A stretch of DNA of 64,000 nucleotides from Candidatus Phycocordibacter aenigmaticus (lineage in GTDB: Bacteria > Patescibacteriota > Minisyncoccia > Phycocordibacterales > Phycocordibacteraceae), in assembly GCA_045401115.1 (NCBI GenBank), contig CP174359.1, positions 355,247 through 419,246 of the forward strand. The letters are read 5' to 3'. Each line of letters begins with the position of its first letter. Position 1 is the first letter of the stretch. Under the pieces are notes generated by a model. That model did no database searches and was not told the origin of the DNA. It worked only from the letters and a program-made list of their open reading frames with translations. Made by a program: the position numbers and the translations under genes. This document shows positions 1-64,000 of this stretch, one piece after another.

Positions 1-422
1 AAACAGGTGATGAATTGCATGTCGTAAAACTGAAAGGTAAGACCATACTCCCTGAAGATGATTCTTGCCCTATTGTCTGCATTGCCGGCGGTATTGGTAT
101 AGTGCCGTTTCGTTCAATACTCATGTCACTCCACGAAAAAGGTCAAGCACATCGGGCGAGTTTAGTGCATGTGAGTAGTCACGAATATCTATACGAAGAT
201 GAATTATCGCCTTTGCTTACACAGCAATACCGCATTACTCGTCCCGAGATTGAAACAACCGTGACAGAGGTACTTAAAGATAAACCGAGCGCATTATATT
301 ATGTTGCTGGACCACCAACTTTCATCGATTCTCTTGTTGCTTTACTTACTCAGCACGGTATTAATGAAGAAAATATTTTGTTCAGTCGCTTTACGGGTTA
401 TGAAGATCGGTTTGATTCGTAG
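1..422 (+). CDS. FAD/NAD(P)-binding oxidoreductase, C-terminal fragment (FNR-like NAD-binding domain); 5' end lies outside the window
   Basis: GGIGIVPF NAD-binding motif; ORF open at window start. Confidence 0.5.
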   Translation, partial: TGDELHVVKLKGKTILPEDDSCPIVCIAGGIGIVPFRSILMSLHEKGQAHRASLVHVSSHEYLYEDELSPLLTQQYRITRPEIETTVTEVLKDKPSALYYVAGPPTFIDSLVALLTQHGINEENILFSRFTGYEDRFDS

Positions 423-449
423 GTGTCTTAAATAAAAATCTAGTAGACG

Positions 450-1112
450 CTATGTGATGAGGTGCCAATCATTTTTGATATCAGGATGAACGATTACTTC
501 AGTGTTTGCAGGGAGTAGTGAGGCAATTTCTTCACCAAAATGACCGTCAGCACTATAGAGTGCGGTACTCGTTATACACTGCGTGTTGCCAAGATGTTTT
601 ATATTCTTTGGGTGGAACCTGTTATAAAGAGCTCCTCGTATTGAACGGTCTTGATGAGTAATGTTCGTGCCGAGTCGTATAAAAGGGATATTGTATTTTT
701 CAGCAAGATTACACGCTCGTTTAAATAGGGGAGGGTAGAAATGTATATGTTCATGCGAATTTATACCGTCTGGCGCAGATCCAAAAAGTGCGATGAATTC
801 TTTTATTTGGTTTTCCCATTCACGTTCTACCCAGTCAATACCTGATGTACTCGTTTTTAAGATAAAATACGCCCGTCGACTTATGCTATTAGGTGGATAT
901 TGCTTCTGTCGAATTTTTTGTTCTGTCGCTGTTAAATGTATGTCGCGTGCGGGGATACTCTGTAGCCAGGGGAGTGCGTAACGTATGTCGTAGAGGTGTG
1001 GCAATATCGATACGCGATTTATTTTTTCTTTGTTTGCTGTGGAAATGATCTTTTCATCATAATGTGGCGATAATCCAAAGTCATCAAGTGTCGTAATAAA
1101 ATCATGTTGCAT
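450..1112 (-). CDS. YdjC/ChbG/HpnK-family carbohydrate deacetylase
   Basis: 220 aa; His-rich HEHIH motif typical of YdjC-like deacetylases; sits next to GT2. Confidence 0.5.
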   Translation of the reverse strand: MQHDFITTLDDFGLSPHYDEKIISTANKEKINRVSILPHLYDIRYALPWLQSIPARDIHLTATEQKIRQKQYPPNSISRRAYFILKTSTSGIDWVEREWENQIKEFIALFGSAPDGINSHEHIHFYPPLFKRACNLAEKYNIPFIRLGTNITHQDRSIRGALYNRFHPKNIKHLGNTQCITSTALYSADGHFGEEIASLLPANTEVIVHPDIKNDWHLIT

Positions 1113-1116
1113 ACTA

Positions 1117-1827
1117 TTATTTTTTTTCTAAACCAAAGAGGCGGAGCCTGAGGAGTCCTAGAGGGAGTGTTATCAGTGCACTTAGCTTTGGAAGACTTGG
1201 ACGTGGATCAACATTCTCAGCCGGAACCTCATATATGGTATGTCCATACTTTTCGGCAAGGAGGAGTAAGTGGGTATCAAAGAACCATCCAGTCTCTTCA
1301 ATTAGGTGGGGTGCGAGCGTTTGATACATTGACATCTGGACACCTTTGCAACCAGCTTGCGCGTCGGTAAATTGATGCGGAAATAATATAGAGAGTACTT
1401 TGTTATACGTTCTTGATATGATTTTTCTCAGAAACGGTTGATGTTCTGAAGAGCCGTCGACGAAACGAGACGCTGAAACGATTGGCGCTCCTTCTGCGAG
1501 CGCATTAATCACATGTCCCACAGTATTAAGTCCATATGCAAGATCAGCGTCAGTGAAAAAACATGCGTCAGCTTCGTGTAATTTCCACGCATTTTGTATG
1601 GCGCGCCCTTTACCGCGATAAGGGGTGTATTGGTATTCGACACCTGGAACTGTACGCTTAAGTTTTTCACCTATATGTTTCGTCGCGTCATTCGATCCAT
1701 TATCAGCAATAATTAATGTAAAATGGTGGTGAGGGTACTGTCCGTCAAAAAACTCTCTTAAGTTCCGCACTGTGTTTTCAAGGCAGCTTTCTTCATTGAG
1801 CGCCGGTACGGCACAAATAAATCTCAT
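1117..1827 (-). CDS. Family 2 glycosyltransferase (polyprenol-phosphate sugar transferase-like)
   Basis: N-terminal ICAVPALNEE, NGSNDAT and DADL(AY) GT2 motifs; start taken at the internal Met (MRFICAVPALNEE). Confidence 0.75.
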   Translation of the reverse strand: MRFICAVPALNEESCLENTVRNLREFFDGQYPHHHFTLIIADNGSNDATKHIGEKLKRTVPGVEYQYTPYRGKGRAIQNAWKLHEADACFFTDADLAYGLNTVGHVINALAEGAPIVSASRFVDGSSEHQPFLRKIISRTYNKVLSILFPHQFTDAQAGCKGVQMSMYQTLAPHLIEETGWFFDTHLLLLAEKYGHTIYEVPAENVDPRPSLPKLSALITLPLGLLRLRLFGLEKK

Positions 1828-1855
1828 TAGGTTATTATACAAGACACACACTTCT

Positions 1856-2470
1856 ATGACAGGCGCGAGACAACAACCCTCTTATTCATTATATAAAAAT
1901 GTTTCTCGTCCGGGTTTTGACACATTCCTACTCACCGAGTATTTAGGTACCCTTTCTCCGGGTACGTTATTGGATATGGGGACTGGTACCGGCTATATTG
2001 CCATTATGGCAACCCAGAACAGGTGGCAGTGTACAGCGGTCGACAATAGTCTACAGGCATGTAACGCGGCAAAAGATAATGCTCAAGAGAATGGCGTCTC
2101 TTTTCCGGTTGTATATTCAGATTTGTTTTCAAAAGTGTCTGGTGTGTTTGATTGTATAGCGTTTAACCCCCCATATGGATATTCAAAACAAGGAGGTGCC
2201 TTACAAGGTATTCTGGAAACTATAAAGTCATGGATACCGCGCGATAACCGACTTTTTGCCGAAGCGGCATTTCTTTTAGTGCGTAAACAAAGAAAAGAGT
2301 TGATTACTCGTTTTTTAGACTCCGCATCGGCATATTTAAAAAAAGATGGCGTGGTGTTACTTCTTTTACACCATAGTGAAATTCCGTTTGTATGCGCTCG
2401 GTATCCAGGGAAAGTGGTCGGATCGGCCCGGTGGATGCGACTTATTTCTATCCCTGCTGAATCACTATAG
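1856..2470 (+). CDS. SAM-dependent methyltransferase, HemK/PrmC-like (NPPY motif)
   Basis: DMGTGTGYIA SAM-binding motif and NPPY motif; start moved to the Met at 1856 to avoid overlap with GT2. Confidence 0.65.
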   Translation: MTGARQQPSYSLYKNVSRPGFDTFLLTEYLGTLSPGTLLDMGTGTGYIAIMATQNRWQCTAVDNSLQACNAAKDNAQENGVSFPVVYSDLFSKVSGVFDCIAFNPPYGYSKQGGALQGILETIKSWIPRDNRLFAEAAFLLVRKQRKELITRFLDSASAYLKKDGVVLLLLHHSEIPFVCARYPGKVVGSARWMRLISIPAESL

Positions 2471-2474
2471 TGTT

Positions 2475-4031
2475 ATGTCTGTGAATCGCTATCTCATCGG
2501 TATTATTCTTATTGGGGTTATTATTGCCGCTTTTGTACTGCGTTTTGCAGCTTTTGACCACCCACTTTCTATGCACGCGGCAGAAGGATTTCGTGATTTA
2601 TTCGTTGCAAAACACGCGCTTATATATAATGAGTGGCCACTCAGTGGCCACCACAACGGCCTTTCTACTGTCGATAATAGTCCTCTGTATTATTATTTAA
2701 TTATTGGTTTCGCGCTGTTCACGCAATCTTTTTTTGGCGTGAGTGTGCTTTTTATCATATTTCAAACGGTTTTCGTAGCGCTCGTGTTCTTAATTACTCG
2801 GGCGTTATTCAATTCTATTGCTGGTCTTGTTGCTGCTTTTTTTCTTGCATTTTCACCACATTATATAATAACGGTTACGAGCGATTCCATTTGGCCTCCT
2901 TACTTTGCGGCAACATTTGTTGTTGTTTCGCTGTGGTTGTTATGGCGAGGAGATAAACAGACACATAGAGCACTTATTATAGCGAGTCCAATAGCTATGC
3001 TTATGGCAGTTGCGATACATCAAGCAACGCTGGCGCTTGCTATGCCGTATGCCGCCCTTGGATTATATGTGGCGTATAGAAATAGGTTTTTACTTAAACA
3101 CTACCTTATTGCCGGGGGTATGTTCCTGTTGTGTGCTGGTGTCTTGTTTTTACCTTCACTCCTTACACATCAAGGTGCATTGCAATGGGGGACTCGTATT
3201 TCAGATCACACCGTAATTCCAGTTTTTGATGCATTCCACTTAGCGTTCTCTCAAATACTGTATACGTTCGGATTATCCGGTATTACTTCTACTGCAGCGG
3301 CCGCAGTTATTATTTCTTTTATTACACTCAGTACGTGGTTTATCTATTCTTCTAAAGTACTGAGAAAAGAAAAGGTTTTTTATGGATTAGGAATACTGTT
3401 TCTTGTCACTCAAATATGCATTATTGTATTTTTTGACCCAGAAGGTTTTTTACGGCATATGGAACCGGCGCTTTGGATATTGACTGTGTTGCTCGGCGTT
3501 ATTATTACTGCACCTTTTATCAAACAAAACCATCTGATGATGGGTGTGTCTCTTATTGTTTGTTTGGTGACGCTACATGCCATGGTAACTGATGAGCGAA
3601 TGTTTAGGGTATATCCGAACATTGGAACCTTTGAATATCCTCACTATCAACTTATGGATCGCGCGGTTGATGCGTTAGTTGAAGATATACGTTACATAAA
3701 AGAAGAGCATCAGTATACTGATTATACGTTTTTCAATATCCACGCGCTCAGTAAGACGGGGAGTGTTGTTTCGCCACTCGTATTTTGGTTCCCATTAGAA
3801 GAGCGATTAGACGCTCGGCTTGAAAAATCACCGAATACAGTCACTGGTAATTTTTGGGCGAAACATGTTGATGATTATTTATTCTACGCTTGTTTTAAGC
3901 AAAAAAATAATTATAGTGACGAGCAATGTTTGAGTGATTTTTCAAAGCAACACACTCATCATAATATAGAAAAACAGGTGTTTTACGATGATGTATTGAG
4001 TATCTATCGGTCATCACGGCTGTCTCCGTAG
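2475..4031 (+). CDS. Polytopic GT-C-type membrane glycosyltransferase (ArnT/PMT-like topology) with C-terminal soluble domain
   Basis: About 10 or more TM helices then a ~120 aa hydrophilic tail; context beside GT2 and deacetylase; start at the Met at 2475. Confidence 0.5.
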   Translation: MSVNRYLIGIILIGVIIAAFVLRFAAFDHPLSMHAAEGFRDLFVAKHALIYNEWPLSGHHNGLSTVDNSPLYYYLIIGFALFTQSFFGVSVLFIIFQTVFVALVFLITRALFNSIAGLVAAFFLAFSPHYIITVTSDSIWPPYFAATFVVVSLWLLWRGDKQTHRALIIASPIAMLMAVAIHQATLALAMPYAALGLYVAYRNRFLLKHYLIAGGMFLLCAGVLFLPSLLTHQGALQWGTRISDHTVIPVFDAFHLAFSQILYTFGLSGITSTAAAAVIISFITLSTWFIYSSKVLRKEKVFYGLGILFLVTQICIIVFFDPEGFLRHMEPALWILTVLLGVIITAPFIKQNHLMMGVSLIVCLVTLHAMVTDERMFRVYPNIGTFEYPHYQLMDRAVDALVEDIRYIKEEHQYTDYTFFNIHALSKTGSVVSPLVFWFPLEERLDARLEKSPNTVTGNFWAKHVDDYLFYACFKQKNNYSDEQCLSDFSKQHTHHNIEKQVFYDDVLSIYRSSRLSP

Positions 4032-4094
4032 CGGAGTTGCGGATATGTATTGTACGATTTCCTATAAAGAATATAGTGTATTACCATAGGGGAT

Positions 4095-4415
4095 ATGCAG
4101 AACGTAGCTATACGACTGATTTTTATTGTACTTTTGGTAATCCCGATTGCTTCTAGTGAATTATTGCACGCAGTTATTCCGCATAGTCACTCGAGTAATA
4201 CAGTGATTGCTGAAGAAATGCATACGTTTTTTAGACATGAAGAAGGTGATGCGCTCGCTCTTTTTGATTTCATTCCTTTTTTCTTTTTTGTTCCACTGGT
4301 CGTATTTTTTGTGTCATGGCGATGGCGTGATCTCAGTGCGCGATTGATTAGAAGTGTTCATGCTGAACGTATTGCGCTACGGCGAGGTATCCTCCCTTAT
4401 AGATGTTTTGGTTGA
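4095..4415 (+). CDS. Hypothetical small membrane protein
   Basis: ORF with N-terminal hydrophobic segment; no recognisable domain. Confidence 0.25.
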   Translation: MQNVAIRLIFIVLLVIPIASSELLHAVIPHSHSSNTVIAEEMHTFFRHEEGDALALFDFIPFFFFVPLVVFFVSWRWRDLSARLIRSVHAERIALRRGILPYRCFG

Positions 4416-4462
4416 CCCCCCTTCTTTTATTTATTCGTGACTTATTAATTAACATTATTGTT

Positions 4463-5266
4463 ATGCAGAATATAATTGTAGGAATTGTTCTTTTACTAGT
4501 CGGTTTTTTTGGTGGGTATTTCGTCTCAGGTAATACCCTTTCAGAGGAACATAATATCCATTCTGAAACAGAGGAGCATGGTGATAGTGGGCATGCGATG
4601 GAGCATAGCACTCCAGTTGATGTACCCGCTGGTGCTTCAGCTCCGGCAGTTGCTCTTGAGGTGTTCGAAGACCCAATGAGTGGATGGAATGTAAAAATTA
4701 CCACTGAAAATTTCCGTTTTTCTCCAGAAAACGCGTCTCAAGACCACATACTCGGTGAAGGGCACGCACACGTTTACGTTGATGGAGAAAAAATTAACCG
4801 TGTCTATGGGTCGTGGTATCATCTCGGCGATCTATCAGTTGGTGAGCATGAGATAAAAGTGAACTTAAACGCAAACAATCACAACCCATACTCAGTAAAT
4901 GGTGTGTTGGTTGAAGATTCCGTAACCGTTGTTGTTGAGCCAGAGCCGGAGTTTGATGCGGCGAACGCTAAAATGATGAGTCTCTCACTAACAAATCGTA
5001 CACTTTCTCCGGAAATGGTAACGGTTTCTGAAGGTGATAGTGTGCATCTCATGGTGAACACTGATGAAGCTGGTGAGTTCCATATTGCCGGCTATGAGGT
5101 TGTGCAAGAGATGAGCACTGACGGAGCAACAAGTATTATGTTTGTTGCTGATCAGGCTGGGCGTTACGCGCTTGAATTCCACCCTAATTCAGGTGGGCAT
5201 ATGGATGAGGAAGATCATGGAACCATGGAAGACATTGAGATTGGTTCTCTTCTGGTAAATCCGTAA
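4463..5266 (+). CDS. Secreted or anchored His-rich metal-binding protein with cupredoxin-like C-terminal domain
   Basis: N-terminal TM anchor; His-rich linker (HSETEEHGDSGHAMEH); C-terminal beta-rich domain with H...FVADQAGRYALEFH resembling cupredoxin/EfeO-like Cu sites. Confidence 0.5.
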   Translation: MQNIIVGIVLLLVGFFGGYFVSGNTLSEEHNIHSETEEHGDSGHAMEHSTPVDVPAGASAPAVALEVFEDPMSGWNVKITTENFRFSPENASQDHILGEGHAHVYVDGEKINRVYGSWYHLGDLSVGEHEIKVNLNANNHNPYSVNGVLVEDSVTVVVEPEPEFDAANAKMMSLSLTNRTLSPEMVTVSEGDSVHLMVNTDEAGEFHIAGYEVVQEMSTDGATSIMFVADQAGRYALEFHPNSGGHMDEEDHGTMEDIEIGSLLVNP

Positions 5267-5289
5267 TTAAACAAAAAAACCATACATAA

Positions 5290-5315
5290 AAAACACCCTT
5301 TTTGGGTGTTTTTTA
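5290..5315. terminator. Bidirectional rho-independent terminator between convergent genes
   Basis: AAAACACCC-TTTTT-GGGTGTTTTTT hairpin flanked by A/T runs. Confidence 0.6.
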
Positions 5316-5900
5316 TGTATGTGTGGTTGTGTTTTTCCCAAATGTTAAAAAACGCACAATGTATGCAACTATGATTCCAAACACTAGTGCGCTGATATAC
5401 GTTGCCATAATAGTTCCATATGAGTAAGGAACAGCTCGGAATACACCAAGAATAAACGCGCTTAACCATGAAGTCATGGATACTGCGCCTCCGATATAAA
5501 AAAAGTAACTACGCAGACGGAATTTTGGCACAGTAAGTAAATTTTTCTCTATATGTTTTTTAAGAAGAGGCATATGAAGTGTATGGATCAGGATGCCGTT
5601 CAGTATCAAAACACCGACAATAGTCATCTTTGAGAGAAATTTTGTTGAAGCAAGATATACAGCTTGGTTCATAAAGAAAAGTCCAATACCGCTGAGAACA
5701 ATAATAGTAAGTCCGATAGTTACCAAAAGACCCGCTGTATCTAAAAAGCGTATTTCATCTTTAGTAATGCGTGCGTCATACATTACTTTTGTGAACATAA
5801 CTGCTGAAAAAAGCGCTGTTCCAGCACCAAGCGCAAACCCGAATAGGTGGGCAATTATCAAAAGAGTTTTCGGTTCAATAAAACCAAGTAATGGAAACAT
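5313..5900 (-). CDS. Hypothetical integral membrane protein (5-6 TM)
   Basis: Hydrophobic throughout; no motif recognised. Confidence 0.45.
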   Translation of the reverse strand: MFPLLGFIEPKTLLIIAHLFGFALGAGTALFSAVMFTKVMYDARITKDEIRFLDTAGLLVTIGLTIIVLSGIGLFFMNQAVYLASTKFLSKMTIVGVLILNGILIHTLHMPLLKKHIEKNLLTVPKFRLRSYFFYIGGAVSMTSWLSAFILGVFRAVPYSYGTIMATYISALVFGIIVAYIVRFLTFGKNTTTHT

Positions 5901-5992
5901 GGTACGAAAATAGTAACATTATTTCTATAAAACAGTCTTCTTTTTTATCTTTTTTCTTTAATGATATTATTTGTGTAACAAATAAACAGTTT

Positions 5993-7396
5993 ATGAAATA
6001 TTTACTTATAGCAGTTTTTACCTGGTTTATACCACAGTCACTTTTTGCGCATGGTCTTGGACAGCGTATTGATTTACCGATTCCACTCGATATTTATTTA
6101 GGCGCAGCAGCAGCAGCGCTGATTGCATCTTTCTTCTTAATTGGTTTTTTGGGAAAACGAGAAAAATCGTATGACACATATCCTAAAAAGAATCTTTGTT
6201 CCATAAAACTATTACAGACGGTTTTGCTGAGTCCTATAACAGTGAACATTATTAAACTTATCGCCGTTGGTTTTTTAGGTGTATTGCTATATGCCGGTTT
6301 TTGGGGCGACCAAACACCAACAAACAACATATTACCCATCTTTGTTTGGGTTGGCTTTACAGTAGGGCTCACCTATTTCATTGCCTTCGTTGGTAACGTG
6401 TGGCCACTTATTAATCCATGGAAAGCACTTGGTGAATTTATTGATAAAAAAGAACGTTGGTCGTTTAAACGAGAATGGCCGGTATGGCTTGGTGTATGGC
6501 CGGCGTTTGTTCTATTTTTTATATTCCGCTACTTAGAAAACATTGCACCGAATGCCACTGACCCAAGTAGGCTCGCGTGGTATGTCGTTGGGTTTTCCGT
6601 TATCACATTTACCGGGTTTATAGTCTTTGGTCGCGCACAGTGGCTGCGCTATGGTGACCCGTTCTCTTTGTTTTATCGTTTTCTTTCACACTTCGCGATA
6701 TTTTCTTATGAAGAGAAAGAGGGACAAAAACATGTATATCTGAGACTTCCTGCTGTTGGTCTCTTAAACGCATCACGGGTTTCATTTTCAGAAATGGCAT
6801 TCGTTTTGCTTATGTTGGTATCGGTGTCTTTTGATGGTATTTCAAGCACGCCGTTTGCGGTCGGTATTTTAAATGGACTGAGAGATATTGGTCTTGGAGT
6901 GCTTTCCGTAAAAGTAGCGCTTTTTGTGGGAGTATTTGCTTTCTTTGCACTTGTGTATGCTACGTTTGTGCTGTTGATACGAAATTACGGTTCACTGGAT
7001 AAAGATTTACTGACTATTGCAAAGGAATTCATACTCTCACTACTACCTATTGCTATCGTGTATGAAGTCGTACATTTTATGGTCCTTCTTTTAACAGAAG
7101 GACAACGTCTCTTTATTCTTGCTTCCGATCCATTTGGTTTTGGATGGGATCTTTTTGGTTCCGCCTCGTGGAAACCTAATTATGGTTTTATTGATTTTAA
7201 CTTACTATGGAATATTCAGATTGCGCTCATTTTGTTTGGACATATTGCATCAATATATATCGCGCATATGGTTGCGTTACGAGTATGTCCTGATGCAAAA
7301 AAAGCTGTGCGTAGTCAGATCCCTATGCTTATCCTGATGGTGGGGTATACCGTGATGGGGTTGTGGATACTCGCACAACCACCGGCACTATTTTAA
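5993..7396 (+). CDS. Large polytopic membrane protein with signal peptide, function unknown
   Basis: N-terminal MKYLLIAVFTWFIPQSLFAHG signal-like segment; more than 10 TM helices; start at internal Met 5993. Confidence 0.5.
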   Translation: MKYLLIAVFTWFIPQSLFAHGLGQRIDLPIPLDIYLGAAAAALIASFFLIGFLGKREKSYDTYPKKNLCSIKLLQTVLLSPITVNIIKLIAVGFLGVLLYAGFWGDQTPTNNILPIFVWVGFTVGLTYFIAFVGNVWPLINPWKALGEFIDKKERWSFKREWPVWLGVWPAFVLFFIFRYLENIAPNATDPSRLAWYVVGFSVITFTGFIVFGRAQWLRYGDPFSLFYRFLSHFAIFSYEEKEGQKHVYLRLPAVGLLNASRVSFSEMAFVLLMLVSVSFDGISSTPFAVGILNGLRDIGLGVLSVKVALFVGVFAFFALVYATFVLLIRNYGSLDKDLLTIAKEFILSLLPIAIVYEVVHFMVLLLTEGQRLFILASDPFGFGWDLFGSASWKPNYGFIDFNLLWNIQIALILFGHIASIYIAHMVALRVCPDAKKAVRSQIPMLILMVGYTVMGLWILAQPPALF

Positions 7397-7453
7397 CCAT
7401 CTTATAGAGAAAGTACTTGTGGTACAGTTATGGATATATAATGCAATAACACT

Positions 7454-8197
7454 ATGGAAAACGAAAACAAAAATACATCAAATGAGGCAATGAACCCATT
7501 CTTTATCCCGATTGCTATTGTCATTGCCGGGGCACTTATTGCTGGGGCTATGATTTATAACGGTAGCAATACTACCGCACCACAAGCGCAAAATAACGAC
7601 TCACCTCAAGCTCAAGAAGAGGATACCACCGACCAAGTGCGTCCAGTTGACGCGAGTGATCATGTTCGTGGCAATCCTGACGCACCAGTAGTTATTGTTG
7701 AGTATTCTGATTTTGAATGTCCATTTTGTCAGCGATTTCATAGCACGTTAAATCAGGTTATGGATACGTACGGTGAGTCGGGTGATGTTGCATGGGTGTT
7801 TCGTCAATTTCCCATCGAACAATTACATTCAAAAGCTTTACCAGTAGCACGTGCTTCAGAGTGCGCTGCTGAACTAGGAGGTAATGATGCATTTTGGCAA
7901 TTTGCCGACCGCTATTTTGAAGTGTCACCGTCAAATAACCAGACCGACATTGAAACAGTGCTTCCACAAATTGCTACCGAACTCGGTATTGATGTTGATA
8001 CGTTCAATGAATGTTGGACAGGTGATCGTCATGATGCAGCTATCGCGGCGGACTATAATAATGCAATTGAGACTGGTGGCAGGGGGACGCCATGGAGTAT
8101 TGTTATTGCACCGAATGGAGAAACCTTCCCACTTTCAGGTGCCCAGCCTCATGCAGCGGTAGTGCAACTTATTGAGATTGCGCTCGACGCTCAATAA
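7454..8197 (+). CDS. DsbA-like thiol:disulfide oxidoreductase (thioredoxin fold, CPFC active site), membrane anchored
   Basis: FECPFCQRFH active-site motif; N-terminal TM anchor. Confidence 0.75.
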   Translation: MENENKNTSNEAMNPFFIPIAIVIAGALIAGAMIYNGSNTTAPQAQNNDSPQAQEEDTTDQVRPVDASDHVRGNPDAPVVIVEYSDFECPFCQRFHSTLNQVMDTYGESGDVAWVFRQFPIEQLHSKALPVARASECAAELGGNDAFWQFADRYFEVSPSNNQTDIETVLPQIATELGIDVDTFNECWTGDRHDAAIAADYNNAIETGGRGTPWSIVIAPNGETFPLSGAQPHAAVVQLIEIALDAQ

Positions 8198-8199
8198 TA

Positions 8200-8742
8200 A
8201 TGGGAACTATCACAAAAATACTCACTCGCCCCGCTTATGGTGCTTTGGCACTCGGCATTACCGCGGTGAGTTTTGTATTATCAGTATGGCTTCCTAATAT
8301 AGGAGTTATTACTCAAATTATTGGGAATAGTAGTATCTCATTGACGCAAAAAGTTAATTTTTTAATTAGTTTATTAGCATCAATTTATACCAACTTTACC
8401 TTTATATCGGCGAGTTACACGATTGCGATAGCGATTCTTCTTGGCCTCAATATTGCATTATTAACCTATTATATTCGAAGTCGTCAAAGTAAAGGGACGG
8501 GTGGCAGTGCAGCGCTCAGTATTGGTGGTTTTGTGAGTGGTATTTTCGGTATTGGTTGTGCGGCGTGCGGTACGTTCATACTTACATCGTTGTTAAGTCT
8601 CTTTGGCGTCGCTGGATTACTTGCATTTTTACCACTTGGAGGTGAAGAGTTTGGATTCCTTGCGGTTGGCCTCCTCGCATACTCTGTATATATGCTTACC
8701 AAGAAAATTAATGAACCACTTGTTTGTAAGATAGAACAGTAA
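8200..8742 (+). CDS. 4-TM membrane protein with intramembrane CAAC (CxxC) motif
   Basis: GIGCAACGTF in a predicted TM helix; 3 nt downstream of DsbA. Confidence 0.45.
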   Translation: MGTITKILTRPAYGALALGITAVSFVLSVWLPNIGVITQIIGNSSISLTQKVNFLISLLASIYTNFTFISASYTIAIAILLGLNIALLTYYIRSRQSKGTGGSAALSIGGFVSGIFGIGCAACGTFILTSLLSLFGVAGLLAFLPLGGEEFGFLAVGLLAYSVYMLTKKINEPLVCKIEQ

Positions 8743-8744
8743 CA

Positions 8745-9242
8745 TTACCCAAAAATAAATAGTAAAAGCGTGTGTTGGTAGTGAAATATAATCAGGGGAA
8801 CTGAAACACCAATAATAAGTCCAACCAGTATTTGAGGAATAGTATGTGCTCGTAGAAAAACTCTACTTACCGCGATTGATACTCCAATACCTACCACGAG
8901 CGCGCTTACTAACAGCACAATAATACCGGAGAATTGTTGTGCCATAAGATAACTAATTGAAGTAGCGAAAAAACCTCCTGCAGCGGCATGACCGCTAGGA
9001 AATGAATATCCAACAGTTGCCACCGCAGCATTACGTGGGCGCGGAGTACGGACTGTATTTTTAATAACCGTTACGATGGCAAAAGTGGTGAGAAAAGCAA
9101 TAATAAAAAGTATTGCTGACTCTATCAATCCTTTAAAAAGCAAAATAGATACTATAAGAGCAGCAAATATAACGAAGTGTCGCGGGTGAGCAAGCCCCCA
9201 TATGCTTGAAAAAAAAGGACTATGAAAAAAAGATTTCAACAC
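8745..9242 (-). CDS. PAP2-family phosphatase (undecaprenyl-diphosphatase-like)
   Basis: KxxxxxxRP, PSGH and SRxxxxxH acid-phosphatase motifs. Confidence 0.75.
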   Translation of the reverse strand: MLKSFFHSPFFSSIWGLAHPRHFVIFAALIVSILLFKGLIESAILFIIAFLTTFAIVTVIKNTVRTPRPRNAAVATVGYSFPSGHAAAGGFFATSISYLMAQQFSGIIVLLVSALVVGIGVSIAVSRVFLRAHTIPQILVGLIIGVSVPLIIFHYQHTLLLFIFG

Positions 9243-9328
9243 AGTAATCTATACAGTATCATACTGTATTTGTATACTTAAAAGACATATTGCACTGATA
9301 AAATAGTGAATGAAGTATATAAACTGAT

Positions 9329-9535
9329 ATGAATAAAGATATTGTAATTGTGGTGATAGGTATTGTGCTTTTTGTGATGCTTTGGATTGGTTGGGGGATG
9401 TTCGAAGGGATGCGTGTAAATAATACAGAAGGGTCTGATGTATTTTGTACCGCTGATGTAAAACGTTGTTCAGATGGTTCATATGTAGGCAGAACTCCTC
9501 CACATTGTAATTTTGCACAGTGTCCAGGTAATTAA
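9329..9535 (+). CDS. Hypothetical small Cys-rich anchored protein
   Basis: TM anchor plus 4 Cys; weak call. Confidence 0.3.
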   Translation: MNKDIVIVVIGIVLFVMLWIGWGMFEGMRVNNTEGSDVFCTADVKRCSDGSYVGRTPPHCNFAQCPGN

Positions 9536-9605
9536 GTTTTCACTGTTCCAGTTAACTTAATTATAAGTCTCTGGTAGGTAGTAGTGTTTTTTATATAAAC
9601 GCGCT

Positions 9606-11435
9606 ATGATAGCCAGTAAGCGGCATACGCCGCTTTTTAATGTACTACGTATGCCTATTCGAAATATTGCAATTATTGCCCATGTTGACCATGGAAAAAC
9701 AACGCTCACCGATGCACTGATGCGGCAAACCGGTATGGTTGCCGATGATGTGTCCATGGACTCAGATTCAATTGAAAAAGAGCGGGGTATTACTATTTAT
9801 GCAAAAAATGGTTCTTTGGACTATAAGGGTACAAAAATCAATATTGTTGATACGCCGGGACACGCGGATTTTGGTAGTGAGGTAGAACGAGTATTGCGTT
9901 CAATTGACTCAGTGTTACTTGTGGTTGATGCTCAAGAAGGTCCTATGCCACAGACACGGTTTGTATTGAAAAAATCACTTGAACTTGGTCTGAAACCAAT
10001 TCTTGTTTTAAATAAAATTGATAAACCAGCGGCAGATGTGGACCGCGCTGAAGAGGAAGTGCTTGAGCTATTTCTTGAGCTTGGTGCGTCTGATGAGCAA
10101 TCAAATTTCCCCGTAGTGTACGCTATTGGTCTTGAGGGTGTCGCAAAGAAAAAAATGGAGGATGAGTTAAAAGATATGACGCCATTACTTGACACTATCC
10201 TTGAGGAGGTGTCTCCAGTAGACGCTTCAACTGAAGGTCCGTTTTTGTTCCAGCCATTTAATCTGGCGTATGATAACTTTCTTGGCCGACTTGCTATTGG
10301 GCGTGTATATGGTGGTGTTGCTAAAACAGGAGACGTTGTTTCGGTTATTACTCCCGAGGGTGAGGTGCGTAGTGGAAAGATTACCAAAATATTTAACTTT
10401 AAAGGGCTTGAGCGTGTGGCGGTTGATGAAACCGAAGCGGGTGATATTGCGGTACTTGCGGGCCTCCCGGATATTTTCATTGGCGAAACCATAACAAGTG
10501 ATGCGAGTCATGAACCGCTACCAGCTATCGCAGTTGATGAGCCGACTGTACGAGTAAACTTTTTAGTTAACAATTCGCCGTTCGCAGGACGCGAAGGAAA
10601 ATATGTTACGAGTAGGCAGCTGCGCGACCGTCTTGAGAAAGAACTTGAGGTAAACGTCGGGTTAACTGTTGACTTTACGGCGCCCGATAAGTTTGTATTG
10701 GCAGGACGCGGCGAGTTACACATCGCGGTCCTTTTAGAGAATATGCGGCGTGAGGGGTATGAAATGCAAATTTCACAACCGCAGGTGATTACCACTGAAA
10801 TAGATGGTAGAAAGCATGAGCCGTTTGAAGAAGTGATTATTGATGTGCCAAGTGAATTTCAAGGAACCGTGATTGAACGCTTAGGACGTCGTGGCTTTCA
10901 AATGACGGACATGAAAACTAATGGTGATGCTTTAGTGCGTATCATATTAGAAGGTCCAACACGTGGATTGTTGGGGTATAAAAATATTTTTGTCGTTGAC
11001 ACAAAAGGTGAGGGAATCCTCTCAAGCCGGGTGATAGGGTTTAAGCCGCATGCTGGGGAAATTAGTAAACGAGAAGTGGGTTCTATGACTTCTATGGCAA
11101 CTGGTAAAGCGCTTGGATACGCACTCTTTAATCTCCAAGACCGCGGCACGTTGTATATAGACGCCGGTACTGAGGTTTATGAAGGACAGGTTCTTGGTAA
11201 TACATCTAAAGGTGACGAAATGGTTGCGAATCCTACCAAAGGTAAAAATCTCACCAATGTGCGCGCATCAGGATCAGATGACGCTATTGCACTGGTACCA
11301 CCTTGGAAGCTGACTATTGAGCGTGGTATGGAAGTAATGAGTGATGACGAATATCTTGAGGTTACGCCGCACTCAGTTCGACTTCGTAAAGAACATCTTC
11401 GAGAAACCGACCGCTCCAAGGCAAAAAAGAATTAA
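9606..11435 (+). CDS. typA: Translational GTPase TypA/BipA
   Basis: [18 protein letters not shown]1 motif, DTPGHADF; EF-G-like domain order; alternative start at 9651. Confidence 0.9.
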
Positions 11436-11468
11436 AAAACGTATTTAAGAAGTACAATCCATGTCCTT

Positions 11469-11498
11469 TTAAACGGCTCACTCCAGTGAGCCGTTTAA
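11469..11498. terminator. Bidirectional terminator hairpin (member of the AAACGGCTCAC palindromic family) between convergent typA and corA
   Basis: TTAAACGGCTCAC-TCCA-GTGAGCCGTTTAAA. Confidence 0.65.
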
Positions 11499-11514
11499 AA
11501 TAGAGCAAGTATTT

Positions 11515-12429
11515 TTAAAGCCACTTATTTTTTGAAAGTGTAAATATCAGGGTGGCCATAATTCCAGTGGTGCCAAAGAGGATGAAGTACGCGGCAAGTG
11601 GGTGTTCGCTACCGGGAAGGGCTACATTCATACCGTAAAAGCCGGTAATAACCATGGGGATGGTCAGAAGTACCGTGAGAGCAGTGAGGCGCCGGATAAT
11701 AGTATTAAGATGTTCTGTTGAGATTGCATTATACGCACTCCGAATATTAATCATAGTCCGGAGTGTGGCACGACCTGCTTCAATAAGTTGATTTGTTGAC
11801 AATATAATATCTTCAGCAACATCCTCATCTGCTTCATGGATATTTAATGCTTTCCCAACAAGTATTTTGTTAAGCACTACCTGCTGCGGTATAAGTGCGT
11901 CTAAATAGTCGCTTACTGTGCTTTCATACGAGACGAATTGGACAATATCTTTTGAAGACATCTTATCTGGCCTGGTTTTTAAACGGTTCACGTCACGTCG
12001 AATGGAACTAATTGCGACTGTATAGTTACGATTTATTTCAGAGAGTATAAGGAGTAAAAAACGTGCCTTTTGTGTTGTATAAAAATCAATATGACCTTCA
12101 CGAAATTTTTTCATGATCACGCTGTCTTCTTGTTCGATAGTCAGTACACCTTCTTTGGCAACCACCACTAGAAGGGGGACAGTACTCTCTCCTTGTGGGT
12201 AGCGCATAAAGATGTACACTGCGCCATCTTCCGCTTCAAAGCGCGGCACTTCATATGGGTCAAGAGCATCTCTGAGTGTGTCGAGATCTAAGCTGAGTGT
12301 GTCAGCAGCAGCTTGGAGTTCTTCCTCAGTTGGACGAGTGAGTTGTATCCAAGCACCTTTTTGGAACGCTTCCACAGCTCGTGGTTTTCGATAGGTAATA
12401 CTCCGTTGGTATATAGTTCGCATGAACAC
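11515..12429 (-). CDS. corA: Magnesium/cobalt transporter CorA
   Basis: YGMN signature in the penultimate TM helix, 2 C-terminal TM helices. Confidence 0.85.
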   Translation of the reverse strand: MFMRTIYQRSITYRKPRAVEAFQKGAWIQLTRPTEEELQAAADTLSLDLDTLRDALDPYEVPRFEAEDGAVYIFMRYPQGESTVPLLVVVAKEGVLTIEQEDSVIMKKFREGHIDFYTTQKARFLLLILSEINRNYTVAISSIRRDVNRLKTRPDKMSSKDIVQFVSYESTVSDYLDALIPQQVVLNKILVGKALNIHEADEDVAEDIILSTNQLIEAGRATLRTMINIRSAYNAISTEHLNTIIRRLTALTVLLTIPMVITGFYGMNVALPGSEHPLAAYFILFGTTGIMATLIFTLSKNKWL

Positions 12430-12489
12430 AGTGTATCAGGAACTTATGCAATTACAGGCATTTCTTTGACAAACTGTTGGGGGTATAGG

Positions 12490-13419
12490 ATGCTAAAGGT
12501 ATTATATATGCGGCACACACTCATAAGAATACTTCTAGTAATTATCTTCGGCGCTATTGTTACAGGTGGCGTGCTTCTTTTTAATAATTTTAACGCTATA
12601 GAGGCACACGAACTTCGCTTTGAAAATAGAGTAATTGTGAGTGAGGGGCGAGATCGTGTGTATATGCTGGGAGTTCCTAGCCAGCAGACATATGAACCAG
12701 TGCCACTTTTGGTGGTTCTTCATGGCGGTGGCTCTAGTGCTGAAGATGTACAAGAACGCACTGATTTTGAGACTGCGTATCGAGTCCTTAAAAAACCGGT
12801 CGCCATTGCGTATCCAGAGGGAACACCTGATAGACCGGAGGATGATCACAATGTATGGAATGCAGAGCGTTGCTGCGATATTGCTTTAGAAGAGGATATT
12901 TCTGATGCAGAATTTCTTTCTGCTGTAGTTACGGATATTGCCAATATAATTCCGATTCGTTCAGTGTCGGTCGTTGGATTTTCAAATGGTGCCATGATGG
13001 CAACACATTGGGCGTGTCACCCGGAAAGTCCAGTTGATTTTATGATCTCAGTAGATGGAGGCGTTAAGGTGCTGGAAAATTGTGAACGTCGTGATTGGTC
13101 GGGGATATTTTTTGGCTTTAATAATGAATTGAAACCAATTCCTGAAGGAGGTACGACTATCCATAAAAACCTTTTCACCTCACCAGAGGGGGGAGGATGG
13201 GATACAACACGTTTTCAGTGTCAACAGTCGCAGGGTGGTGAACATAGAACACGTACACAACTTATAGAGGTGTCTGGATATTATGATTGCGCTGGTGGGT
13301 CGTTTAAAGAAATATGGAATCTAAGTGATGAACACGCATGGCCCACATTCTCACTTTGGTCAGAGGTGCGCAATACGTATGAATCTTTTGAGGAATGGGT
13401 ATGGCATAGCGTGCCATAA
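12490..13419 (+). CDS. Secreted alpha/beta-hydrolase, esterase/PHB-depolymerase-like (LpqC-like)
   Basis: VLHGGGSSAED and GFSNGA (GxSxG) motifs; N-terminal TM anchor; start at Met 12490. Confidence 0.6.
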   Translation: MLKVLYMRHTLIRILLVIIFGAIVTGGVLLFNNFNAIEAHELRFENRVIVSEGRDRVYMLGVPSQQTYEPVPLLVVLHGGGSSAEDVQERTDFETAYRVLKKPVAIAYPEGTPDRPEDDHNVWNAERCCDIALEEDISDAEFLSAVVTDIANIIPIRSVSVVGFSNGAMMATHWACHPESPVDFMISVDGGVKVLENCERRDWSGIFFGFNNELKPIPEGGTTIHKNLFTSPEGGGWDTTRFQCQQSQGGEHRTRTQLIEVSGYYDCAGGSFKEIWNLSDEHAWPTFSLWSEVRNTYESFEEWVWHSVP

Positions 13420-13439
13420 TATACGATACAATACAGATT

Positions 13440-13910
13440 ATGCAGAATACCTTACGTAACCTTCGCCGTTTTGCGTTTCCCACACTTCTTATCTTTTCCG
13501 TACTGGGGATTATTAATGCTGGGTATCTAACACTCACTGCGTTTGCGGGGGTCTCACCAACGTGTAATTTTCTCCATGGTTGTGCTGAGGTTGCTTCGAG
13601 TCCGTATTCAAAAGTGTTTGGTATCCCGCTCGCGCTTTTTGGGGTGTTCTTCTACAGTATTGTTGCTGGTTTTTCGTTGTGGGGGATGATTGATAACAAA
13701 GCTCCAGTGTATAATTTTATCCTTGTGCTTACAGTGCTTGGTTTCATCCTCTCGCTGTATTTTCTTTATTTACAGGCATTTATTATTCAAGCATTTTGTG
13801 AGTATTGTCTCTTTTCGCTTTTTGATGCCACAGTGCTTTTACTTACCACTCTGTTTTTTCTCCCTAAAAAATCTTCACCTATTAAACAGAAACTTTCAAA
13901 TAATATATAA
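13440..13910 (+). CDS. Vitamin K epoxide reductase (VKOR) family membrane protein
   Basis: Loop cysteine pair (PTCNFLHGC) and CEYC CxxC active site in a TM helix. Confidence 0.7.
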   Translation: MQNTLRNLRRFAFPTLLIFSVLGIINAGYLTLTAFAGVSPTCNFLHGCAEVASSPYSKVFGIPLALFGVFFYSIVAGFSLWGMIDNKAPVYNFILVLTVLGFILSLYFLYLQAFIIQAFCEYCLFSLFDATVLLLTTLFFLPKKSSPIKQKLSNNI

Positions 13911-13949
13911 AAATACGGTATAATAACCACGTAATCGATTTTTTCTCCC

Positions 13950-14678
13950 ATGAGTATTATTGGACATATTCGCACTATTCCTGACCGTGGAAAATCAGAT
14001 GCGGTGAAAAAGCTAATCAAAGAATCTACTCCAGATTTTGACTTCTTTTTCTTGACCGTGTTGGCGGTGCTCATGGCAACGTTTGGGCTTTTGGAGAATA
14101 ATACTGCGGTGGTCATCGGAAGTATGTTGGTAGCACCAATCCTTTTTCCCATCCTCTCTCTTTCGCTTTCAATTGTAATGAGTGATTACAAGTTAATTGT
14201 TCGGGCATCGGGGACACTCATGAAGACGGTCATATTAGGTGTTTCTATGTCATTTTTTGCAACCCTTTTCCTTGGAGGTGGTGATGTACTAACACCTGAA
14301 ATCATTGCCCGTATTGAACCATCCCTTCTGTCTATTGCGATCGCTATAGTTTCTGGTTTTGCGGTTGCTTACGCGCTTGTACTCCCTGAAATGAACGAGG
14401 CGTTTCCTGGAGTTGCGGTGGCAGTAGCATTAATTCCACCATTAGCTGTTATTGGAATTGGGCTCGCGGCGTTTAATTGGACGGTTATTGCTGGAGCGGC
14501 AATTTATCTTTTGGTTAATGTGATAGGAATTATATTTGCTAGTATGCTCATGTTCTCACTGATGGATTTATATCAAAAACGTACAATCGCATCGAAAACA
14601 GCTGTTTCTGCCGACCGGGAAGCCGAACTTGAAACAAAAAAGATTCAAGAAAAAGAAGACGAAGAACTTAATGCGTAA
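13950..14678 (+). CDS. DUF389-family membrane protein
   Basis: MLVAPILFPILSLSL-type repeated hydrophobic core, C-terminal charged tail. Confidence 0.55.
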   Translation: MSIIGHIRTIPDRGKSDAVKKLIKESTPDFDFFFLTVLAVLMATFGLLENNTAVVIGSMLVAPILFPILSLSLSIVMSDYKLIVRASGTLMKTVILGVSMSFFATLFLGGGDVLTPEIIARIEPSLLSIAIAIVSGFAVAYALVLPEMNEAFPGVAVAVALIPPLAVIGIGLAAFNWTVIAGAAIYLLVNVIGIIFASMLMFSLMDLYQKRTIASKTAVSADREAELETKKIQEKEDEELNA

Positions 14679-14693
14679 TATATTCAATTCAAT

Positions 14694-15167
14694 ATGTCTC
14701 ATACTGCCATAAACACACCTGCCCCTGAATTCACTCTTTCTGATCAAAACGGTAATGTGCACACTCTTTCTCAATATAAAGGACAGTGGGTGTTGCTTTA
14801 TTTCTATCCAAAAGATGACACTCCTGGTTGTACTAAAGAGGCGTGTGCAATTCGTGATACCTTTCCAGAATTTTCTGCTATCAACGCTCAAGTGTTTGGG
14901 GTTTCAAAAGATTCAGTCGCCAGTCATAAAAAATTTGCTGAAAAATATTCACTTCCATTTCCATTACTTTCGGATGAAGACGGCACGGTGGTAGGGCAGT
15001 ATGGTGTATGGCAGGAAAAGCAGTTTATGGGAAAGAAGTATATGGGTATTATGCGCTCCTCGTTTCTTATTGATCCTGACGGTATAATCAAGAAAGTATA
15101 TGAAAAAGTCAGGCCCGAACAACACGCCGAAGAAGTCATCGAAGACCTCAAAAGTCTCAGCGCGTAA
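14694..15167 (+). CDS. bcp: Peroxiredoxin Bcp (thiol peroxidase)
   Basis: FYPKDDTPGCTKEAC peroxidatic Cys motif. Confidence 0.85.
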   Translation: MSHTAINTPAPEFTLSDQNGNVHTLSQYKGQWVLLYFYPKDDTPGCTKEACAIRDTFPEFSAINAQVFGVSKDSVASHKKFAEKYSLPFPLLSDEDGTVVGQYGVWQEKQFMGKKYMGIMRSSFLIDPDGIIKKVYEKVRPEQHAEEVIEDLKSLSA

Positions 15168-15807
15168 AGAACGTGTACAACGTATTGTCGCGTACCTTAA
15201 GAAGGCATATCCAAAACCAAAAACTGAATTACAGTATGACACTCAGTTCCAGCTTGTTGCTGCTGTAATGTTGTCTGCTCAATGCACTGATAAAGCGGTC
15301 AATAAAGTGACGCGACTGCTTTTTAAAAAATATCGTACCGTAAAAGATTTTGCTAAGGCAGACCCGGTAACATTCCAAAAAGAGATTTCCTCTATCCCGT
15401 TCTTTCGCAATAAAGCGAAAGCTATCGTGGGCGCAGCACAAAAGATTGTTGCTGAACATGGCGCGCGTGTGCCACGAACCGAAGAAGCGCTTGTAGAATT
15501 GCCCGGGATAGGATACAAGACCGCGCATGTTATTTTAGGTGAGTTGTTTGGTATTTGGGAAGGAATCGCCACCGATACTCACGTGCGCCGCTTCGCGATT
15601 CGCTTCGATCTAACCGACAACACTGATCTAACAAAGATTTCAAAGGACCTCGAAACACTTGTACCTAAGAAAGATTGGAAATATATTAATAACGGTCTTG
15701 TGCTGTATGGAAGATATATATGCCCCGCCAAAAAACATGACTGTAAAAATCACCCGCTCACCGCAATCTACCCGCCAAGTGAAACTATCTGGCCAAAATC
15801 TAAATAA
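15100..15807 (+). CDS. nth: Endonuclease III (HhH-GPD DNA glycosylase with 4Fe-4S cluster)
   Basis: LPGIGYKTAHVILG HhH motif; C-x6-C-x2-C-x5-C at C-terminus; the ATG start overlaps bcp by 68 nt. Confidence 0.85.
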   Translation: MKKSGPNNTPKKSSKTSKVSARKERVQRIVAYLKKAYPKPKTELQYDTQFQLVAAVMLSAQCTDKAVNKVTRLLFKKYRTVKDFAKADPVTFQKEISSIPFFRNKAKAIVGAAQKIVAEHGARVPRTEEALVELPGIGYKTAHVILGELFGIWEGIATDTHVRRFAIRFDLTDNTDLTKISKDLETLVPKKDWKYINNGLVLYGRYICPAKKHDCKNHPLTAIYPPSETIWPKSK

Positions 15808-16597
15808 ATTTACCCGCACTGTTCTCGACTTTTATCATAAAGAAGGTCGACGACATTTACCGTGGCGCACCACAAAAAATCCATTCCGTATCTTCGTATC
15901 TGAAGTGATGCTTCAGCAAACACAGGTTGATAGAGTTATTCCTTACTATAAAGATTTTTTAAAACGATTTTCTACGCCTAATACATTAGCAGAAGCTTCG
16001 CTGGGCGACGTACTTCGAGTATGGAGTGGACTTGGCTACAATCGGCGTGCAAAAATGATGCACCAAGCGGCCCAAGTGGTGCGTAGGGAATATGCCGGTC
16101 GTATGCCACGTTCGTATGAAGAGTTATTAGCGCTGCCGGGCGTGGGTGATTACACTGCAAAGGCAGTACGTGTGTTTGCATATAATGAGCCGGAGTTCAT
16201 GATCGAGACCAATATTCGCGCTGTGTTTCTACACCACTTTTTCCCAAATGTCGAAGCGGTGGAGGATACTGACATTATGGAATACATGGCACGGGTAGGT
16301 ATACCTGATGAGCCGCGGATATGGTATGCGGCACTTATGGACTACGGTTCGTATCTTAAAAAAAGTCATATAAATCCGTCACGAAAAAGCAAGCGCCACA
16401 TAACACAAAAACCGTTCAAAGGTTCAAGCCGCGAGGTGCGCGGCGCGTTGATACGCGCAGTGAGCGAGCATCCACAAACGCAAAAAGAGCTCCACACACT
16501 TCCTTTTAATAAAGAGAAAATCGACGTTCAGATTGCCGCTCTTTGCGATGAAGGTATGCTCGTCTACTACCGCCGCCGATACGGACTTCCTGAGTAA
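15737..16597 (+). CDS. MutY-like A/G-specific adenine glycosylase (HhH-GPD), lacks the Fe-S cysteine cluster
   Basis: LPWR...PF(Y)RIxVSEVMLQQTQV MutY N-terminal signature, LPGVGDYTAKAV HhH; no Cys-rich loop; overlaps nth 3' end by ~70 nt. Confidence 0.7.
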   Translation: MTVKITRSPQSTRQVKLSGQNLNKFTRTVLDFYHKEGRRHLPWRTTKNPFRIFVSEVMLQQTQVDRVIPYYKDFLKRFSTPNTLAEASLGDVLRVWSGLGYNRRAKMMHQAAQVVRREYAGRMPRSYEELLALPGVGDYTAKAVRVFAYNEPEFMIETNIRAVFLHHFFPNVEAVEDTDIMEYMARVGIPDEPRIWYAALMDYGSYLKKSHINPSRKSKRHITQKPFKGSSREVRGALIRAVSEHPQTQKELHTLPFNKEKIDVQIAALCDEGMLVYYRRRYGLPE

Positions 16598-16620
16598 GAT
16601 TCAAAGGGTTTGTCAGTGCT

Positions 16621-17817
16621 CTAGCGGCTGTCTTGGATGCGTTGTGCAAGTGGTACACCGATCAGTATCGTTGCTCCTATGAAACCAAAGAGCCATTGAA
16701 GGTCGGTGATTGGAAGAAAAACAAGCGCCACCACCGGAGCAGTAATAACGGCAAGCGGAGATATCATGCGGAAAATGCCGATGAGTGCCGAATCTTTCTC
16801 GGTGACCTGTTTGAAAAAGTAGCTCTCCGTAGATATCTCTATAAATGCTGCTCCAACGCGGGTAAAAATAAACGGAAGTATCCAGAGCGTGAGGTACGTT
16901 ACTGGTACAAGAGAAAGTGCGGCGGTACTAAATGAGAGTATAAAGAGGCCGGTGATCATCAGTTCTTTTTCCCCAAGAAATTTATCGGCTATGGTCCCTA
17001 AAGGGTATTCAAGTACGAGGTAGGGAATAAGGGCAATGGCGATAATGATTCCGATAACTTGCCATGAGTAGCCGGCTTGTACAAGGAAAAGAGGGACATA
17101 GATGGTATAAATAATGGTTGTTGCGCGAAATATAAGGTGGATGAACATGGTGTAGCGGACACTAGTTTGGCACGTCCATAGTGCTTTGAAACTCCTAATG
17201 AAGTGCCCGGGTTCTGGAAGGGTGGGGGTAAGTTTTTTAAGGCGTACGACGACAAGCCACAGCAAAGGTGTGAGTGCTATCGCTGAAAATATGTAGGCAG
17301 GGGTATAGTTCGTGCCAAATACAAGTAGTGACGCTATAATAGGACCCAATACTGCTCCTAAACTAAAGCCGGTAATGTAACTGCCGCGGGCGTTTCCGGT
17401 ATGTGATTCGTCTTTCACCTGTGCTTCGACATAGAGGTCGAGCAGAAAAGGGACCATTCGTGCAAAGAGGGTACGGAGCATAAAGAACAGCCCAGCGGCC
17501 ACAGTGGTGGCAGCGAACCCAAAAAATAAGATAAGTATCTGGAGAAGGAGAATTGAGATAATGAGCGTTTTCCAAACCCCGAGTCTCCCTACAATAAAAG
17601 GAGCGGCTATCATAGTTGCTATAGCCAATACTGAAGAAGCAATATAGAGGAGGCTTATTGCCTCAGGTGAGAAGAATTGACCGAGAAACGATGAGTTAAT
17701 AAAAGTGGTGGTAATGAGGCTTATCGAAAAAATAAAATTAACCCCGGCGAGAAGCATGAGGGTGTTGAAGAAGCGACGAGCGCGCGTGAAAACGGCATGA
17801 AGCCGCGACAAATGCAT
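16621..17817 (-). CDS. MFS transporter
   Basis: 12 predicted TM helices, MFS-like loop motifs. Confidence 0.7.
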   Translation of the reverse strand: MHLSRLHAVFTRARRFFNTLMLLAGVNFIFSISLITTTFINSSFLGQFFSPEAISLLYIASSVLAIATMIAAPFIVGRLGVWKTLIISILLLQILILFFGFAATTVAAGLFFMLRTLFARMVPFLLDLYVEAQVKDESHTGNARGSYITGFSLGAVLGPIIASLLVFGTNYTPAYIFSAIALTPLLWLVVVRLKKLTPTLPEPGHFIRSFKALWTCQTSVRYTMFIHLIFRATTIIYTIYVPLFLVQAGYSWQVIGIIIAIALIPYLVLEYPLGTIADKFLGEKELMITGLFILSFSTAALSLVPVTYLTLWILPFIFTRVGAAFIEISTESYFFKQVTEKDSALIGIFRMISPLAVITAPVVALVFLPITDLQWLFGFIGATILIGVPLAQRIQDSR

Positions 17818-17873
17818 ACTGCGGTAAAGTATAGCGTATCCGTGGTATATCTTTTACACACATAGTGGCATTG

Positions 17874-17899
17874 TAAAAAACCGCCTTGAGGGCGGTTTT
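17874..17899 (-). terminator. Rho-independent terminator downstream of rnj
   Basis: AAAAACCGCC-TTGA-GGGCGGTTTTT. Confidence 0.55.
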
Positions 17900-17921
17900 T
17901 AGTTTGGGCGACAGAAATATA

Positions 17922-19895
17922 TTAGACCCCTATCAGCACTGGAATTACCATCGGACGTTTTGACGTTTTCTGTAAGAGGTATCGCTCAACAGTATCAGTC
18001 AAGTTACTCTTTACATATTCAAGGTCAACAGGATTCATGTTATGTGTCATATCCTCAATACTCTTTTTAATAAGGAGTCGTGTCTCGCTTAATAGTCCTT
18101 GTGATTCGCGAAGGTACACGAAACCACGGGAAATGATATCAGGTGATTTTTTCAACTGTCCGGTACGCACATTCACCGTTGCGATAATGACAAACATTCC
18201 ATCTTTAGCAAGTGCTTGGCGGTCACGGATGACTACTTCTTGCATGTCACCGATAGAGAAGCCATCAACCATCATTGGTCCTGAAGGTACTGTCTCTTTG
18301 CGAATAGTCAGATCGGTGCCATTTTTAATCTCAATTACCATGCCATTGTCGGCAATAATGACACCTTCTTTTGGAAAACCACTTTCAACATGAGCTGCCG
18401 CATGGTTACGAAGCATTGAATGGAAGCCATACGCTGGCATCACGAATCGTGGTTTGATTTGTTCACGCATCCATATCAATTCTCCGGTGTATCCGTGTCC
18501 CGTTGAGTGCACATCACTTGAACGGTAGTGCACAATATTAAGTCCATGTCGGTACAGGTTATCTTTCAGACGTTGTACTGATATCTCATTACCTGGAATG
18601 ACAGAAGACGAAAGAACAATAGTATCCCGTGGTGTGAATTTAATCGTTTTATGGCGTCCTGTTGCGATACGCATAAGTGCTGCTTGTTCTTCACCTTGAG
18701 CTCCGGTAGCAATGATGACAATTTTGTCAGGTGCATAGTCATCAATTTGATCAGAAGGAATAATAGTTCCTGGTTTTGGCTTAAAGAATTCGGCACGTTG
18801 CGCGATTTCAATATTAGTTTTCACTGAGCGACCTTCGAGGACTATCTTTTTACCAAGTTTCTCTGCAGTCTCCACAATGTGAATCATGCGGTGAAAATTT
18901 GATGCAAAGAGTCCAATAATAAGTCGTCCATCTGCAGCGGTGATAATTTCTTCAAGCGTCCCATAAATTTTTGTTTCAGGGATAGAGAAGCCACCACGCT
19001 CAGCGTTTGTTGAGTCGGCAATAAATACAATATTGTCGTCTTTACCAAGTTCGCCCCACACTTTCTTCTCCTCTTCAGTTGGTTCACCGTCAACGTGTTC
19101 AAGTTTTAAGTCTCCAGAAAGTACAACATTGCCGTGTTTCGTGTGCACTGAAAGACCCATTGAATCGGGAATGGAGTGCGTAACAGGGAATGTCTTTACC
19201 ACCAGATTGCCGCCGCTTGGTGACTCAATTTGTACACGTCCACCAATCTCGACAACATTCATGTTGAGTTTTGGTAGATGAGGGAACTCTTCATGACGTT
19301 TTTTAATCATGAGGCTGGTCAAATACTGCGTATAAATTGGCGGGTTACCAATACGATCTATGATGTAGGGGATACCACCGATATGGTCAAGGTGGCCGTG
19401 AGTAATAAAGAGTGCCAGAATGCGATCCTTATTCTTTTCAAGCCAACGCGTGTTAGGAAGTACGTAGTCAATTCCCGGTGCCTCAGTGTCACTCATAAAC
19501 TGGAAGCCGGCATCAGATACAATAATACCTTCAGGTGTCTCAATTGCTGTCATATTACGACCTACTTCTTCAACGCCACCAAGTGGAATAATGCGCACCG
19601 CATCCGGGTCAATTGGCGGGAGCTCTACGACTTCACTTTTTTTGAGATTTGCCATACCAGCGTCACGAAGTGGTTTCGGTGCTGGTCGTCTAAAGTTGTC
19701 ACGTCGAGGTCGCTTATTGTTACGGGTACGGTTTTGGGCACCGCTTCGTTTAGGGCGACCCCCACCTTGTTGGGGACGTCCACGTCCTCCTTTAGCGCCG
19801 CCGGCGTTGCGGGGTCGTTGTGTCCCTGTTGTTTTTCTATCGTTTTGAGCGGTCTGTGTTCCGCGGTTTTCTGGTGAATTAGTATCTGATTGCAT
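17922..19895 (-). CDS. rnj: Ribonuclease J (metallo-beta-lactamase/beta-CASP) with ~80 aa Arg/Gly-rich N-terminal extension
   Basis: FITHGHLDHIGGIPY motif, beta-CASP region; canonical start would be MANLKK at 19655. Confidence 0.85.
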   Translation of the reverse strand: MQSDTNSPENRGTQTAQNDRKTTGTQRPRNAGGAKGGRGRPQQGGGRPKRSGAQNRTRNNKRPRRDNFRRPAPKPLRDAGMANLKKSEVVELPPIDPDAVRIIPLGGVEEVGRNMTAIETPEGIIVSDAGFQFMSDTEAPGIDYVLPNTRWLEKNKDRILALFITHGHLDHIGGIPYIIDRIGNPPIYTQYLTSLMIKKRHEEFPHLPKLNMNVVEIGGRVQIESPSGGNLVVKTFPVTHSIPDSMGLSVHTKHGNVVLSGDLKLEHVDGEPTEEEKKVWGELGKDDNIVFIADSTNAERGGFSIPETKIYGTLEEIITAADGRLIIGLFASNFHRMIHIVETAEKLGKKIVLEGRSVKTNIEIAQRAEFFKPKPGTIIPSDQIDDYAPDKIVIIATGAQGEEQAALMRIATGRHKTIKFTPRDTIVLSSSVIPGNEISVQRLKDNLYRHGLNIVHYRSSDVHSTGHGYTGELIWMREQIKPRFVMPAYGFHSMLRNHAAAHVESGFPKEGVIIADNGMVIEIKNGTDLTIRKETVPSGPMMVDGFSIGDMQEVVIRDRQALAKDGMFVIIATVNVRTGQLKKSPDIISRGFVYLRESQGLLSETRLLIKKSIEDMTHNMNPVDLEYVKSNLTDTVERYLLQKTSKRPMVIPVLIGV

Positions 19896-19917
19896 AATAA
19901 TATCTAATGATTAATGG

Positions 19918-21660
19918 TTAATTTCTAAAGAATGGCCACACTGACTCAGTGTGTACGTACCAGTCCTCAATCCCGGCAAAACGGTCGCTTGGTGTCGAAA
20001 TTGCACCGATAGTAACTCCGTTTAAAGTGGGCTCATGGACGTATGTAAAATGTGGCGCGTAGAGGAATATTGCCGCTGTCTCTCGAGCAATTTCTTCAGC
20101 TGCATCTAATGCAATAGTGCGCCTATCTTCAGGGTCAAGTGTACTTCGTGCGCTTTCAAGTAATTTGTCGGCAGTAATATTTGCATATAGTGCAATATTT
20201 AAACCTGGATCATTACGTTGACTTGAATGCCAGAATGCAAATAAATCAGGTTCACGGCCAACAACAAGTCCAAAAAGAAGTGCATCGTATGAACGTGGGC
20301 GTATCACCTCTAAGTTAAGATCGTTATGGTCAAAGAATTCAAGTCGTACCTCAGCGCCCAGCTCCCGCCAGGTTTGGGCAACTGCTTCAGCAGCAGTTTT
20401 TAGTTCAGGTGCGTTGCCGGTGGTGACGGTAAAGGAGAGACGTTTTTTTTCATCGCTACCTTTTTCTAATACACCATCTTCACCTGGCTGCCAACCATAT
20501 TCTGCAAGAAGCTCACGCGCCTGAGCGATACGATCGTTTTCAGATTGTACCATCTCGTTGTCGAGTACTTCTTGAGGAGGGAGGGGGCCAGAAAGAGGTG
20601 TCCCGTAGCCATTGAGTACTGTATCGATAATCAATTGTTTGTCAAGCGCACTGTCAAGCGCAATTCGGACTATCTCATCAGTGAAAAGGTCTTGTTGATT
20701 TTGATTAAAGAATATACCGAAAACGCGCGAGAAAATTGCTTCTTTAACAACATGTTCATTCTTCACTTTCTCGTTCACATTGAAAGAAATCGAATGCGCG
20801 GCGTCTATAGTGCCATTCAATAGAGCGTCGGTGAGTGTTTGTTGGTTTGGATAAAAACGAAAGTTGAGTGTTGTGATATATGGCATGTCTGCGGTGGTAC
20901 CTGCTGCGGTAAGTCGGTACATAGAAGCGACGCCAGATGTGTTCTTTTTTATGGTATCCACACGGTACGGACCTGAGCCAACTGGGTCGGTATTAAGGTC
21001 GCTGAAAGGGAACTCTTCAGGGGTAATGTCTTCCCATAGATGTTTAGGGAGAATTCCTAGTGTGGTATTTTCCAGGAAAAGTCCATATGGTTCGCGAAGC
21101 ATAAATTGAACCGTTTTTTCATCAAGCGCTTGTACGGTGACCCCTTCCCAGTTTGCACGTCGTGGACTTTTAATATCTGGATTTTGAGCATACTGTACGG
21201 TAAATACGACATCTTCAGCATCAATAGGATGTCCATCATGAAATTTAATATCGTCTTTCATGGTGAACGTATATACCAATCCATCAGGAGATATTTCGTA
21301 ATTTGCCGCTAGATAAGGATTAAGGCTTCCATCGGAATGTGCACGCATCAGTCCTCCAAAGACTAATAACGTAATATCTTTATCGGTTTCAGATAATGAA
21401 AGAAGTGGATTAATAAATCGAGGGCTTCCAATAACTCCTTCAGTATGTGTACCGCCACGTACTGGTACTTTTTCAGAAATACCACTACTGGCACCAGCAA
21501 ATAATATACCAGCGCCAAGTATGGTTATAAAAAAGAATATACCAACAATAAACCAATCAGATGGTTTTAAAATGGCAACTATACGTTGTTCGGCACGATG
21601 TATTCCGCCAAGTGTATAGTTTTTATTACAAAAACGTAGTAATTCAGAGAAGAGTTTCAT
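19918..21660 (-). CDS. ABC transporter substrate-binding protein, family 5 (oligopeptide/dipeptide-binding), membrane anchored
   Basis: SBP_bac_5-like core (DGHPIDAEDVVFT), N-terminal TM anchor. Confidence 0.8.
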   Translation of the reverse strand: MKLFSELLRFCNKNYTLGGIHRAEQRIVAILKPSDWFIVGIFFFITILGAGILFAGASSGISEKVPVRGGTHTEGVIGSPRFINPLLSLSETDKDITLLVFGGLMRAHSDGSLNPYLAANYEISPDGLVYTFTMKDDIKFHDGHPIDAEDVVFTVQYAQNPDIKSPRRANWEGVTVQALDEKTVQFMLREPYGLFLENTTLGILPKHLWEDITPEEFPFSDLNTDPVGSGPYRVDTIKKNTSGVASMYRLTAAGTTADMPYITTLNFRFYPNQQTLTDALLNGTIDAAHSISFNVNEKVKNEHVVKEAIFSRVFGIFFNQNQQDLFTDEIVRIALDSALDKQLIIDTVLNGYGTPLSGPLPPQEVLDNEMVQSENDRIAQARELLAEYGWQPGEDGVLEKGSDEKKRLSFTVTTGNAPELKTAAEAVAQTWRELGAEVRLEFFDHNDLNLEVIRPRSYDALLFGLVVGREPDLFAFWHSSQRNDPGLNIALYANITADKLLESARSTLDPEDRRTIALDAAEEIARETAAIFLYAPHFTYVHEPTLNGVTIGAISTPSDRFAGIEDWYVHTESVWPFFRN

Positions 21661-21724
21661 CTGCTTTCTCTCAGTGAGATGGGGCGTAATGTATATAACG
21701 TGTGTGGCCCTTAATAACTAATTA

Positions 21725-21955
21725 TTAAATAACCAATGCAATGATTGCAGTGAGAGCAAATAATACTGCTACGGCAATAGTGCCTTGAAAGAGTAGTTTT
21801 TCTGCGCCACGACGAGTTGCGTATGTTTGGTTTACTTCACCACCACCAAAAGCACCACCAAGACCCGCTCCACGTTGTTGCAGTAAAATACCGCCGATGA
21901 GGAGGAGTGAGAGCACAATTTGTGCGATTGAGAGTAGGGTTTCAAATGAATCCAT
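21725..21955 (-). CDS. secG: Preprotein translocase subunit SecG
   Basis: LLIGGILLQQRGAGLGGAFGG signature, 2 TM; start at internal Met. Confidence 0.7.
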   Translation of the reverse strand: MDSFETLLSIAQIVLSLLLIGGILLQQRGAGLGGAFGGGEVNQTYATRRGAEKLLFQGTIAVAVLFALTAIIALVI

Positions 21956-22196
21956 AGCTGCTTCTCGTCTTACGAGGAAGCATAGCACACTCATATATAC
22001 AACGCTAGTGGGTATACGAAGTACTGTATGACTGATAGTATTCGTGCACAAGCATGAATTCTTGCGCTCTATCATCTTGGTTCGTTATAATGAGCGGCAC
22101 AGGGCACATACTTACGCGGAGATAGGTGGTAAAAAAAACGTGAGCATGTGTTCCACTACGTAACTTAATAAAGAATAATTAACAACACTATTCACT

Positions 22197-22538
22197 ATGG
22201 CAACAAAGAAAAAAGCAACAAAGAAAGATACAGGAAAAGCAGCAGTTCCGCTCAAGCCACTCAGTGATCGAGTGGTAATACGACCACTTTTACCGGAAGA
22301 AATGGGAACACAGACTGCATCGGGGATTATTATTCCTGAGACTGCGCAAGAGAAGGCGACAGAAGGGAAGGTGGTTGCGGTCGGTCCTGGTGCGTATGAT
22401 GACGGAGCATCAGTTCCTATGACCGTTGCTGTCGGTGATCGTGTTCTATTTAGTAAGTATGGAAACGAAGAAGTAAAAGTACAAGGACAAGAATATTTCA
22501 TTGTCTCTGAGTCAAATATTCTTGCAATTATTACGTAG
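22197..22538 (+). CDS. groES: Co-chaperonin GroES (Lys-rich N-terminal extension)
   Basis: PLSDRVVIRPL...GKVVAVGPG...GDRVLFSKYG. Confidence 0.9.
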   Translation: MATKKKATKKDTGKAAVPLKPLSDRVVIRPLLPEEMGTQTASGIIIPETAQEKATEGKVVAVGPGAYDDGASVPMTVAVGDRVLFSKYGNEEVKVQGQEYFIVSESNILAIIT

Positions 22539-22579
22539 TTTATAAAATAATTTACTCACCAAAATAATAAATAATCACT

Positions 22580-24235
22580 ATGGCAAAAGATATTCTTTTT
22601 GACTCTGACGCACGTGCAACAGTAAAAGCGGGCATTGATAAAGCAGCGAATGCAGTAAAAGTAACTCTCGGTCCGCGTGGACGAAACGTAATCATTGATC
22701 GTGGCTATGGCGGCCCACATATGACGAATGATGGCGTAACAATCGCGAAAGAGATTTCGTTCAAGAATAAATTTGAAAACATGGGCGCCGAAATCGTGAA
22801 AGAGGTTGCCAATAAAACAAACGATCTTGCCGGAGATGGCACCACTACGTCGGTTGTGCTTCTCCAAGCACTCGTTGACGAGGGAATGCGTCACACCGCC
22901 ATGGGGCTTTCCGCTATGGGTATTCGCGCGGGGATGGAACAGGCGTCAAAAGATGTAGTGAGTGCACTTAAAGTATCTGCGAAGAAAATTCCTGAGAATT
23001 CAAGTGAAGAGATAAAACAAGTGGCTACTATTTCAGCAGAATCTGAAGCGATTGGTGAAAAGATTGCTGAAGTGATTCAGAAGGTTGGCAAAGATGGCGT
23101 GGTGAGTGTTGACGAATCACAAGGTACTGAAATTGAAACCGAGGTCGTAGAAGGTATGGAATTTGACCGTGGTTACGTATCTGCGTACATGGTAACGAAC
23201 CCTGAGCGACTTGAAGCTGAATATAAAGATGCGGCGATTTTAATTACTGATAAAAAGATTGCGTCTGTGCAAGAGATAGTACCTCTTCTTGAAAAGGTGG
23301 CACAGTCAGGTAAGAAAGAATTAGTTATTATTGCCGACGATATTGAAGGCGAAGCGTTAACTACGTTTGTGGTAAATAAACTTCGTGGTTCATTTTCAGT
23401 GCTTGGGATAAAAGCTCCTGGATATGGTGAACGTAAAAAAGATATGTTGGCGGATATCGCAGCAACCACAGGAGGTACGGTGGTAAGTGATGATGTCGGC
23501 ATGACTCTTGATAAAGTTGAAACAAATATGCTCGGTCGTGCGCAGAAAGTAGTTGCAACAAAAGACACCACTACTATCGTAGGAGGAAAAGGAAAGAAAG
23601 CGGATCTTGAAGAGCGGGTAGCATCATTGCGTGCACAGCACAAAGCGAGCGATTCTAAGTTTGATAAAGAAAAACTGGAAGAACGTATTGCAAAACTTGC
23701 CGGTGGTGTTGCGGTGATTCGTGTGGGTGCGGCAACCGAGACTGAAATGAAATACCTTAAAGACAAAATTGATGACGCGGTTGCGGCAACTAAAGCAGCA
23801 ATTATGGAAGGTATTGTTCCTGGTGGTGGCGCAGCGCTTGTGAAAGCTGCATCAAAGGTAGCTGAAAAAATGAAGTGGGACAGTATGGATCAAGCTGAAG
23901 CGACTGGGTATCGTATTGTCCTTGAAGCGCTGAAGCAACCACTTAAGCAGATTGCGTTAAATGCAGGTAAAGAGGGTGCAGTAATTGTTGGCGACGTAAT
24001 GCGCGGTAAGGCGAACAGTGGCTATGACGCTCTTAAAGATGAGCTCGTACCTGATATGATTGCAGCAGGAATTATTGATCCGGTCCGAGTGGCTCGAGGT
24101 AGTGTTGAGCACGCTGTTTCAGCGGCAGCAATTCTTCTCACCACTGAGGCGGCAATTGCCGAAGATCCGGACGATGAGAAAGAAAGCAGCGCCGGTGCTG
24201 GCGGCGGCATGCCGGGAATGGGTATGGGAATGTAA
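22580..24235 (+). CDS. groEL: Chaperonin GroEL
   Basis: Full-length Cpn60, C-terminal GGGMPGMGMGM tail. Confidence 0.95.
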   Translation: MAKDILFDSDARATVKAGIDKAANAVKVTLGPRGRNVIIDRGYGGPHMTNDGVTIAKEISFKNKFENMGAEIVKEVANKTNDLAGDGTTTSVVLLQALVDEGMRHTAMGLSAMGIRAGMEQASKDVVSALKVSAKKIPENSSEEIKQVATISAESEAIGEKIAEVIQKVGKDGVVSVDESQGTEIETEVVEGMEFDRGYVSAYMVTNPERLEAEYKDAAILITDKKIASVQEIVPLLEKVAQSGKKELVIIADDIEGEALTTFVVNKLRGSFSVLGIKAPGYGERKKDMLADIAATTGGTVVSDDVGMTLDKVETNMLGRAQKVVATKDTTTIVGGKGKKADLEERVASLRAQHKASDSKFDKEKLEERIAKLAGGVAVIRVGAATETEMKYLKDKIDDAVAATKAAIMEGIVPGGGAALVKAASKVAEKMKWDSMDQAEATGYRIVLEALKQPLKQIALNAGKEGAVIVGDVMRGKANSGYDALKDELVPDMIAAGIIDPVRVARGSVEHAVSAAAILLTTEAAIAEDPDDEKESSAGAGGGMPGMGMGM

Positions 24236-24264
24236 TCCGTGATTATATTGCCCGTTATCTTTTT

Positions 24265-24296
24265 AATAAACGGCTCACCATAGTGAGCCGTTTATT
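24265..24296. terminator. Terminator hairpin after groEL (AAACGGCTCAC palindromic family)
   Basis: AATAAACGGCTCAC-CATA-GTGAGCCGTTTATT followed by T-run. Confidence 0.65.
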
Positions 24297-24336
24297 TTTA
24301 TTCATTTTTTTAATAGATGTTTGATATACTACAGAC

Positions 24337-24900
24337 ATGACACCTATATATATTATTCTTGCTGTTGTAGCAGTGGCACTCGGTTGGTTCATTGCTACGT
24401 ATAACGGTTTTATTCGTCTTATCAATCGAACTAAAGAGGCATGGGCTGACATTGATGTTCAGTTGAAGCGCCGGTATGACCTGATTCCAAATCTTGTGGA
24501 TACAGTAAAAGGCTATGCAACTCATGAAAAAGAAACTTTGCAAAAAGTAACTGAAGCGCGCACCAGCGCGATGAATGCAACTGGTACTGCTGAAAAGGCA
24601 CAGGCTGAAAACATGCTTTCAGACACATTAAAGAGCTTATTTGCTGTTGCAGAAAGTTATCCTGATTTAAAAGCAAATGAAAACTTTTTAGAGCTACAGC
24701 GAGAACTCTCAGATACTGAGAATAAAATTCAAGCAGCACGTCGGTTTTATAACACCAATGTGCGTGACCTTAACATTATGGTAGAGCAGTTTCCTGCAAA
24801 CATAGTTGCAGGTATCTTCAAGTTTACGCAAAATGACTTCTTTGAATTAGCTGAGGGTGAACAAGAAGCTCGAGACCCTGTTAAGGTTTCCTTTGACTAG
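24337..24900 (+). CDS. lemA: LemA family protein
   Basis: N-terminal TM, RRYDLIPNLV and NVRDLN LemA motifs. Confidence 0.85.
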   Translation: MTPIYIILAVVAVALGWFIATYNGFIRLINRTKEAWADIDVQLKRRYDLIPNLVDTVKGYATHEKETLQKVTEARTSAMNATGTAEKAQAENMLSDTLKSLFAVAESYPDLKANENFLELQRELSDTENKIQAARRFYNTNVRDLNIMVEQFPANIVAGIFKFTQNDFFELAEGEQEARDPVKVSFD

Positions 24901-24911
24901 TTACAAGTCCT

Positions 24912-25286
24912 ATGGGCCGCGTATACTACAATAAGTTAGTACGTGACAAAATAGAAGAGAAAATTCACAGCAAAGGTGAATCGTGTGAGGTGCGCAGCAT
25001 TGAAAATATTGCGGAATTTGAGCAAGAACTTCTCAAAAAAATAACTGAAGAGGCAACAGCACTATCCCGCGTGCGTTCTCGGAGCGAATTCCTCAATGAG
25101 TATGCTGACCTGATGGTAGTACTTGATACCCTTACCAGAGAGCTTGAGTTTTCTGAGGCAGATATAAAAACAGCGATTTCTGAAAACATTAAAGAAAAAG
25201 GAGGATTTTCAAAAAAACATTTTCTTATATGGTCTGAAGATGCTAATTATATGAGTAATGAGACTCCGCAAGGTATAAAAAAATAA
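24912..25286 (+). CDS. MazG-like nucleotide pyrophosphohydrolase (small all-alpha NTP-PPase)
   Basis: YNKLVRDKIEE N-terminus, EYADLMVVLDTL, C-terminal EKGGFSKKHFL. Confidence 0.5.
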   Translation: MGRVYYNKLVRDKIEEKIHSKGESCEVRSIENIAEFEQELLKKITEEATALSRVRSRSEFLNEYADLMVVLDTLTRELEFSEADIKTAISENIKEKGGFSKKHFLIWSEDANYMSNETPQGIKK

Positions 25287-25288
25287 CT

Positions 25289-26188
25289 ATGGCTTCACTC
25301 TATACAGATGCAGACAAAAATATACGTAAGACGTGGTTCTTAATGCTCACGTTCTTCTTTGTTGTGGTCGGCTTAGGTTGGGCTTTTTCATATATCTTCG
25401 AGAGTCCGCTTATTTTAATTGTTGCCGTAGTATTTTCTGTGGTGATGAACATTGGTAGTTTTTGGTATTCAGATAAACTAGCACTCGCTACCAGTGGTGC
25501 AAAGTCAGCAGATGAAAAAGAATTTCTTGAGGTGCATCGCATCCTTGAAAATTTATCTATCGCCACCGGTATTCCAAAGCCGCGTTTGTATATCATCAAT
25601 GATCCGGCACCGAACGCGTTTGCCACTGGTCGCGATTATAAACACGCAGCAATTGCTGTGACCACCGGATTGCTTTCTATGATGGAGCGCAGTGAACTCG
25701 AAGGGGTGATTGCGCATGAGCTTTCGCATATTAAAAACCGTGACACGTTGGTGATGACCGTGGTGGTAGTGCTTCTCGGTTTTGTGACACTCCTCTCTGA
25801 TTTCTTCCTCCGTAGTATGTTGTGGGGCGGTATGAGTGGAAATGGCGGGGGAGAGCGTGACGGCAGAATGCAAATGATTATGATTGTCGCTGGTTTTGTG
25901 CTCGCCATTTTCGCACCGATTGTGGCGCAGCTCATTCAATTTGCTATTTCACGTAAGCGCGAATTCTTGGCAGATGCATCTGGTGCATTGATGACGCGTT
26001 ACCCTGAGGGGCTTGCTAGTGCACTTGAAAAAATCGGTGCGTATAAAGCGCCTATGAAGCGTGCCAATCATGCCACCGCCCACCTCTTTATTGGGAATCC
26101 ATTCGGCGCAAAAGCAATGAAGGGAATGAATCGCCTGTTTTCAACGCACCCACCAGTAGAAGAACGTATCGCCGCGCTACTTAAATAA
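25289..26188 (+). CDS. htpX: Zinc metalloprotease HtpX
   Basis: HELSHIKNRD HExxH in a 4-TM M48 peptidase. Confidence 0.9.
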   Translation: MASLYTDADKNIRKTWFLMLTFFFVVVGLGWAFSYIFESPLILIVAVVFSVVMNIGSFWYSDKLALATSGAKSADEKEFLEVHRILENLSIATGIPKPRLYIINDPAPNAFATGRDYKHAAIAVTTGLLSMMERSELEGVIAHELSHIKNRDTLVMTVVVVLLGFVTLLSDFFLRSMLWGGMSGNGGGERDGRMQMIMIVAGFVLAIFAPIVAQLIQFAISRKREFLADASGALMTRYPEGLASALEKIGAYKAPMKRANHATAHLFIGNPFGAKAMKGMNRLFSTHPPVEERIAALLK

Positions 26189-26463
26189 ACACACCATCAT
26201 ACAATACAGCGGTGTTTTTTGGTTTATATATCGTTCTTAATGGTTCCTTTAAATGCCTCAGCAGCCGCCACAAAAGCGCCTTGTTGCATAAGGGCTAATT
26301 GTTTATGTGTTTTGGCTTGTTCATAATGAGCAACCGCCTGAGGATCTCGTTCTCGTGATGCCATATCTTTTGTATAAGAGAGGGTTACCTCCTCTTATAG
26401 GAAGAACCTGGTTGTGAGCAGTGAGGTTACTAATACATTTTAATTTTGTTATAAAGAGTGTCA

Positions 26464-26550
26464 CGGAGGAGTGGCTGAGTGGTCGAAGGCGCTCGCTTGG
26501 AAAGCGAGTGTGGGTTTACACCCACCGCAGGTTCGAATCCTGTCTCCTCC
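26464..26550 (+). tRNA. tRNA-Ser (anticodon GGA), class II with long variable arm
   Basis: GGAGGAG acceptor stem, anticodon loop TTGGAAA, T-arm GCAGG-TTCGAAT-CCTGT; CCA not encoded. Confidence 0.85.
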
Positions 26551-26736
26551 GCAGATGTCTAAGAAAATGCGAAAGCGTTTGATTAGAAAAAGCTGCGCAA
26601 GGAGAGAGAATTCGAACGGGAAGGGGGTCGGGGAAACGGGAGTTTCCCCGTGGCGGAATGAGGCGAAGCCGGACATAAAACCGAGGGGTTTTATGAGCGC
26701 AGCGAAGCGAGCAGTGAGATTCCTGTCTCCTCCGCA
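26551..26736 (+). mobile_element. tRNA-flanking structured element A, ending in a direct repeat of the tRNA-Ser 3' end (att-like)
   Basis: 18/19-nt copy of the tRNA 3' end at 26716-26736; GNRA hairpin 26563-26578; hairpins 26629-26650 and 26674-26695. Confidence 0.5.
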
Positions 26737-26963
26737 CTAAACAAAAGGATTGGCTTTGTGCTAGTGCTTTTGTTTTATATAAGGAGCGGCAGGATGAGAA
26801 GCAAGATGCTGGGAGCGTAAATTTTCTTGAGTGAGACGAGGTGGACAACTCTTGCTTGTGAACTCCTTTCTGACGGTGTATTTTAAAGACGGCTTGAACG
26901 GATTTCTAACCTTGTGCTACTCCTCGTGGATCGGTGTTGGTGGAGCAATAAAGCCGCTTTATT

Positions 26964-27584
26964 ATGAAAAAACGTTCAAAAAATCTCCGACACTATTTCT
27001 TAAAGGACATTAATCCTGTTATTCGTTTCTTGATAATCTCTGATACAGCGCTTGTTGGAGCAGCTGGATTACTTGCACCAATTTTTGCGCTTTTCGTCGA
27101 AGATTTCATTGTCGGCGGAAATGCTGCGGTAGCTGGTATAGCCGCGGGTGTGTATCTTTTTTCGAGAAGTATACTCCAAATCCCTATTGCACATCTTATG
27201 GATAAAATTTGCGGAGAAAGGGATGATTTTTGGTTCCTATTCTCTTTTTCAATCCTCTTTAGTGTTGTGCCACTTTTTTATCTTGTGATTCAAACTCCGC
27301 TTCAGCTGTATGGTGTCCAGTTTATTCTTGGTTTATTCACTGCGTTTACCTACCCTGCATTTATGGCAATTTTTACGCGCCATATTGACAAAGGAAGAGA
27401 AGGTACGGAGTGGGGTGTTTATTTCACTCTTACAGATGTTACAAGTGCTGCGCTCGCGGTTATCGGTGGTTATGTAGCGATATCGGCAGGATTTCCTGTT
27501 CTCATAACTATAGTCGTATCAATGTCTCTCCTTGGCGCTCTACTCTTACTCCCAATCCGACCATATATCAAACTAAAAGACTGA
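26964..27584 (+). CDS. 6-TM MFS-like membrane protein (half-size; possible truncated transporter)
   Basis: Resembles the C-terminal 6-TM half of MFS permeases; only 206 aa. Confidence 0.4.
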   Translation: MKKRSKNLRHYFLKDINPVIRFLIISDTALVGAAGLLAPIFALFVEDFIVGGNAAVAGIAAGVYLFSRSILQIPIAHLMDKICGERDDFWFLFSFSILFSVVPLFYLVIQTPLQLYGVQFILGLFTAFTYPAFMAIFTRHIDKGREGTEWGVYFTLTDVTSAALAVIGGYVAISAGFPVLITIVVSMSLLGALLLLPIRPYIKLKD

Positions 27585-27724
27585 TTACATTTTTGAATAA
27601 AAGTGCGAATATCATTCATATTGCACTGGATATTAGTTGCGTTTATTTTAAAACACGGTATTGTGTGGGCAGCTCGCTAGTTCCTCCATTATTTAGTTGG
27701 GAAAGAGATAGAGCAAGAAAGTTC

Positions 27725-28012
27725 ATGGGTAAGAAATTATTTGTCGGCAATGTGCCGTACCAGATTACTGAAGACGAACTTCGTCAGGCTTTTTCAGAAG
27801 CCGGAAACGTTGAATCAGTAGCAATTATCACCGATAAAATGACCGGTCGTCCTCGTGGCTTCGTGTTTGTTGAAATGTCAACAGACGAAGAAGCACAGAA
27901 AGCGATCGAGCTTTTGGACGGTAAAGATATGGGTGGGCGCACATTGAACGTCAACATTGCTAAGCCTCGTGAGGATAAACCTCAAGGTGATGGCTACAAC
28001 AGAGGATACTAA
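27725..28012 (+). CDS. RRM-type RNA-binding protein
   Basis: KLFVGNVPY (RNP2) and RGFVFVEM (RNP1) motifs. Confidence 0.85.
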   Translation: MGKKLFVGNVPYQITEDELRQAFSEAGNVESVAIITDKMTGRPRGFVFVEMSTDEEAQKAIELLDGKDMGGRTLNVNIAKPREDKPQGDGYNRGY

Positions 28013-28029
28013 CTTGTAATTCTCTTCAA

Positions 28030-28056
28030 AAAACCCCCGCCAAGCGGGGGTTTTTT
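28030..28056 (+). terminator. Rho-independent terminator
   Basis: AAAACCCCCGC-CAAG-CGGGGGTTTTTTG. Confidence 0.7.
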
Positions 28057-28082
28057 GTTTCCTCATGATATCGTGGTATAAT
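28055..28082 (+). promoter_or_regulatory. Sigma70-like promoter for RNase P RNA
   Basis: TTGTTT-16 nt-TATAAT. Confidence 0.4.
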
Positions 28083-28089
28083 AATTTTT

Positions 28090-28540
28090 AGCTATCTAAG
28101 AAATTAGGTAGCTTTTAAGCACCAGGTAATGGCGCCTGCGCTTGTAAAAAAGCCGGGTGAGGAAAGTCCGAACATGTATTTCAGTGTACGCTGATCTAAA
28201 AAGGTAGCGGGTAACTCCCGCACACTCCTCAAGTGAATAGGCTTCATATTATGTGAGGTATAGGAGTGAGCGTTGCGAGCAGAGACGCCGGCGGAGAAAT
28301 CCAAAGGCTCCAGCCCTCGTTTTATATTTATATAAAACGAGGGCTGGATGACACTCCTAGCAATAGGAGATTGAAACGGCTAAATACGTACTTACATGCA
28401 AGGCCGTGTCTAGTATGGGAAACCATATTTGGAAGTGCCGCATGAGGTGTTTGGCAACAAACATCCTAGATAAATCATTATCACACTATGCCAAGCATAG
28501 TGATACAGAATTCGGCTTATCGGTGCGAACTATTCACAGT
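28090..28540 (+). ncRNA. rnpB: RNase P RNA (bacterial type) with variant P4 helix
   Basis: GAGGAAAGTCCGAAC (5' P4 strand) and ACAGAATTCGGCTTATCGG (3' P4 strand) with compensatory CCGAA/TTCGG; GGTAAC motif; ORF-free 550-nt gap. Confidence 0.7.
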
Positions 28541-28622
28541 CACATGAAAACACCTCGTTTTGTAACGGGGTGTTTTCTTTTATAATGGTACAATAAAACA
28601 GTATTATCATATTTTATTTTTT

Positions 28623-30971
28623 ATGAATCATCATATTATGTCCACTGAGCAATCTGATACAGCCCAAGCGGCACCAAAACGAGATATTGCGTTTTATGCA
28701 ACACTTGGCATGATATTTGTTACTCCACTTTTCCTTATTCCATCAACTCTTGCACCGGTACAGTTTTCAAAAACTATGCTCGTGCTGCTCCTCCTTGCTG
28801 TCGCACTTACCGCACTTACATATCAGATATTTCGTAAAGGGGTATTTCACCATGTATGGTCTTGGCTCCACCTAACAGTATGGATACTTCCTGTAGCGTA
28901 TTTCATTTCAGCCCTATTCTCAGCACAACCTTCACGTTCTTTCTTGGGGTACAGCCTTGAAGTAGATACATTTGGGTTCATATTACTTGCCGCAGCATTA
29001 GTGCATCTTGCGTCTTTAACTCTTATCACTAAAGGAAGAATGATTGCAGCTTTTTTTGCTCTATTAGCAGCATCTTGGGTTGTCTTTGTTTTCCAATTAA
29101 TCCAAATTGCCTTTGGCGCTCCGTTTCCATTTTTCCCTAATCCAACCGCCAATATGGTGGGAAGCTGGAATGATCTAGGAATCTTTGCAGGACTTGTTGC
29201 TTCGCTGACACTTCTTGCAGTCGAATCGTTACCTTTCTCAAGATTGCACCACCTATTGCTGGTGGCAACTTTTGTTGTTGCGCTTTTCTTTATCATGCTT
29301 GTTGGGTTTACTCCGGCATGGATCGCGTTTGGTCTCGTAGCGTTTGTGGCGCTTGTACTCCGTGTTTCTCGCGGTATATTCACAGAGAATAAAGAGTCAA
29401 ATATTCGTTGGCCCGGAGTATTGCCTGTCGTTGGTTTTGTAGCAGCAGTATTTTTTGCCACTATTGGGGGTGGTGTAACTAGCACCATTCAAAATGCATT
29501 TGGCGTGGATAACTTCGATGTGCGTCCAACGACTCAATCAACCATCAATATATTAAATTCTGTATATGCGGAAGATCCTGTTTTTGGTTCTGGACCGAAT
29601 ACATTCAGTTCACAATGGCTTCTGTATCGCTCTGCTGAAGTAGCGCAATCACCATTTTGGAATTTATCATTCAATGCTGGTGCAAGCCGAGTACTTTCTA
29701 GTGCCGCTACAGGCGGGCTTGTGGTGGCACTTGCATGGCTTGCGTTCTTAGTGTTGCTTCTCTATACACTTGGTCGCGCATTTTTCTCTGGTATTACTGA
29801 TAAACGCTCGTATACCATTGTCTCGTTCTCGGCGCTCACTGTTCTATATTTACTGGTTATGCATGTGTTCTATGCACCAAGTCAATCATTATCGATTCTC
29901 TTGTTCTTGTTTATAGGTGTCTTTCTTGCTTCACTGCGTGGCACGTCGCTTACACAAAATACAACACTACAGTTGAAAAAATCACCAAGAATAGGGATTG
30001 CTTTTGTGTTTGGCGGCATCGTAATGACTCTCTTTGTATTTGGGTCAGTGTATGGAGTAGGGCAAAAGTATGTAAGTGCGTATTATCATAATCATGCCAT
30101 TGTTATTGCCAACCAAGGTGAACTAGCAGCTGGATTAGAAAAATTAGAGTCTGCAATCGGCCTCTCTGCACAAGACCGGTACTACCGTACCGCGGCATTA
30201 ATTCATTTAGCTCAACTGGAAAGAATTGTACAATCAGATGATTCAGGAGCGGAAGCGCAGAGTGCATTTCAAACAGCGCTTGCTGGTGCAGTACAAAATG
30301 CCGGACTTGCGCTACAACAAAATCCACGAAGTTTTGAAAACATCATGCTCCGTGGTCGGGTCTTTGAAAGCGCGGTGCCGCTTGAAATTGACGGCGCTTT
30401 AGAAAATGCGCTTAGTGTGTACGAAAATGCTCGCGTGCTTAACCCACTAAGTCCTGAAATTGATTGGCGCCTTGCAACACTACATGCTTCAGAAGGTGAT
30501 ATTGAAAAGGCTCGTGAACTTATTTCGACTGCACTTTCAAAGAAGGCTGATTATACACAAGCTATACTGCTTCTCGCTCAAATTGAACTCAATGCTGGTA
30601 ACCTAACCGAAGCAATTAACTCGGTACGTGCAGCGGTATATTTTGAGCCGCAAAACACTCTACTGCTTTACCAACTAGGTATCCTATTCTTACAAGACAA
30701 TGATTATGAAAATGCTGCAGCAGCGCTCGAAGAGTCATTGCGGCTTAATCCGGAATTTGCCAATGCTGCGTTTTTCCTCGCGCAGGCATATGCGTATCTT
30801 GATGAATTTGAAGCAGCTTCAGATATCATTGAACGTCTCATAACAGTGAATCCTGACAATGAATCACTTGAACCAATTCATGAGGCACTTACGAATAATG
30901 TGAATCCGTTTGCGCAAGCGCCAGTAGCTCCGAATGATGGAGAAGATGAAGAAGGGGTAGAAATTGAATAG
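28623..30971 (+). CDS. Polytopic membrane protein (Wzy/O-antigen-ligase-like topology) with C-terminal TPR repeat domain
   Basis: About 12 TM helices then ~300 aa TPR-like helical repeats. Confidence 0.45.
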   Translation: MNHHIMSTEQSDTAQAAPKRDIAFYATLGMIFVTPLFLIPSTLAPVQFSKTMLVLLLLAVALTALTYQIFRKGVFHHVWSWLHLTVWILPVAYFISALFSAQPSRSFLGYSLEVDTFGFILLAAALVHLASLTLITKGRMIAAFFALLAASWVVFVFQLIQIAFGAPFPFFPNPTANMVGSWNDLGIFAGLVASLTLLAVESLPFSRLHHLLLVATFVVALFFIMLVGFTPAWIAFGLVAFVALVLRVSRGIFTENKESNIRWPGVLPVVGFVAAVFFATIGGGVTSTIQNAFGVDNFDVRPTTQSTINILNSVYAEDPVFGSGPNTFSSQWLLYRSAEVAQSPFWNLSFNAGASRVLSSAATGGLVVALAWLAFLVLLLYTLGRAFFSGITDKRSYTIVSFSALTVLYLLVMHVFYAPSQSLSILLFLFIGVFLASLRGTSLTQNTTLQLKKSPRIGIAFVFGGIVMTLFVFGSVYGVGQKYVSAYYHNHAIVIANQGELAAGLEKLESAIGLSAQDRYYRTAALIHLAQLERIVQSDDSGAEAQSAFQTALAGAVQNAGLALQQNPRSFENIMLRGRVFESAVPLEIDGALENALSVYENARVLNPLSPEIDWRLATLHASEGDIEKARELISTALSKKADYTQAILLLAQIELNAGNLTEAINSVRAAVYFEPQNTLLLYQLGILFLQDNDYENAAAALEESLRLNPEFANAAFFLAQAYAYLDEFEAASDIIERLITVNPDNESLEPIHEALTNNVNPFAQAPVAPNDGEDEEGVEIE

Positions 30972-30980
30972 TAAGCGATT

Positions 30981-32654
30981 ATGGTGGGGAAATTACTCGC
31001 TGCTATGAATACGCAAATACGCGGTCTCCATGAGACCGCGTATTTGCTTGCTATATTTACTTTTCTTTCGCAGATTTTAGCATTAGTTCGTGATCGCACT
31101 TTTGCTCATTTTTTCGGTGCCGATGCAGTGCTAGATGCGTATTTTGCAGCGTTCCGTATTCCTGATGTAGTATTTGCATTCCTTACATTATTTGTTTCTT
31201 CGTTTGCGCTCATCCCTTTGTTTGCGCGCCGCGGAGGTTCATACAGTGAGTCTTCTCGACGTCTTACTGGTGCGGTGCTCACTGTATTTGCTGGTATTAG
31301 CATTGTTGTGTCGGTTCTTCTTTTTATTGCAGCTCCATATATTGTTCCTATTCTTTTTCCTGGGTTTGATGCATCACTGACTGAAGTGGTGATACAACTT
31401 ACACGTATCATGTTGCTCCAGCCAATCTTGCTTGGATTTTCTTCGGTGGCGGCGAGTGTAATGCAGTCTGCTCGAAAATTCTTTCTTTATGCGTTGGCAC
31501 CAATTTTCTATAATGTTGGTATTATTTTCGGTGCAATGTTTTTGTACCCAGCACTCGGTATAACAGGTCTTGCGTGGGGTGTAGTGTTCGGTGCAGTATT
31601 GCATTTACTCGTACAAGCAATGCCGGTGCTTATGTACGATAAAGCATTAACTCCTCGTTTTCCTCACACCTTATGGAGGGATGTCTCTCAAGTGGTCCTT
31701 CTTTCACTCCCACGCGCGTTGGCGCTTTCTTCACAACAAGCGTTATTGCTTGTCTTTACTGGAATTGCTTCGATTGCTGCTGTGGGTAGTGTGTCCACAT
31801 TGTCATTCGGTTTTAATCTTCAGTCAGTACCTTTGGCAGTCATTGGCGTAAGTTATGCGGCGGCACTGTTTCCGTCACTCTCTACGCTTTTTACTAATAA
31901 AGATTACCAAACCTTTACTAAAGAAGTATGGGCGGCAGTACGACATACTATTTTTTGGATTACACCGGCGGTGTTGTTAATGGTTGTGTTGCGTGCACAA
32001 ATTGTACGGGTTGTGCTTGGTTCTGGTGAATTTACCTGGGCAGACACTCGTCTTACAGCAGCAATTCTTGCAGGTTTTGTTATTTCTCTTATTGCGCAAT
32101 CATCCATTCTTATTTTTTCTCGCGCATACTATGCTGCCGGTCGTTCACTTGAACCTATTGTCATTAATGTTTCTGCAGCGCTCGCTGCGAGTGTTGCAGC
32201 TTGGTATGGTGTTATATGGTTCCAAAATGCGACTGTCTGGCGGTATTTTTTAGAAGACCTTTTTCGTATTACTGATACACCGGGTTCAGAGGTATTAATG
32301 ATTGCGTTGGCGTATTCAGGGGTGATGTTTATTGCTGCGCTACTCTTTGCAATAATTTTTGCACGGCGTTTTGGATTTGAAAATCGAACAGCAGGTTCAC
32401 TTTTGTTCTCTTTTGCTGCTTCAGTTATCGGTGCCAGTGCCGCATATATTATTCTGCAGGTATTAGGACCACTTTTGCCAACTGACACATTCTTAGGTAT
32501 CTTTACGCAAGGAGCGGTAGCTGGTGTTGTAGGACTTGGGGTTTGGGTAGGGACACTAATATTCCTCGGTAGCCGTGATTTCTTGGAAGTAAGCACTGTT
32601 TTTTATCGTCTTATAAGACAGCGTATTCACCAAGACTCCTCAAATAAATCATAA
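30981..32654 (+). CDS. murJ: Lipid II flippase MurJ/MviN
   Basis: 14-TM MOP-family topology, YFAAFRIPDVVF N-terminal motif. Confidence 0.8.
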   Translation: MVGKLLAAMNTQIRGLHETAYLLAIFTFLSQILALVRDRTFAHFFGADAVLDAYFAAFRIPDVVFAFLTLFVSSFALIPLFARRGGSYSESSRRLTGAVLTVFAGISIVVSVLLFIAAPYIVPILFPGFDASLTEVVIQLTRIMLLQPILLGFSSVAASVMQSARKFFLYALAPIFYNVGIIFGAMFLYPALGITGLAWGVVFGAVLHLLVQAMPVLMYDKALTPRFPHTLWRDVSQVVLLSLPRALALSSQQALLLVFTGIASIAAVGSVSTLSFGFNLQSVPLAVIGVSYAAALFPSLSTLFTNKDYQTFTKEVWAAVRHTIFWITPAVLLMVVLRAQIVRVVLGSGEFTWADTRLTAAILAGFVISLIAQSSILIFSRAYYAAGRSLEPIVINVSAALAASVAAWYGVIWFQNATVWRYFLEDLFRITDTPGSEVLMIALAYSGVMFIAALLFAIIFARRFGFENRTAGSLLFSFAASVIGASAAYIILQVLGPLLPTDTFLGIFTQGAVAGVVGLGVWVGTLIFLGSRDFLEVSTVFYRLIRQRIHQDSSNKS

Positions 32655-32656
32655 TT

Positions 32657-34456
32657 ATGAAGACTGATCATATAAGAAATTTTTCTATTATCGCGCATAT
32701 TGATCATGGTAAAAGTACGTTAGCCGATCGTATGCTCGAGATTACTAAATCTGTTGAAATGCGTAAAATGCGTGAGCAGATGCTTGATGCGATGGATCTT
32801 GAACGTGAGCGTGGTATTACGATTAAAATGCAGCCAGCGCGCATGCACTTTAGTGTTGGGGGAGAAGAGTATGTACTTAACCTTATTGATACCCCGGGTC
32901 ACATAGATTTTGCATACGAGGTGTCACGCGCACTTACTGCCGTTGAGGGTGTGTTACTGCTTGTTGATGCAACTCAGGGCGTACAAGCTCAAACACTGGC
33001 CACGCTTGCTATGGCGAAGGAGGCAGGATGTGTGATTATTCCAGTGATTTCCAAAACCGATATGCCGAACGCGCGAATTGCCGAAACGCAACTTGAGATT
33101 ATTGAGTTATTAAATTGTGATGAATCAGATATTTATCTTGTTTCAGGTAAAACCGGCAGTGGTGTTGAGGAGTTGCTGGACGGTATTGTAAAGACCGTGC
33201 CACCACCTACTCCTTCAGTTCAGGAACATGGCGGCCGGGCGCTTATTTTTGATTTTTCTTATTCCGAACACCGGGGAGTTGTTATGTTTATTCGGGTGAC
33301 TGATGGCACGATCACTACTAAAGATACTTTGTCGCTTGCAATCAATAACCATCAGTTCCAAGCGGGAGAGGTGGGGTGGTTCCTTCCCGAGCCGGCGGTA
33401 AGTGGACAGCTTACAACCGGTGAGATTGGCTACGTGGTCAGTGGTTTGAAAGAGCCGGGTATTGCGGTCGTGGGAGACACACTCACTAGCGCAGGTACTA
33501 AACTGCCAGCACTGCCGGGATACAAACAGCCAAAGCCAGTGGTATGGGCCTCACTGTTCCCTGAAAGCCAAGATGAGTTTGTCTATTTAAAACAGGCTCT
33601 GGCACGCCTCCAGCTTTCTGACAGTGCACTCTCTTTTGAAGAAGACGGGTCAAGTGTATTAGGGAAAGGATTTCGTTGCGGTTTCTTGGGTATGCTCCAT
33701 CTGGAGATTGTGACTGAACGTTTGCGCCGTGAGTTTAAACTAACTCCCATTCTTACGACACCGTCCATTATGTATGATGTGGTGTATAAAGACGGCACTG
33801 AAGAAGTTATTTTCAGTCCGTCACAGTTTCCTGATCATGGCTCTTTAGAAAAAGTGTTTGAACAATGGACTCGACTCACCATTATCGCTCCCCCTGAGTA
33901 CCTTTCAGGTATTACACAACTTATCTATGAGCATGAAGGTCAGGTCGCTACATCTGAGCTTTTTTCAGATGGGCGAATGTCAGTTACTGCTGATATGCCA
34001 CTTCGGGAGCTTATGCGAGGCTTTTTTGACCGGTTAAAAAGTGTTTCAAGTGGTTTTGCATCCCTCTCTTATGAATTTACTGATAAACGGCCCGCAGATG
34101 TCACGCGCCTAGATGTGTTGGTTGCTGAGGAGGCAGTTCCTGCGTTTTCACGGGTAGTTTCGCGCTCTCGCGCTGAGGAAGATGCACGAAGCGCTGTTGA
34201 AAAACTCAACAAGACACTCCCGAAGCAATTATTTGTGGTGAAGATTCAAGCAAAAGCTGACGGACGCATTATCGCCTCAAAATCACTTTCAGCGATGCGA
34301 AAAGATGTAACCGGTCACTTGTATGGCGGTGATGTGAGTCGCAAGAAAAAGCTTTTGGAAAAACAAAAGAAAGGAAAAGAGCGCCGCGGGAGTCACGGTA
34401 AAGTATCTATTCCGCCGGATGTGTTTCTTAAAATGGTGAACCTCTCTGACGAGTAG
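32657..34456 (+). CDS. lepA: Elongation factor 4 (LepA)
   Basis: IRNFSIIAHIDHGKSTLADR G1 motif, DTPGHIDF, LepA C-terminal domain. Confidence 0.95.
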   Translation: MKTDHIRNFSIIAHIDHGKSTLADRMLEITKSVEMRKMREQMLDAMDLERERGITIKMQPARMHFSVGGEEYVLNLIDTPGHIDFAYEVSRALTAVEGVLLLVDATQGVQAQTLATLAMAKEAGCVIIPVISKTDMPNARIAETQLEIIELLNCDESDIYLVSGKTGSGVEELLDGIVKTVPPPTPSVQEHGGRALIFDFSYSEHRGVVMFIRVTDGTITTKDTLSLAINNHQFQAGEVGWFLPEPAVSGQLTTGEIGYVVSGLKEPGIAVVGDTLTSAGTKLPALPGYKQPKPVVWASLFPESQDEFVYLKQALARLQLSDSALSFEEDGSSVLGKGFRCGFLGMLHLEIVTERLRREFKLTPILTTPSIMYDVVYKDGTEEVIFSPSQFPDHGSLEKVFEQWTRLTIIAPPEYLSGITQLIYEHEGQVATSELFSDGRMSVTADMPLRELMRGFFDRLKSVSSGFASLSYEFTDKRPADVTRLDVLVAEEAVPAFSRVVSRSRAEEDARSAVEKLNKTLPKQLFVVKIQAKADGRIIASKSLSAMRKDVTGHLYGGDVSRKKKLLEKQKKGKERRGSHGKVSIPPDVFLKMVNLSDE

Positions 34457-34700
34457 GGAACCGAGTATTTTAGAAGAAGTAAATGATTGGGGTGTAGAGG
34501 ATTATCATGCTTACAATGATAAGAAACACAAGCACGCCCCATACCCACTTCATAGCCCCTTTCGTTTTCTTGGAAAATAGCATATTGAGGACAGTATACC
34601 CATATCCGAAGCACCTGACTAGTGGAGGGTTATAGTACATATTAAATGAGATACATTACCTTCATAGGAGCTGTGTGTATCCGTAAGGTAGAATACAGGT

Positions 34701-35078
34701 ATGTTGAAAGGGCGAATTGAGCGACTTATTGTAAAAATATTACTGTGGGTGTTTATTGCCTTTCTTGTTGTCGTGACTGTTTTTTTGCTTGGCGCAACGT
34801 GGGAAGCGTATCAAAAAGAGCGGCTTGCGTGGCGTGAACACGCGAACGCTAAAGAGCGGTATGACGAAGTGTATAAACGTCATGAGACTCTTGTTAAAGA
34901 AATTGAGACGCTTTCTAATGAGCGAGGGCGTGAAGCAGAGTTCCGCACCCGTTTCCCCGTAGCTCGAGAAGGGGAGGAGGTCATTGTGCTTGTAGACGCG
35001 CCTGAGGTGCCTCAGGAGGGACAGGAAGATGAACGTCGGAGTATATGGAGTTCCGTTCGTGACTGGTTCGGATTTTAG
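34701..35078 (+). CDS. Septum-formation-initiator-like protein (FtsB/DivIC-like): TM plus coiled coil
   Basis: N-terminal TM, heptad coiled coil, C-terminal REGEEVIVLVD. Confidence 0.4.
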   Translation: MLKGRIERLIVKILLWVFIAFLVVVTVFLLGATWEAYQKERLAWREHANAKERYDEVYKRHETLVKEIETLSNERGREAEFRTRFPVAREGEEVIVLVDAPEVPQEGQEDERRSIWSSVRDWFGF

Positions 35079-35169
35079 TGGGCGAATATTATACCTACAG
35101 CGTTGTATTTAAGATGCTCTAAGGTTACACTGATGGGGTAACAACAGCATAAATAAAAAAAGATAGTAT

Positions 35170-35418
35170 ATGGATGCACAGAAAACAGTAACGATTTACT
35201 CAACACCAACATGTCATTTTTGTCAGATGGCAAAAGAGTTTTTCAAGGCAAATGACGTGGAATTTACTGACCACAACGTGGCAGAAGAACTTGAAAAGCG
35301 TCAAGAAATGATTGATATGACCGGTCAAATGGGTGTACCGGTAATTAAGATAGGAGACGATGTAGTTATTGGATTTGATGAAGGTAAGATTAAATCTTTA
35401 CTTGAAATCGAAGGATAA
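35170..35418 (+). CDS. Glutaredoxin-like protein (NrdH/Grx family, CHFC active site)
   Basis: VTIYSTPTCHFCQMAK motif, 82 aa. Confidence 0.8.
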   Translation: MDAQKTVTIYSTPTCHFCQMAKEFFKANDVEFTDHNVAEELEKRQEMIDMTGQMGVPVIKIGDDVVIGFDEGKIKSLLEIEG

Positions 35419-35437
35419 GTATCATTTCGCTCCTTTT

Positions 35438-35466
35438 AAAGCCTGCTACTGCAGGCTTTTTTATAT
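35438..35466 (+). terminator. Rho-independent terminator
   Basis: AAAGCCTGC-TACT-GCAGGCTTTTTTAT. Confidence 0.7.
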
Positions 35467-35514
35467 AGTCTAAAACTTGACAACTATATATAATATGTTA
35501 CGATATATCGCATT

Positions 35515-35832
35515 ATGCAACATATAGAACAACTACAAGCAATCGAACACGCACCGGCACGTTTGTGTAACTTAGGTATTTATGGGGAACTTAAGGTGCA
35601 TGATGTAGAAAAAGCGGTAGAAGCTGGTGAAATAAGCTTCCATGAAGGGGTTGAGTTAATTGAAAAATTTGGTGATCTTTCTAGAGTAGAGGCTTCACGC
35701 GTTCTTGAAGATGCTCTTGAGTCTCCGAATGATGCTATAGCTGAACTTCTTTCTGAAAGCGCACCACCTCTAAATGACGGCACTAATGTGTTTTACAGTG
35801 CCTGTGAAGCAATCTTCCAGTCTGGAATGTAG
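35515..35832 (+). CDS. Hypothetical acidic protein
   Basis: ORF with downstream terminator; no recognised domain. Confidence 0.4.
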   Translation: MQHIEQLQAIEHAPARLCNLGIYGELKVHDVEKAVEAGEISFHEGVELIEKFGDLSRVEASRVLEDALESPNDAIAELLSESAPPLNDGTNVFYSACEAIFQSGM

Positions 35833-35850
35833 TTGTCTATACTCTCTTCC

Positions 35851-35883
35851 AAACAACCCGCTTACATGGCGGGTTGTTTTTAT
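35851..35883 (+). terminator. Rho-independent terminator
   Basis: AAACAACCCGC-TTACATG-GCGGGTTGTTTTT. Confidence 0.7.
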
Positions 35884-35884
35884 T

Positions 35885-36151
35885 GATGTCCGCGCTAGAA
35901 CGCTTCGCTATCTCACTGCTCCCCAGCACCAGTTTGAGACAAAATGAAAATGGTTCGAAAATCTTTGTATGGAAATGAAACGTATCATACCTACTCACGT
36001 CCGTTCTCAAACTGGAGCTGGGTGTGCTCATAGAACCCTCGGTTCTATGTCGGCCAAAGGCCTAACTCCTCCACGGGAAAACAACGTGTTTTCCCGACCC
36101 TTTTCCAGTTCGATTCCTAGCAAGGGCACGGAATATGCTTCGCATTTTTAT
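35885..36151 (-). mobile_element. tRNA-Arg-flanking structured element E (related to element A), with an inverted copy of the tRNA 3' end
   Basis: 21-bp inverted repeat 36108-36129 / 36154-36175 involving the tRNA 3' end; hairpins 36029-36049 and 36074-36096 homologous to those of element A. Confidence 0.45.
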
Positions 36152-36227
36152 TGGTGCCCTTGCTAGGAATCGAACCTAGATCTAGAACTTAGGAGGTTCT
36201 TGTTCTATCCATTGAACTACAAGGGCA
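36152..36227 (-). tRNA. tRNA-Arg (anticodon CCT), CCA encoded
   Basis: Reverse complement gives TGCCCTT acceptor, anticodon loop CTCCTAA, GGTTCGATTCC T-arm, ...GGGCACCA. Confidence 0.85.
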
Positions 36228-36325
36228 TAGTGCTTCACGATAATGCGCGTCTTTTGCAAGCAAGAAGTGAATAGAAGTCTTGCTTATATTCACGCCGACG
36301 CGCCGCAAAAGTGGAAGCGCATTAT

Positions 36326-36598
36326 CTTACCACGCGCCCGCGTATGAAAAGACACGCAGTGCTTTCATACAAGAGCCAAAGGTTTGTGGTATTCCCACTG
36401 GCTCATGAAATACACGCAGTGATTTCATACAAGGGTGAGTAAAGGAGCTCGCTTACATTTTTGTTGAGGCGATGGAAAAAGTAAAGCGTGTTGCCTTACC
36501 ACGCGCCCGCGTATGAAAAGACACGCAGTGCTTTCATACAAGAGCCAAAGGTTTGTGGTATTCCCACTGGCTCATGAAATACACGCAGTGATTTCATA
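36326..36598. repeat. Two ~104-bp perfect direct repeats (36326-36429 and 36495-36598, period 169 bp), each holding two palindromes with a conserved ACACGCAGTG centre
   Basis: Direct comparison; TATGAAA...TTTCATA and CATGAAAT...ATTTCATA sub-palindromes. Confidence 0.8.
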
Positions 36599-36673
36599 TA
36601 AGGCATCGGACGTATCAAGCCGCACGGGGGTAAATACCCCCTAAACGGCTCTCTATGTTGTACACTGTTTTAT

Positions 36674-37012
36674 ATGAATCAGCAAAAGCAAAAAAAAGAA
36701 CCAGGACCTTCTTTAGATGAAGTATATAAGCTTGCTAAGGAAAATAATCGCATGCTCAAAGCCATGCGTCGGGATGCTTTCATTGGTGCTATCTTAAAAT
36801 TTGTGTTCTGGATTGCGATACTTTTTGTTATTCCTTATATTTTATATACGGTGTATCTGCAACCTCATTTAGTCAATCTTCAAAATACATATAATCAGTT
36901 TAATCAAAAAGTAGAAGCAATTGACGGCGCCTCACAAGAACTTCAGCAAGTGCGTGAAAGCCTCCCTGAAGGCTTTAACTCCTTTCTTGAGCAGTTTGGT
37001 ATTGGTGGCTAG
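36674..37012 (+). CDS. Hypothetical membrane protein
   Basis: Single TM, coiled-coil C-terminus. Confidence 0.4.
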   Translation: MNQQKQKKEPGPSLDEVYKLAKENNRMLKAMRRDAFIGAILKFVFWIAILFVIPYILYTVYLQPHLVNLQNTYNQFNQKVEAIDGASQELQQVRESLPEGFNSFLEQFGIGG

Positions 37013-37188
37013 AAAGATGGATTTTTGAGTGGGTTTTGATAGAATGGGGGACATTGCTAAGATTGAATGGTCTTGGTGATTGCCCTGCCGAGGGAAGATG
37101 TACTTCGTGTTATCTTGCCTCGGATGCAGTAAAGTTCCTCTCGAGGTAAAGCTTCTTACGGTCGCTTTGCCTCGGCGTCGAGCTGAGA

Positions 37189-37284
37189 GAATACGCTTCC
37201 TTTTTTCCGGCACGTCAACAAAAATGTAAGCGAGCTTCCATTTTTGTCTTGCTTGGAAAAATCGCGTATTCTCGTTAACCTCTT
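37189..37284 (+). promoter_or_regulatory. Conserved upstream stem-loop/promoter region of tRNA-Phe (homologous region lies upstream of tRNA-Arg)
   Basis: 10-bp inverted repeat GAGAATACGC...GCGTATTCTC; shared CTTGCTTG-AAAA-CGCG-ATT-TCGT block with 36229-36330 (tRNA-Arg). Confidence 0.45.
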
Positions 37285-37358
37285 GCCGAGGTAGCTCAGG
37301 TGGTTAGAGCACTGGTCTGAAGAACCAGGTGTCGGCGGTTCGAGTCCGCCCCTCGGCA
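37285..37358 (+). tRNA. tRNA-Phe (anticodon GAA)
   Basis: GCCGAGGTAGCTCAGGTGGTTAGAGC..., anticodon loop CTGAAGA, GGTTCGAGTCCGCC T-arm. Confidence 0.9.
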
Positions 37359-37561
37359 CAAAAACAATGAAGCCCGATACGAGAGTATCGGGCGATTTGT
37401 TTTGTAGCTACGAGGGCGGACTCGAAAGACGGAGCCGTGGGTCCCCATTGTGCTGAGTTTCAGGCACAATGGGGCGGCGAGTCCGGGCAGGAGGTTGTTA
37501 TGAGTTTTTCTATCGAGAGATAGGTAAAAACGAATTACGAACCTGACGCCGAGTCCGCCCC
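37359..37561 (+). mobile_element. tRNA-Phe-flanking structured element B, ending in a 12-nt repeat of the tRNA T-loop/T-stem (CGAGTCCGCCCC)
   Basis: GNRA hairpin 37373-37392; hairpin 37443-37476; shared 16-mer CGAGTCCGGGCAGGAG 37478-37493; junction GACGCCGAGTCC 37545-37556. Confidence 0.45.
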
Positions 37562-37589
37562 ATAACTTAGACTGGTTTATACTATACAT

Positions 37590-38096
37590 ATGGAGAAAAA
37601 AGTTTCCGTGAGTTTGGTAGACCAGCCAAACTATTCCTATACGCTTACTGAGCCGGTAGGGAAGAATTTTGACCCTGAATTTACGCCACACCTTACCCCC
37701 AAAGAGATGCTTGAGTTGGGCGTATTTTGTGGTCAATATATGCGCGACGGTGCCAAGGAATTTCCTGACTCATGGTTTACAAAAGCAAAGTTTACTAAAG
37801 GAGACAAAGCGGATTGCTCACTCAACTATTTTAAGGTGAATGCAAGCCAACCGCTTAGCGCATGGCAGGAAAAAGGATGGATACATCCAGACGATCCACG
37901 TGGGTGGTTTCAGTGGTACTGTCGGTATTACATGGGAAGGCGTCATGAGGATGATGAACGACAAATAAAGCGATGGAAGGCGTTTAGACGCCATGCAGCA
38001 CAAGTGCGAAACAACTGCGAGAGAGGAGATATGGGTTGTCGGTCCAAACAGCGCCAGGCCCTTCTGCACTGGGCATATGATAGTCGAAAATTATAA
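37590..38096 (+). CDS. Conserved hypothetical protein (Trp/Cys-rich; GWFQWYCRYYMGRR motif)
   Basis: 168-aa ORF with terminator; family not identified with confidence. Confidence 0.45.
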   Translation: MEKKVSVSLVDQPNYSYTLTEPVGKNFDPEFTPHLTPKEMLELGVFCGQYMRDGAKEFPDSWFTKAKFTKGDKADCSLNYFKVNASQPLSAWQEKGWIHPDDPRGWFQWYCRYYMGRRHEDDERQIKRWKAFRRHAAQVRNNCERGDMGCRSKQRQALLHWAYDSRKL

Positions 38097-38121
38097 AAAC
38101 CCGGTTTCGCCGGGTTTTTAT
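38096..38121. terminator. Bidirectional terminator between convergent genes
   Basis: AAAAACCCGG-TTTCG-CCGGGTTTTTA. Confidence 0.7.
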
Positions 38122-38122
38122 A

Positions 38123-38593
38123 TTAACTACCTTTCACTTTCACTTTCGTTTGCCTGTCTTTATTTAACTTCGGTAGTTTTATAGTGAGTAGGCCATGTTT
38201 TTCATTTGCTTCGGCACCATCAACATCAATTTCCGCCGGTAGGACGATGGTTCGTGAGAATCCACCCCAGAAAAGCTCACGGTACACATAGTCATCCTCA
38301 TCAATCTCTTTTTGTTCAACACGTTTTCCGCTAATAGTAACCATGTCGCGCGTAATCGATATATCAAGGTCGTCAGGACGTACGCCAGCTACCAATGCGC
38401 GAATAATGATATCACTGTCGTTTTGGTATACGTCGACAGTCAATTGTGCTTCTCCTGGTTCCTCTACTGGTTCAGGGTGAGTTTCGTCTTGTTGTTGATG
38501 TTGTATCGAAGGCTCAGCGGTTTCCTCAAAATCAAAGCTGTCGTCGTATTGCGTCCCAGTGAGTCTATCGAAGAATGAAGGTTTTTTAGGCAT
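38123..38593 (-). CDS. Small heat-shock protein (Hsp20/alpha-crystallin family)
   Basis: Alpha-crystallin domain ...GGFSRTIVLP...HGLLTIKLPK. Confidence 0.85.
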   Translation of the reverse strand: MPKKPSFFDRLTGTQYDDSFDFEETAEPSIQHQQQDETHPEPVEEPGEAQLTVDVYQNDSDIIIRALVAGVRPDDLDISITRDMVTISGKRVEQKEIDEDDYVYRELFWGGFSRTIVLPAEIDVDGAEANEKHGLLTIKLPKLNKDRQTKVKVKGS

Positions 38594-38615
38594 ACTAATT
38601 TTATTATGTAATAAT

Positions 38616-39341
38616 TTATTTTCTTAAGAATATTTTTTTCCACCAAGCAGGTCGGCTAATTGACTTTACTCTCTCAAGTATGAGTAACAGAAATACAATA
38701 CCTACCCATACCGCTGCAAAAATGGTCAAGAGCAAGTCTGCGCGTGTATTAATTATAGAGAAATTAAAAACAGCGTGCAACAGAATGGCGAGGATAACTC
38801 CCACAGTACCATACAGTATTTGTATACTTTTTCGTTTATAGAACGCAAAGGCAAGTGCGCCGGCAATTACTGCACTTGAAAGTACATGAATGAGTGTTGC
38901 GCCTAAGAATCGAAGATTGCCCGTTATTAATCCGTGCTCAAATTGACCTTGTGCAAGCGGAGTAAGAAGAAAGAGCATATTTTCAAGTGCCGCAAAACCA
39001 AGCGCAACGGTAATAAAATAAATAGGAACATCAATTGGTTCATCAACTGCACGATTACGCAGCGCCACGAGCCACGCTGCACCGAATTTAAGTAGTTCTT
39101 CCGCTGCGGCCCAGATAAGAAGGAGCGGAAACCCAAGTGCAAAATACGTCGCAGCAAATTTTTGTATGGGGAGTACCAAAAGAACACACAACATACCGGC
39201 TCCAAACGTTTTTAATAGAAGTAGTCGTGGTTCAGGTCGCTTAAGATCCTGTAAAAGCCAGAACCCAAGCCAGATAAGCGCAGGGATAAAGCCAATTAAA
39301 AAGGCGTACCCAAATGATTGGACCCAAGAAAAATCAAACAT
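38616..39341 (-). CDS. PrsW-family intramembrane protease (putative)
   Basis: Multi-TM with AAEELLKF (EExxK) and HAVFN motifs. Confidence 0.5.
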   Translation of the reverse strand: MFDFSWVQSFGYAFLIGFIPALIWLGFWLLQDLKRPEPRLLLLKTFGAGMLCVLLVLPIQKFAATYFALGFPLLLIWAAAEELLKFGAAWLVALRNRAVDEPIDVPIYFITVALGFAALENMLFLLTPLAQGQFEHGLITGNLRFLGATLIHVLSSAVIAGALAFAFYKRKSIQILYGTVGVILAILLHAVFNFSIINTRADLLLTIFAAVWVGIVFLLLILERVKSISRPAWWKKIFLRK

Positions 39342-39368
39342 GAGTATATTGTAGCAGTCTTGTTGAGA

Positions 39369-41513
39369 CTATTCTGTGTCTTTTACAGGCCAAGTTGAGA
39401 CCATAAGTATATCGGAATTTTTTTTCGGCAAGCTTTGCCAAATCTCCTCCGTGATAAACGGCATAAACGGGTGAAGCACTTTCAACGAAGTGGTGAGTAT
39501 TTCGTAGAGCGCGTGCTGACGTGATAGTTTCGCCGTTTGATCCTCTCCTTGGAGAATTGGTTTTGATTCTTCAAGTATCGTGTCGGCAATTTCATGCCAG
39601 ATATGGTGATATATTTTTTCAGATGCAAGGTGGAAACGGAATGCCTCTAAATCATGAGTAATATCGGTAAGAGTGTCATAGTGTTCACCAAGACGTTCTT
39701 TATCTTTTTCAGTGTGAACAATTTCTTTTTCAAAATTAATTTCTTCGGTTTCAGTTAAGATAAAACGGGTAATATTCCACAGTTTGTTTGCAAACTTTTT
39801 ATATGCATTCACTTTATTTGGATCAAGGTTAAAATCGGTTCCAGGAGTATTACCAACCACAAGACCCATGCGTAATGCATCAGTTCCGTATGTATCGGTG
39901 ATTTCAAGCGGGCTCACAACATTTCCTTTAGACTTAGACATTTTCTGACCTTTTGAGTCGCGTACAAGTCCATGAAGATACACATACTGAAATGGTGATT
40001 TTCCAGTCATGTATATACCGAGCATCATCATACGGGCTACCCAGAACTGTAAAATATCAGCACCGGTTTCCATGACTGTAGTAGGATAATATGTCTCGAA
40101 ATCTTCACTTGTAGGGAAGTTGAGTGTTGCAAGCGGCCATTGACCTGAAGAGAACCATGTGTCAAACGTATCGGTATCTGCAACCATTTCTCCGTTACAT
40201 TTCTCGCATACGGTAACCGTGTCTTCAATATCTACTACTGCATGATCGCAACTGGTGCAGATTTTTGCAGGGATAGGGATTCCCCAAACAATTTGTCTAG
40301 AAATATTCCAGTCACGAATATTTGAAAGCCAATGGCGTAGTGTTTTTTCGTGCTGTTCAGTGAGCACTACTGTTTCTTTTGTATCAAGGGCTTCAAGCGC
40401 TTTTTTTGCAAGTGGCTCCATCTTAATGAACCATTGGTCTCGCACCTGCGGTTCAATTTCACGGTTGCATTTATAGCACACAGGTACGGTATGTGTGTAT
40501 GCCTCATCAATTTTTACTAAAAGACCTTTTTCTTTTAGTTTCTCTACAATTTTTTCTCTTGCAGTGGTAATAGGCATTCCAGAAAATTCTTCGGCAATAG
40601 GGAGAAGTTTTCCTTGCCAGTCAATAATTTGCTCCATATCGAGGTCATGGCGCTGTGCAATTTCAAAGTCAATTTCTGAATGCCAAGGAGTGATAGTCAT
40701 CGCGCCAGTCCCCATTTCAGGGTCGCCAGCTTCGTCTTTAATAACGGTCGCAGTAATTGGGCCGTTAATCCACTCAAGATCTATAGTTTGTCCGTGTTCA
40801 TATTCTGCGTAACGTTCATCATCAGGATGTACTACTACATATTTATCACCAAACTTTGTCTCTGGTCGAGCGGTACCAATAACAAATGGTCCGTATTGGA
40901 AGTAGTAAAAAGTATCAACACGTTCTTCATGACTAGTTTCAAGGTTTGAAAGTGATGTTTGATGTTTTGGGCACCAGTTTACCGTTCGTTTTCCACGGTA
41001 GAGTAATTCATCATCGCTGAGTTTTTTAAATGTGTTGTACACCAGACGTACCACCCGTTCATCAAGAGTAAATAGATTGCGTGACCAGTCACATGAGGCG
41101 CCAAGTTGTCGTACCTGGTTCTCCATAAACGATTTATTAAAAAGTGTAAAATCTAGGATTTCTTTATAGAGATCTTCACGATCCATACCAAAGCGTGTAC
41201 GCCCTTCTTTTTGGAGTTTTTTCTCGTATACGACTTGTGTTTCAAAACCTGCATGGTCGGCTCCAGGTAACCATAATGCTTGTTTACCTTGCATGCGCGC
41301 AAGGCGAATCATGATGTCTTGGAGTGTAACGAAAAGCGCATGACCTGCGTGTAGACTCCCATTTGCGTTTGGTGGAGGCATGACAATGGTATACGGCTCA
41401 GACCGCTCTCCGGGGAGATTATCGGGGTTAAAGTAACCGCTCTCTTCCCAAAGTTTGTAGATTGCCTCCTCGGTATTTTGTGGGTCGTATGGTTTTAAAA
41501 ACTTATCGTGCAT
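39369..41513 (-). CDS. valS: Valyl-tRNA synthetase (compact, lacks C-terminal coiled coil)
   Basis: PPPNANGSLHAGHA (HIGH region), KMSKSKGNV (KMSKS); 714 aa. Confidence 0.85.
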   Translation of the reverse strand: MHDKFLKPYDPQNTEEAIYKLWEESGYFNPDNLPGERSEPYTIVMPPPNANGSLHAGHALFVTLQDIMIRLARMQGKQALWLPGADHAGFETQVVYEKKLQKEGRTRFGMDREDLYKEILDFTLFNKSFMENQVRQLGASCDWSRNLFTLDERVVRLVYNTFKKLSDDELLYRGKRTVNWCPKHQTSLSNLETSHEERVDTFYYFQYGPFVIGTARPETKFGDKYVVVHPDDERYAEYEHGQTIDLEWINGPITATVIKDEAGDPEMGTGAMTITPWHSEIDFEIAQRHDLDMEQIIDWQGKLLPIAEEFSGMPITTAREKIVEKLKEKGLLVKIDEAYTHTVPVCYKCNREIEPQVRDQWFIKMEPLAKKALEALDTKETVVLTEQHEKTLRHWLSNIRDWNISRQIVWGIPIPAKICTSCDHAVVDIEDTVTVCEKCNGEMVADTDTFDTWFSSGQWPLATLNFPTSEDFETYYPTTVMETGADILQFWVARMMMLGIYMTGKSPFQYVYLHGLVRDSKGQKMSKSKGNVVSPLEITDTYGTDALRMGLVVGNTPGTDFNLDPNKVNAYKKFANKLWNITRFILTETEEINFEKEIVHTEKDKERLGEHYDTLTDITHDLEAFRFHLASEKIYHHIWHEIADTILEESKPILQGEDQTAKLSRQHALYEILTTSLKVLHPFMPFITEEIWQSLPKKNSDILMVSTWPVKDTE

Positions 41514-41595
41514 ATCGCGTAATTATAAAATTCATAATACCACTTTTGCCTTTATTTGCACCGTTATACAGAGGTGGAATGCTTTACAATCAATA

Positions 41596-41629
41596 ATATA
41601 AACGGCTCACCCAGGTGAGCCGTTTATAT
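41596..41629. repeat. AAACGGCTCAC palindromic hairpin (family copy 3) in a divergent intergenic region
   Basis: ATATAAACGGCTCAC-CCAG-GTGAGCCGTTTATAT. Confidence 0.7.
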
Positions 41630-41738
41630 CTATGGCATGTCCGTCCTTTAATGAGGGAAGCGACGAATAAAGTTCTATCACTGCCTAAGCTATTGCAATT
41701 ATAGCTATTATGTTGCATAATAAATATAGATAAAATAT

Positions 41739-42812
41739 ATGCTTTTTTCGCTTAAAGATTGGTTTGTTCCATGTCAACGGAACAACTATCAACCTCATTT
41801 ATTTCACACAATTACCGTTGTGGCGCTTTTTGCAACCATTATATTTTTCTTCGTAGCGGCTCAATTTCTTTCTTACGCATTGACTGATAATCAAGGGTTT
41901 TTAGCAGCGATAGTCTCTTCGGTACTTGTTGACCTGACAAACGCTGATCGTATTGACGAGGGACTTCACGGTCTTTCGGTAAATGAAAAATTGACCCATG
42001 CCGCAGCATTGAAGGCACAGCATATGGCGCAGAATGGATATTTTGCCCATGAGTCTCCCGAAGGATTTTCAGCATGGCATTGGTTAAATGAAGCGGCATA
42101 TGATTTTTCATATGCCGGTGAAAATCTCGCGGTATTTTATGGCAATTCCGAAGATGTGGCACGTGCGTGGATGAACTCTCCACAACATCGCGCAAATATT
42201 TTAAATACACAATTTACTGAAATTGGTATTGCTACTGCAGAAGGAGTATATCAAGGTCGTCCAACGACATTCGTAGTGCAGATGTTCGGTACTCCGCAGG
42301 CTGAACCTGTTGTGCCGGCAACAGTGGCGCAAGAACCTGTGCCAACAGTTTCAGAGCCTGTCGCTGTTGTTGCTGAGGTTGAAAAGGACTCAGTGGTTGA
42401 TAATGAGGCGTTTGCAATGGTGCGCGCAGAAAATAGTGTGCCGACGCCTGAAGAGGTACTTGAAAACGTAGCAGTGCTTCACCAAGAAGATAATTTTATT
42501 GCGCTTAAAAATGTAACTCCTGTAGCACCCACACAAACTAACGTAGAGCCTCAGACAAACTTCATAGAGCGGGTGGTTGCGTCACCAAAAACAACACTCG
42601 CGTACATCTATACAGTGCTCGCAGCACTCCTTAGTAGCGCGTTGGTACTTTCTGTTTTTATTGGTGCCAGTGTCCAAAGCCCGAAGAACGTGGTATCAGC
42701 ACTTGTCCTTTTGGCGATGCTTGGCGCGTTGCTCCATGTATCGCAGGTGAACACTGTGGTTGCCGACGCAGAGGAAACCAGGCGACAACATCTCCAAGAG
42801 GCGAGCTCGTAG
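41739..42812 (+). CDS. CAP/SCP/PR1-like domain protein with N- and C-terminal TM anchors
   Basis: GENLA...ARAWMNSPQHRANIL CAP signature. Confidence 0.7.
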   Translation: MLFSLKDWFVPCQRNNYQPHLFHTITVVALFATIIFFFVAAQFLSYALTDNQGFLAAIVSSVLVDLTNADRIDEGLHGLSVNEKLTHAAALKAQHMAQNGYFAHESPEGFSAWHWLNEAAYDFSYAGENLAVFYGNSEDVARAWMNSPQHRANILNTQFTEIGIATAEGVYQGRPTTFVVQMFGTPQAEPVVPATVAQEPVPTVSEPVAVVAEVEKDSVVDNEAFAMVRAENSVPTPEEVLENVAVLHQEDNFIALKNVTPVAPTQTNVEPQTNFIERVVASPKTTLAYIYTVLAALLSSALVLSVFIGASVQSPKNVVSALVLLAMLGALLHVSQVNTVVADAEETRRQHLQEASS

Positions 42813-42830
42813 GTGCGCGTAGCGCACTGT

Positions 42831-44003
42831 TTATTCAGCGAGTGATTGCGAACCTCGCGCGTTCAGTTCTTTTTCAGTATCTGCTTTGCCGGCGCTGTGG
42901 CGCAAGTATGCGGCGATACCTATCATAATTGCATTATCTCCGGTTAGTCCGCTTTCAGGATAATGAAGCGTTATGTTTGGATGGTGAGAAACCAGTTCCT
43001 CTAATCCTTCACGGATATGTGTATTTGCCGCTACGCCGCCTCCGACCACGAGTGTTTTGGGATGTTGTATTTCAATGGCGCGTTTTGTTTTGTGCACCAA
43101 CACATCACGCGCCGCGTCTTCAAATTCGCGAGCAATATTTTCTTTATCTTCTTGTGAAAGTTCTCCCATGTCACGCACTAAGTAGAGTACAGCCGTTTTC
43201 AGACCTGAAAACGATACATCGCAACTTTCTTCGTGTAACATCGGGCGGGGAAGTGTAATAGGGTTTTCACCACCGCGCTCGCGTGCTTTTGTAGCATATG
43301 CAGATATTTCCGGCCCACCAGGATACTCAAGACCTAAGAGGCGCGCCACTTTATCAAACGCTTCACCTACGGCGTCATCGCGCGTTTGACCCACTAAATT
43401 ATATGCAAACCACTCTTTCATGGTAATAAGTTCAGTGTGTCCACCGGAAATAAGTAGTGCCAGTAATGGCAGTGCAGTGTCAGTAATATGATAGGTGTTT
43501 GGGGTGCGGAGGTCTTTTTTGAGTAGAGCAGAGGTAATGTGTCCTTCCATATGGTCAATGCCGGTCAGGGGAATATCCCAGGCAGCGCTGAGTGCTTGCG
43601 CAAAGGTAACACCGGTCCACAGTGCGGGTTCCAACCCAGGTCCGTTGGTTACAGCAATAAGGTCAATATCAGGTTTCTCGGTCGTTTCAAGGAAATCATT
43701 CACCGCTTTTTTAAATGATTCGTCACGGAGTGGTTCAAGCACATCGTCCGTTATTGTGTTGCAAGAGTCTTGTTTAAGTAGGCCTGCCTGGCGCAATGTT
43801 TCTGTGGTTAGGGGCACCAAATTTTGTTGGTGTTCACGTTTCGCAAGGGAAGGGTACACGCCGCCATACTCAGAGTGCTTAGATGCCTGAGAGTACAAGG
43901 AATCACCCAGAAGGGTATATTGGGATGATTCAATATTACCTGTCGCCTCAAGTACGGTTATTGCGGTCTCGTCACAACTGGTTTCAATGGCTAAAATTTT
44001 CAT
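42831..44003 (-). CDS. tsaD: tRNA N6-adenosine threonylcarbamoyltransferase TsaD (Kae1/Qri7 family)
   Basis: MKILAIETSCDETAI N-terminus, HMEGH metal-binding motif. Confidence 0.9.
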   Translation of the reverse strand: MKILAIETSCDETAITVLEATGNIESSQYTLLGDSLYSQASKHSEYGGVYPSLAKREHQQNLVPLTTETLRQAGLLKQDSCNTITDDVLEPLRDESFKKAVNDFLETTEKPDIDLIAVTNGPGLEPALWTGVTFAQALSAAWDIPLTGIDHMEGHITSALLKKDLRTPNTYHITDTALPLLALLISGGHTELITMKEWFAYNLVGQTRDDAVGEAFDKVARLLGLEYPGGPEISAYATKARERGGENPITLPRPMLHEESCDVSFSGLKTAVLYLVRDMGELSQEDKENIAREFEDAARDVLVHKTKRAIEIQHPKTLVVGGGVAANTHIREGLEELVSHHPNITLHYPESGLTGDNAIMIGIAAYLRHSAGKADTEKELNARGSQSLAE

Positions 44004-44010
44004 ATACAGA

Positions 44011-44213
44011 TGTTGTGGGCGATACAGGACTCGGCGTCAGGTTCCTAAGCTCATTCATCGCTCCGCTCTTCATTCACTAAGGACCTCCTGCCCGGCCTCG
44101 CCGACAAGCACTCGCTCTCGCTCGTCTTGTATACCGGCTCCGGCTTTCTCGTCCTGTGTCGCTGCTACAAACCTAAGTTGCATCATGCATGCGCATACTG
44201 CTCTAAGGTTTTG
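44011..44213 (-). mobile_element. tRNA-Val-flanking structured element D, ending (44011-44030) in a 20/21-nt direct repeat of the tRNA 3' end
   Basis: TGTGGGCGATACAGGACTCG present at 44011-44030 and 44212-44231; GACGCCGAGTCC junction and CCGGGCAGGAG motif on the minus strand. Confidence 0.5.
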
Positions 44214-44287
44214 TGGGCGATACAGGACTCGAACCTGTGACCTCGTCAACGTCAATGACGCGCTCTAGCCAACTGAGCTAATCGCCC
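44214..44287 (-). tRNA. tRNA-Val (anticodon GAC)
   Basis: Reverse complement gives GGGCGATTAGCTCAGTTGGCTAGAGC, anticodon loop TTGACGT, GGTTCGAGTCCTGT T-arm. Confidence 0.9.
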
Positions 44288-44327
44288 TTATTATGGGTGG
44301 GTCCAGTGTAGCTATTTTTAAATCTAT

Positions 44328-44927
44328 ATGCAATTTGGCCCCACCACTATTGTGCTCTATCCCACCGATACGCTTTATGGGCTGGGTGTGGACGCTACGA
44401 GTCCTGAAGCAATAACACGCCTGCAGCATTTAAAAGGGAGAGATGATAAAAAACCCATCTCAATTGTCGTATCCGATATAGCAATGATGAATCAGTATGT
44501 TGAGGTAACTCCGCTTGCACGAAAACTTGCTGAAAAATTTTTACCCGGAAAAATTACGTTGGTGTTAAAAGCAAAGACGCGTCCAGAGAATAGAGATGAT
44601 ACACCACTTGCCTCTGGAGTGGTAAGTCAGGAGGGGACTGTGGGGATACGTATCCCGGATCGTCCAGAAGCGCTTGAACTAGTACGAGATTTGGGGCGGC
44701 CGCTCACCGCAACGAGCGCGAATGTATCAGGTAAAGCAACCGCGCGGACGCCGGAAAAGATTCTCCTCCAGTTTAACGAAAAAGCGTCCATGATCACTGA
44801 TGTAGTGAGTATCGGAAAACTTCCAATAAGTGAACCTTCCACTGTTATTGATGCGCGTGGAGAGAAACCAATAATTCTTCGTGAGGGCGCTATTCTTACC
44901 GCGACTATTAACGCAGCGGTTTTATAG
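44328..44927 (+). CDS. tsaC: L-threonylcarbamoyladenylate synthase TsaC/YrdC
   Basis: YPTDTLYGLG signature, SANVSG. Confidence 0.85.
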   Translation: MQFGPTTIVLYPTDTLYGLGVDATSPEAITRLQHLKGRDDKKPISIVVSDIAMMNQYVEVTPLARKLAEKFLPGKITLVLKAKTRPENRDDTPLASGVVSQEGTVGIRIPDRPEALELVRDLGRPLTATSANVSGKATARTPEKILLQFNEKASMITDVVSIGKLPISEPSTVIDARGEKPIILREGAILTATINAAVL

Positions 44928-45067
44928 AGAAAAATCAAGAATTGTGGATAAGGGTTGCAATTTTTAAATATATGGTGTAATTTAAGACCTGTTGCAGCCT
45001 TTAATCCAAGGCGCAGCCGATGTATAAAAATACGCGTGGGGGGATACCCCCATAAAAAGAAATCGCA

Positions 45068-45090
45068 AGCCCGTGAGGGCTTTTTTATGT
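45068..45090 (+). terminator. Hairpin plus T-run upstream of the ABC exporter (possible tsaC terminator)
   Basis: AAGCCC-GTGA-GGGCTTTTTT. Confidence 0.45.
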
Positions 45091-45114
45091 GTCGGAAAAA
45101 AGAACAATAGATAT

Positions 45115-46893
45115 ATGGATAAAAAAACAGAACATATCCCACAGCACCCACTATTATTTGTGTGGTTTGCGACAAAACCACATAAGTGGTGGTTTTTCGG
45201 TGCCTTGCTTGCCGTCACTATTGCTAATGGTATTGGTTCAAGTATCCCGTATGTATTTGGGCGTATTGTTGATGTGGCGACACAAACCTCAAGTATGGAA
45301 ACACTTAACCTCACTGGTGTGTGGTACTGGGGCGTCATGTATATAGGCGCATTGGCTGTTATGTATGTTGCATACCGCACAAGTGGTTTTTTAGGTATGC
45401 AGTTTATAACGAGAATGCAGGCTACGGGGTATCACTCACTTTTTGCATACCTCACTAAACATAGCCATACATTCTTTTCAAATCGTTTTGCAGGAGCGTT
45501 AACCAATAAAGTGGCTAACGCTGCTTTTGGTGCAGGTAACTTTGCAGAATCATTTCTTTGGAACTACTACACTACCGTCATTACGTTCCTGGTAACCGGG
45601 GCACTTATTTTCTCAGCAAGTGTTACCGTCGGATTCGTGTTCCTCGCGCTTCTTGTAGTGCTTTTTAGTATGAACTACGTGTTAGTACAGCGTCGTCGTC
45701 CGTTAGTGGTCGCGCACGCAAAAGAAAATTCAGTGCTTCGTGGTATCGCGGTTGATATTGCAAGTAATATTAACGCAGTGCAACAATTTGCACGGCGGAA
45801 ACACGAGTTGGATTTCCTCGGAGTACAAGTTACCAAAGAGCGACTAGCTGATGTAAAGCAGTGGCGGATGAGTGAGTGGGTGTTGACGCTCAACAACGTC
45901 TTAATTGTTATTGCCGCTGCCGTCATGTTGTTTGTATTGGTACGACTTCTTGCTGCGCAAAGTATTACACTCGGGCAGTTTGTGATGGTTCTTACCTTAA
46001 TGTTTGAAGTAGTTGGTGTCCTTACTTTTATAGGGAGTCTTATGAACGGCTTTATTCGGCGTTATGGTGAAATTGAGGAAGGACTCGATGAGGTGCTCAA
46101 ACCACATGGCATCACCAATTATCCCAAAGCCGGGGATCTTGCAGTAGGCGATGGTGTGCTTTCGTTTAACGATGTCGGTTTTTCCTACGGCACACACGAT
46201 GTCTTTAAAAACTTGAATCTTACGATTAAAAGTGGAGAACGCGTTGGTGTGGTAGGTGCCTCTGGTGCTGGTAAAACAACATTGGTTTCGCTTGTACTAC
46301 GCCAGCATGACGTACATGAAGGAATGGTGGAAATTGATGGTCAGAATATTCGCAAAGTGACTCTCGACTCGCTCCGCTCTGCTATTGCCGTGGTGCCACA
46401 AGAACCAGCTCTCTTCCATAGGACTCTTAAAGAGAATATTGCCTACGGCAATCCAAACGCGACCGACGAGGAGATCGTTGAAGCCGCAAAACAGGCACAG
46501 GCGCATGCGTTTATTCAAGAACTTCCTGAAGGATATGACACTTTAGTGGGTGAGCGTGGTATTAAACTTTCTGGTGGACAACGGCAACGTATCGCTATTG
46601 CGCGTGCACTGCTTAAGAATGCGCCATTTTTGGTACTTGATGAGGCAACAAGCGCGCTTGATAGCGAAAGCGAAGTTGAGATTCAAAAAGCATTCCACAC
46701 ACTCATGGAGGGGAAGACAGTGATTGCTATTGCGCATCGCCTCTCAACACTGCGCGAGATGGACCGCATTATTGTGTTTGAAGAAGGGAAGATTGTCCAA
46801 GACGGCACCCATGAGGAACTTCTCAAAGAAGAGGGAGGAGTCTATGCACGTTTATGGAATCATCAAGCAGGTGGTTTCCTCCAGGACGATTGA
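45115..46893 (+). CDS. ABC exporter, fused permease/ATPase (MsbA/lipid-exporter-like)
   Basis: 6-TM domain then Walker A GASGAGKTT, LSGGQRQRIAIARAL, Walker B LVLDEATSALD. Confidence 0.85.
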   Translation: MDKKTEHIPQHPLLFVWFATKPHKWWFFGALLAVTIANGIGSSIPYVFGRIVDVATQTSSMETLNLTGVWYWGVMYIGALAVMYVAYRTSGFLGMQFITRMQATGYHSLFAYLTKHSHTFFSNRFAGALTNKVANAAFGAGNFAESFLWNYYTTVITFLVTGALIFSASVTVGFVFLALLVVLFSMNYVLVQRRRPLVVAHAKENSVLRGIAVDIASNINAVQQFARRKHELDFLGVQVTKERLADVKQWRMSEWVLTLNNVLIVIAAAVMLFVLVRLLAAQSITLGQFVMVLTLMFEVVGVLTFIGSLMNGFIRRYGEIEEGLDEVLKPHGITNYPKAGDLAVGDGVLSFNDVGFSYGTHDVFKNLNLTIKSGERVGVVGASGAGKTTLVSLVLRQHDVHEGMVEIDGQNIRKVTLDSLRSAIAVVPQEPALFHRTLKENIAYGNPNATDEEIVEAAKQAQAHAFIQELPEGYDTLVGERGIKLSGGQRQRIAIARALLKNAPFLVLDEATSALDSESEVEIQKAFHTLMEGKTVIAIAHRLSTLREMDRIIVFEEGKIVQDGTHEELLKEEGGVYARLWNHQAGGFLQDD

Positions 46894-46969
46894 ACCCTTC
46901 TCGTTTAATTCATTTAAAAACACTACGATTATCCGTAGTGTTTTTAAATGAGTGGCGCTCCGCTCTTAA

Positions 46970-47779
46970 TTACTCTAATATATTTTCTTTTTTAATATAT
47001 AAACGTTCTATATATTCTTTATCTAAATATGTACGTAATGCCATTTTCCACCAGTCGTATACTTCATTGCCGGTATTTTTGTACAAAGTTTCAGCAGTGT
47101 GCAGCTTGCCGCCTCTCACTAATTCAGTGGCAGGAGGTAACATATACTTTTCAAGGAAAGGTGCTGTCTCGGAAACGAGTACCTGTAAGAGAGGATAGTG
47201 AGTATGTCTTTTATTGAAGTGCTTTATATAGTAATCATGCGGTATATCAATTTTCCCTAATACAGCATCAGATACATTAATAGTGAAAGCAGAGTTGCCA
47301 GCATAGAGTTCGTGTAAAGATTCGCATAATGCATCAAAACGGTCGAAAAATTTCACAACCTGACTTTCCAGTGTGTTTTTATGCATCACTTCCATAAGGA
47401 GAGAGCGATAGTTGTAGTTATGTATTTCTTGTGGAAATTGTGAGGCTAGTTCATTAATTGCATCTACCTCGTCTAAATCTACCTGTTGCAGCACCGCACG
47501 TCCCATTTTTGCTTTGTGTCCAGCTTGCACATCTCCTGTAATAATCTCAGCATCATCATGCACTAAAGCCATGGTAATAGCCTTTGTGGTATCGAAACTT
47601 TTATCAAAAAACTGTTCAATCAATGGCGCGGCTTTAGTTATCAAACATGCAACTTTAAGAGAGTGAAAATAAACCGTCGGACGGTAAAACATTGGGGAAT
47701 AAATATGAAATCGGCCAATCTGCTCTAGTGCTGCCTTCCTTCCTTGGAATGCGTCTAATTCTGTAATAGTAGAATTCAT
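46970..47779 (-). CDS. HD-domain phosphohydrolase (YfbR-like 5'-nucleotidase family)
   Basis: H...HDDAE...D metal-binding motifs. Confidence 0.65.
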   Translation of the reverse strand: MNSTITELDAFQGRKAALEQIGRFHIYSPMFYRPTVYFHSLKVACLITKAAPLIEQFFDKSFDTTKAITMALVHDDAEIITGDVQAGHKAKMGRAVLQQVDLDEVDAINELASQFPQEIHNYNYRSLLMEVMHKNTLESQVVKFFDRFDALCESLHELYAGNSAFTINVSDAVLGKIDIPHDYYIKHFNKRHTHYPLLQVLVSETAPFLEKYMLPPATELVRGGKLHTAETLYKNTGNEVYDWWKMALRTYLDKEYIERLYIKKENILE

Positions 47780-47930
47780 GTGACGGTTTCAGTATAGCAG
47801 CTTACCAATTATGAATGATTTGTATCTGATATTAAAAAATCCTATTGTCAGTGCAGTAGATCTTTATGTGTTTTCAAGGTGGGCATAACTAATTGCTTTT
47901 CATTTCTCAGCATCTAGAATAGGAATAGAT

Positions 47931-48917
47931 ATGTTTGGCCTAGAAATGACTATTATCTGGATGATTCTAGGTTTTCTCTTCGCTGCCTATTCTGTTATTG
48001 GCAATGACAGCATTCAGACGTTGGGGACATTCATTGCCTCCAACCAAAAAACCAAATGGTATTACCTCTGGGCCTTCTCGGCCCTTATTTTAATTGTGAC
48101 GCTTTCCATAAGTTTCTTCGCCAATAATGGTGACATTGCGTCGGGTAGGCTTGCAAAAATTCCATTCGTTGAGATTCAGTGGTATCACGCTCTGGCACCG
48201 CTCGGGTTAGTTCTTTTGACACGTTTCGGTATTCCGGCTTCAACCTCGCTCTTGGTATTGAGCGCCTTCGCTTCTTCGATGGTCTTCAGTAGCATCTTGC
48301 TGAAGTCGGCGTTAGGGTATGCTATTGCCGCAGTAGTCGCGTATGTGCTCTGGATTATTATCTACCGTTGGGATAATAAAAAGAATCCCATCGCAAAGAA
48401 TAAAGAAAAATTGTGGCGAGTCTTTCAGTGGATGGCGACAGGATTCCTTTGGTATACCTGGCTTTCGCACGACATTGCCAACATCGCTGTATTCTTGCCG
48501 CGCGAATTGAATCTCTGGCAGTTCGGCGCTGTGTTGGCGGTGTTTGTGGTTGGTCTTGCCTACATTATGTATAACCGTGGTGGCAAGATACAGAACATTG
48601 TTCTTGAGAAGAGTAATACCAACTACCTGCGCAGTGCCACACTCATTGATCTTACGTTCGGTATTATCCTGCTTGTGTTCAAAGAGATGAACAATATACC
48701 CATGTCTACGACCTGGGTATTTATTGGTCTCCTCAGTGGTCGGGAGCTGGCGATGTATTCGCGCATCGTGGAATATAAACTCAAGCATGTATTCCCGATC
48801 GTGGGGAAAGACTTACTCCGACTCTTATTCGGTTTAGCCATTTCCATTCTTATTGCTTTTGCTATACAGCATGCAACCGCTATTGGTGCGTTTGTAAATC
48901 TTGTTTTTGCCGGGTAG
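47931..48917 (+). CDS. PiT-family inorganic phosphate/anion permease (putative)
   Basis: GNDSIQTLGT and GIPASTS / PMSTTWVF repeats matching PiT GANDVAN and GxPxSTTH motifs. Confidence 0.55.
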   Translation: MFGLEMTIIWMILGFLFAAYSVIGNDSIQTLGTFIASNQKTKWYYLWAFSALILIVTLSISFFANNGDIASGRLAKIPFVEIQWYHALAPLGLVLLTRFGIPASTSLLVLSAFASSMVFSSILLKSALGYAIAAVVAYVLWIIIYRWDNKKNPIAKNKEKLWRVFQWMATGFLWYTWLSHDIANIAVFLPRELNLWQFGAVLAVFVVGLAYIMYNRGGKIQNIVLEKSNTNYLRSATLIDLTFGIILLVFKEMNNIPMSTTWVFIGLLSGRELAMYSRIVEYKLKHVFPIVGKDLLRLLFGLAISILIAFAIQHATAIGAFVNLVFAG

Positions 48918-49014
48918 TAACACTCCCGTCGAGGAAATTTCTGGATATGGTCCACTGAACCAACTTTCTGAACTTTATACAGACCGTAGCGGTGTTGCTA
49001 TGAGTATCCAAAGG

Positions 49015-49578
49015 TTAGAGATTTTTCAATCGATTAAAGATGTTAAGAAATAGTTCGTCTCCGAAACTAGTATCAGTGTGATTTTCAGGATGGAATTGAA
49101 GTGCATAGATTGGTCGCGTTTTGTGTCGTATTACTTCTGGTCCATGATCGGACTCGGCAAGCACCTCAAACTCAGCTGGTAGCTCGCCTGTACCCCAACG
49201 ATGGTTTTCAAATGCTTGGAATGTTGGTGTTCTGTAAAATAACTCGAGATCTTTTAAAACATGTATTTGAACAGTTCCAATTTCGTGTTCATCAAGTTTT
49301 TTTAGAACCCCTCCTAAAGCATGAATAATAAGTTCATAACCAAAACAGATACCAATGATAGGTTTTGTAGTGTTTTGTATAAATTCAATTTCGGCTTTGT
49401 ATTTCTCCTCGTTACCGTAGAGTGGTCCCAAACTACTTCCTGAAAGCACAACTACATCAGCATCTTCCGTATTTTTTTCAGAAAATGCATCAAAGCAAAG
49501 TACCGATTCTTCACCAGGGATAAGTTGCTTTAACTTTTCTTGAAGTGTCGTGCCGTTATCTACTAGAAGGACATTCAT
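49015..49578 (-). CDS. Class I glutamine amidotransferase (stand-alone GATase1)
   Basis: GICFGYEL nucleophile elbow, LQFHPE motif. Confidence 0.75.
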   Translation of the reverse strand: MNVLLVDNGTTLQEKLKQLIPGEESVLCFDAFSEKNTEDADVVVLSGSSLGPLYGNEEKYKAEIEFIQNTTKPIIGICFGYELIIHALGGVLKKLDEHEIGTVQIHVLKDLELFYRTPTFQAFENHRWGTGELPAEFEVLAESDHGPEVIRHKTRPIYALQFHPENHTDTSFGDELFLNIFNRLKNL

Positions 49579-49654
49579 TTTTCTATTTTCTCATGGTTCG
49601 GAAACCTTTCTTTCTCTAAAATTGAAAAAGGCCGGCTAAACCATGAAAAATTTG

Positions 49655-49726
49655 TGACCCCACGGGGAATCGAACCCCGATTTTAAGCTTGAAAAGCTCA
49701 CGTCCTAACCGTTAGACGATGGGGCC
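49655..49726 (-). tRNA. tRNA-Glu (anticodon TTC)
   Basis: Reverse complement gives GGCCCCATCGTCTAACGGTTAGGACG, anticodon loop TTTTCAA, GGTTCGATTCCCCG T-arm. Confidence 0.85.
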
Positions 49727-49803
49727 AAAAGTGACCAAAAGGACCTTTAAAATATAGCATTTTGAGCAGAAAATGCTAGGATTTCCTGAGTGAGTTTCTC
49801 ATT

Positions 49804-49887
49804 GGAGGAGTGCCCGGAATTGGTAACGGACCGCTCTCGAAAAGCGGCGCGGGAAACCGCTTGTGGGTTCGAGTCCCATCTCCTCCG
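49804..49887 (+). tRNA. tRNA-Ser (anticodon CGA), class II
   Basis: GGAGGAG acceptor, 3-bp D stem, anticodon loop CTCGAAA, variable arm, GTGGG-TTCGAGT-CCCAT T-arm. Confidence 0.8.
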
Positions 49888-50083
49888 CAAATGTCTAAGA
49901 AGACGCGAGAGCGTCTGATTAGCAACAATTGCGAGAAGGAGATGAGGCGAGAAAGACGGAGGCCGCGAAGCCGTGACGATAGTACACGTGGCCGAGTCCG
50001 GGCAGGAGCCACTTAGTATTTTGTGAGCAAAGCGAGACAAAATAGTTAGTGAGTTGACGCCGAGTCCCATCTCCTCCGCAAAT
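49888..50083 (+). mobile_element. tRNA-Ser(CGA)-flanking structured element C, ending in a 23-nt direct repeat of the tRNA 3' end
   Basis: CGAGTCCCATCTCCTCCGCAAAT at 49871-49893 and 50061-50083; GNRA hairpin 49901-49916; 16-mer CGAGTCCGGGCAGGAG 49993-50008. Confidence 0.5.
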
Positions 50084-50395
50084 TGTTATACTGAAAAAAT
50101 GAAATCGTTAGTGAAATATAGTCCTGGAATAATTTTGAGTATTTGGCCCTTTTTTGTCATAAACGAACTAGGGATTGGAGTCGTTGCTCTGGTTCTTATA
50201 AATTTTTGGATAGGAATTGGTGTTGGGGAATATATTGCTTCACATGAGTGAAGTAGAAAAAATGAAACCTAGATTTAATTACAACTCCACCAACTACAGT
50301 TTGCTGTAAAAGTGAGTGAAAGGGGACATCTCCATAAAACCAAAATTTACTAACACACCTCCACATAGAAAGTGTAAATGTCGAAAGCGGTAGTA

Positions 50396-50632
50396 TTATC
50401 GCTTTAATAACGCACCAGCAGATGCTGTTGCACCAAGTATAAATAGAAACGAGAATAGGTCGTCAATGTCATTATAAATTCCTGCCTCATGAAGTGCCTC
50501 AAAGATACCTAACTTACCGCCGGTTGAACTATCAATTGCGCCAAGAGAAAAAGCGCCAAAAGTTCCTGTAAGTAAAACATTACCAATAGATCTTCTTACA
50601 TGAGAGCCTTCGTTGTTGTTTACGTGTTCCAT
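50396..50632 (-). CDS. Hypothetical small protein
   Basis: 78-aa ORF, Gly/Ala-rich hydrophobic stretches. Confidence 0.35.
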   Translation of the reverse strand: MEHVNNNEGSHVRRSIGNVLLTGTFGAFSLGAIDSSTGGKLGIFEALHEAGIYNDIDDLFSFLFILGATASAGALLKR

Positions 50633-50710
50633 GTTTTTCTTGGTTATCTACTATAATTTCATAGTACCATTCTCGTTGATATTGTGTAGCGTCACACCTA
50701 TAAACGGCTC

Positions 50711-50740
50711 AATGCATTGAGCCGTTTATTACACACCCTT
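50711..50740. repeat. AAACGGCTCA palindromic hairpin (family copy 4) in a divergent intergenic region
   Basis: ATAAACGGCTCA-ATGCAT-TGAGCCGTTTAT. Confidence 0.7.
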
Positions 50741-50759
50741 TTCACGTATACTGGAGTGT

Positions 50760-51389
50760 ATGAAAGAAGGGGACATTAAAAAGGCGCTTAAACACCTTAA
50801 AAAAGATACGCATTTAGCACCGCTTGTTACTAAGTATGGCGCACCGGATTTGCATTGGGGGCAGAAACGTCGATCAGCATTCCAGGCGTTGATAAAAGCG
50901 ATTATTTTTCAACAACTTTCAGGAAAGGCGGCACATACCATATTGAAACGGTTCCTCGCGCTCTATAATGGGCGTTTTCCAAGCCCTAAACGTCTCTCTG
51001 AGACGAGTATAGAGGATTTACGGTCTGTGGGTGTCTCAGGGCAAAAAGCTAGTTATCTGCACGATTTAGCGGCGAAGTTTATAAATGGCACAGTGAACCC
51101 ACGCAGATTCCGTGTCATGTCAGATGAAGAGGTGTTTGAGCATGTGGTGGCAGTAAAAGGGGTGGGGCCGTGGACGACCGATATGTTTCTTATGTTCACG
51201 CTTGGCAGGCCCGATATATTGCCAACAGGGGATTTAGGTATTCAAAACGGTTTTAAAAAACTTTTCAAACTGAAAGAGCGTCCAACACCAGAGAAGATGC
51301 AAGAACGTGCTAAACAGTGGCGCCCGTATCGCACCATTGCGTGCTGGTACCTATGGCGATTGGCGGATGAGAATAACTCAAGTCGTTAA
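50760..51389 (+). CDS. DNA-3-methyladenine glycosylase II-like (AlkA family, HhH-GPD)
   Basis: HhH-GPD motif VKGVGPWTTDMFLMF...D. Confidence 0.75.
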   Translation: MKEGDIKKALKHLKKDTHLAPLVTKYGAPDLHWGQKRRSAFQALIKAIIFQQLSGKAAHTILKRFLALYNGRFPSPKRLSETSIEDLRSVGVSGQKASYLHDLAAKFINGTVNPRRFRVMSDEEVFEHVVAVKGVGPWTTDMFLMFTLGRPDILPTGDLGIQNGFKKLFKLKERPTPEKMQERAKQWRPYRTIACWYLWRLADENNSSR

Positions 51390-51390
51390 G

Positions 51391-52314
51391 CTAATGAGCT
51401 TTTAAAAACAGATAGATATCTTCGAGTGCTTTTACCGCATCGCCGGCGGCAATATTGTTTTGGTGGTAAAGACCGTTAGTACAATCACCGGCTGCCCAGA
51501 CACCTGCGACAGAGGCACGCTGCGTTTTACAATCAACAACAATACGTTTAACTTCATCACGCTCCACGACTCCTTCAAACATATCGGTATTTGGTACAAA
51601 ACCAATTTCAACAAAGATACCGCTCACGTTCAACGTGTGCTCTTCACCAGTGTTTGTGTCTTTGTATTTCAGACCAGTTACGAATTTTTCTCCCATAACT
51701 TCGGTCGTCTCAGCATTCGTGATTCCGGTCATATTCTCGTGAGCGAGAACATTCTTAACAGTTATCGGGTCAGCAACATATTCATCCCGTCGTTGAAGGA
51801 GTGTGACTGATTTAGCGTAGGCGAGCAGTTGTGCTGCTGTTTCAAAACCGGCGTTCCCGCCACCGATAACCGCAACGTCTTGCCCAGAGAAAAGCGGACC
51901 GTCACATGATGCACAGTAGGTGAGGCCTTTATTATCAAATTCTTTAGCACCTGGCACATCGAGTTTACGACGTGAACCACCAGCGGTCATGAGCACTGTT
52001 TTCCCAACGACTGTTTTTTCATCACGAGTGCATACCGCAAAATGCCCATCTTGTTTTGTTACTTTTGTTACGCGGTCACCAACAGTGATATCAACCATAT
52101 CCTTCGCATATTCGCGCACATGTTCTTCAAGCTTCTTTGCAAGGTCAACGCCTGAAATGTGTTTTTCACCAATCCAGTTTTCAATGTCTTCAGACACGAT
52201 ACTTTGTCCGCCAAATTCTTCGGTAATGAGTGCGGTTTTAAGTTGCTTGCGGGCGGCATATACCGCAGCAGCGCTGCCTGCCGGACCGCCACCAATAATA
52301 ATTAAATCGTACAT
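51391..52314 (-). CDS. trxB: Thioredoxin reductase
   Basis: IIGGGPAGSAAA FAD motif, CASCDG redox CxxC, VIGGGNAG NADPH motif; upstream in-frame extension to 52431 probably not translated. Confidence 0.9.
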   Translation of the reverse strand: MYDLIIIGGGPAGSAAAVYAARKQLKTALITEEFGGQSIVSEDIENWIGEKHISGVDLAKKLEEHVREYAKDMVDITVGDRVTKVTKQDGHFAVCTRDEKTVVGKTVLMTAGGSRRKLDVPGAKEFDNKGLTYCASCDGPLFSGQDVAVIGGGNAGFETAAQLLAYAKSVTLLQRRDEYVADPITVKNVLAHENMTGITNAETTEVMGEKFVTGLKYKDTNTGEEHTLNVSGIFVEIGFVPNTDMFEGVVERDEVKRIVVDCKTQRASVAGVWAAGDCTNGLYHQNNIAAGDAVKALEDIYLFLKAH

Positions 52315-52486
52315 AGTGTTATCGGCATCTGTGTTGTTTGTAGGCATAGGTTGAGTGGTAAGAGTGTCTTTAATATCATGCATTACTGGTGTGTGTGGTT
52401 TTTTCTTCTCTAACACATGAGCGCTATGCATAAATAAACGAAAGTGGTGAATAATTCTTAAATTTTAACAGAGAAACAGTAAAACA

Positions 52487-52514
52487 AAAAACACCGCGCG
52501 GGCGGTGCTTTTTT
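52487..52514 (-). terminator. Rho-independent terminator downstream of ftsZ
   Basis: AAAAACACCGC-GCGG-GCGGTGCTTTTTTG. Confidence 0.65.
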
Positions 52515-52533
52515 GAATAAAAACTAAGAGATG

Positions 52534-53748
52534 TTAACTTTTGCGATTACGTCGCAAAAATGCAGGCACAGCACCCCAATCATCGTCATCTTCGTCTGTT
52601 ACTGGCTTTGGTCGGGTACCTTTCTTTTCATCAGCGCTTGATGTTTTCTCAGCGTTCTCTTCAGCATCTACTTCAGGAAGAGCGGTGTTATAAATACGCC
52701 CTGTCTCTTCTTTCACTTCTTCACTTTTTTCCTCTTTCTTGGGTGTCCCTCCCATTTGGAAGAGTGGAGTACCGCTCTGTCGGTTCATTGATTCTTCAGG
52801 AAAACCGGTTGCGATTACCGTTACCCGAATTTCACCGCGTTTCAGTTGCTCATCTTTAGAAGTACCAAAGATAACTTTTGCATTTTTATCAATACTATCG
52901 GTAACAATTTGTGCGGCTGCTTGTACCTCAAGAAGTCCCAAATCTTCACCGCCGGCAATAGAAAGCAAGACTCCTTTAGCTCCGGTAATTGAAATATCAA
53001 GTAGTGGTGAGTTAATGGCTGCTCGTGCTGCCTCTTCTGCACGCTTTTCACCACTGGCGATACCAACACCCATAAGAGCGCTACCGGCATCTTCCATAAT
53101 TGCTTTAATGTCAGCAAAGTCGAGGTTGATATTACCTGGTGTGGTGATGAGGTCAGACACACCTTCTACGGCTTGGCGGAGTACTTCGTCACACATAGCG
53201 AAAGCACTCTTTACTGTAGTGTTTTGATCAACCACTGCAAGAAGGCGATCATTAGGGATAATAATCAGCGCATCAACTTCTTTACGAAGTTCTTCGAGAC
53301 CACTTTCAGCAAGACGTTGACGTTGCTGTCCTTCAAAAGAGAATGGGCGAGTGACCACTGCTACGGTCAATGCTCCGGTTTCTTTTGCCATTCGTGCGAC
53401 AACAGGAGCTGCGCCGGTACCAGTGCCACCACCCATACCTCCGGCGATGAATACCATATCAGAGCCGCGGAGAGAGTCTTGGATTTCTGCTTGTGTTTCT
53501 TCGGCAGCACGTTTACCGATTTCCGGATTCATTCCGGCACCGAGTCCACGTGTTAAATTTTTACCAATATGAATTTTTGTTTTCGCAAGTGATTTTTGTA
53601 AGTCTTGCGCATCCGTATTGATAACTAAAAAGTCCACCCCTTTTACTTTTGAGGTGACCATATGGTTTACCGCATTCGCTCCTGAACCACCAACACCGAC
53701 AACGCGGATACGTGCTGCTGATTCCAATTCTTGATGTACCTGAGGCAT
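52534..53748 (-). CDS. ftsZ: Cell division GTPase FtsZ
   Basis: GGGTGTGAAPVVA tubulin signature, acidic C-terminal tail. Confidence 0.95.
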   Translation of the reverse strand: MPQVHQELESAARIRVVGVGGSGANAVNHMVTSKVKGVDFLVINTDAQDLQKSLAKTKIHIGKNLTRGLGAGMNPEIGKRAAEETQAEIQDSLRGSDMVFIAGGMGGGTGTGAAPVVARMAKETGALTVAVVTRPFSFEGQQRQRLAESGLEELRKEVDALIIIPNDRLLAVVDQNTTVKSAFAMCDEVLRQAVEGVSDLITTPGNINLDFADIKAIMEDAGSALMGVGIASGEKRAEEAARAAINSPLLDISITGAKGVLLSIAGGEDLGLLEVQAAAQIVTDSIDKNAKVIFGTSKDEQLKRGEIRVTVIATGFPEESMNRQSGTPLFQMGGTPKKEEKSEEVKEETGRIYNTALPEVDAEENAEKTSSADEKKGTRPKPVTDEDDDDWGAVPAFLRRNRKS

Positions 53749-53916
53749 GGCTAAATATATCTAAATTATCGATTAATATCGTCTGGCATTCATCATACTT
53801 GCTATGACCGGTAAAGTAAAATGCTTGACTTTTATTTTATATATTGTGTGTTTTATCTCACATTATTATGCGGGAATGTATAGAAACGTACTACATCGTA
53901 AACTTGCAGGAGTGAT

Positions 53917-54114
53917 ATGATAAAACGTATGGATTATTACACAGCTGCTGAATCGGCTCATGAATCAGGAGACACAATTCGAATGCTAGAGGAATTTTTT
54001 CAAGAATTTCGTGACGGCTTAGATGAATTAAATCTCGAACATGTTCCACTGATTATTTCGCTTGTTGCCGCTTTCTCTGTTCTTTTATGGATCACAGAAA
54101 AATCAGATAAATAA
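53917..54114 (+). CDS. Hypothetical small membrane protein
   Basis: 65-aa ORF with C-terminal TM; weak. Confidence 0.25.
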   Translation: MIKRMDYYTAAESAHESGDTIRMLEEFFQEFRDGLDELNLEHVPLIISLVAAFSVLLWITEKSDK

Positions 54115-54128
54115 CAACGAGTTGTATT

Positions 54129-55298
54129 TTAAGGAAGAAATTGTTTAAAGAATGAACTAATAGTGTCACCAAGTTTTTCAAACGTATTACGTAATGCTGA
54201 GCGCTCAGCTGATTCTCCTGTAAGACCCCAAATAGTAAGACCGTAGGCAACGGCCCAAGTAGAGTCTTTTATTTTTCCACCCTGCGCATTATTGAGTAGT
54301 GCAGTTTTTGAAGGAAGTTTCAGTGCCGCTTCAGCAATATCTTTTACTGGTCCAATGCCGCTGCCGCCGCCAGAGAGAATAATACCGGCAGGTAAGAGGC
54401 GATCTTTCTCTAACTTTTTCAGGTGTGCATCGATGAGCTCAAAAATATCTGTAAGACGTGCCGAAAGGATGTCATCAAATCTTTTCTTAGGAAATGAACT
54501 ACTGATTACGGCACCCAATTTTAATTGTTCTGCTTCTTCAAGAGAAATACGTAAACCAAGTGCAATATCTTTCGTAATATCCATTGAACCAATTTTAAAC
54601 ACTTTTACGGATATCGGTGCACTGTTTTCAAAAATAACAATTGAAACCGTTTCAGCGCCAATGTTAGCCAGTACACACCCCGCACGTTTTTCGGCATTAG
54701 TGACTGTAACAATTGACCCGGCAAGTGGAGACGCCATAGTGTCACCAACTGAAATATCAGCATTCTCGACCGCCTCTATCAGGTCATTCATATGTTGTTC
54801 AAGGCAGGTAACAAAAAGTGTTTCAACTGAGAGTTTAGACCCTTTCATCCCTTGTGGTCGTCCCAACACCTCACCGCCATCAATGGTGTACCCCATAGGG
54901 ATAGTGTGGAGTATGTGGCGATTCATTAGACGGCCATTAATTGATTCTTGTGCGTTATTGACCGCACGTTCTACGTCAAGATCAGTCACTTCACCATCAG
55001 CACGCGCAATGACGGTTTCTCCACGTGAACGTACCTCGTCAAGTCCAATGCCGCCAATAGATAAAAATGCGCTGCGAATTTTTACGCCAGCCGCTTCTTC
55101 TGCTTGTTGCGCAGCGCTGCGTATAGCACGAGTCACATCGCCAATATTCATAATATAGCCATGCCGTAAACCTTTACTTTCCGTAAAGCCGGTGCCGATT
55201 ACCTTTGGGGCACCACCACGCCCATCACCTTCGCGAGATACGACTACACGAACTTGAGAGGTGCCAACGTCAATTCCTACTGCGATTCTGTTTTTCAT
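54129..55298 (-). CDS. ftsA: Cell division protein FtsA (actin-like ATPase)
   Basis: GIDVGTSQVRVVV phosphate-1 motif, actin fold. Confidence 0.85.
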   Translation of the reverse strand: MKNRIAVGIDVGTSQVRVVVSREGDGRGGAPKVIGTGFTESKGLRHGYIMNIGDVTRAIRSAAQQAEEAAGVKIRSAFLSIGGIGLDEVRSRGETVIARADGEVTDLDVERAVNNAQESINGRLMNRHILHTIPMGYTIDGGEVLGRPQGMKGSKLSVETLFVTCLEQHMNDLIEAVENADISVGDTMASPLAGSIVTVTNAEKRAGCVLANIGAETVSIVIFENSAPISVKVFKIGSMDITKDIALGLRISLEEAEQLKLGAVISSSFPKKRFDDILSARLTDIFELIDAHLKKLEKDRLLPAGIILSGGGSGIGPVKDIAEAALKLPSKTALLNNAQGGKIKDSTWAVAYGLTIWGLTGESAERSALRNTFEKLGDTISSFFKQFLP

Positions 55299-55321
55299 AG
55301 TATAGATAAGTTGGGTGATGT

Positions 55322-55849
55322 TTAGAGAACGGTGGTAGAAGTTACCCCCTCAGTATACGTTGGGTGTGGTATAGAAAATACTTGACACCACCGCTCTTCT
55401 AATTTCTCCATTGTACGCCCATGATCGTAGCCCTTCAAATGTAATAAACCGTGGATAAACACGTACTGTGTATAGTCACGCAGTGTCATGTTAAATTTTT
55501 TTGCTTTACTACGCAGTGTGTGTGGGTTGAGAAAAATTTCTCCTTCTTTTTTATTGAGTGGAAATGCCAGAATGTCGGTTGGCATATCTTTCCCGCGATA
55601 TTTTTTATTAAAAGAGCGCATACGCGTAGTACCAATAAGTACTACTGAGAGTGTGTAACGAGGGCCAAGTATGCGTATCGCAAAATCTTGCAGGGGTAGT
55701 TTGTTTATGAAGCTGCTGGTGCGTCGCGCAACAGTACTCTGCAATGAGTACTGTTCGTTCTTAAAGGTTGGTGTGCGTGTTGGTGACATATCCTGCTTCT
55801 CTCTATAGTAGCAAGCAAAAACAGTATCGTATTGTTTTTTGGCGCTCAA
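55322..55849 (-). CDS. ybeY: rRNA maturation endoribonuclease YbeY
   Basis: HGLLHLKGYDH zinc-binding motif, YRGKDMPTDILAFP. Confidence 0.8.
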   Translation of the reverse strand: MSAKKQYDTVFACYYREKQDMSPTRTPTFKNEQYSLQSTVARRTSSFINKLPLQDFAIRILGPRYTLSVVLIGTTRMRSFNKKYRGKDMPTDILAFPLNKKEGEIFLNPHTLRSKAKKFNMTLRDYTQYVFIHGLLHLKGYDHGRTMEKLEERWCQVFSIPHPTYTEGVTSTTVL

Positions 55850-55871
55850 ACTGTGGGCGCTTTTAATATTA

Positions 55872-55900
55872 AAAAAACACCCACGTCATGTGGGTGTTTC
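55872..55900 (-). terminator. Rho-independent terminator downstream of rpsU
   Basis: AAAAAACACCCA-CGTCATG-TGGGTGTTT. Confidence 0.6.
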
Positions 55901-55913
55901 AAGAGGAGACACT

Positions 55914-56162
55914 TTATCGTCGACGTCCTCCGCGAGTACGCGGTTGGATAAGTCCCATAAGTTCCATTTCTTGACGTTTCTCTTGCTTTGCTAAACGGCG
56001 TAGAGCTGAATCACGACGTTTATTCTTTGAAACAGCTCGCTGGTGGAAGCGGATACCTTTTGCGCGACGCACCACACCAGACCCCTGTACACGCTTACTG
56101 AAGCGGCGGATAAGAGACATGGTGTTCTCCGAACTGTTTTTCTTTACTGATGCACTAATCAT
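55914..56162 (-). CDS. rpsU: 30S ribosomal protein S21 (putative)
   Basis: VKKNSSENTMSLIRRFSKR...GVVRRAK...NKRR resembles the S21 VKVR...ALRRFKR...GVL pattern; adjacent to ybeY. Confidence 0.55.
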   Translation of the reverse strand: MISASVKKNSSENTMSLIRRFSKRVQGSGVVRRAKGIRFHQRAVSKNKRRDSALRRLAKQEKRQEMELMGLIQPRTRGGRRR

Positions 56163-56261
56163 GTAGGCAATTAAAACATGAAGGGTAATAGTTTGCAAGA
56201 CAGCGCTGTAGTTTACGCCTATATTGAGTTCTTAAATATTTTATGGCATAGTCTCCATACT

Positions 56262-56555
56262 ATGAAAAAAGAGAATACGTCTGATGAAATTATTAAGGAC
56301 GCAAATCATGCCTTAAACTGGTGGCATAAAAAAGGTGGATCTGGAGGTGCGCTTGTGGGCGGAATTCTCGGTTTAGGAGCTGGACACGTTAATTTTGAAC
56401 AAATGGTTGGTCTTGATGATGTTTCTCCTCTTGCAGTTATAGCCTTTGGAGTATTTGCTGGTTTCTTTATTGGAAGAACAGTGGGGCCAGAAATTGGTGA
56501 TATTCGCTACGATTTTATTATAGAACCTGTCGAAGACCGACGGTTTAACGATTAA
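56262..56555 (+). CDS. Hypothetical small protein with glycine-zipper TM
   Basis: ORF from an internal Met, GGxxGxxGxG segment. Confidence 0.35.
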   Translation: MKKENTSDEIIKDANHALNWWHKKGGSGGALVGGILGLGAGHVNFEQMVGLDDVSPLAVIAFGVFAGFFIGRTVGPEIGDIRYDFIIEPVEDRRFND

Positions 56556-56560
56556 CGTAC

Positions 56561-56585
56561 ACACCCATGTTTTATGGGTGTGTTA
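56561..56585. terminator. Bidirectional terminator between convergent genes
   Basis: ACACCCAT-GTTTTAT-GGGTGTGTT. Confidence 0.55.
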
Positions 56586-57194
56586 TGTCACACTCTTTAT
56601 ATCCGCAATAACCTCTGGAAAGTTTTCGCCAATGAAATGATGTCGGTCGTCAAAGGTGCGTACCGTTGCTTTGGGGAGTCTTTCTACATATCGCGTGAGA
56701 TGTTCATAAGGGACGACCGGATCATCAGTGCTGTGGTAGAGGAATAGACTATCTACCTGTGTGGCTATGTTATCGAGGTTATCAGGGAGAACAAATTCGC
56801 TGTCTTTATAGCGTGGGTGTTCCTTATCAATATGCGGGGCAGCCACTGAAAAGAAACCGCGTATTTTTTTAGGAATAGTTTCTTCAGCCAGATATTTCAT
56901 TAAAAACAACCCACCAAGAGAATGACCAAGGAGTATTACCCCATCATCAATAAGAGGAATAATATTTTCGAATACCGCTTTCCATTCAATATACCGCGGA
57001 GCATCTTTAAACGGCATGCGCGGTGAGAGCACGTCGTACTCATGTCCGAGTGTTTTTTGTAGGTTACCGCGCCAACTTTGTTTTGACCGTAAGCGGTCAA
57101 GAGTTATTTCTTTATTTTTAATTTCTTTAAGAAACGCATCGCGAGAATAGCCAATAAATTCACCTCCACCATGTATGGACAGAACTTGTTGCAT
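56583..57194 (-). CDS. Alpha/beta-hydrolase (YdeN/RBBP9-like serine hydrolase)
   Basis: VILLGHSLGG nucleophile elbow. Confidence 0.65.
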   Translation of the reverse strand: MQQVLSIHGGGEFIGYSRDAFLKEIKNKEITLDRLRSKQSWRGNLQKTLGHEYDVLSPRMPFKDAPRYIEWKAVFENIIPLIDDGVILLGHSLGGLFLMKYLAEETIPKKIRGFFSVAAPHIDKEHPRYKDSEFVLPDNLDNIATQVDSLFLYHSTDDPVVPYEHLTRYVERLPKATVRTFDDRHHFIGENFPEVIADIKSVT

Positions 57195-57197
57195 AGA

Positions 57198-58307
57198 TTA
57201 TGCACGTACTCGGTTCATGCGAGAAAGAAAAGCATCGGCCGGAATGGTTTCTTGTACTTGGGTCTCTGTATTTTTTAGAATTACCGTGCCATCGAGTGCT
57301 TCGCGTTGTCCGATAATTACGATGTATTTTGTTTGCGCTGCTTTTGCACGTTCCATCTGGTCTTGAATGGTATCAGCAAGCAGTGCCTGTTCAAGCGCAA
57401 TTTGTGTGCGCCAAAGTGCATCAAGGAGTGTAAAGGCACGCATTTTTGCAATTTCTCCAACATGAACCACAAAACATGATGGTGTGTAATCGTGGTGCGA
57501 TGCACGCATATTTAATTGGTCACTCAACGCGACACTAATACCGATAATATCTGTGCGCTCTTTCTTTTTACCGCGTTTATTTTCATGGAATCTACCACCG
57601 CTTGCAACACGAACAACGGTCCCTTTTTTATCTTCAGCTTCAATAGCAAACACAAGTTCACGTTGTGTATTAGGGGAATAGGGAAGTCGTGCGTCAAGTT
57701 CATATTCAATCTCGAGTGTTTCAAATAGTGAGATTGTCTCTAGCATTATTTTTCGTGATGATTCTGAAAGATAGTCTATGGTGCGTGGCAGATGTTCAGC
57801 AAGAGGGTTTTCTTCTTCAATAAGTGTGCGTGCCGCACCATCAGGGTCCTTTGCTGACATTTCCACTACATCTTCAGGGAGATCTTTTAAGTATTTTTTA
57901 AAGAAATTACCAAGCTCTCGTACATAACGTTTTCGTGAATCTTCGTCACCGACTGAAGAAATAAGAACGATTGGGTTATTAAAACCTGCTGCTTCAACAG
58001 TCGACAAAGCCGCTTTCACCACAAATGCTTGTGCGATTGAAAGTTTAGGGCTTGCGGCGGCAAATACTACATTAGTGCCACCACCTTTTTTTGCAGTGGC
58101 CCATGTTTGTGTTGTTTGTTCAACATGACCCAAGCGGCTCGCAAGTGTTGCAACCAATGCGGTATCTCGATCTGTATCTTCAGGTATATCTTGCAAATCG
58201 TTTCTCGTGATTGTGGAGGGTGTTGCACCAAAGCCGTAGGTTTGCGCAATTGATGATACAGCGGCGTCAAGTGATTCGTAACGTGGTCCTCGTTCAAAAG
58301 TTTTCAT
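57198..58307 (-). CDS. Histidyl-tRNA synthetase-like protein (HisRS/HisZ-like class II core plus HGPT anticodon-binding domain), divergent
   Basis: GGRF...GISVAL (motif-3-like), C-terminal KYIVIIGQREALDGTVILKNTET anticodon-binding-domain pattern; N-terminus atypical. Confidence 0.5.
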   Translation of the reverse strand: MKTFERGPRYESLDAAVSSIAQTYGFGATPSTITRNDLQDIPEDTDRDTALVATLASRLGHVEQTTQTWATAKKGGGTNVVFAAASPKLSIAQAFVVKAALSTVEAAGFNNPIVLISSVGDEDSRKRYVRELGNFFKKYLKDLPEDVVEMSAKDPDGAARTLIEEENPLAEHLPRTIDYLSESSRKIMLETISLFETLEIEYELDARLPYSPNTQRELVFAIEAEDKKGTVVRVASGGRFHENKRGKKKERTDIIGISVALSDQLNMRASHHDYTPSCFVVHVGEIAKMRAFTLLDALWRTQIALEQALLADTIQDQMERAKAAQTKYIVIIGQREALDGTVILKNTETQVQETIPADAFLSRMNRVRA

Positions 58308-58318
58308 AAGTAAAATGG

Positions 58319-58891
58319 TTATGGTGATAGTTGGTAATCATGTGCCCCGGGGAGTATTTCAAGGCGGCTTGGTGGTAAAAGTCGCATATACGCACGACCG
58401 ACGATTTCGTCGCGCTTTAATACTCCCCATGTACGAGAATCTGAACTTTTTTGACGATTATCTCCTAATACAAAGTATTCATCTTCACTAAGAGTGTATG
58501 CGCCATATTCATCTTGAAGCTGGTCTAATTCCAGGTAATGTTCATCAAGTACACGTGGAGGGGTTTCAATCCCTTCACGATGAATACGGATACGGTTTCC
58601 TACTATTTCAACAGTTTCTCCAGGGAGTCCAATAACTCGTTTTATAAAAAATACCGAATTATCTTTCGGATAACGCAAAATAATGACGTCACCACGCGCT
58701 GGCTCATTAAAACGATATGAAACTTGATCAACAATGAGGTATTCACCGCTCGAGAATGTCGGTTCCATTGACGCACCACGGACAATAAACGGTTGGGCGA
58801 TAAAAAAACGAATCGGAATAACAACGAGAAGCGCAATCAGTGCAAACTTTACTAAGTCATCAACAACACCATCACGTTTAGTTGTCTTCAT
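58319..58891 (-). CDS. lepB: Signal peptidase I
   Basis: RGASMEPTF (Ser nucleophile), GDNRQKSSDSR box. Confidence 0.85.
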   Translation of the reverse strand: MKTTKRDGVVDDLVKFALIALLVVIPIRFFIAQPFIVRGASMEPTFSSGEYLIVDQVSYRFNEPARGDVIILRYPKDNSVFFIKRVIGLPGETVEIVGNRIRIHREGIETPPRVLDEHYLELDQLQDEYGAYTLSEDEYFVLGDNRQKSSDSRTWGVLKRDEIVGRAYMRLLPPSRLEILPGAHDYQLSP

Positions 58892-59040
58892 TACCGAACA
58901 TTGTACCTACGTGAACACTGAAGTCAATGTATTTGGACTATACGCACTGGCGCCTCACGTTTTAAAAGGTAGAATAGAGTGTACGGTCGGTAATTTTTTA
59001 GTATTACTGACTACATACTGCAAAATATTTTCTATTTTTT

Positions 59041-59655
59041 ATGTTTACTATTGTTGGATTAGGAAATCCGGGAAGCGAATATACTTACACGCGGCATAAT
59101 GCGGGACGCAGTGCAGTGCAAGAGCTTGCTGAGGCGCATGATATTGCGCTTAAAGAGCATAAAAAACCAAACTTGTTGGTTGGTACCGGTGATATATATG
59201 GTGAGCGTACTCGTTTAATTGTGCCGGACACTTTTATGAATAAGTCTGGTGCAGCAGTATCTAAATATGTAAAAAGCGTAAACGCGGCAAAGAAACTGAT
59301 TGTTGTACATGATGAGATAGACCTACCATTAGGTATTGTGCGTGTTTCATTCGGTTCTCGATCGGCAGGACATAATGGTGTAAAAAGTATTGAGCGTGCT
59401 ATTAAAACAAAAGAATTCATTAAAATTCGTATCGGTGTTGCAAAGCCGGGAAAAAAGAAGGGGAGCATAATTGCCAAAAAACCCACAGGGGACCAAGACA
59501 CGGTCGATTACCTTCTTGGAAAATTTACAAAAACAGAACGAGAAAAACTTGGAGGACCTATTCAAGACCGAGTATTGCTTTCTATACAAACTATTCTTGA
59601 AACTCGTGACCCCATACAAGGTATGAATGCTGTAAATGGTTTACCCCCACTGTAG
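59041..59655 (+). CDS. pth: Peptidyl-tRNA hydrolase
   Basis: VGLGNPGSEYTYTRHNAG N-terminal signature. Confidence 0.9.
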   Translation: MFTIVGLGNPGSEYTYTRHNAGRSAVQELAEAHDIALKEHKKPNLLVGTGDIYGERTRLIVPDTFMNKSGAAVSKYVKSVNAAKKLIVVHDEIDLPLGIVRVSFGSRSAGHNGVKSIERAIKTKEFIKIRIGVAKPGKKKGSIIAKKPTGDQDTVDYLLGKFTKTEREKLGGPIQDRVLLSIQTILETRDPIQGMNAVNGLPPL

Positions 59656-59684
59656 AGGTATTGTTTATATATACGCATTTAATT

Positions 59685-59718
59685 AAAAAATAATCCTGCA
59701 AAACAGGATTATTTTTAT
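59685..59718. terminator. Bidirectional terminator between pth and rpsA
   Basis: AAAAAATAATCCTG-CAAAA-CAGGATTATTTTTAT. Confidence 0.7.
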
Positions 59719-59741
59719 GTGTGTGTGAAGAGAAAACAATC

Positions 59742-60833
59742 TTATTCTCCAATTTGAGTATAAGAGAGCGTCATTTTATGCTCTTCTGGCTCAAAGAGGG
59801 TAATCTTGAATTGGTATACCTTACCAAGTCCAAGAGTTTCTTTAAGTTGTTCTTCACTTTCAAACTCTGAAACATGCACCAAGCCGGCTACACCTTCTTC
59901 GATTGAAGCGAGGGCACCATACTTGTTGTACTTGATAACTGCCGCCTCCACGAGGTCGCCCTTTGTGTACTGTTTCGCAGCAGATTGCCATGGATCTTCA
60001 CGTAGTTGCTTGATTGAGAGTGAGATTTTTCCATCTTTCACTTCAATTACCTTCACTTTTGTTTTATCACCAACTTTAGCAAAGGTGCGAGGGTCTTCCA
60101 CAAGGCCCCAGTCAATTTCAGAGATGTGTACTAATCCTTCAAGGCCGCCTTCAACTTTAACAAAGATGCCAAAGTCAACGATGCCAGTCACTTCTCCTTC
60201 GAGTACATCACCAACTTCGTATTTTTCTACTGCAGCTGCTTGTGATGTTTCTTCGGTCGTGTCACGTTCTGAGAAAATAAGTTTTCCTTCGCGTGGGTCA
60301 GCGGTAATGATACGTACGGTGAACTGCTCACCAATAAGCTTTTTCAATTCATCAAGAATCAGCATTTTTTCACCACCTTCAACACGTGGATAGTGTTCAG
60401 GTTTGAGCTGACTTGCTGGTAGAAATCCATTGATACCTTGCCAACCAATAATCAAACCACCTTTGTTAGCGTCTTTTACAGGGAGCTCAAATACGGTGCC
60501 TTCAGCAATTGCTTCTGCGGCATCAGACCAAATCATGGCCTGACGAGCTTCTTTAAGTGAAAGCTCAATATAACCGTCTTTATTTTCAGTATTTACAATT
60601 TTTGCAGAGACAGTGTCTCCGTGCGCAATCTTTTTAAGAATGTCACGAGCTGCAAGGTATTCGCGTCCATAGATAATACCGGTTCCAAATGGAGGAAGGT
60701 CGATATATACACGGCCACTTTGAATAGCCACTACAGGACCTTCAATAGTCTCACCTTCACTCGGCGGTGCCGGCGTCTCTTCAATAAAGGTGTTCATAGC
60801 ACCTGTGTCTTTTTCTTGTTCTTGTGTAGTCAT
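59742..60833 (-). CDS. rpsA: 30S ribosomal protein S1 (reduced, ~4 S1 domains)
   Basis: Tandem S1 (OB) domains, GxV...G..G..H.S motifs. Confidence 0.85.
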   Translation of the reverse strand: MTTQEQEKDTGAMNTFIEETPAPPSEGETIEGPVVAIQSGRVYIDLPPFGTGIIYGREYLAARDILKKIAHGDTVSAKIVNTENKDGYIELSLKEARQAMIWSDAAEAIAEGTVFELPVKDANKGGLIIGWQGINGFLPASQLKPEHYPRVEGGEKMLILDELKKLIGEQFTVRIITADPREGKLIFSERDTTEETSQAAAVEKYEVGDVLEGEVTGIVDFGIFVKVEGGLEGLVHISEIDWGLVEDPRTFAKVGDKTKVKVIEVKDGKISLSIKQLREDPWQSAAKQYTKGDLVEAAVIKYNKYGALASIEEGVAGLVHVSEFESEEQLKETLGLGKVYQFKITLFEPEEHKMTLSYTQIGE

Positions 60834-60980
60834 AGTCAGTGATCAATCTGGCTTTCATTACCTTACGATAATGAGGGTTACTCCAGATCGAAGTGGAACT
60901 AAAAAATCGCTTTAGCGCGATTGCCGTACTATAGCGCTTGTACCTGGAAATGGCAACCGTTTACGTAATGCAATACATCG

Positions 60981-61022
60981 CACACCCCCTGGTCAACACC
61001 CGGGTGTTGACCAGGGGGTGTG
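60981..61022. repeat. 42-bp perfect palindrome in the divergent intergenic region
   Basis: CACACCCCCTGGTCAACACCC|GGGTGTTGACCAGGGGGTGTG. Confidence 0.85.
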
Positions 61023-61080
61023 AACATCAATACACACTATTTTATAGTGTTGCGATACGGAGTAAGGTATACTTTCGCAT

Positions 61081-61707
61081 ATGGTTATTACATATCTTGG
61101 AGGAAATTGTTTCAAACTCACTTCTGGTGATACTACTATTGCCGTAAACCCACCAGCAGCTGGAAGTAAACATAAAGTATCAAAATTTGGTTCTGATATC
61201 GTTATTATCCCTGTCGAACACGAAGACTGGAATGGTGTGGAGACTGCAACCCATGCTTCAAAAGAACCTTTTGTCGTTCGCGGTCCTGGTGCGTATGAAA
61301 TTGGTGATGTTGTGATTACCGGTTATGCGGCCCCAGGCGCGGTTGTCGGGGAGAACAGTGATTATGGTAATACCGTCTACGCCGTGCAATTTGACGGTAT
61401 GAAGCTGCTTTTGCTCGGCGCATTAGCGTCAGAGAGTTTACCGCAAGAGGCACGCGCTGAGGTAAGTGGTGTTGATATTGTTTTTGTGCCACTTGGAGCG
61501 AATGTGCTTGATGGGAAGAGTGCACATAATCTTACGGTGGCATTGGAGGCAAATGTACTGATTCCGCACGCGACAAATGGTGACGAAGACTTGAAAGCGT
61601 TTATTAAACTTGCTGGTGCGGAAGGAGTAAAAGCGCAAGATAAACTAACACTTAAACCAAAAGATCTTACTGACCTAAGTGGTGAAGTGGTACTGCTTAA
61701 AAAATAG
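61081..61707 (+). CDS. MBL-fold metal-dependent hydrolase (UPF0173-like)
   Basis: Beta-lactamase-fold His/Asp motifs (VEHED, HATNGD). Confidence 0.65.
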   Translation: MVITYLGGNCFKLTSGDTTIAVNPPAAGSKHKVSKFGSDIVIIPVEHEDWNGVETATHASKEPFVVRGPGAYEIGDVVITGYAAPGAVVGENSDYGNTVYAVQFDGMKLLLLGALASESLPQEARAEVSGVDIVFVPLGANVLDGKSAHNLTVALEANVLIPHATNGDEDLKAFIKLAGAEGVKAQDKLTLKPKDLTDLSGEVVLLKK

Positions 61708-61770
61708 TGAGTGCCATATGGTGGATTGTGTAGCTTGAATACTATTATTTAGCGGTACAATTCAAAAGCA

Positions 61771-61986
61771 ATGCTTTTAGACTATATTGAACGCTTAAGG
61801 AAGCAACCGCTTGTCCAACGGAGACGTATTGCTACCAGTGTGACAATTGTCATTGTTATTTTTTTAGCACTTATCTGGTTTGGGAGTAAACTCATACCGT
61901 ATTTCACTAGTTCATCAAAAATTAAAGAAACCACCCCGTCAACGTATCAAAAAGATTCAGGAATTCGTGCTCCATATGAAGAGTAA
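61771..61986 (+). CDS. Hypothetical small membrane protein
   Basis: 71-aa ORF, single TM. Confidence 0.3.
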   Translation: MLLDYIERLRKQPLVQRRRIATSVTIVIVIFLALIWFGSKLIPYFTSSSKIKETTPSTYQKDSGIRAPYEE

Positions 61987-62022
61987 TGGTCTGTATTCTC
62001 TCCTGAATAATTGTTATACTAA

Positions 62023-64000
62023 TATAAAATATGGCCCGTAAAAAAAATAACGAGACTCCTGAAGAAATTCCACAGCATACTGGAGTGATTGAGCACTCTA
62101 TTGTTGAGGAAATGCGTTCAAGCTATTTGGATTATGCCATGAGCGTTATTACGTCTCGTGCGATTCCTGATGTGCGTGATGGTTTAAAGCCGGTACATCG
62201 TCGCATTCTCTTTACAATGCATGAGTTGAATCTTAATCCCGGGGGGAAGACGCGTAAGAGTGCAAAAATTACTGGTGATGTGACCGGTAACTATCACCCG
62301 CATGGAGATGCGGCAGTATATGATTCACTTGCGAAAATGGCGCAAGATTTTACATTCCGCTACCCATTGGTTATTGGACAAGGTAACTTTGGTTCAATAG
62401 ATGGCGATGCTCCGGCTGCGCCACGTTATACCGAGGCAAAAATGAGCCGTGTTGCAGTGGAGATGCTTCAAGACATTGAAAAGGAAACAGTTGCGTGGCG
62501 ACCTAACTATGAAGGAACTCGAAAGGAGCCTATTGTATTACCTTCAGTGCTACCGAATCTTCTTTTGAATGGAACTCTCGGAATTGCAGTTGGTATGGCA
62601 ACTAATATTCCGCCACATAACTTAGGTGAACTTATTGATGCAACTGTACATCTTGCTGATAATCCAAAGGCGTCTATCGATGACTTGATGGAATTCATTA
62701 AAGGACCTGATTTTCCAATGGGAGGAATTGCCTACAATATAAAAGACATTGCTCAGGCGTACGCAACAGGACGAGGATCAGTAGTAGTACGCGGAGAAAC
62801 TGATATTACGGAAGACAATAAAGGAAATCCGCAAATTGTTATTTCATCTATTCCGTATCGTGTTAACAAGGCTGATTTGATTGTAAAAATTGCTGACCTG
62901 GTCCGTGACAAGAAACTTGATGGTATTAAAGACTTACGCGATGAATCAACCAAAGACATTCGTGTAGTTATCGATTTGAAATCATCAGCACAGCCACAGG
63001 CGGTATTGAATTATTTGTATAAACATACACAACTTGAAGACTCATTCCACTTCAATATGGTGACGCTTGTCGATGGTGTACCGCAAACGCTTTCACTCGA
63101 TGGCATTCTTTCTAATTTCATTGAGCACCGCAAAGAAGTAGTGAAGCGTCGCACTGAGTTTGATCTACGTAAAGCACAAGACCGTGAACATATTTTACTT
63201 GGTCTTAAGAAGGCACTCGATCATATTGATGAGATCATTGCGCTTATTAAGAAAGCAAAAGACGTACCAACAGCGCACGCTGAGTTGATGAAGAAATTTA
63301 AATTCTCTGATCGTCAAACCACCGCTATCCTTGAAATGCGTCTTTCAAAACTTGCCGGTCTTGAGCGTAAGAAAATTGAAGAAGAATTAAAGGAAGTGCA
63401 AAGTTTAATTAAAGAACTCGAGAGCATTTTAAAGTCACCAGCAAAAATGCTGACAGTAATTAAAAATGAATTAAAAGCAGTTGGTGAAAAACATGGCGAT
63501 GAGCGTCGTACAAAAATTGTAAAAGGTGGGGTGAAGAGTATGTCTATGGAAGACCTTATTCCAGATGAGCCGGCAATGATGACATTGACGAATAATGGAT
63601 ATATTAAACGCACGAACCCATCTGAGTATAAGAAACAAAAACGCGGAGGCGTAGGAGTGGTTGATCTGTCAACTAAAGATGAAGATTTTGTCACTCGGTT
63701 TGTTGAAGGTTCAACACATGATGCAGTATTGCTCTTCACTGATAAAGGCAAGGTATACCGTACTCGTATGTACGATATACCTGAAGGACGTCGGGCAACG
63801 AAAGGTAAGTCGGTGATGAATGTGCTACCTCTCTCGCAAGAAGAACACGTGACGAGTGTGGTTATTGTGCCAAACGGTAAGAAAAAAGATGATAGTCATG
63901 CTGATTCGTTTATGTTGGTCACACAACATGGGGTCGTTAAGAAGGTGGGAGCTGACCACTTCGAGGATGTTCGCAAAAGTGGCATTATTGCTATAAAACT
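62023..64000 (+). CDS. gyrA: DNA gyrase subunit A, N-terminal ~660 aa (continues beyond window)
   Basis: Translation gives AIPDVRDGLKPVHRRIL, active-site YHPHGD...; no stop before window end, so absent from the ORF track. Confidence 0.95.

Follow-up and report, generated by a model that had tools for sequence, protein, structure and literature searches.

A dispersed, perfectly palindromic hairpin repeat with probable terminator function in a Patescibacteria genome

The 64,000-nucleotide stretch of the Candidatus Phycocordibacter aenigmaticus genome analyzed here (contig CP174359.1, positions 355,247 to 419,246; hereafter the window) carries four copies of a hairpin with identical arms, and the best explanation, to which we assign a probability of roughly 0.55, is that these are bidirectional intrinsic-terminator hairpins that have spread as a REP-like repeat. 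The family is a multiplied repeat rather than a set of four independent terminators. Its general form is (T)AAACGGCTCA, followed by 3 to 9 nt, followed by TGAGCCGTTT(A), usually inside a longer palindrome of A-run and T-run. Transcription of a copy from either strand would produce a stable hairpin and then a UUUAUUUU-like sequence, and such a copy could either terminate transcription Rho-independently in both directions or protect the 3' end of a transcript as a hairpin.

Exact matches to AAACGGCTCA-N6-TGAGCCGTTT are located in the window at 11471-11496, 24268-24293, 41600-41625 and 50702-50727, and these four matches compare with an expectation of 0 from 100 dinucleotide-preserving shuffles of the window, which bears out the four-copy hairpin family proposed in a first-pass annotation of this DNA. 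A covariance model scan of the window recovers only these four copies, at 43-53 bits, the next matches being generic hairpins at 15 bits. The first-pass annotation had described identical arms of 10-11 nt around the centers TCCA, CATA, CCAG and ATGCAT; the centers are as described, and the arms are identical over 10 nt in all four copies and at the eleventh base (C/G) in three of the four. Three of its coordinate pairs are correct, and the fourth (50711-50740) was placed about 10 nt too far to the right. With their flanks included, the copies are perfect palindromes, which are listed here together with a lone half-site.

Copy 1, positions 11467..11500, no strand assigned: TTTTAAACGGCTCACT-CC-AGTGAGCCGTTTAAAA, between the convergent genes typA (end 11435) and corA (end 11515).
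Copy 2, positions 24265..24296, no strand assigned: AATAAACGGCTCAC-CATA-GTGAGCCGTTTATT, then TTTATTTTTATT, in the groEL/lemA gap.
Copy 3, positions 41596..41629, no strand assigned: ATATAAACGGCTCACC-CA-GGTGAGCCGTTTATAT, between the divergent genes valS (start 41513, minus strand) and a CAP-domain gene (start 41739, plus strand).
Copy 4, positions 50700..50729, no strand assigned: ATAAACGGCTCAATG directly abutting CATTGAGCCGTTTAT, a 30-bp palindrome without an unpaired center.
Lone half-site, positions 10817..10826, minus strand: TGAGCCGTTT as read on the plus strand, within the typA coding sequence.

The lone half-site in typA is probably a chance occurrence outside the hairpin family. No Rfam family matches the copies at its gathering score, and the permissive matches over copy 3 are to generic hairpins. 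No description of the family was found in the literature searched on its arm sequences and on the palindromes, terminators, uptake sequences and REPs of Patescibacteria and Saccharibacteria. Three copies of another hairpin, AACACCC…GGGTGTT, also occur in the window and form a second family.

The unit of the family is the hairpin. Of the 125 exact half-sites counted over 442 kb of Patescibacteria DNA, 120 are paired; the unpaired half-sites are decayed hairpins or coincidences in coding sequence, and singles occur at about the chance level. The loop that separates the arms ranges from 3 to 9 nt, except at two loci with a spacing of 16-18 nt, one of which has a long loop (L065) and the other a duplicated left arm (L141). 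Some arm variants (GGGTCA/TGACCC, AAAAGGCTCA/TGAGCCTTTT and CAACGGCTCA/TGAGCCGTTG) are compensated, in part inside one genome, and at another locus (L182) two paralogous copies are distinguished by two compensated differences. The outer flank positions 2-4 are variable in sequence and are paired in 35-44 of 56 copies versus 21-25 expected. Conservation in the flanks is confined to a T at -1 and an A at +1; in about 80% of copies these two bases close the core, interrupting the U-tract. This pair is symmetrical in itself, and core and flanks together are perfectly symmetrical. An outer 'GGCTTAA' motif was considered and dropped, as it is found in 14 of 300 flanks versus 23 of 300 in a reversed control. 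RNA folds of the copies are predicted to have stems of 13-16 bp with loops of 4 nt and energies of -17.5 to -25 kcal/mol on either strand (z-scores of -3.7 to -9.1), copy 1 ranging from -22 to -23 kcal/mol across the two strands.

The genes neighboring the four copies were checked by Pfam. Two copies had been assigned by the first-pass annotation to sites where terminators are expected, and both assignments are confirmed: copy 1 is located between typA and corA, which converge upon it, and copy 2 is on the 3' side of groEL, about 30-32 nt 3' of the stop codon and 43 nt 5' of lemA. Copy 2 scored as terminator-like, and a terminator function of copies 1 and 2, as predicted from sequence, is well supported. 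The other two copies had been assigned to the regions between divergent genes, which is correct for copy 3, between valS and the CAP-domain gene, where no annotated gene end faces the hairpin and where the closest relatives are rearranged. Copy 4 precedes an HhH-GPD glycosylase gene (50760, plus strand) by 32 nt, and its setting is divergent only if its left neighbor, an unannotated ORF of 78 aa without a Pfam match (50396-50632, minus strand), is real; this setting is less certain than that of copy 3. Two copies between divergent genes are easier to reconcile with a dispersed repeat than with terminator function alone.

Across the family, at least one 3' end faces the hairpin in 89% of classifiable copies, which, with crude ORF calls, is a modest enrichment over background (p = 0.066). 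A facing 3' end is a median of 40 nt away and a facing 5' start 88 nt, and convergent regions hold 25% of copies and divergent regions 11%, each versus 17% of background intergenic regions. The architecture of the copies (A-run, stem, loop, stem, T-run) is that of the other, unrelated terminators of the genome. The consensus tail of the copies is TTTATTTT, and in 70% of 209 copies, six or more of the eight nucleotides on one side are T. In the window, the T-tracts contain 4 (3 on the other side), 7, 6 and 5 T of 8 for copies 1 to 4, respectively, those of copies 1, 3 and 4 being mediocre; in tandem contexts, the side of the T-tail shows no significant bias with respect to gene direction (28 versus 19, p = 0.24). 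The first-pass annotation held that ordinary terminators would be indicated by arms that drift with compensatory changes and by copies located at 3' ends throughout the genome: compensated variants do exist, and most copies, rather than all, face 3' ends. It also reasoned that a structural terminator would tolerate changes in its arms, which is sound, and such changes occur; the identity of the arms across distant lineages is what needs further explanation. At one locus (L237), five successive genes are each followed by a copy. The likeness of this arrangement to an attC-type array is superficial, no integrase being seen there, and the integron attC site, an imperfect palindrome of 57-141 nt with R''/L''/L'/R' boxes and extrahelical bases that follows each cassette in a one-directional array beside intI, was rejected as an identification of the hairpin, which is 26-40 nt long, perfectly paired and without RYYYAAC/GTTRRRY.

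At the groEL site, the family copy fills a slot that is held by an ordinary terminator in relatives, since four loci (L242-L245) have an ordinary palindromic terminator at the same place after groEL, with a different stem in each. A family copy also follows groEL at two further loci, L032 and L068, of which the GroEL proteins are 59% and 52% identical to that of the window. At the typA site, a locus with a 96% identical TypA (L118) has a family copy after the gene that differs from copy 1 in its loop and flanks and adjoins a separate ordinary terminator, and in an 80% relative (L120) the gap between typA and corA is 3 nt, without a hairpin. The distribution of the family is patchy and lineage-specific. 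The core, mostly flanked by T and A and with a loop of 3-9 nt, is found in many Patescibacteria genome bins, several of which are multi-copy; several bins contain at least 6-7 copies, and some contigs contain up to 4-5 copies within 3-8 kb. An identical core is shared by the Parcubacteria-type source of the window and by bins labeled Saccharibacteria, Yanofskybacteria, Wolfebacteria, Paceibacterota and others. No copy occurs in about 130 kb of DNA from relatives whose proteins are 73-86% identical, and viral contigs contain no exact match to the core. Within one genome, loops and flanks are alike, and there are extra partial arms and sometimes tandem copies. Genes between nearby copies belong to ordinary housekeeping operons (gatCA, uvrB), and at one locus two copies enclose a 1.1-kb segment that one contig has and another lacks. 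Outside Patescibacteria, copies are mostly single and located at apparently orthologous sites.

If the copies were ordinary intrinsic terminators, each maintained independently, their common stem would be due to coincidence or convergence without the dynamics of a repeat. This is unlikely, even though the copies resemble the other terminators of the genome in architecture and position and the same 20 specified bases form single, orthologously conserved terminators in unrelated bacteria (E. coli, Chryseobacterium, Flavobacterium, Bacillus and Rhodoferax). The E. coli S10 operon ends in AAACGGCTCA-GAAA-TGAGCCGTTT followed by ATTTTTT, found in the rpsQ-rplN interval of each of 5426 genomes, with arms identical to those of the family and the same A-run/stem/loop/stem/T-run build; however, this is a single orthologous site, whereas the hairpin of the window genome and of other Patescibacteria is multi-copy and is also found away from gene ends. 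Four identical arms of 10-11 nt among the roughly 20 hairpins in 64 kb are beyond chance, the loops and flanks are alike within a genome, and two of the copies in the window have no gene end to terminate. It is distinctly unlikely that the hairpin is instead recognized in RNA, sequence-specifically, by a conserved RNA-binding protein or nuclease, so as to mark mRNA 3' ends for stabilization or processing, and is kept by selection and not by transposition. Arms that stay identical between classes whose GroEL proteins share just 52-59% identity suggest a constraint on sequence beyond pairing, and the T/A closure is conserved although it interrupts the U-tract, but the absence of the family from close relatives speaks against an ancient conserved host factor, compensated variants are tolerated, and no candidate protein was found among the ORFs scanned.

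The pairing of half-sites, the variable loop, the compensated arms and the covariation of the outer stems argue against a classical uptake sequence and likewise against the operator of a dimeric protein. The site of a dimeric DNA-binding protein that reads the double-stranded palindrome (a nucleoid protein, or a global regulator at its operator), which the first-pass annotation had offered as a possibility, would account for the perfect dyad symmetry and invariant arms, for the two copies between divergent genes near putative promoters, and for the copy 5' of lemA both in the window and in one Saccharibacteria locus. It is nevertheless most improbable, because the spacing of the arms is incompatible with a fixed half-site geometry, arm changes within one genome are compensated, the variable outer stems covary, and most copies are found after genes and not at promoters; the distance to putative promoters is inconsistent, and the ORF scan of the window found no HTH regulator. 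CIRCE/HrcA, parS, attC, LexA and CRP-type sites presumably all differ in sequence from the hairpin family, the spacer of which varies. Inverted pairs of a DNA uptake signal, comparable to the DUS of Neisseria or the USS of Haemophilus, with TGAGCCGTTT favoring uptake and the pairs doubling as terminators, are very unlikely. The terminators of Neisseria and Pasteurellaceae do resemble the hairpin family, in that fixed arms of roughly 10 nt are present in a sizeable share of terminators (an uptake sequence is part of about 55% of high-confidence terminators in Neisseria and 17-29% in Pasteurellaceae), stems are long, T-tails are poorer and conservation extends beyond the species (PMC1852404), and the core of the family is kept across lineages with variants resembling 'dialects'. 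However, uptake sequences number at least about 1000 per genome, mostly single and also within genes (PMC1852404), whereas the hairpin family is nearly without single copies, its arm changes preserve pairing and not sequence, and the motif is wholly absent from close relatives. A classical uptake sequence was rejected, as the half-site is not over-represented as singles.

REP/REPIN-RAYT systems of Proteobacteria, like the hairpin family, consist of short, extragenic, multi-copy palindromes, mostly just after genes or between convergent genes and at times clustered or partly duplicated, that can serve as terminators or mRNA stabilizers. Classical REPs are imperfect, oriented, species-specific palindromes. 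The hairpin family, in contrast, is perfectly symmetrical, without orientation or a GTAG-like 5' tag; it is present in modest numbers (about 1 copy per 16 kb, with four in the 64-kb window); its core is found in several classes of the phylum; and no RAYT has so far been tied to its sequence. The first-pass annotation had suggested looking for a cognate REP-associated tyrosine transposase or a transcription factor, and a Pfam scan of every window ORF of 80 aa or longer (64 in all) found no RAYT, Y1 transposase or transcription factor, only housekeeping genes. In about 1.4 Mb of collected loci, no Y1 transposase is flanked by the hairpin family; this search, by tblastn and a three-sequence HMM, found Y1 genes only at L242, L243 and L182. 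L242 and L243 belong to sister lineages and have RAYT-like Y1_Tnp genes in one syntenic slot, with REP_Tyr_transpos as the best NCBIfam match. As in REP-RAYT systems, each of these genes lies between two copies of a palindrome, which is its own (AAA-core-N-core-TTT, with a variable complementary outer stem), is built like the hairpin family but differs from it in sequence, and is seen only as the flanking pair. The Y1 gene at L182 is located 13 nt from a family-like variant.

The REP/BIME-like reading raised by the first-pass annotation is the best available account of the identical arms, given their presence in many genomes, their patchy distribution between close relatives, the partial and tandem arms, and the RAYT-like Y1 genes with similarly built flanking palindromes in sister lineages. 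According to the preferred explanation, bidirectional terminator hairpins spread as a REP-like repeat, copies would have been multiplied probably by a Y1 (HUH) transposase of the RAYT type that works on the hairpin in single-stranded form, and would have been kept where they were useful as terminators or harmless. Non-independent evolution of the copies would account for their identical arms, and retention where harmless would explain the copies between divergent genes. Actual termination, mobilization by a Y1 enzyme and the reason for one core in distant classes are matters that we infer from the sequences.

A more specific proposal, which we regard as doubtful, is that the hairpin is a sequence-specific signal common to Patescibacteria classes, either an exchanged REP-RAYT-like repeat or a hairpin-shaped signal of self-recognition or uptake. 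A horizontally exchanged repeat of the REP-RAYT-like form would install ready-made two-way terminators, possibly by inserting into hairpins already in place, and this would account for outer stems that vary yet remain complementary. In either form, it would be the first such element described in the phylum. Patescibacteria are obligate DNA scavengers in which competence machinery is widely encoded, and their very small genomes are usually thought to be poor in repeats and mobile elements; to our knowledge, almost nothing is known about the ends of their transcription units. If the explanation given here is true, the hairpin would be a practical marker of operon ends in Patescibacteria genomes, REP-like repeats and RAYT-like enzymes would be active in these organisms, and short conserved sequences would serve as points of genome recombination. 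If a specific protein recognizes the hairpin, that protein may open a genetic route into organisms just becoming tractable.

The four palindromes of the window belong to a real and undescribed family of hairpins, each with identical 10-nt arms (AAACGGCTCA and TGAGCCGTTT) around a variable loop. The pattern AAACGGCTCA-N6-TGAGCCGTTT matches four times in the window against zero expected in shuffled sequence, which bears out the four copies claimed in the first-pass annotation; its coordinates hold for the first three but placed copy 4 about 10 nt too far to the right, and the remainder of its description of the copies is accurate. With their flanks the palindromes are 30-34 bp long (neighbouring genes from Pfam):

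Copy 1: core 11471-11496, perfect palindrome with flanks 11467-11500, between convergent typA and corA
Copy 2: core 24268-24293, perfect palindrome with flanks 24265-24296, between groEL and lemA in tandem
Copy 3: core 41600-41625, perfect palindrome with flanks 41596-41629, between divergent valS and a CAP-domain gene
Copy 4: core 50702-50727, perfect palindrome with flanks 50700-50729, with an HhH-GPD glycosylase gene on its right

A covariance model derived from 56 family members matches these four copies alone at 43-53 bits, and the next-best matches in the window are generic A-run/T-run hairpins at 15 bits, so the family is discrete and does not grade into other hairpins in this genome. 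Between tRNA-Ser and copy 4 are two small ORFs (50054-50251, plus strand, 65 aa; 50396-50632, minus strand, 78 aa) that have hydrophobic stretches and no Pfam match, and whether copy 4 lies in a truly divergent region depends on whether these are real genes.

The unit of the family is the hairpin, neither a half-site nor an operator. Exact half-sites are paired in 120 of 125 cases in the 442 kb searched, additional 7-mers of the window are chance matches in coding sequence, and each of the four window copies forms a stable fold on either strand. The first-pass annotation had offered a site for a dimeric DNA-binding protein as one explanation of the identical arms, but the spacing between arms varies across family copies and compensated arm variants occur, which speaks against it. 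Near-variants include nine with one compensated arm change, among them GGGTCA/TGACCC, which shares its bin with canonical copies, and nine with one uncompensated change; at the comparison locus L182, two compensated changes separate the paralogous hairpins of a segmental duplication.

The strongest single item for a terminator role is the site 3' of groEL, where four relatives each have an ordinary terminator, with different stems, 20-45 nt after the stop codon, and the window has a family copy in the same position. Family copies lie a median of 40 nt from a facing 3' end versus 88 nt from a facing 5' start, and they are found somewhat more often than background between convergent genes and less often between divergent ones, at p = 0.066 only and with crude ORF calls. 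At least six of eight positions on one side are T in 70% of copies, and the consensus tail is TTTATTTT. The other intergenic hairpins of the window, at convergent or tandem gene ends, are perfect palindromes that run from an A-run through a C-rich arm, a short loop and a G-rich arm to a T-run. Against a purely terminator reading, T-tails in tandem contexts favour neither direction, the tails of three window copies are mediocre, and copy 3 lacks a gene end that it could serve, as copy 4 probably does too.

A second hairpin family, AACACCC-N0-9-GGGTGTT, has three copies in the window versus none expected in shuffles and is positioned at gene ends, as is the main family:

5281-5321: second-family copy
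55875-55899: second-family copy
60981-61022: second-family copy
56559-56583: related fourth hairpin, sharing ACACCCA/TGGGTGT

The copy at 60981-61022 is a 42-bp perfect palindrome (CACACCCCCTGGTCAACACCC directly followed by GGGTGTTGACCAGGGGGTGTG, without an unpaired centre) with TTGACC on both strands, between a divergent S1-domain gene (start 60833, minus strand) and a metallo-beta-lactamase-fold gene (start 61081, plus strand). A TATACT hexamer is found 6-8 nt upstream of the ATG of lemA (24325-24339) and of the HhH-GPD gene (50747-50762), and TATAAT at the same distance from that of valS (41513-41527), a spacing that suggests leaderless mRNAs for these three genes. Among relatives, L242 and L243 keep the lemA motif TTGATATACT; L244 has the variant TTGATATAAT and L245 the variant TTGTTATACT.

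Three proteins of the window, ValRS, TypA and GroEL, match those encoded on a 721-kb contig of "Patescibacteria group bacterium UBA2163" at 100% identity; their closest named relatives belong to Kaiserbacteria, Paceibacterota and Minisyncoccota, which suggests a Parcubacteria-type member of the phylum as the source. Scanning one genome per species for exact matches gave at least 112 loci. About half of the matches listed are in Patescibacteria, including multi-copy bins of Saccharibacteria (two bins, at least six copies each) and a WS2-labelled bin (at least seven). The other matches listed are single, in unrelated bacteria, with AAAA/TTTT flanks and mostly one orthologous site per genus. An E. 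coli hairpin between rpsQ and rplN (L241 449-472, NZ_AP018784.2), which reads AAACGGCTCA-GAAA-TGAGCCGTTT followed by ATTTTTT and has 10-nt arms identical to those of the main family, is present in 5426 of 5426 complete E. coli genomes searched; rpsQ is the final gene of the S10 operon (PMC3616713). Because the matches in most bacteria are single and mostly orthologous, as at the end of the S10 operon, the stem is there an occasional ordinary terminator, and among the matches listed it is a multi-copy family only in Patescibacteria. Copies in Patescibacteria have a signature of T at -1 and A at +1 (43-45 of 56), and their next three outer positions are variable in sequence and complementary far above expectation. 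Metagenomes supplied over 120 further loci among the matches listed, with loops of 3-9 nt (mode 5). In two metagenome contigs a family copy or near-variant follows almost every gene (five in 2.6 kb at L237 1487-4108; four in 3.9 kb at L155 176-4073), and such contigs include a CAACGGCTCA/TGAGCCGTTG 'dialect'. The exact core was not found in viral contigs, nor any mention of the family in the searchable literature.

Among relatives the distribution is patchy. Nine loci totalling about 130 kb, from relatives at 73-86% protein identity, contain no family copy, versus about eight expected at the density of the window. A relative with a 96%-identical TypA has a copy after typA, beside a separate ordinary terminator, that shares 22 of 22 arm bases with the window and differs in loop and flanks; in an 80% relative the typA-corA gap is 3 nt, with no hairpin. 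Copies again follow TypA at only 69% identity and GroELs at 52-59% in other lineages.

Copies within one genome have loop and flank features in common, and tandem copies or extra partial arms occur near copies. Two sister lineages (GroEL 84-86% identical) have a RAYT-like Y1 transposase gene of 223-229 aa, in each case with a copy of a lineage-specific palindrome on either side:

L242 10728-11480: Y1 transposase gene, palindrome AAAGAGTGAGATG-N-CATCTCACTCTTT
L243 3855-4590: Y1 transposase gene, palindrome CCTCTGGAAGCG-N-CGCTTCCAGAGG

Both genes occupy one syntenic slot, between a lemA/mazG-like gene and an M48 peptidase gene; the window lacks the gene, and its gap at this slot is 2 nt (25286-25289). 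The protein scores above the Pfam Y1_Tnp cut-off, has an HUH motif (NHFHL) and a YIHxNP tyrosine region, and has as its best NCBIfam match "REP-associated tyrosine transposase", below the cut-off of that model. The outer stems of the two flanking palindromes differ with complementarity kept, the same build of conserved core and variable complementary outer stem as in the main family. A transposase of this type may have multiplied the AAACGGCTCA family, and insertion of the core into pre-existing small hairpins would explain the variable outer stems.

The L182 duplication (510-2076) comprises a gene fragment, a small membrane-protein gene and the hairpin; a Y1 transposase flanked by 13-bp inverted repeats (GGTGTCAGGTACC/GGTACCTGACACC) lies between its two copies. 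Elsewhere, a 1.1-kb segment between two identical family copies (L125 736-1927 versus L205 3146-3171, also L224) occurs in two metagenome contigs and is missing from a third, and identity between the contigs changes from 99.5% to 67.6% precisely at the hairpin. Either recombination at the repeat or faulty assembly could explain this.

The main family is read, with a probability of roughly 0.55, as predicted two-way terminator hairpins that multiplied in some Patescibacteria as a REP-like repeat. Unlike classical REPs, which are asymmetric and confined to single species, this family has a symmetrical core that recurs in different classes. Horizontal exchange of the system could account for this, as could a host factor that recognises the sequence.

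Follow-up and report, generated by a model that had tools for sequence, protein, structure and literature searches.

A widespread family of ORF-less mini-insertions in Patescibacteria that seems to target the ends of essential translation genes

The analysed window is a stretch of 64,000 nt from contig CP174359.1 of Candidatus Phycocordibacter aenigmaticus (GCA_045401115.1). ARAGORN and Rfam identified six tRNA genes in it, five of which are followed by an ORF-free structured segment of 180-350 nt; the exception is tRNA-Glu (49654-49726). The five segments, named elements A to E, are composed as follows (positions are those of the window).

26465-26552, + strand: tRNA-Ser(GGA), host of element A
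26555-26586, + strand: element A, leader hairpin with a GNRA loop, common to element D with compensatory changes
26593-26617, + strand: element A, inverted copy (X') of the tRNA 3' end, 21/25
26618-26710, + strand: element A, type-1 core with hairpin 1 (GGAAGGGGGTCGGGG, 26629-26650), a second hairpin (26662-26670) and hairpin 3 (ACC-GAG-GGT, 26674-26695); its tail ends in GTGAGAT
26711-26736, + strand: element A, direct copy of the tRNA 3' end after the altered T-loop GTGAGAT, exact over 26721-26736
36152-36226, - strand: tRNA-Arg(CCT), host of element E
36108-36135, - strand: element E, inverted copy (X'), 26/28
36029-36107, - strand: element E, type-1 core with hairpin 1 (36074-36096), a hairpin at 36052-36062 and hairpin 3 (36029-36049)
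35921-36022, - strand: element E, additional long hairpin of ~100 nt between hairpin 3 and the tail
35881-35920, - strand: element E, tail AGCAGTGAGAT-AGCGAAGCGT and degenerate direct copy of the tRNA-Arg 3' end (14/18, 35881-35898)
37285-37359, + strand: tRNA-Phe, host of element B
37360-37404, + strand: element B, leader, a terminator-like hairpin (stem 37372-37393)
37401-37426, + strand: element B, inverted copy (X'), 23/26, with 13 nt exact (37414-37426)
37427-37549, + strand: element B, type-2 core with GAAAGACGGAGCC, hairpins at 37443-37474 and 37492-37544, an internal 16-mer resembling the tRNA 3' end (37478-37493) and the junction GACGC
37550-37561, + strand: element B, direct copy of the tRNA-Phe 3' end, 12 nt from C56
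44213-44287, - strand: tRNA-Val(GAC), host of element C
44169-44212, - strand: element C, leader hairpin
44146-44171, - strand: element C, inverted copy (X'), 20/26
44034-44145, - strand: element C, type-2 core with GAAAGCCGGAGCC, a hairpin (44100-44135), the 16-mer (44085-44100), a hairpin (44039-44086) and the junction GACGC
44013-44033, - strand: element C, direct copy of the tRNA-Val 3' end, 21 nt from C56
49804-49888, + strand: tRNA-Ser(CGA), host of element D
49891-49922, + strand: element D, leader hairpin, paralogue of the element A leader
49929-49953, + strand: element D, inverted copy (X'), 19/25
49954-50060, + strand: element D, type-2 core with GAAAGACGGAGGC, a hairpin (49961-49993), the 16-mer (49993-50008), a hairpin (50009-50053) and the junction GACGC
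50061-50083, + strand: element D, direct copy of the tRNA-Ser(CGA) 3' end, 23 nt from C56

The sequence-only reading of this DNA had described ORF-free segments after tRNA-Ser(GGA), tRNA-Phe, tRNA-Val and tRNA-Ser(CGA), each ending in a repeat of that tRNA's own 3' end in direct orientation, and these were confirmed: the longest exact copies downstream measure 16, 12, 21 and 23 nt, respectively, against a mean longest match of ~6 nt and a maximum of 9-11 nt in the shuffle control (300 per downstream region), with the 12-nt Phe copy marginal on its own. Downstream of tRNA-Glu, the longest match to the 3' end was 6 nt. The Phe and Ser(CGA) copies had been placed correctly, but the Val copy lies at 44013-44033 rather than 44011-44030, and the Ser(GGA) copy aligns over 26711-26736 with 23/27 matches when gaps are allowed. 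A start at C56, which had been claimed for all four, holds for the three type-2 elements, whereas the exact repeat of the type-1 element at Ser(GGA) begins at T60/C61, after GTGAGAT.

The motifs reported as common to elements B, C and D, and the core common to elements A and E (type 1), are likewise real: CGAGKCCGGGCAGGAG is present in three copies in the window and in none of 100 shuffles, and GAAAGNCGGAG also has three copies. The beginning of ~35 nt that had been assigned to 'A and C' is actually a 32-nt leader (ATGTCTAAGAA..GATTAG, two copies in the window) of the two tRNA-Ser elements, the first and fourth of those four sites. The inverted 3'-end copy noted at tRNA-Arg(CCT) was found to be perfect over 22 nt (36108-36129), but it is not peculiar to this tRNA, as an inverted copy lies directly upstream of the shared core in all five window elements, and a direct copy is likewise present in all five, including the degenerate one of element E. 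The inverted copies at all five tRNAs and the degenerate direct copy of element E are newly recognised here. In the folds predicted for the window elements, the core is closed by a stem of the two copies, with z-scores from -2.8 to -9.2.

A search for additional copies found the type-1 hairpin pattern at no fewer than 118 genome loci, almost all of them in Patescibacteria; 71 of the 80 record titles among the matches listed name Patescibacteria/CPR lineages. Among the 121 matches listed, 57 are situated 30-230 nt after a same-strand tRNA and represent 28 anticodons, and the type-1 core follows at least 28 different tRNAs. The remaining listed matches recur at identical protein-gene ends across genomes (S9 six times, EF-G and TypA three times each), and LepA, L28, L7/L12 and, twice, a glycosyltransferase are also among the listed protein-gene matches. 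The targets are the 3' part of tRNAs, the 3' end of rpsI and rplL and the 5' end of fusA, typA, lepA and rpmB. The order is constant, from the intact gene end through a spacer, the inverted copy (X') and the core to the direct copy; X' complements the duplicated gene segment over its first 10-22 nt and sits directly against the core, which is of type 1 or type 2, and the units measure ~90-350 nt across the family. At fusA, typA, lepA and rpmB, the sense strand of the core is opposite to the gene, so the orientation is kept relative to the gene end and not to transcription. Both the sequence and the structure of the core are strongly conserved over more than 100 species-level genomes. Neither Rfam, consulted to exclude known families, nor the literature yielded a match. 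The elements are members of a widespread, undescribed Patescibacteria-wide family of ORF-less mini-insertions, which seem to enter essential translation genes at their ends and to supply a replacement end.

The left (upstream) and right (downstream) copies of protein-gene ends differ by 87 synonymous and 40 non-synonymous codons, and at the 5'-end sites the synonymous to non-synonymous ratios are 8:1, 9:1, 11:2, 7:1 and 8:2. Such mostly synonymous divergence would not arise in a local duplicate that decays. At the S9 sites, the right copies carry many non-synonymous changes. In the tRNA-Gly of L249, by our reading, the displaced right copy is identical (35/35) to the tRNA of the element-free relative L246, and the working left copy differs at ~10 positions, including compensatory changes in the T-stem. 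Moreover, X' pairs better with the left than with the right copy in 72 of 85 loci. At 41 tRNA sites, left and right copies agree to 32-78% at positions 53-59; the agreement rises to 85-100% at 60-74 and drops to 41-56% beyond, and these steps indicate a sharp junction. Some pairs of copies are identical over 52-75 nt, for which either gene conversion at a later time or a donor of close kinship must be assumed. In appearance, the downstream copy is the displaced native gene end; this view comes from the relatives, as the window's own copies are too alike to tell.

At the orthologous tRNA-Arg/ORF112/tRNA-Phe locus, the Phe element is present in four of eight lineages and the Arg element in two. 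At tRNA-Ser(CGA), the window has a type-2 element and L004 one of type 1; L150 has tandem type-1 and type-2 units together with a segmental duplicate. This presence/absence and type-swapping between relatives fit the mobility that had been proposed from the sequence. The type-2 element at tRNA-Phe is kept in lineages whose neighbouring protein is only ~51-56% identical, and its persistence could reflect host function rather than selfish mobility.

The covariation in hairpin 1 is pronounced (A:T 64, G:C 52, G:T 4, A:C 1; Fisher p = 3e-28), and the 94 examples of hairpin 3, with 74 distinct sequences, contain 493 Watson-Crick, 24 G:U and 9 A:C pairs. The tRNA-sense strand gives the better fold of the core in 45 of 47 units. 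These results support a conserved single-stranded structure on that strand, and the G:U excess and the asymmetry of folding fit RNA equally well as single-stranded DNA. An alternative that we consider unlikely, if worth serious attention, is a cis-acting or processed ncRNA read through from the promoter of the tRNA or gene, in which X' would pair with the upstream RNA end, or the stem of X' and the copy would mimic an acceptor/T minihelix. Like the tRNA-like t-elements of plant mitochondria, such RNAs would punctuate, stabilise or regulate the transcripts of the translation apparatus, to which the targets (tRNAs, ribosomal proteins, translation GTPases) belong, and the duplications would be a by-product of the origin of the module. 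Apart from the covarying sense-strand structure, this agrees with the GNRA loops of some elements, with the recurrent GTGA[GA]A motif, which would form tandem G.A pairs with X', with the retention of the Phe element across deep lineages, and with the search of the sense strand of the elements, which found no sigma-70-like promoter and a terminator-like leader in element B only. Same-strand ORFs also begin 28, 9 and 16 nt downstream of elements B, C and D, the direct copy of element C stopping 9 nt ahead of the tsaD ATG at 44003. However, the core is antisense to the gene at four protein-gene targets, the elements are patchy among relatives with core types swapped at one tRNA, and the synonymous divergence and the L249/L246 comparison show import of DNA, not only selection on RNA. 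The earlier suggestion of an ncRNA whose 3' end mimics the acceptor/T-arm does not extend to protein-gene sites, where the stems have no resemblance to tRNA.

No integrase, transposase or RT was found among the ~58 of the 60 largest window ORFs that were scanned, in agreement with the earlier statement that integrase and cargo are absent, and the fetched loci contained no autonomous ORF-carrying copy. Two elements of L204 have a single gene for a large serine recombinase nearby. A recombinase encoded elsewhere could be guided by RNA, the core serving as scaffold and X' and the sense segment as programmable guides, comparably to the bridge/seek RNAs of IS110/IS1111 or to omega-RNAs. We regard this as improbable: a single sense-strand scaffold serving many targets, with a target-complementary arm immediately 5' and a target-sense segment 3' of it, speaks for it, but no DEDD, TnpB or IscB-like ORF occurs in or beside any element, no Rfam family matches, the arms of 10-22 nt and copies of up to 75 nt are far longer than known guide loops, and IS110 insertion does not import a foreign allele with a duplicated gene end.

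Equally doubtful is homology-facilitated illegitimate recombination during natural transformation, with the cores as passive hitch-hiking cargo. Natural competence is conserved in Patescibacteria (PMC10633639), the tRNA-Gly genes of L249 and L248 show gene-end duplications around short inserts with neither core, and downstream of 14 of 78 bystander tRNAs the 3' end recurs without the exact type-1 pattern. Against it stand the conservation of the core over so many genomes, the invariable position of X' directly against it, the sharp, type-specific junctions and the identical mimic motifs, described below, at paralogous targets. Remnants or trans-mobilised miniatures of tyrosine-integrase islands or prophages, with the repeats as attL/attR and the core as leftover attP arms, have very little probability, since the direct repeats from a fixed T-loop position, the upstream copy that completes the gene and the recombinase gene of L204 are outweighed by one core at at least 28 anticodons and at both 5' and 3' ends of protein genes, by the lack of an integrase among the window ORFs scanned and of an autonomous copy in the fetched loci, by the absence of both cores from 2.9 million viral contigs, which gives no link to phages, and by the target-complementary inverted arm of every element, for which attL/attR give no explanation, and the covarying hairpins, both foreign to attP arms. 

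The reading we favour, to which we give an even chance, is that ORF-less mini-insertions integrate inside conserved gene ends and bring a replacement end. The replacement-end logic is that of tRNA-targeting integrative elements, as the sequence-only reading had guessed; of its miniature or decayed integrative elements, the analysis supports small ORF-less insertions that follow an att-like logic at the 3' end of tRNAs, the upstream copy completing the working tRNA, but not a decay of ordinary integrase islands. Integration would be a single crossover of the Campbell type inside the stretch that element and gene end share. The element would contribute the upstream copy, which is the working one, together with spacer, X' and core, and the downstream copy would be the native end displaced by the insertion, except for its few core-proximal nucleotides, which may be an element-borne, deliberately imperfect mimic: GTGAGAT at type-1 tRNA sites, GACGC for T54-T55 at type-2 sites and GGGTGC at GTPase sites. 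Identical mimic motifs recur at paralogous targets. More speculatively, the free form might be a small circle or fragment, probably single-stranded, in which X' would pair with the gene-end segment and hold the core in the loop, so that the hairpin stem would reproduce the chromosomal target as a duplex. Such a folded-hairpin attachment site would be defined by homology and would recall the attP hairpin of CTX-phage or the attC of integrons. A trans-acting or host recombination function would run the reaction, and natural competence together with extreme target conservation may aid spread between lineages. The acquisition of new targets is hard to account for because X' and the carried gene end must both change. 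The persistence of the Phe element, the identical copies of 52-75 nt, the non-synonymous changes at S9 and the lack of any recombinase, nuclease or free or circular form in our searches are counted against the mini-insertion reading.

Among known systems, tRNA-targeting integrative elements, reportedly classified by Williams in 2002, likewise insert in the tRNA 3' part from the T-loop, supply a replacement 3' end and leave the displaced native end as a downstream direct repeat. In contrast, the present family has neither integrase nor cargo, measures only 90-350 nt, uses one core for dozens of tRNAs and protein-gene ends, and has an additional inverted target copy and covarying core hairpins. 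MITEs and CIMEs are also small, ORF-less, multi-copy and presumably mobilised in trans, but the inverted arms described here are target-derived rather than conserved termini, and the duplications (12-75 nt) are variable rather than a fixed target-site duplication. A preference for the best-conserved parts of essential genes (tRNA T-arm, GTPase G1 motif, ribosomal-protein termini) is shared with homing introns, inteins and free-standing homing endonuclease genes, and flanking gene sequence of the donor lineage enters with them; unlike these, the family has no splicing and no endonuclease, and the function of the gene is preserved because its end is both duplicated and replaced. The IS110/IS1111 bridge/seek RNAs are likewise structured and non-coding, with flanking segments that match the two strands of the target and many natural target specificities, but here a recombinase ORF and an Rfam match are lacking, the matching segments are much longer and the insertion product differs. 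The tRNA-end-like helix between tRNA and downstream mRNA in elements B, C and D resembles plant-mitochondrial t-elements and tRNA punctuation, a likeness that fails at protein-gene sites and for elements on the strand opposite to the gene. Finally, in the folded single-stranded attP of CTX-phage and IMEX and in integron attC, inverted segments fold into a target-like duplex stem. The inverted segments of the present elements, ~70-150 nt apart, could fold by analogy, in which case an element-encoded enzyme might be unneeded; the targets are gene ends rather than dif or attI, and the stem sequence differs from target to target, so it would be defined by homology and not by a recombinase-binding consensus.

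The six tRNA genes of the window were identified with ARAGORN and Rfam, and five of them, tRNA-Ser(GGA), tRNA-Arg(CCT), tRNA-Phe, tRNA-Val and tRNA-Ser(CGA), are followed at the 3' end by an ORF-free segment (elements A, E, B, C and D, respectively). The last ~35 nt of each tRNA were searched for direct copies in the 325 nt downstream, with shuffled sequences as controls. The direct copies that the sequence-only reading had described behind four tRNAs are real, with exact matches of 12–23 nt against a maximum of 9–11 nt in the shuffles (mean of the longest match ~6), and for tRNA-Glu the longest downstream copy of its own 3' end was only 6 nt. The copies were located as follows:

26721-26736, longest exact direct copy of the tRNA-Ser(GGA) 3' end, 16 nt
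35881-35898, degenerate direct copy of the tRNA-Arg(CCT) 3' end, 14 of 18 positions
36108-36129, inverted copy of the tRNA-Arg(CCT) 3' end, perfect over 22 nt
37550-37561, longest exact direct copy of the tRNA-Phe 3' end, 12 nt
44013-44033, longest exact direct copy of the tRNA-Val 3' end, 21 nt (previously placed at 44011-44030)
50061-50083, longest exact direct copy of the tRNA-Ser(CGA) 3' end, 23 nt

The inverted 3' end had been noticed at tRNA-Arg only. It is indeed perfect there, but tRNA-Arg carries a direct copy as well, and an inverted copy of the gene end (X') lies directly 5' of the shared core in all five elements (21/25 positions for Ser-GGA, 26/28 for Arg, 23/26 for Phe, 20/26 for Val and 19/25 for Ser-CGA). 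Likewise, the claim that every repeat starts at C56 holds for the three type-2 elements described below and not for the others. Motifs shared among the elements were present well above chance, as had been proposed, although the common leader, of 32 nt, belongs to the two tRNA-Ser elements and not to A and C. On the tRNA-sense strand, the order is tRNA, leader hairpin, X', core and direct copy, and the leader hairpin is terminator-like in element B only. Each insert is flanked by direct repeats of the tRNA 3' part, the upstream one of which completes the gene; the window tRNAs are complete upstream of their elements.

The elements contain one of two cores. The type-1 core (Ser-GGA and Arg) reads GGAARG-GGGTCGGGRAAAC-loop-GTTTYCCCGT, followed by GGNGGA, a hairpin of the form ..ACC-loop-GGT.., in some units additional hairpins, and a tail that closes with GTGAGAT. 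The type-2 core (Phe, Val and Ser-CGA) consists of GAAAGNCGGAG, a hairpin, GGCGAGKCCGGGCAGGAG, a second hairpin and TGACGC. In the minimum-free-energy folds, X' and the direct copy form a stem that closes the core, and the fold z-scores of the five elements were -9.2, -2.8, -6.4, -4.0 and -5.2. Hairpin 1 covaries at the one variable pair allowed by the search pattern (A:T 64, G:C 52, G:T 4, A:C 1; p = 3e-28). Hairpin 3 occurred as 74 distinct sequences in 94 units and, beyond the invariant ACC:GGT, comprised 493 Watson-Crick, 24 G:U and 9 A:C pairs. Moreover, the tRNA-sense strand folds better than the antisense strand in 45 of the 47 core units. The covariation and this strand bias indicate that the core is a conserved single-stranded structure on the tRNA-sense strand, which is compatible with RNA and single-stranded DNA alike.

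Inside the type-2 elements, the 16-mer CGAGKCCGGGCAGGAG occurs at 37478-37493, 44085-44100 and 49993-50008. As it is identical to the T-loop-to-acceptor 3' ends of genuine tRNAs on phage contigs (L027, L035, L040 and L093), it looks like a fossil tRNA end within the element and may derive from an earlier host tRNA. In element E, hairpin 3 is separated from the tail by an inserted long, almost perfectly paired hairpin of ~100 nt (35921-36022, minus strand). Other type-1 units lack it, and it may represent a nested insertion. The tRNA-Ser genes and their elements are traversed by mechanical ORFs of 89 and 68 aa (26471-26740 and 49810-50016), and spurious ORFs over the G-rich core, with products ending in ..GRGSGK.. 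or ..ERGRGN.., are probably called in many MAGs. A small protein encoded in the shared leader (MSKKMRKRL.. / MSKKTRERL..) was rejected: there is no ribosome-binding site, the similarity stops after ~12 codons, at the point of divergence between the core types, and the segment forms a hairpin in which the changes are compensatory.

The observation is far larger than the window suggests. A search for further copies elsewhere, proposed in the sequence-only reading, yielded at least 118 loci with the type-1 hairpin pattern in a genome-collection scan. By record title, 71 of 80 among the matches listed were Patescibacteria/CPR, seven were unclassified 'bacterium' MAGs and two bore other labels; one of these two, the only 'Chloroflexi' match (L163), has no further part of the core and resembles a hairpin arising by chance. 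A same-strand tRNA was found 30–230 nt upstream in 57 of the 121 matches listed, with at least 28 anticodons represented. Among the other matches listed, the same architecture recurs across genomes at the 3' ends of rpsI (six times) and rplL, and opposite-strand sites were found at the 5' ends of fusA (three), typA (three), lepA, rpmB and a glycosyltransferase gene (twice). After tRNA genes, rpsI and rplL the core lies on the gene's strand; at fusA, typA, lepA and rpmB, where it adjoins the 5' end, it lies on the other strand. In the window, typA (start 9651) and lepA (start 32657) are both without an element; typA probably begins at ~9651, downstream of the ORF start listed at 9606. The type-2 core was found elsewhere behind tRNA-Phe in three relatives (L002, L244 and L248) and behind tRNA-Asn on contig L150 (288-760), where it follows a type-1 unit in tandem. 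A near-identical segmental copy of this composite unit is located 7 kb away (7256-7790), and the sequence preceding it gave no ARAGORN tRNA call. In the fetched type-1 loci, 14 of 78 bystander tRNAs had a downstream 3'-end copy of at least 11 nt, compared with 0 of 78 in shuffles, which implies that further element variants exist.

The comparison of the left copy (the working upstream gene end) with the right copy (the downstream direct copy) indicated that gene ends have been replaced. In 72 of 85 loci, X' is more fully complementary to the left, intact gene end than to the right copy. At 41 type-1 tRNA sites, left-right identity was 32–78% at positions 53–59 and 85–100% at positions 60–74, and dropped after 74. 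The right-copy T-loop of these sites recurrently reads GTGA[GA]A[TC]; tandem G.A pairs would allow it to remain paired with X'. In protein genes, left and right copies are distinguished by 87 synonymous and 40 non-synonymous codon differences. The 5'-end sites gave ratios of 8:1, 9:1, 11:2, 7:1 and 8:2; here the one amino-acid replacement invariably adjoins the core (AH[VI]D to AP[VI] or AQVD), and the core-adjacent motif GAYRAYGGGTGC is common to the typA, fusA and lepA sites. As synonymous sites are nearly saturated, a decaying local duplicate should show many non-synonymous changes too; the two copies are therefore both functional alleles, united only recently. This is seen most clearly at tRNA-Gly(CCC) of L249, whose right copy is 35/35 identical to the tRNA of a related element-free genome (L246), and whose working left 3' half has ~10 differing positions, including a compensatory T-stem change. 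We infer that the left copy, spacer, X' and core were imported, and that the right copy is the native end except for a short element-borne mimic beside the core. The duplicated tRNA-Gly(CCC) 3' parts (L249, 915-1070; L248, 2440-2684, minus strand) enclose inserts of ~36–85 nt with neither core type, and the working 3' half in L249 has an unusual T53-A61 T-stem pair.

Among relatives, the elements are distributed unevenly. At the orthologous locus of tRNA-Arg, a 112-aa ORF (ORF112) and tRNA-Phe, the window, L002, L244 and L248 have the Phe type-2 element, and L245, L246, L247 and L249 lack it; the Arg element is limited to the window and to L002, where it is short. Behind tRNA-Ser(CGA), the window has type 2 and L004 type 1, and the tRNA-Val element is confined to the window among the relatives compared. 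This patchy presence is consistent with gain and loss; a host function would explain equally well why the Phe element persists in deeply separated lineages. A filled/empty allele pair was not obtained at tRNA-Val, where the 90%-identical relative L001 is not syntenic. In L001 and L004, compared over 42831-44927, a HAD-hydrolase gene lies upstream of tsaD, at the position held in the window by tRNA-Val and element C, beside sua5; the locus has thus been rearranged. ORF112 (36674-37012) encodes a conserved predicted membrane protein without a Pfam family, whose place between tRNA-Arg(CCT) and tRNA-Phe is retained in many Patescibacteria (17 homologues, 46–61% identity), and a metagenome scan with its alignment returned one locus only, L244. 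Between the tRNA-Arg 5' end and this ORF, the window has two copies of a 156-nt direct repeat (36279-36603; 87% identical, 169-nt spacing), each with hairpins of the form TATGAAAnnACACGCAGTGnTTTCATA; the corresponding spacer in L002 is only ~25 nt.

As a hypothesis whose chances we judge to be about even, we propose Campbell-type integration of a small molecule ordered gene end, spacer, X' and core, with the crossover inside the shared gene-end segment. Such an event would reproduce the observed element order exactly and would leave the core-proximal mimic free to diverge. More speculatively, X' would pair with the gene-end segment in the free form, giving a hairpin stem that is a duplex copy of the target. 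Spread between lineages could be enabled by natural competence, which is documented in Patescibacteria (PMC10633639), together with extreme target conservation. It is possible, and we suggest it tentatively, that the elements form a new class of protein-less mobile elements with a folded-hairpin attachment site that copies the target gene and is homology-programmed and retargetable. They would colonise conserved translation-gene ends across Patescibacteria by end replacement, with the core as a handle for host or trans-acting recombination, possibly RNA- or ssDNA-guided.

An enzyme or carrier was sought in several ways. Among ~58 of the 60 largest window ORFs, none had a Pfam match to an integrase, recombinase, transposase or reverse transcriptase, and the fetched loci gave nothing convincing as an autonomous copy with a partner repeat kilobases away. 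Both core types were absent from 2.9 million viral contigs in four scans: matches to the type-2 16-mer and two-part pattern were confined to coding DNA of high GC content and to authentic 3' ends of phage tRNAs, and the type-1 patterns gave one chance match, then none. On a Niyogibacteria contig (L204), a 440-aa serine-recombinase-like ORF (..HPDRLARN..) lies near two type-1 elements, ~180 nt from the one at 3137, possibly by coincidence.

The main rival, that the element is a co-transcribed functional RNA, appears unlikely to us. The conserved secondary structure with covariation would suit a cis-regulatory RNA or riboswitch, but the orientation to the regulated transcript is not constant, being the same or the opposite strand depending on the target. 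A sigma-70 promoter scan inside the elements found none on the sense strand. A simple target-site duplication was rejected because the left copy is separated from X' by a spacer, start codon or terminator belonging to the gene itself (L210), and because the left-right divergence is mostly synonymous. A retroelement or tRNA-primed cDNA origin was rejected as the leading idea because the repeats hold genomic trailer nucleotides and not CCA, and because Patescibacteria are reported to lack group II introns and the associated reverse transcriptases (PMC13011429). Judged by eye, no hammerhead, HDV, K-turn, C/D-box or RNase P-like reading fits the cores, and Rfam lends none of them support.

The five modules take up ~1.2 kb of the window within 24 kb, and Patescibacteria genomes, of ~0.7 Mb, are under strong reduction. 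If the elements are mobile, their insertion into essential genes would be made harmless through gene-end replacement, without an element-encoded enzyme; they would offer a compact, apparently retargetable recognition principle of possible genome-engineering interest and serve as a marker of horizontal exchange between lineages not yet in culture. As functional RNAs, in contrast, they would act throughout the phylum to regulate tRNAs, ribosomal proteins and translation GTPases or to signal their processing. In both cases, tRNA-flank and small-ORF annotation is distorted in thousands of MAGs, and the family is missing from Rfam.

To compare the elements with known systems, we searched Rfam and the literature. 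Rfam 15 in gathering mode returned only the six tRNAs for the whole window, so that, as the sequence-only reading had advised checking, no known family other than tRNA matched, whether tRNA-like RNA, YrlA, ribozyme, group I intron or T-box; in E-value mode, 35800-37650 (elements E and B) gave nothing credible (YrlA, 18 bits against a gathering score of 69). No description of the elements was found in the literature, exact motif strings included. The closest publication describes group I introns that lie at position 35/36 in tRNAs of Patescibacteria (PMC13011429); these interrupt the gene and need splicing, whereas the tRNAs here are complete before the element. IS110/IS1111 elements have a DEDD-type recombinase ORF beside a non-coding RNA, and none was found beside the elements; compared with bridge RNAs, target-matching arms are present, no donor loop was identifiable and no Rfam family matches. 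MITEs have terminal inverted repeats common to all copies and a fixed short target-site duplication, whereas the arms here differ per site and match the neighbouring gene, and the repeats vary from 12 to 75 nt. As in IMEX or CTX-type attP, the inverted segments fold, in silico, to a target-mimicking stem, but those systems target dif through XerC/D, and the targets here are tRNA and protein-gene ends. CTX phage attP and integron attC are the nearest precedents for a folded target-copy stem. A tyrosine-integrase element is expected to carry an integrase gene and to use one or few attB sites, whereas these elements are ORF-free, no integrase was found among ~58 of the 60 largest window ORFs, and one core serves at least 28 anticodons as well as rpsI, rplL, fusA, typA, lepA and rpmB ends. 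The elements fail the defining tests of integrase islands, MITEs, IMEXs, IS110 bridge-RNA elements, group I introns and every Rfam family. The earlier att-like reading is right in part: the repeats are att-like, but the elements do not qualify as integrase islands. Since the gene end is replaced and att-like repeats are left, the elements work like tRNA-targeting integrative elements; they choose their sites as homing introns and inteins do, and we class them as miniature integrative or homing elements.

Follow-up and report, generated by a model that had tools for sequence, protein, structure and literature searches.

A probable family of ORF-free insertion elements with a conserved folded RNA core behind tRNA genes of Patescibacteria

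The 183-nt insert which directly follows the tRNA-Ser(GGA) gene (E1) is probably a copy of a family of non-autonomous, ORF-free, mobile or selfish insertion elements of Patescibacteria (CPR) built around a conserved folded RNA core. In the window (the whole stretch of 64,000 nt that was analysed), 5 of the 6 tRNA genes carry ORF-free trailers of about 200 nt with two types of core; no trailer was found at the sixth, tRNA-Glu. The family of E1, referred to as type 1, is apparently undescribed and a new kind of element. A search of full-text literature, the coverage of which was incomplete, found no description of such elements, and a prior description is possible.

The insert E1 and its siblings in the window

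The original prediction of an insert lying between an intact tRNA gene and a copy of the tRNA 3′ end was confirmed. The left repeat GAATCCTGTCTCCTCCGCA and the right repeat GATTCCTGTCTCCTCCGCA are identical at 18 of 19 positions and spaced by 183 nt, which is the geometry of an insertion. By our own estimate, about 4e-8 matches of this quality would be expected by chance within 200 nt. The insert had been given a length of 186 nt, which we correct to 183 nt. It had also been described as ORF-free, and this holds in so far as no credible gene is present, although mechanically called ORFs of 71–110 aa overlap both the insert and the tRNA. The original prediction contained neither the segment antisense to the tRNA end (AS) nor the four sibling elements of the same window (Table 1).

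RNA folding of E1 gave a minimum free energy of −67.9 kcal/mol (z = −3.6; none of 200 shuffled sequences was equally stable) and returned all three hairpins named previously. Two of them, CGGGGAAAC-GGGA-GTTTCCCCG and CATAAAAC-CGAGGG-GTTTTATG, had been placed correctly, and for the latter a GAGG loop closed by the 9-bp stem CAUAAAACC/GGUUUUAUG is the better reading. The third, AAATGC-GAAA-GCGTTT, is also present but lies 2 nt away from the position proposed for it (26563–26578). An independently assembled Logan contig (L001, 4 samples) matches positions 23541–26694 of the window at 100% identity and covers tRNA-Ser(GGA) and E1 up to the second core hairpin. Since this contig ends before the downstream repeat, it does not confirm that repeat. 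Chance or an assembly artefact is an unlikely explanation of the insert. The A/T-flanked hairpin 3′ of the downstream repeat may be a weak terminator candidate; a terminator scan made no call for it. On the other side of the tRNA gene, a 46-aa ORF (26224–26364, minus strand) is situated between htpX and tRNA-Ser; gene calling on L001 predicts it as well, and the loci L003 and L004 have small minus-strand ORFs in the corresponding place.

Table 1 Features of E1 and of the sibling elements (window positions)
Feature	Position	Strand	Description
tRNA-Ser(GGA)	26465–26553	+	Intact; last 19 nt (26535–26553) = S, left direct repeat; ARAGORN 26465–26552, Rfam 26465–26551 (58 bits)
tRNA-Ser(GGA) discriminator G	26551	+	Next bases CA, not CCA
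E1	26554–26736	+	Directly after tRNA-Ser(GGA); type 1; 18/19 direct copy of tRNA end
Spacer hairpin hp1	26558–26587	+	UCUAA / AAAUGC-GAAA-GCGUUU / UUAGA; GAA/UGA internal loop
Hairpin AAATGC-GAAA-GCGTTT	26565–26580	+	
AS	26594–26617	+	TGCGCAAGGAGAGAGAATTCGAAC; antisense to tRNA 3′ end and T loop, about 20/24 (hand alignment); adjoins core
Type-1 core of E1	26618–26717	+	Covariance model R1: 58.4 bits, E = 1.4e-14
Core junction GGGAAGGGGGUC		+	First part of E1 core, 5′ of helix Pa
Hairpin CGGGGAAAC-GGGA-GTTTCCCCG	26629–26650	+	
Helix Pa	26630–26649	+	GGGA loop
Core junction GUGGCGGAAU		+	Between helix Pa and inserted mini-hairpin
Inserted mini-hairpin GGC-GAAG-CC	26662–26670	+	Extra in E1 (13-nt insert) between Pa and Pb
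Helix Pb	26674–26695	+	Hairpin CATAAAAC-CGAGGG-GTTTTATG
GCGAAGC mini-hairpin	26702–26708	+	In E1 core
Conserved 3′ tail AGCAGUGAGAU	26710–26720	+	Extends beyond 26717, overlaps start of S′
S′	26718–26736	+	Downstream tRNA 3′ end copy, 18/19; exact match begins at 26721
A/T-flanked hairpin AAACAAAAG...CUUUUGUUU	26740–26776	+	3′ of S′
E2	49890–50083	+	After tRNA-Ser(CGA) (49804–49888); type-2a core
E2 arms	AS about 49930–49951; S′ 50061–50083		S′ = 23-nt perfect repeat of 49870–49892
E3	44008–44212	−	After tRNA-Val(GAC) (44213–44287, minus strand); type-2a core
E3 S′	44033 down to 44008		Repeat of 44231 down to 44206; 26-nt direct copy at 92%
E4	37360–37561	+	After tRNA-Phe(GAA) (37285–37359); type-2a core
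E4 arms	AS 37414–37443; S′ 37550–37561		S′ only 12 nt
E5	35887–36151	−	After tRNA-Arg(CCT) (36152–36226, minus strand); type-1 core
E5 AS	36129 down to 36108	−	Perfect 22-nt inverted copy
E5 core match	36114 down to 36047	−	Covariance model: 43.4 bits, E = 1.9e-10
E5 other parts	S′ about 35920 down to 35887		Degenerate S′; long extra hairpin

A scan of the window with the covariance model of the type-1 core gave exactly two matches, E1 and E5. The remaining elements E2, E3 and E4 share the type-2a core (...CGAGAAAGMCGGAG...GGCGAGKCCGGGCAGGAG...UGACGCCGAGUCC). All the window elements contain a segment antisense to the T arm and the acceptor 3′ strand of their tRNA.

Several other features of the window were recorded. 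The long hairpin of the type-2 core has a conserved symmetric internal loop (CUUAG / UUAG, or UUAUG / AAUUA; e.g. 50010–50052, 44090–44040 on the minus strand, and the loci L037 and L032), the resemblance of which to a GNRA-tetraloop receptor hints at tertiary docking. The palindrome TAAACGGCTCA-nnnn-TGAGCCGTTTA occurs in four copies with variable loops (11469–11504, 24266–24301, 41598–41633 and 50700–50735), one of them 31 nt after the groEL stop codon; these copies look like REP-like elements or a common terminator family. Between the divergent tRNA-Arg and tRNA-Phe genes there is a 156-nt tandem repeat (36279–36603, copies 87% identical) with an inverted partial copy 675 nt away (37179–37236). 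This region contains repeated CAUGAAA...UUUCAUA hairpins, and a 112-aa ORF (36674–37012) lies between the copies. Finally, a perfect 42-nt palindrome CACACCCCCTGGTCAACACCC|GGGTGTTGACCAGGGGGTGTG was found at 60981–61022.

The conserved core and the target-derived arms

The folding of the type-1 core was analysed in a gapless, sequence-anchored alignment of 29 cores, which was built without reference to the 3′ arms. It replaced plain MAFFT alignments of whole elements, in which the misalignment was too great for RNAalifold to be of use. The two core helices Pa and Pb pair in 97.6% of the cells of the 29-core alignment. Changes on both sides of a pair were found in 32 cells, compared with 9.0 ± 3.0 in shuffled alignments (0 of 500 reached 32) and 0–6 in slid controls. 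One base pair of Pa, followed across 125 distinct cores, was A:T in 52 and G:C in 23 of them and was missing from both arms in at least 41; the exceptions were 4 G:T and 2 A:C. Pa and Pb are supported by covariation, and the core thus qualifies as a structured RNA. The purine-rich junctions GGGAAAGGGGUC and GUGGNGGAA are almost invariant in the same alignment. Two of the three hairpins originally predicted thus covary in a larger alignment, whereas the third, within hp1, showed a compensatory change only against the spacer of E2 behind tRNA-Ser(CGA). These two spacers are 82% identical and differ in hp1 by one compensatory pair (A:U to G:C) and one wobble-to-Watson–Crick change.

The strand on which the core functions was considered by several measures. 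The loops of Pa are GNRA in 83% of the cases on the tRNA-sense strand, mostly GGGA. In the pairing of AS with S, G.U pairs outnumber A.C pairs 29 to 13, and in the pairing of AS with S′ the counts are 18 and 14; this strand bias is weak evidence for RNA. Folding energies (z = −2.4 on the plus strand, −4.0 on the minus strand) did not help to tell the strands apart. The sequence GCGAAGC is a classic stable DNA hairpin. Since the frequent GCGAAGC mini-hairpins of the elements are stable as DNA as well, a single-stranded DNA intermediate is also possible.

The type-1 core pattern GGAAN{1,2}GGGTCGGGN{0,1}AAACNNNNGTTTYCC was run on metagenome contigs and detected at least 120 loci. With those of the window and of further loci included, 132 cores were analysed, and 79 of them have a tRNA gene on the same strand 2–133 nt upstream, with about 40 anticodons among the matches listed. 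The 3′ flank of the core matches the cognate tRNA end exactly over at least 9 nt in 75% of these 79 tRNA-linked cores, but only in 3% if the tRNAs are permuted among the loci; for AS the corresponding values are 59% and 7%. Of the 93 tRNAs in the window and in related Paceibacteria loci, 17 are followed within 400 nt by a direct repeat of 10 nt or more from their own 3′ end, and 13 have an inverted copy; the upstream controls gave 2 and 0, respectively.

All these elements follow the layout intact S – spacer (often a hairpin) – AS – core – S′. AS is antisense to the start of S and fused to the 5′ end of the core, and S′ is a second copy of S fused to its 3′ end. AS is complementary to the core-proximal part of S or S′. 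As AS and S′ are mutually complementary and fused to the core ends, they make a target-derived closing stem around the core. In the cases that could be resolved, the complete host gene lies on the AS side, with its 3′ end if it is on the same strand or its 5′ end if it is on the opposite strand. The elements preserve their target genes by duplicating the last ~15–60 bases, the full range of repeat lengths being ~12 to 66 nt. In tRNA targets the repeat starts in the T loop, where its left boundary adjoins the conserved element end GUGAGAU or GUUCGAU, and its right boundary falls anywhere between 0 and +51 nt beyond the tRNA end; at L089 and L110 the repeat takes in a whole downstream hairpin.

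Protein genes are targeted according to the same S/AS/S′ logic. Copies were found at the start of dnaK (L079), at the starts of translational GTPase genes at the AH[VI]D motif (L095, L108, L129), at the start of rplK (L131), at the stop codon of rplL (L101, with a 29-nt AS and a 3-nt loop between AS and S) and at other gene 3′ ends (L126, L130). In some copies at protein or tRNA genes, S and S′ are nearly identical and run into the non-coding flank (L095, L131, L089, L110); in others they differ almost only at synonymous sites (L079, L108, L129; 7:1 in dnaK, and ~75% identity in a GTPase gene). The same core subtype occurs at different targets, and cores at different tRNAs are up to 90% identical. 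Such retargeting pairs include the cores at Met and Leu tRNAs and those at Lys and Glu tRNAs (86% over 129 nt for Lys/Glu). Because similar cores carry different, locally matching arms, the arms must presumably be made or exchanged when the element enters a site.

At the tRNA-Ser(GGA) locus of close relatives, the site downstream of htpX and the tRNA proved to be either empty or occupied by other types. It is empty in L197, L010 and L004 (HtpX identity 86, 82 and 78%, respectively), contains a 45-nt mini trailer with a 10-nt repeat in L002 (83%) and a ~185-nt element with a type-2b core in L003 (83%). More distant genomes have type 2b, mini trailers, other types or type 1 (L067) there. The distribution among close relatives is patchy. 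In the neighbouring slot between lemA and htpX, some relatives (L197, positions 750–1474; also L198, L199, L010, L051 and L168) encode a 223-aa protein of the Y1_Tnp family (PF01797). The gene is flanked by inverted palindromes CCTCTGGAAGCGWCGCTTCCAGAGG in a RAYT/REP-like arrangement, and a MazG-like ORF (24912–25286) occupies this slot in the window.

Some loci deviate from the standard layout. Three type-1 cores lie within 2.4 kb at L087 (656–1300), where tRNA-Asp is followed by a truncated and then a complete core, which is a nested or tandem insertion. Very short trailers of 45–95 nt (L002, 3507–3560; L021, 9152–9245) keep the antisense segment or a hairpin and a 10–17-nt copy of the tRNA end without the full core, and may be deletion derivatives. 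At L059 (660–790), L083, L084 and L067, type-1 cores are followed by the 3′ hairpin GCAAATCCCATTTGC and then by a tRNA-Ser-like 3′ fragment. L059 has no intact upstream tRNA, and its core is flanked by a 16-nt repeat of the hairpin GCAAATCCCATTTGC itself. These cores look like orphaned or rearranged copies.

No protein partner of the elements was detected. All the 20 largest ORFs of the window are housekeeping genes, with no reverse transcriptase, integrase or transposase among them. All-against-all clustering of ORFs within 3 kb on either side of the cores at ~120 loci revealed no recurrent neighbour protein but only housekeeping families, the commonest of which was found at 4 loci, and no reverse transcriptase, nuclease or recombinase linked to the elements. 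Neither larger autonomous versions with a distant S′ within 8 kb nor a transposition event, an excised form or a perfect pair of empty and filled alleles was seen in this material.

Possible mechanisms and alternative explanations

The target-specific arms would be made or replaced when an element enters a site, and we prefer RNA-templated copy-in with a staggered break as the mechanism. The element would be transcribed, in the case of E1 probably as the tRNA 3′ trailer, and the T-loop-like 3′ end of its RNA (GUGAGAU or GUUCGAU) would anneal to the target. A polymerase or reverse transcriptase supplied in trans could then copy the core into the staggered break, and S would thereby be duplicated; AS would arise as the new strand snaps back onto that of the target. 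Copying of this kind would automatically match both arms to the target and would result in AS adjoining the core, in a variable repeat length and in a fixed orientation relative to tRNAs. Another idea, in which S and the spacer would be copied in full by fold-back, was rejected, since AS matches only the core-proximal part of S.

In the second-best mechanism, a small element which brings its own replacement for the gene end would be integrated under the direction of a guide, with AS acting like the exon-binding sequence of an intron or like a guide sequence. This mechanism would better explain the synonymous-only divergence of S and S′, a role of the spacer as a terminator or promoter, and the similarity of spacers across species. 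The older protein-gene copies, which differ almost only synonymously, are better accounted for by a carried gene end or by later allelic exchange than by a fresh duplication. Most S′ copies are followed by CA, and the others by CCA, CCC or CCG, just like the element-free orthologous tRNAs; S′ therefore looks like the native gene end. The CCA which sometimes follows S′ had suggested a retro-copy of mature tRNA, and this was rejected as a general rule because most S′ copies are followed by CA. Candidate catalysts for either mechanism would be a host enzyme, a transposase or reverse transcriptase not linked to the element, and the element's own RNA. An objection to mobility as such is that the spacers after tRNA-Ser are similar across species, which could mean old vertical inheritance and repeated losses.

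A bolder form of the mobile-element reading can be put forward only tentatively, and we consider it rather less probable than not. According to it, the elements would be a protein-gene-free class of mobile elements, in which a ~100-nt core RNA copies or captures the last 15–60 nt of the gene entered into its own closing stem, in sense and antisense. The stem would thus serve as a self-reprogramming RNA guide with built-in target repair, and the elements would spread in streamlined CPR genomes by host enzymes only or by their own catalysis.

An unlikely alternative is that the elements are host-beneficial cis-acting RNAs, i.e. 3′ trailers or 5′ leaders which stabilise or terminate transcripts or control their processing via alternative pairings (acceptor:S, S:AS and AS:S′) and which have been spread by ordinary recombination. 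The covarying core helices and the GNRA loops agree with such a role, as do the excess of G.U over A.C in the AS:S pairing and the conserved tandem mismatches of the G.A type, as we read them, at the base of the AS:S′ stem. The discriminator is followed by CA in 16 of 21 element-bearing tRNAs but only in 24 of 71 element-free ones (window and loci L002–L076), which suggests co-transcription and adapted 3′ processing. Correspondingly, CCA follows 1 of 21 element-bearing and 22 of 71 element-free tRNAs, and CC follows another 10 of the 71. The CA bias of element-bearing tRNAs may be an adaptation that lets RNase Z process a trailer with a folded structure. However, the closest relatives have no insert at this site, cores of different types were seen at one and the same site, and the same core is found at unrelated genes on either strand. 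Moreover, the displaced S′ copy has no obvious use, and the tRNA-Glu of the window does without a trailer. A benefit to the host and mobility could be compatible with each other.

It is improbable that the elements are non-autonomous relatives of single-stranded DNA hairpin elements (IS200/IS605 PATEs or REPINs) moved by a Y1 (HUH) transposase or a RAYT encoded elsewhere. Those are small, hairpin-rich extragenic elements at gene ends as well, mobilised in trans by a single-copy gene, and the Y1_Tnp gene between inverted palindromes in relatives, the abundance of hairpins including GCGAAGC, and the internal target-complementary segment, which recalls the guide sequences reportedly used by IS608, all fit this idea. 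Nevertheless, Y1_Tnp is absent from the window and was never adjacent to an element among the loci compared, where its occurrences were limited to one relative's locus, present in three copies, and to three other loci. IS200/IS605 elements make no target duplication, in contrast to the long one present here, and REPINs and PATEs have neither target-derived arms nor a complex multi-helix core. The GNRA bias of the loops and the strand-specific motifs also point to RNA.

The arrangement of E1 had originally been compared to attL...attR, and the intact tRNA upstream of a partial copy does have this geometry. It recalls the islands and prophages of tyrosine integrases and the CIMEs at tRNA and tmRNA 3′ ends, in which the insertion also starts in the 3′ part of the gene (T loop), the gene is kept intact by a second copy of its end and direct repeats flank the insert. 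Crossover in the T loop is reportedly common among integrases. Yet the model of a decayed scar or a cis-mobilisable element of such an island or prophage is largely refuted and very unlikely to hold. There is no integrase or other gene, or gene remnant, in or beside E1, and the members of the family measure only ~100–250 nt. The structured core is conserved in more than 130 copies at ~40 different tRNAs and several protein-gene ends, with repeats specific to the target each time. A site-specific recombinase with one att core cannot yield target-specific repeats at so many sites. The internal antisense copy would be left unexplained as well. A blastn search of E1 against phage and plasmid collections gave no match, and the final type-1 pattern and the type-2 pattern had no matches in 2.9 million viral contigs; five hits of a first, looser type-1 pattern were all due to chance in GC-rich coding DNA.

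Least probable of all is that the tRNA is followed by an RNA of a known catalytic family, namely an intron of group I or II or a ribozyme like the HDV-like 'theta' type of tRNA trailers. The position directly after the tRNA, the GNRA loops and the segment complementary to the upstream 'exon' would recall such RNAs. However, E1, E5 and the tRNA-Arg/tRNA-Phe intergenic region gave only the tRNA and noise in Rfam 15 (gathering threshold; E ≤ 10), with no family besides tRNA even at E = 0.01, the guide is far longer (10–29 nt) than in introns, the exon end is duplicated, and some copies are antisense to the adjoining protein genes, so that splicing from the host transcript cannot be a general role.

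Comparison with other element classes and implications

The elements also differ from several other classes of small repeats. MITEs share element-encoded terminal inverted repeats and make a short target duplication of fixed length, whereas AS and S′ differ for each target, being copied from it, and the duplication varies in length. Parallels are found in SINEs and other target-primed retroposons of eukaryotes, which are likewise short, non-coding, non-autonomous, tied to tRNA sequences and high in copy number relative to genome size, with a target duplication of variable length and with one fixed and one variable junction. Unlike SINEs, however, the type-1 elements are bacterial, have no poly(A) or LINE-like tail, duplicate up to 66 nt anchored in gene ends, contain an antisense target copy, and have no partner reverse transcriptase among the 20 largest window ORFs or the neighbours of ~120 loci. 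The ncRNA of retrons (msr-msd) is also an RNA of ~150 nt whose 5′ and 3′ ends pair (a1/a2) to close internal hairpins, but the type-1 elements lack an adjacent reverse transcriptase and their closing stem is copied from the neighbouring gene.

These findings have practical consequences for the analysis of CPR genomes. Partial tRNA copies and duplicated gene starts or ends can mislead gene callers, tRNA counts and predictors of att sites or prophages in CPR metagenome assemblies. Repeated cores may also break assemblies, and the independent Logan contig indeed ends inside E1.

Few known genomes are as small and streamlined as those of CPR/Patescibacteria. Even so, structured elements devoid of genes follow 5 of 6 tRNA genes within 64 kb, and metagenomes contain the type-1 family at least 120 times. 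Mobile elements of this kind would have found a way into essential, highly conserved genes without doing harm and without encoding a protein. Their retargeting among dozens of sites via target-derived arms would then be relevant to programmable insertion tools and to concepts of mobile elements based on RNA.
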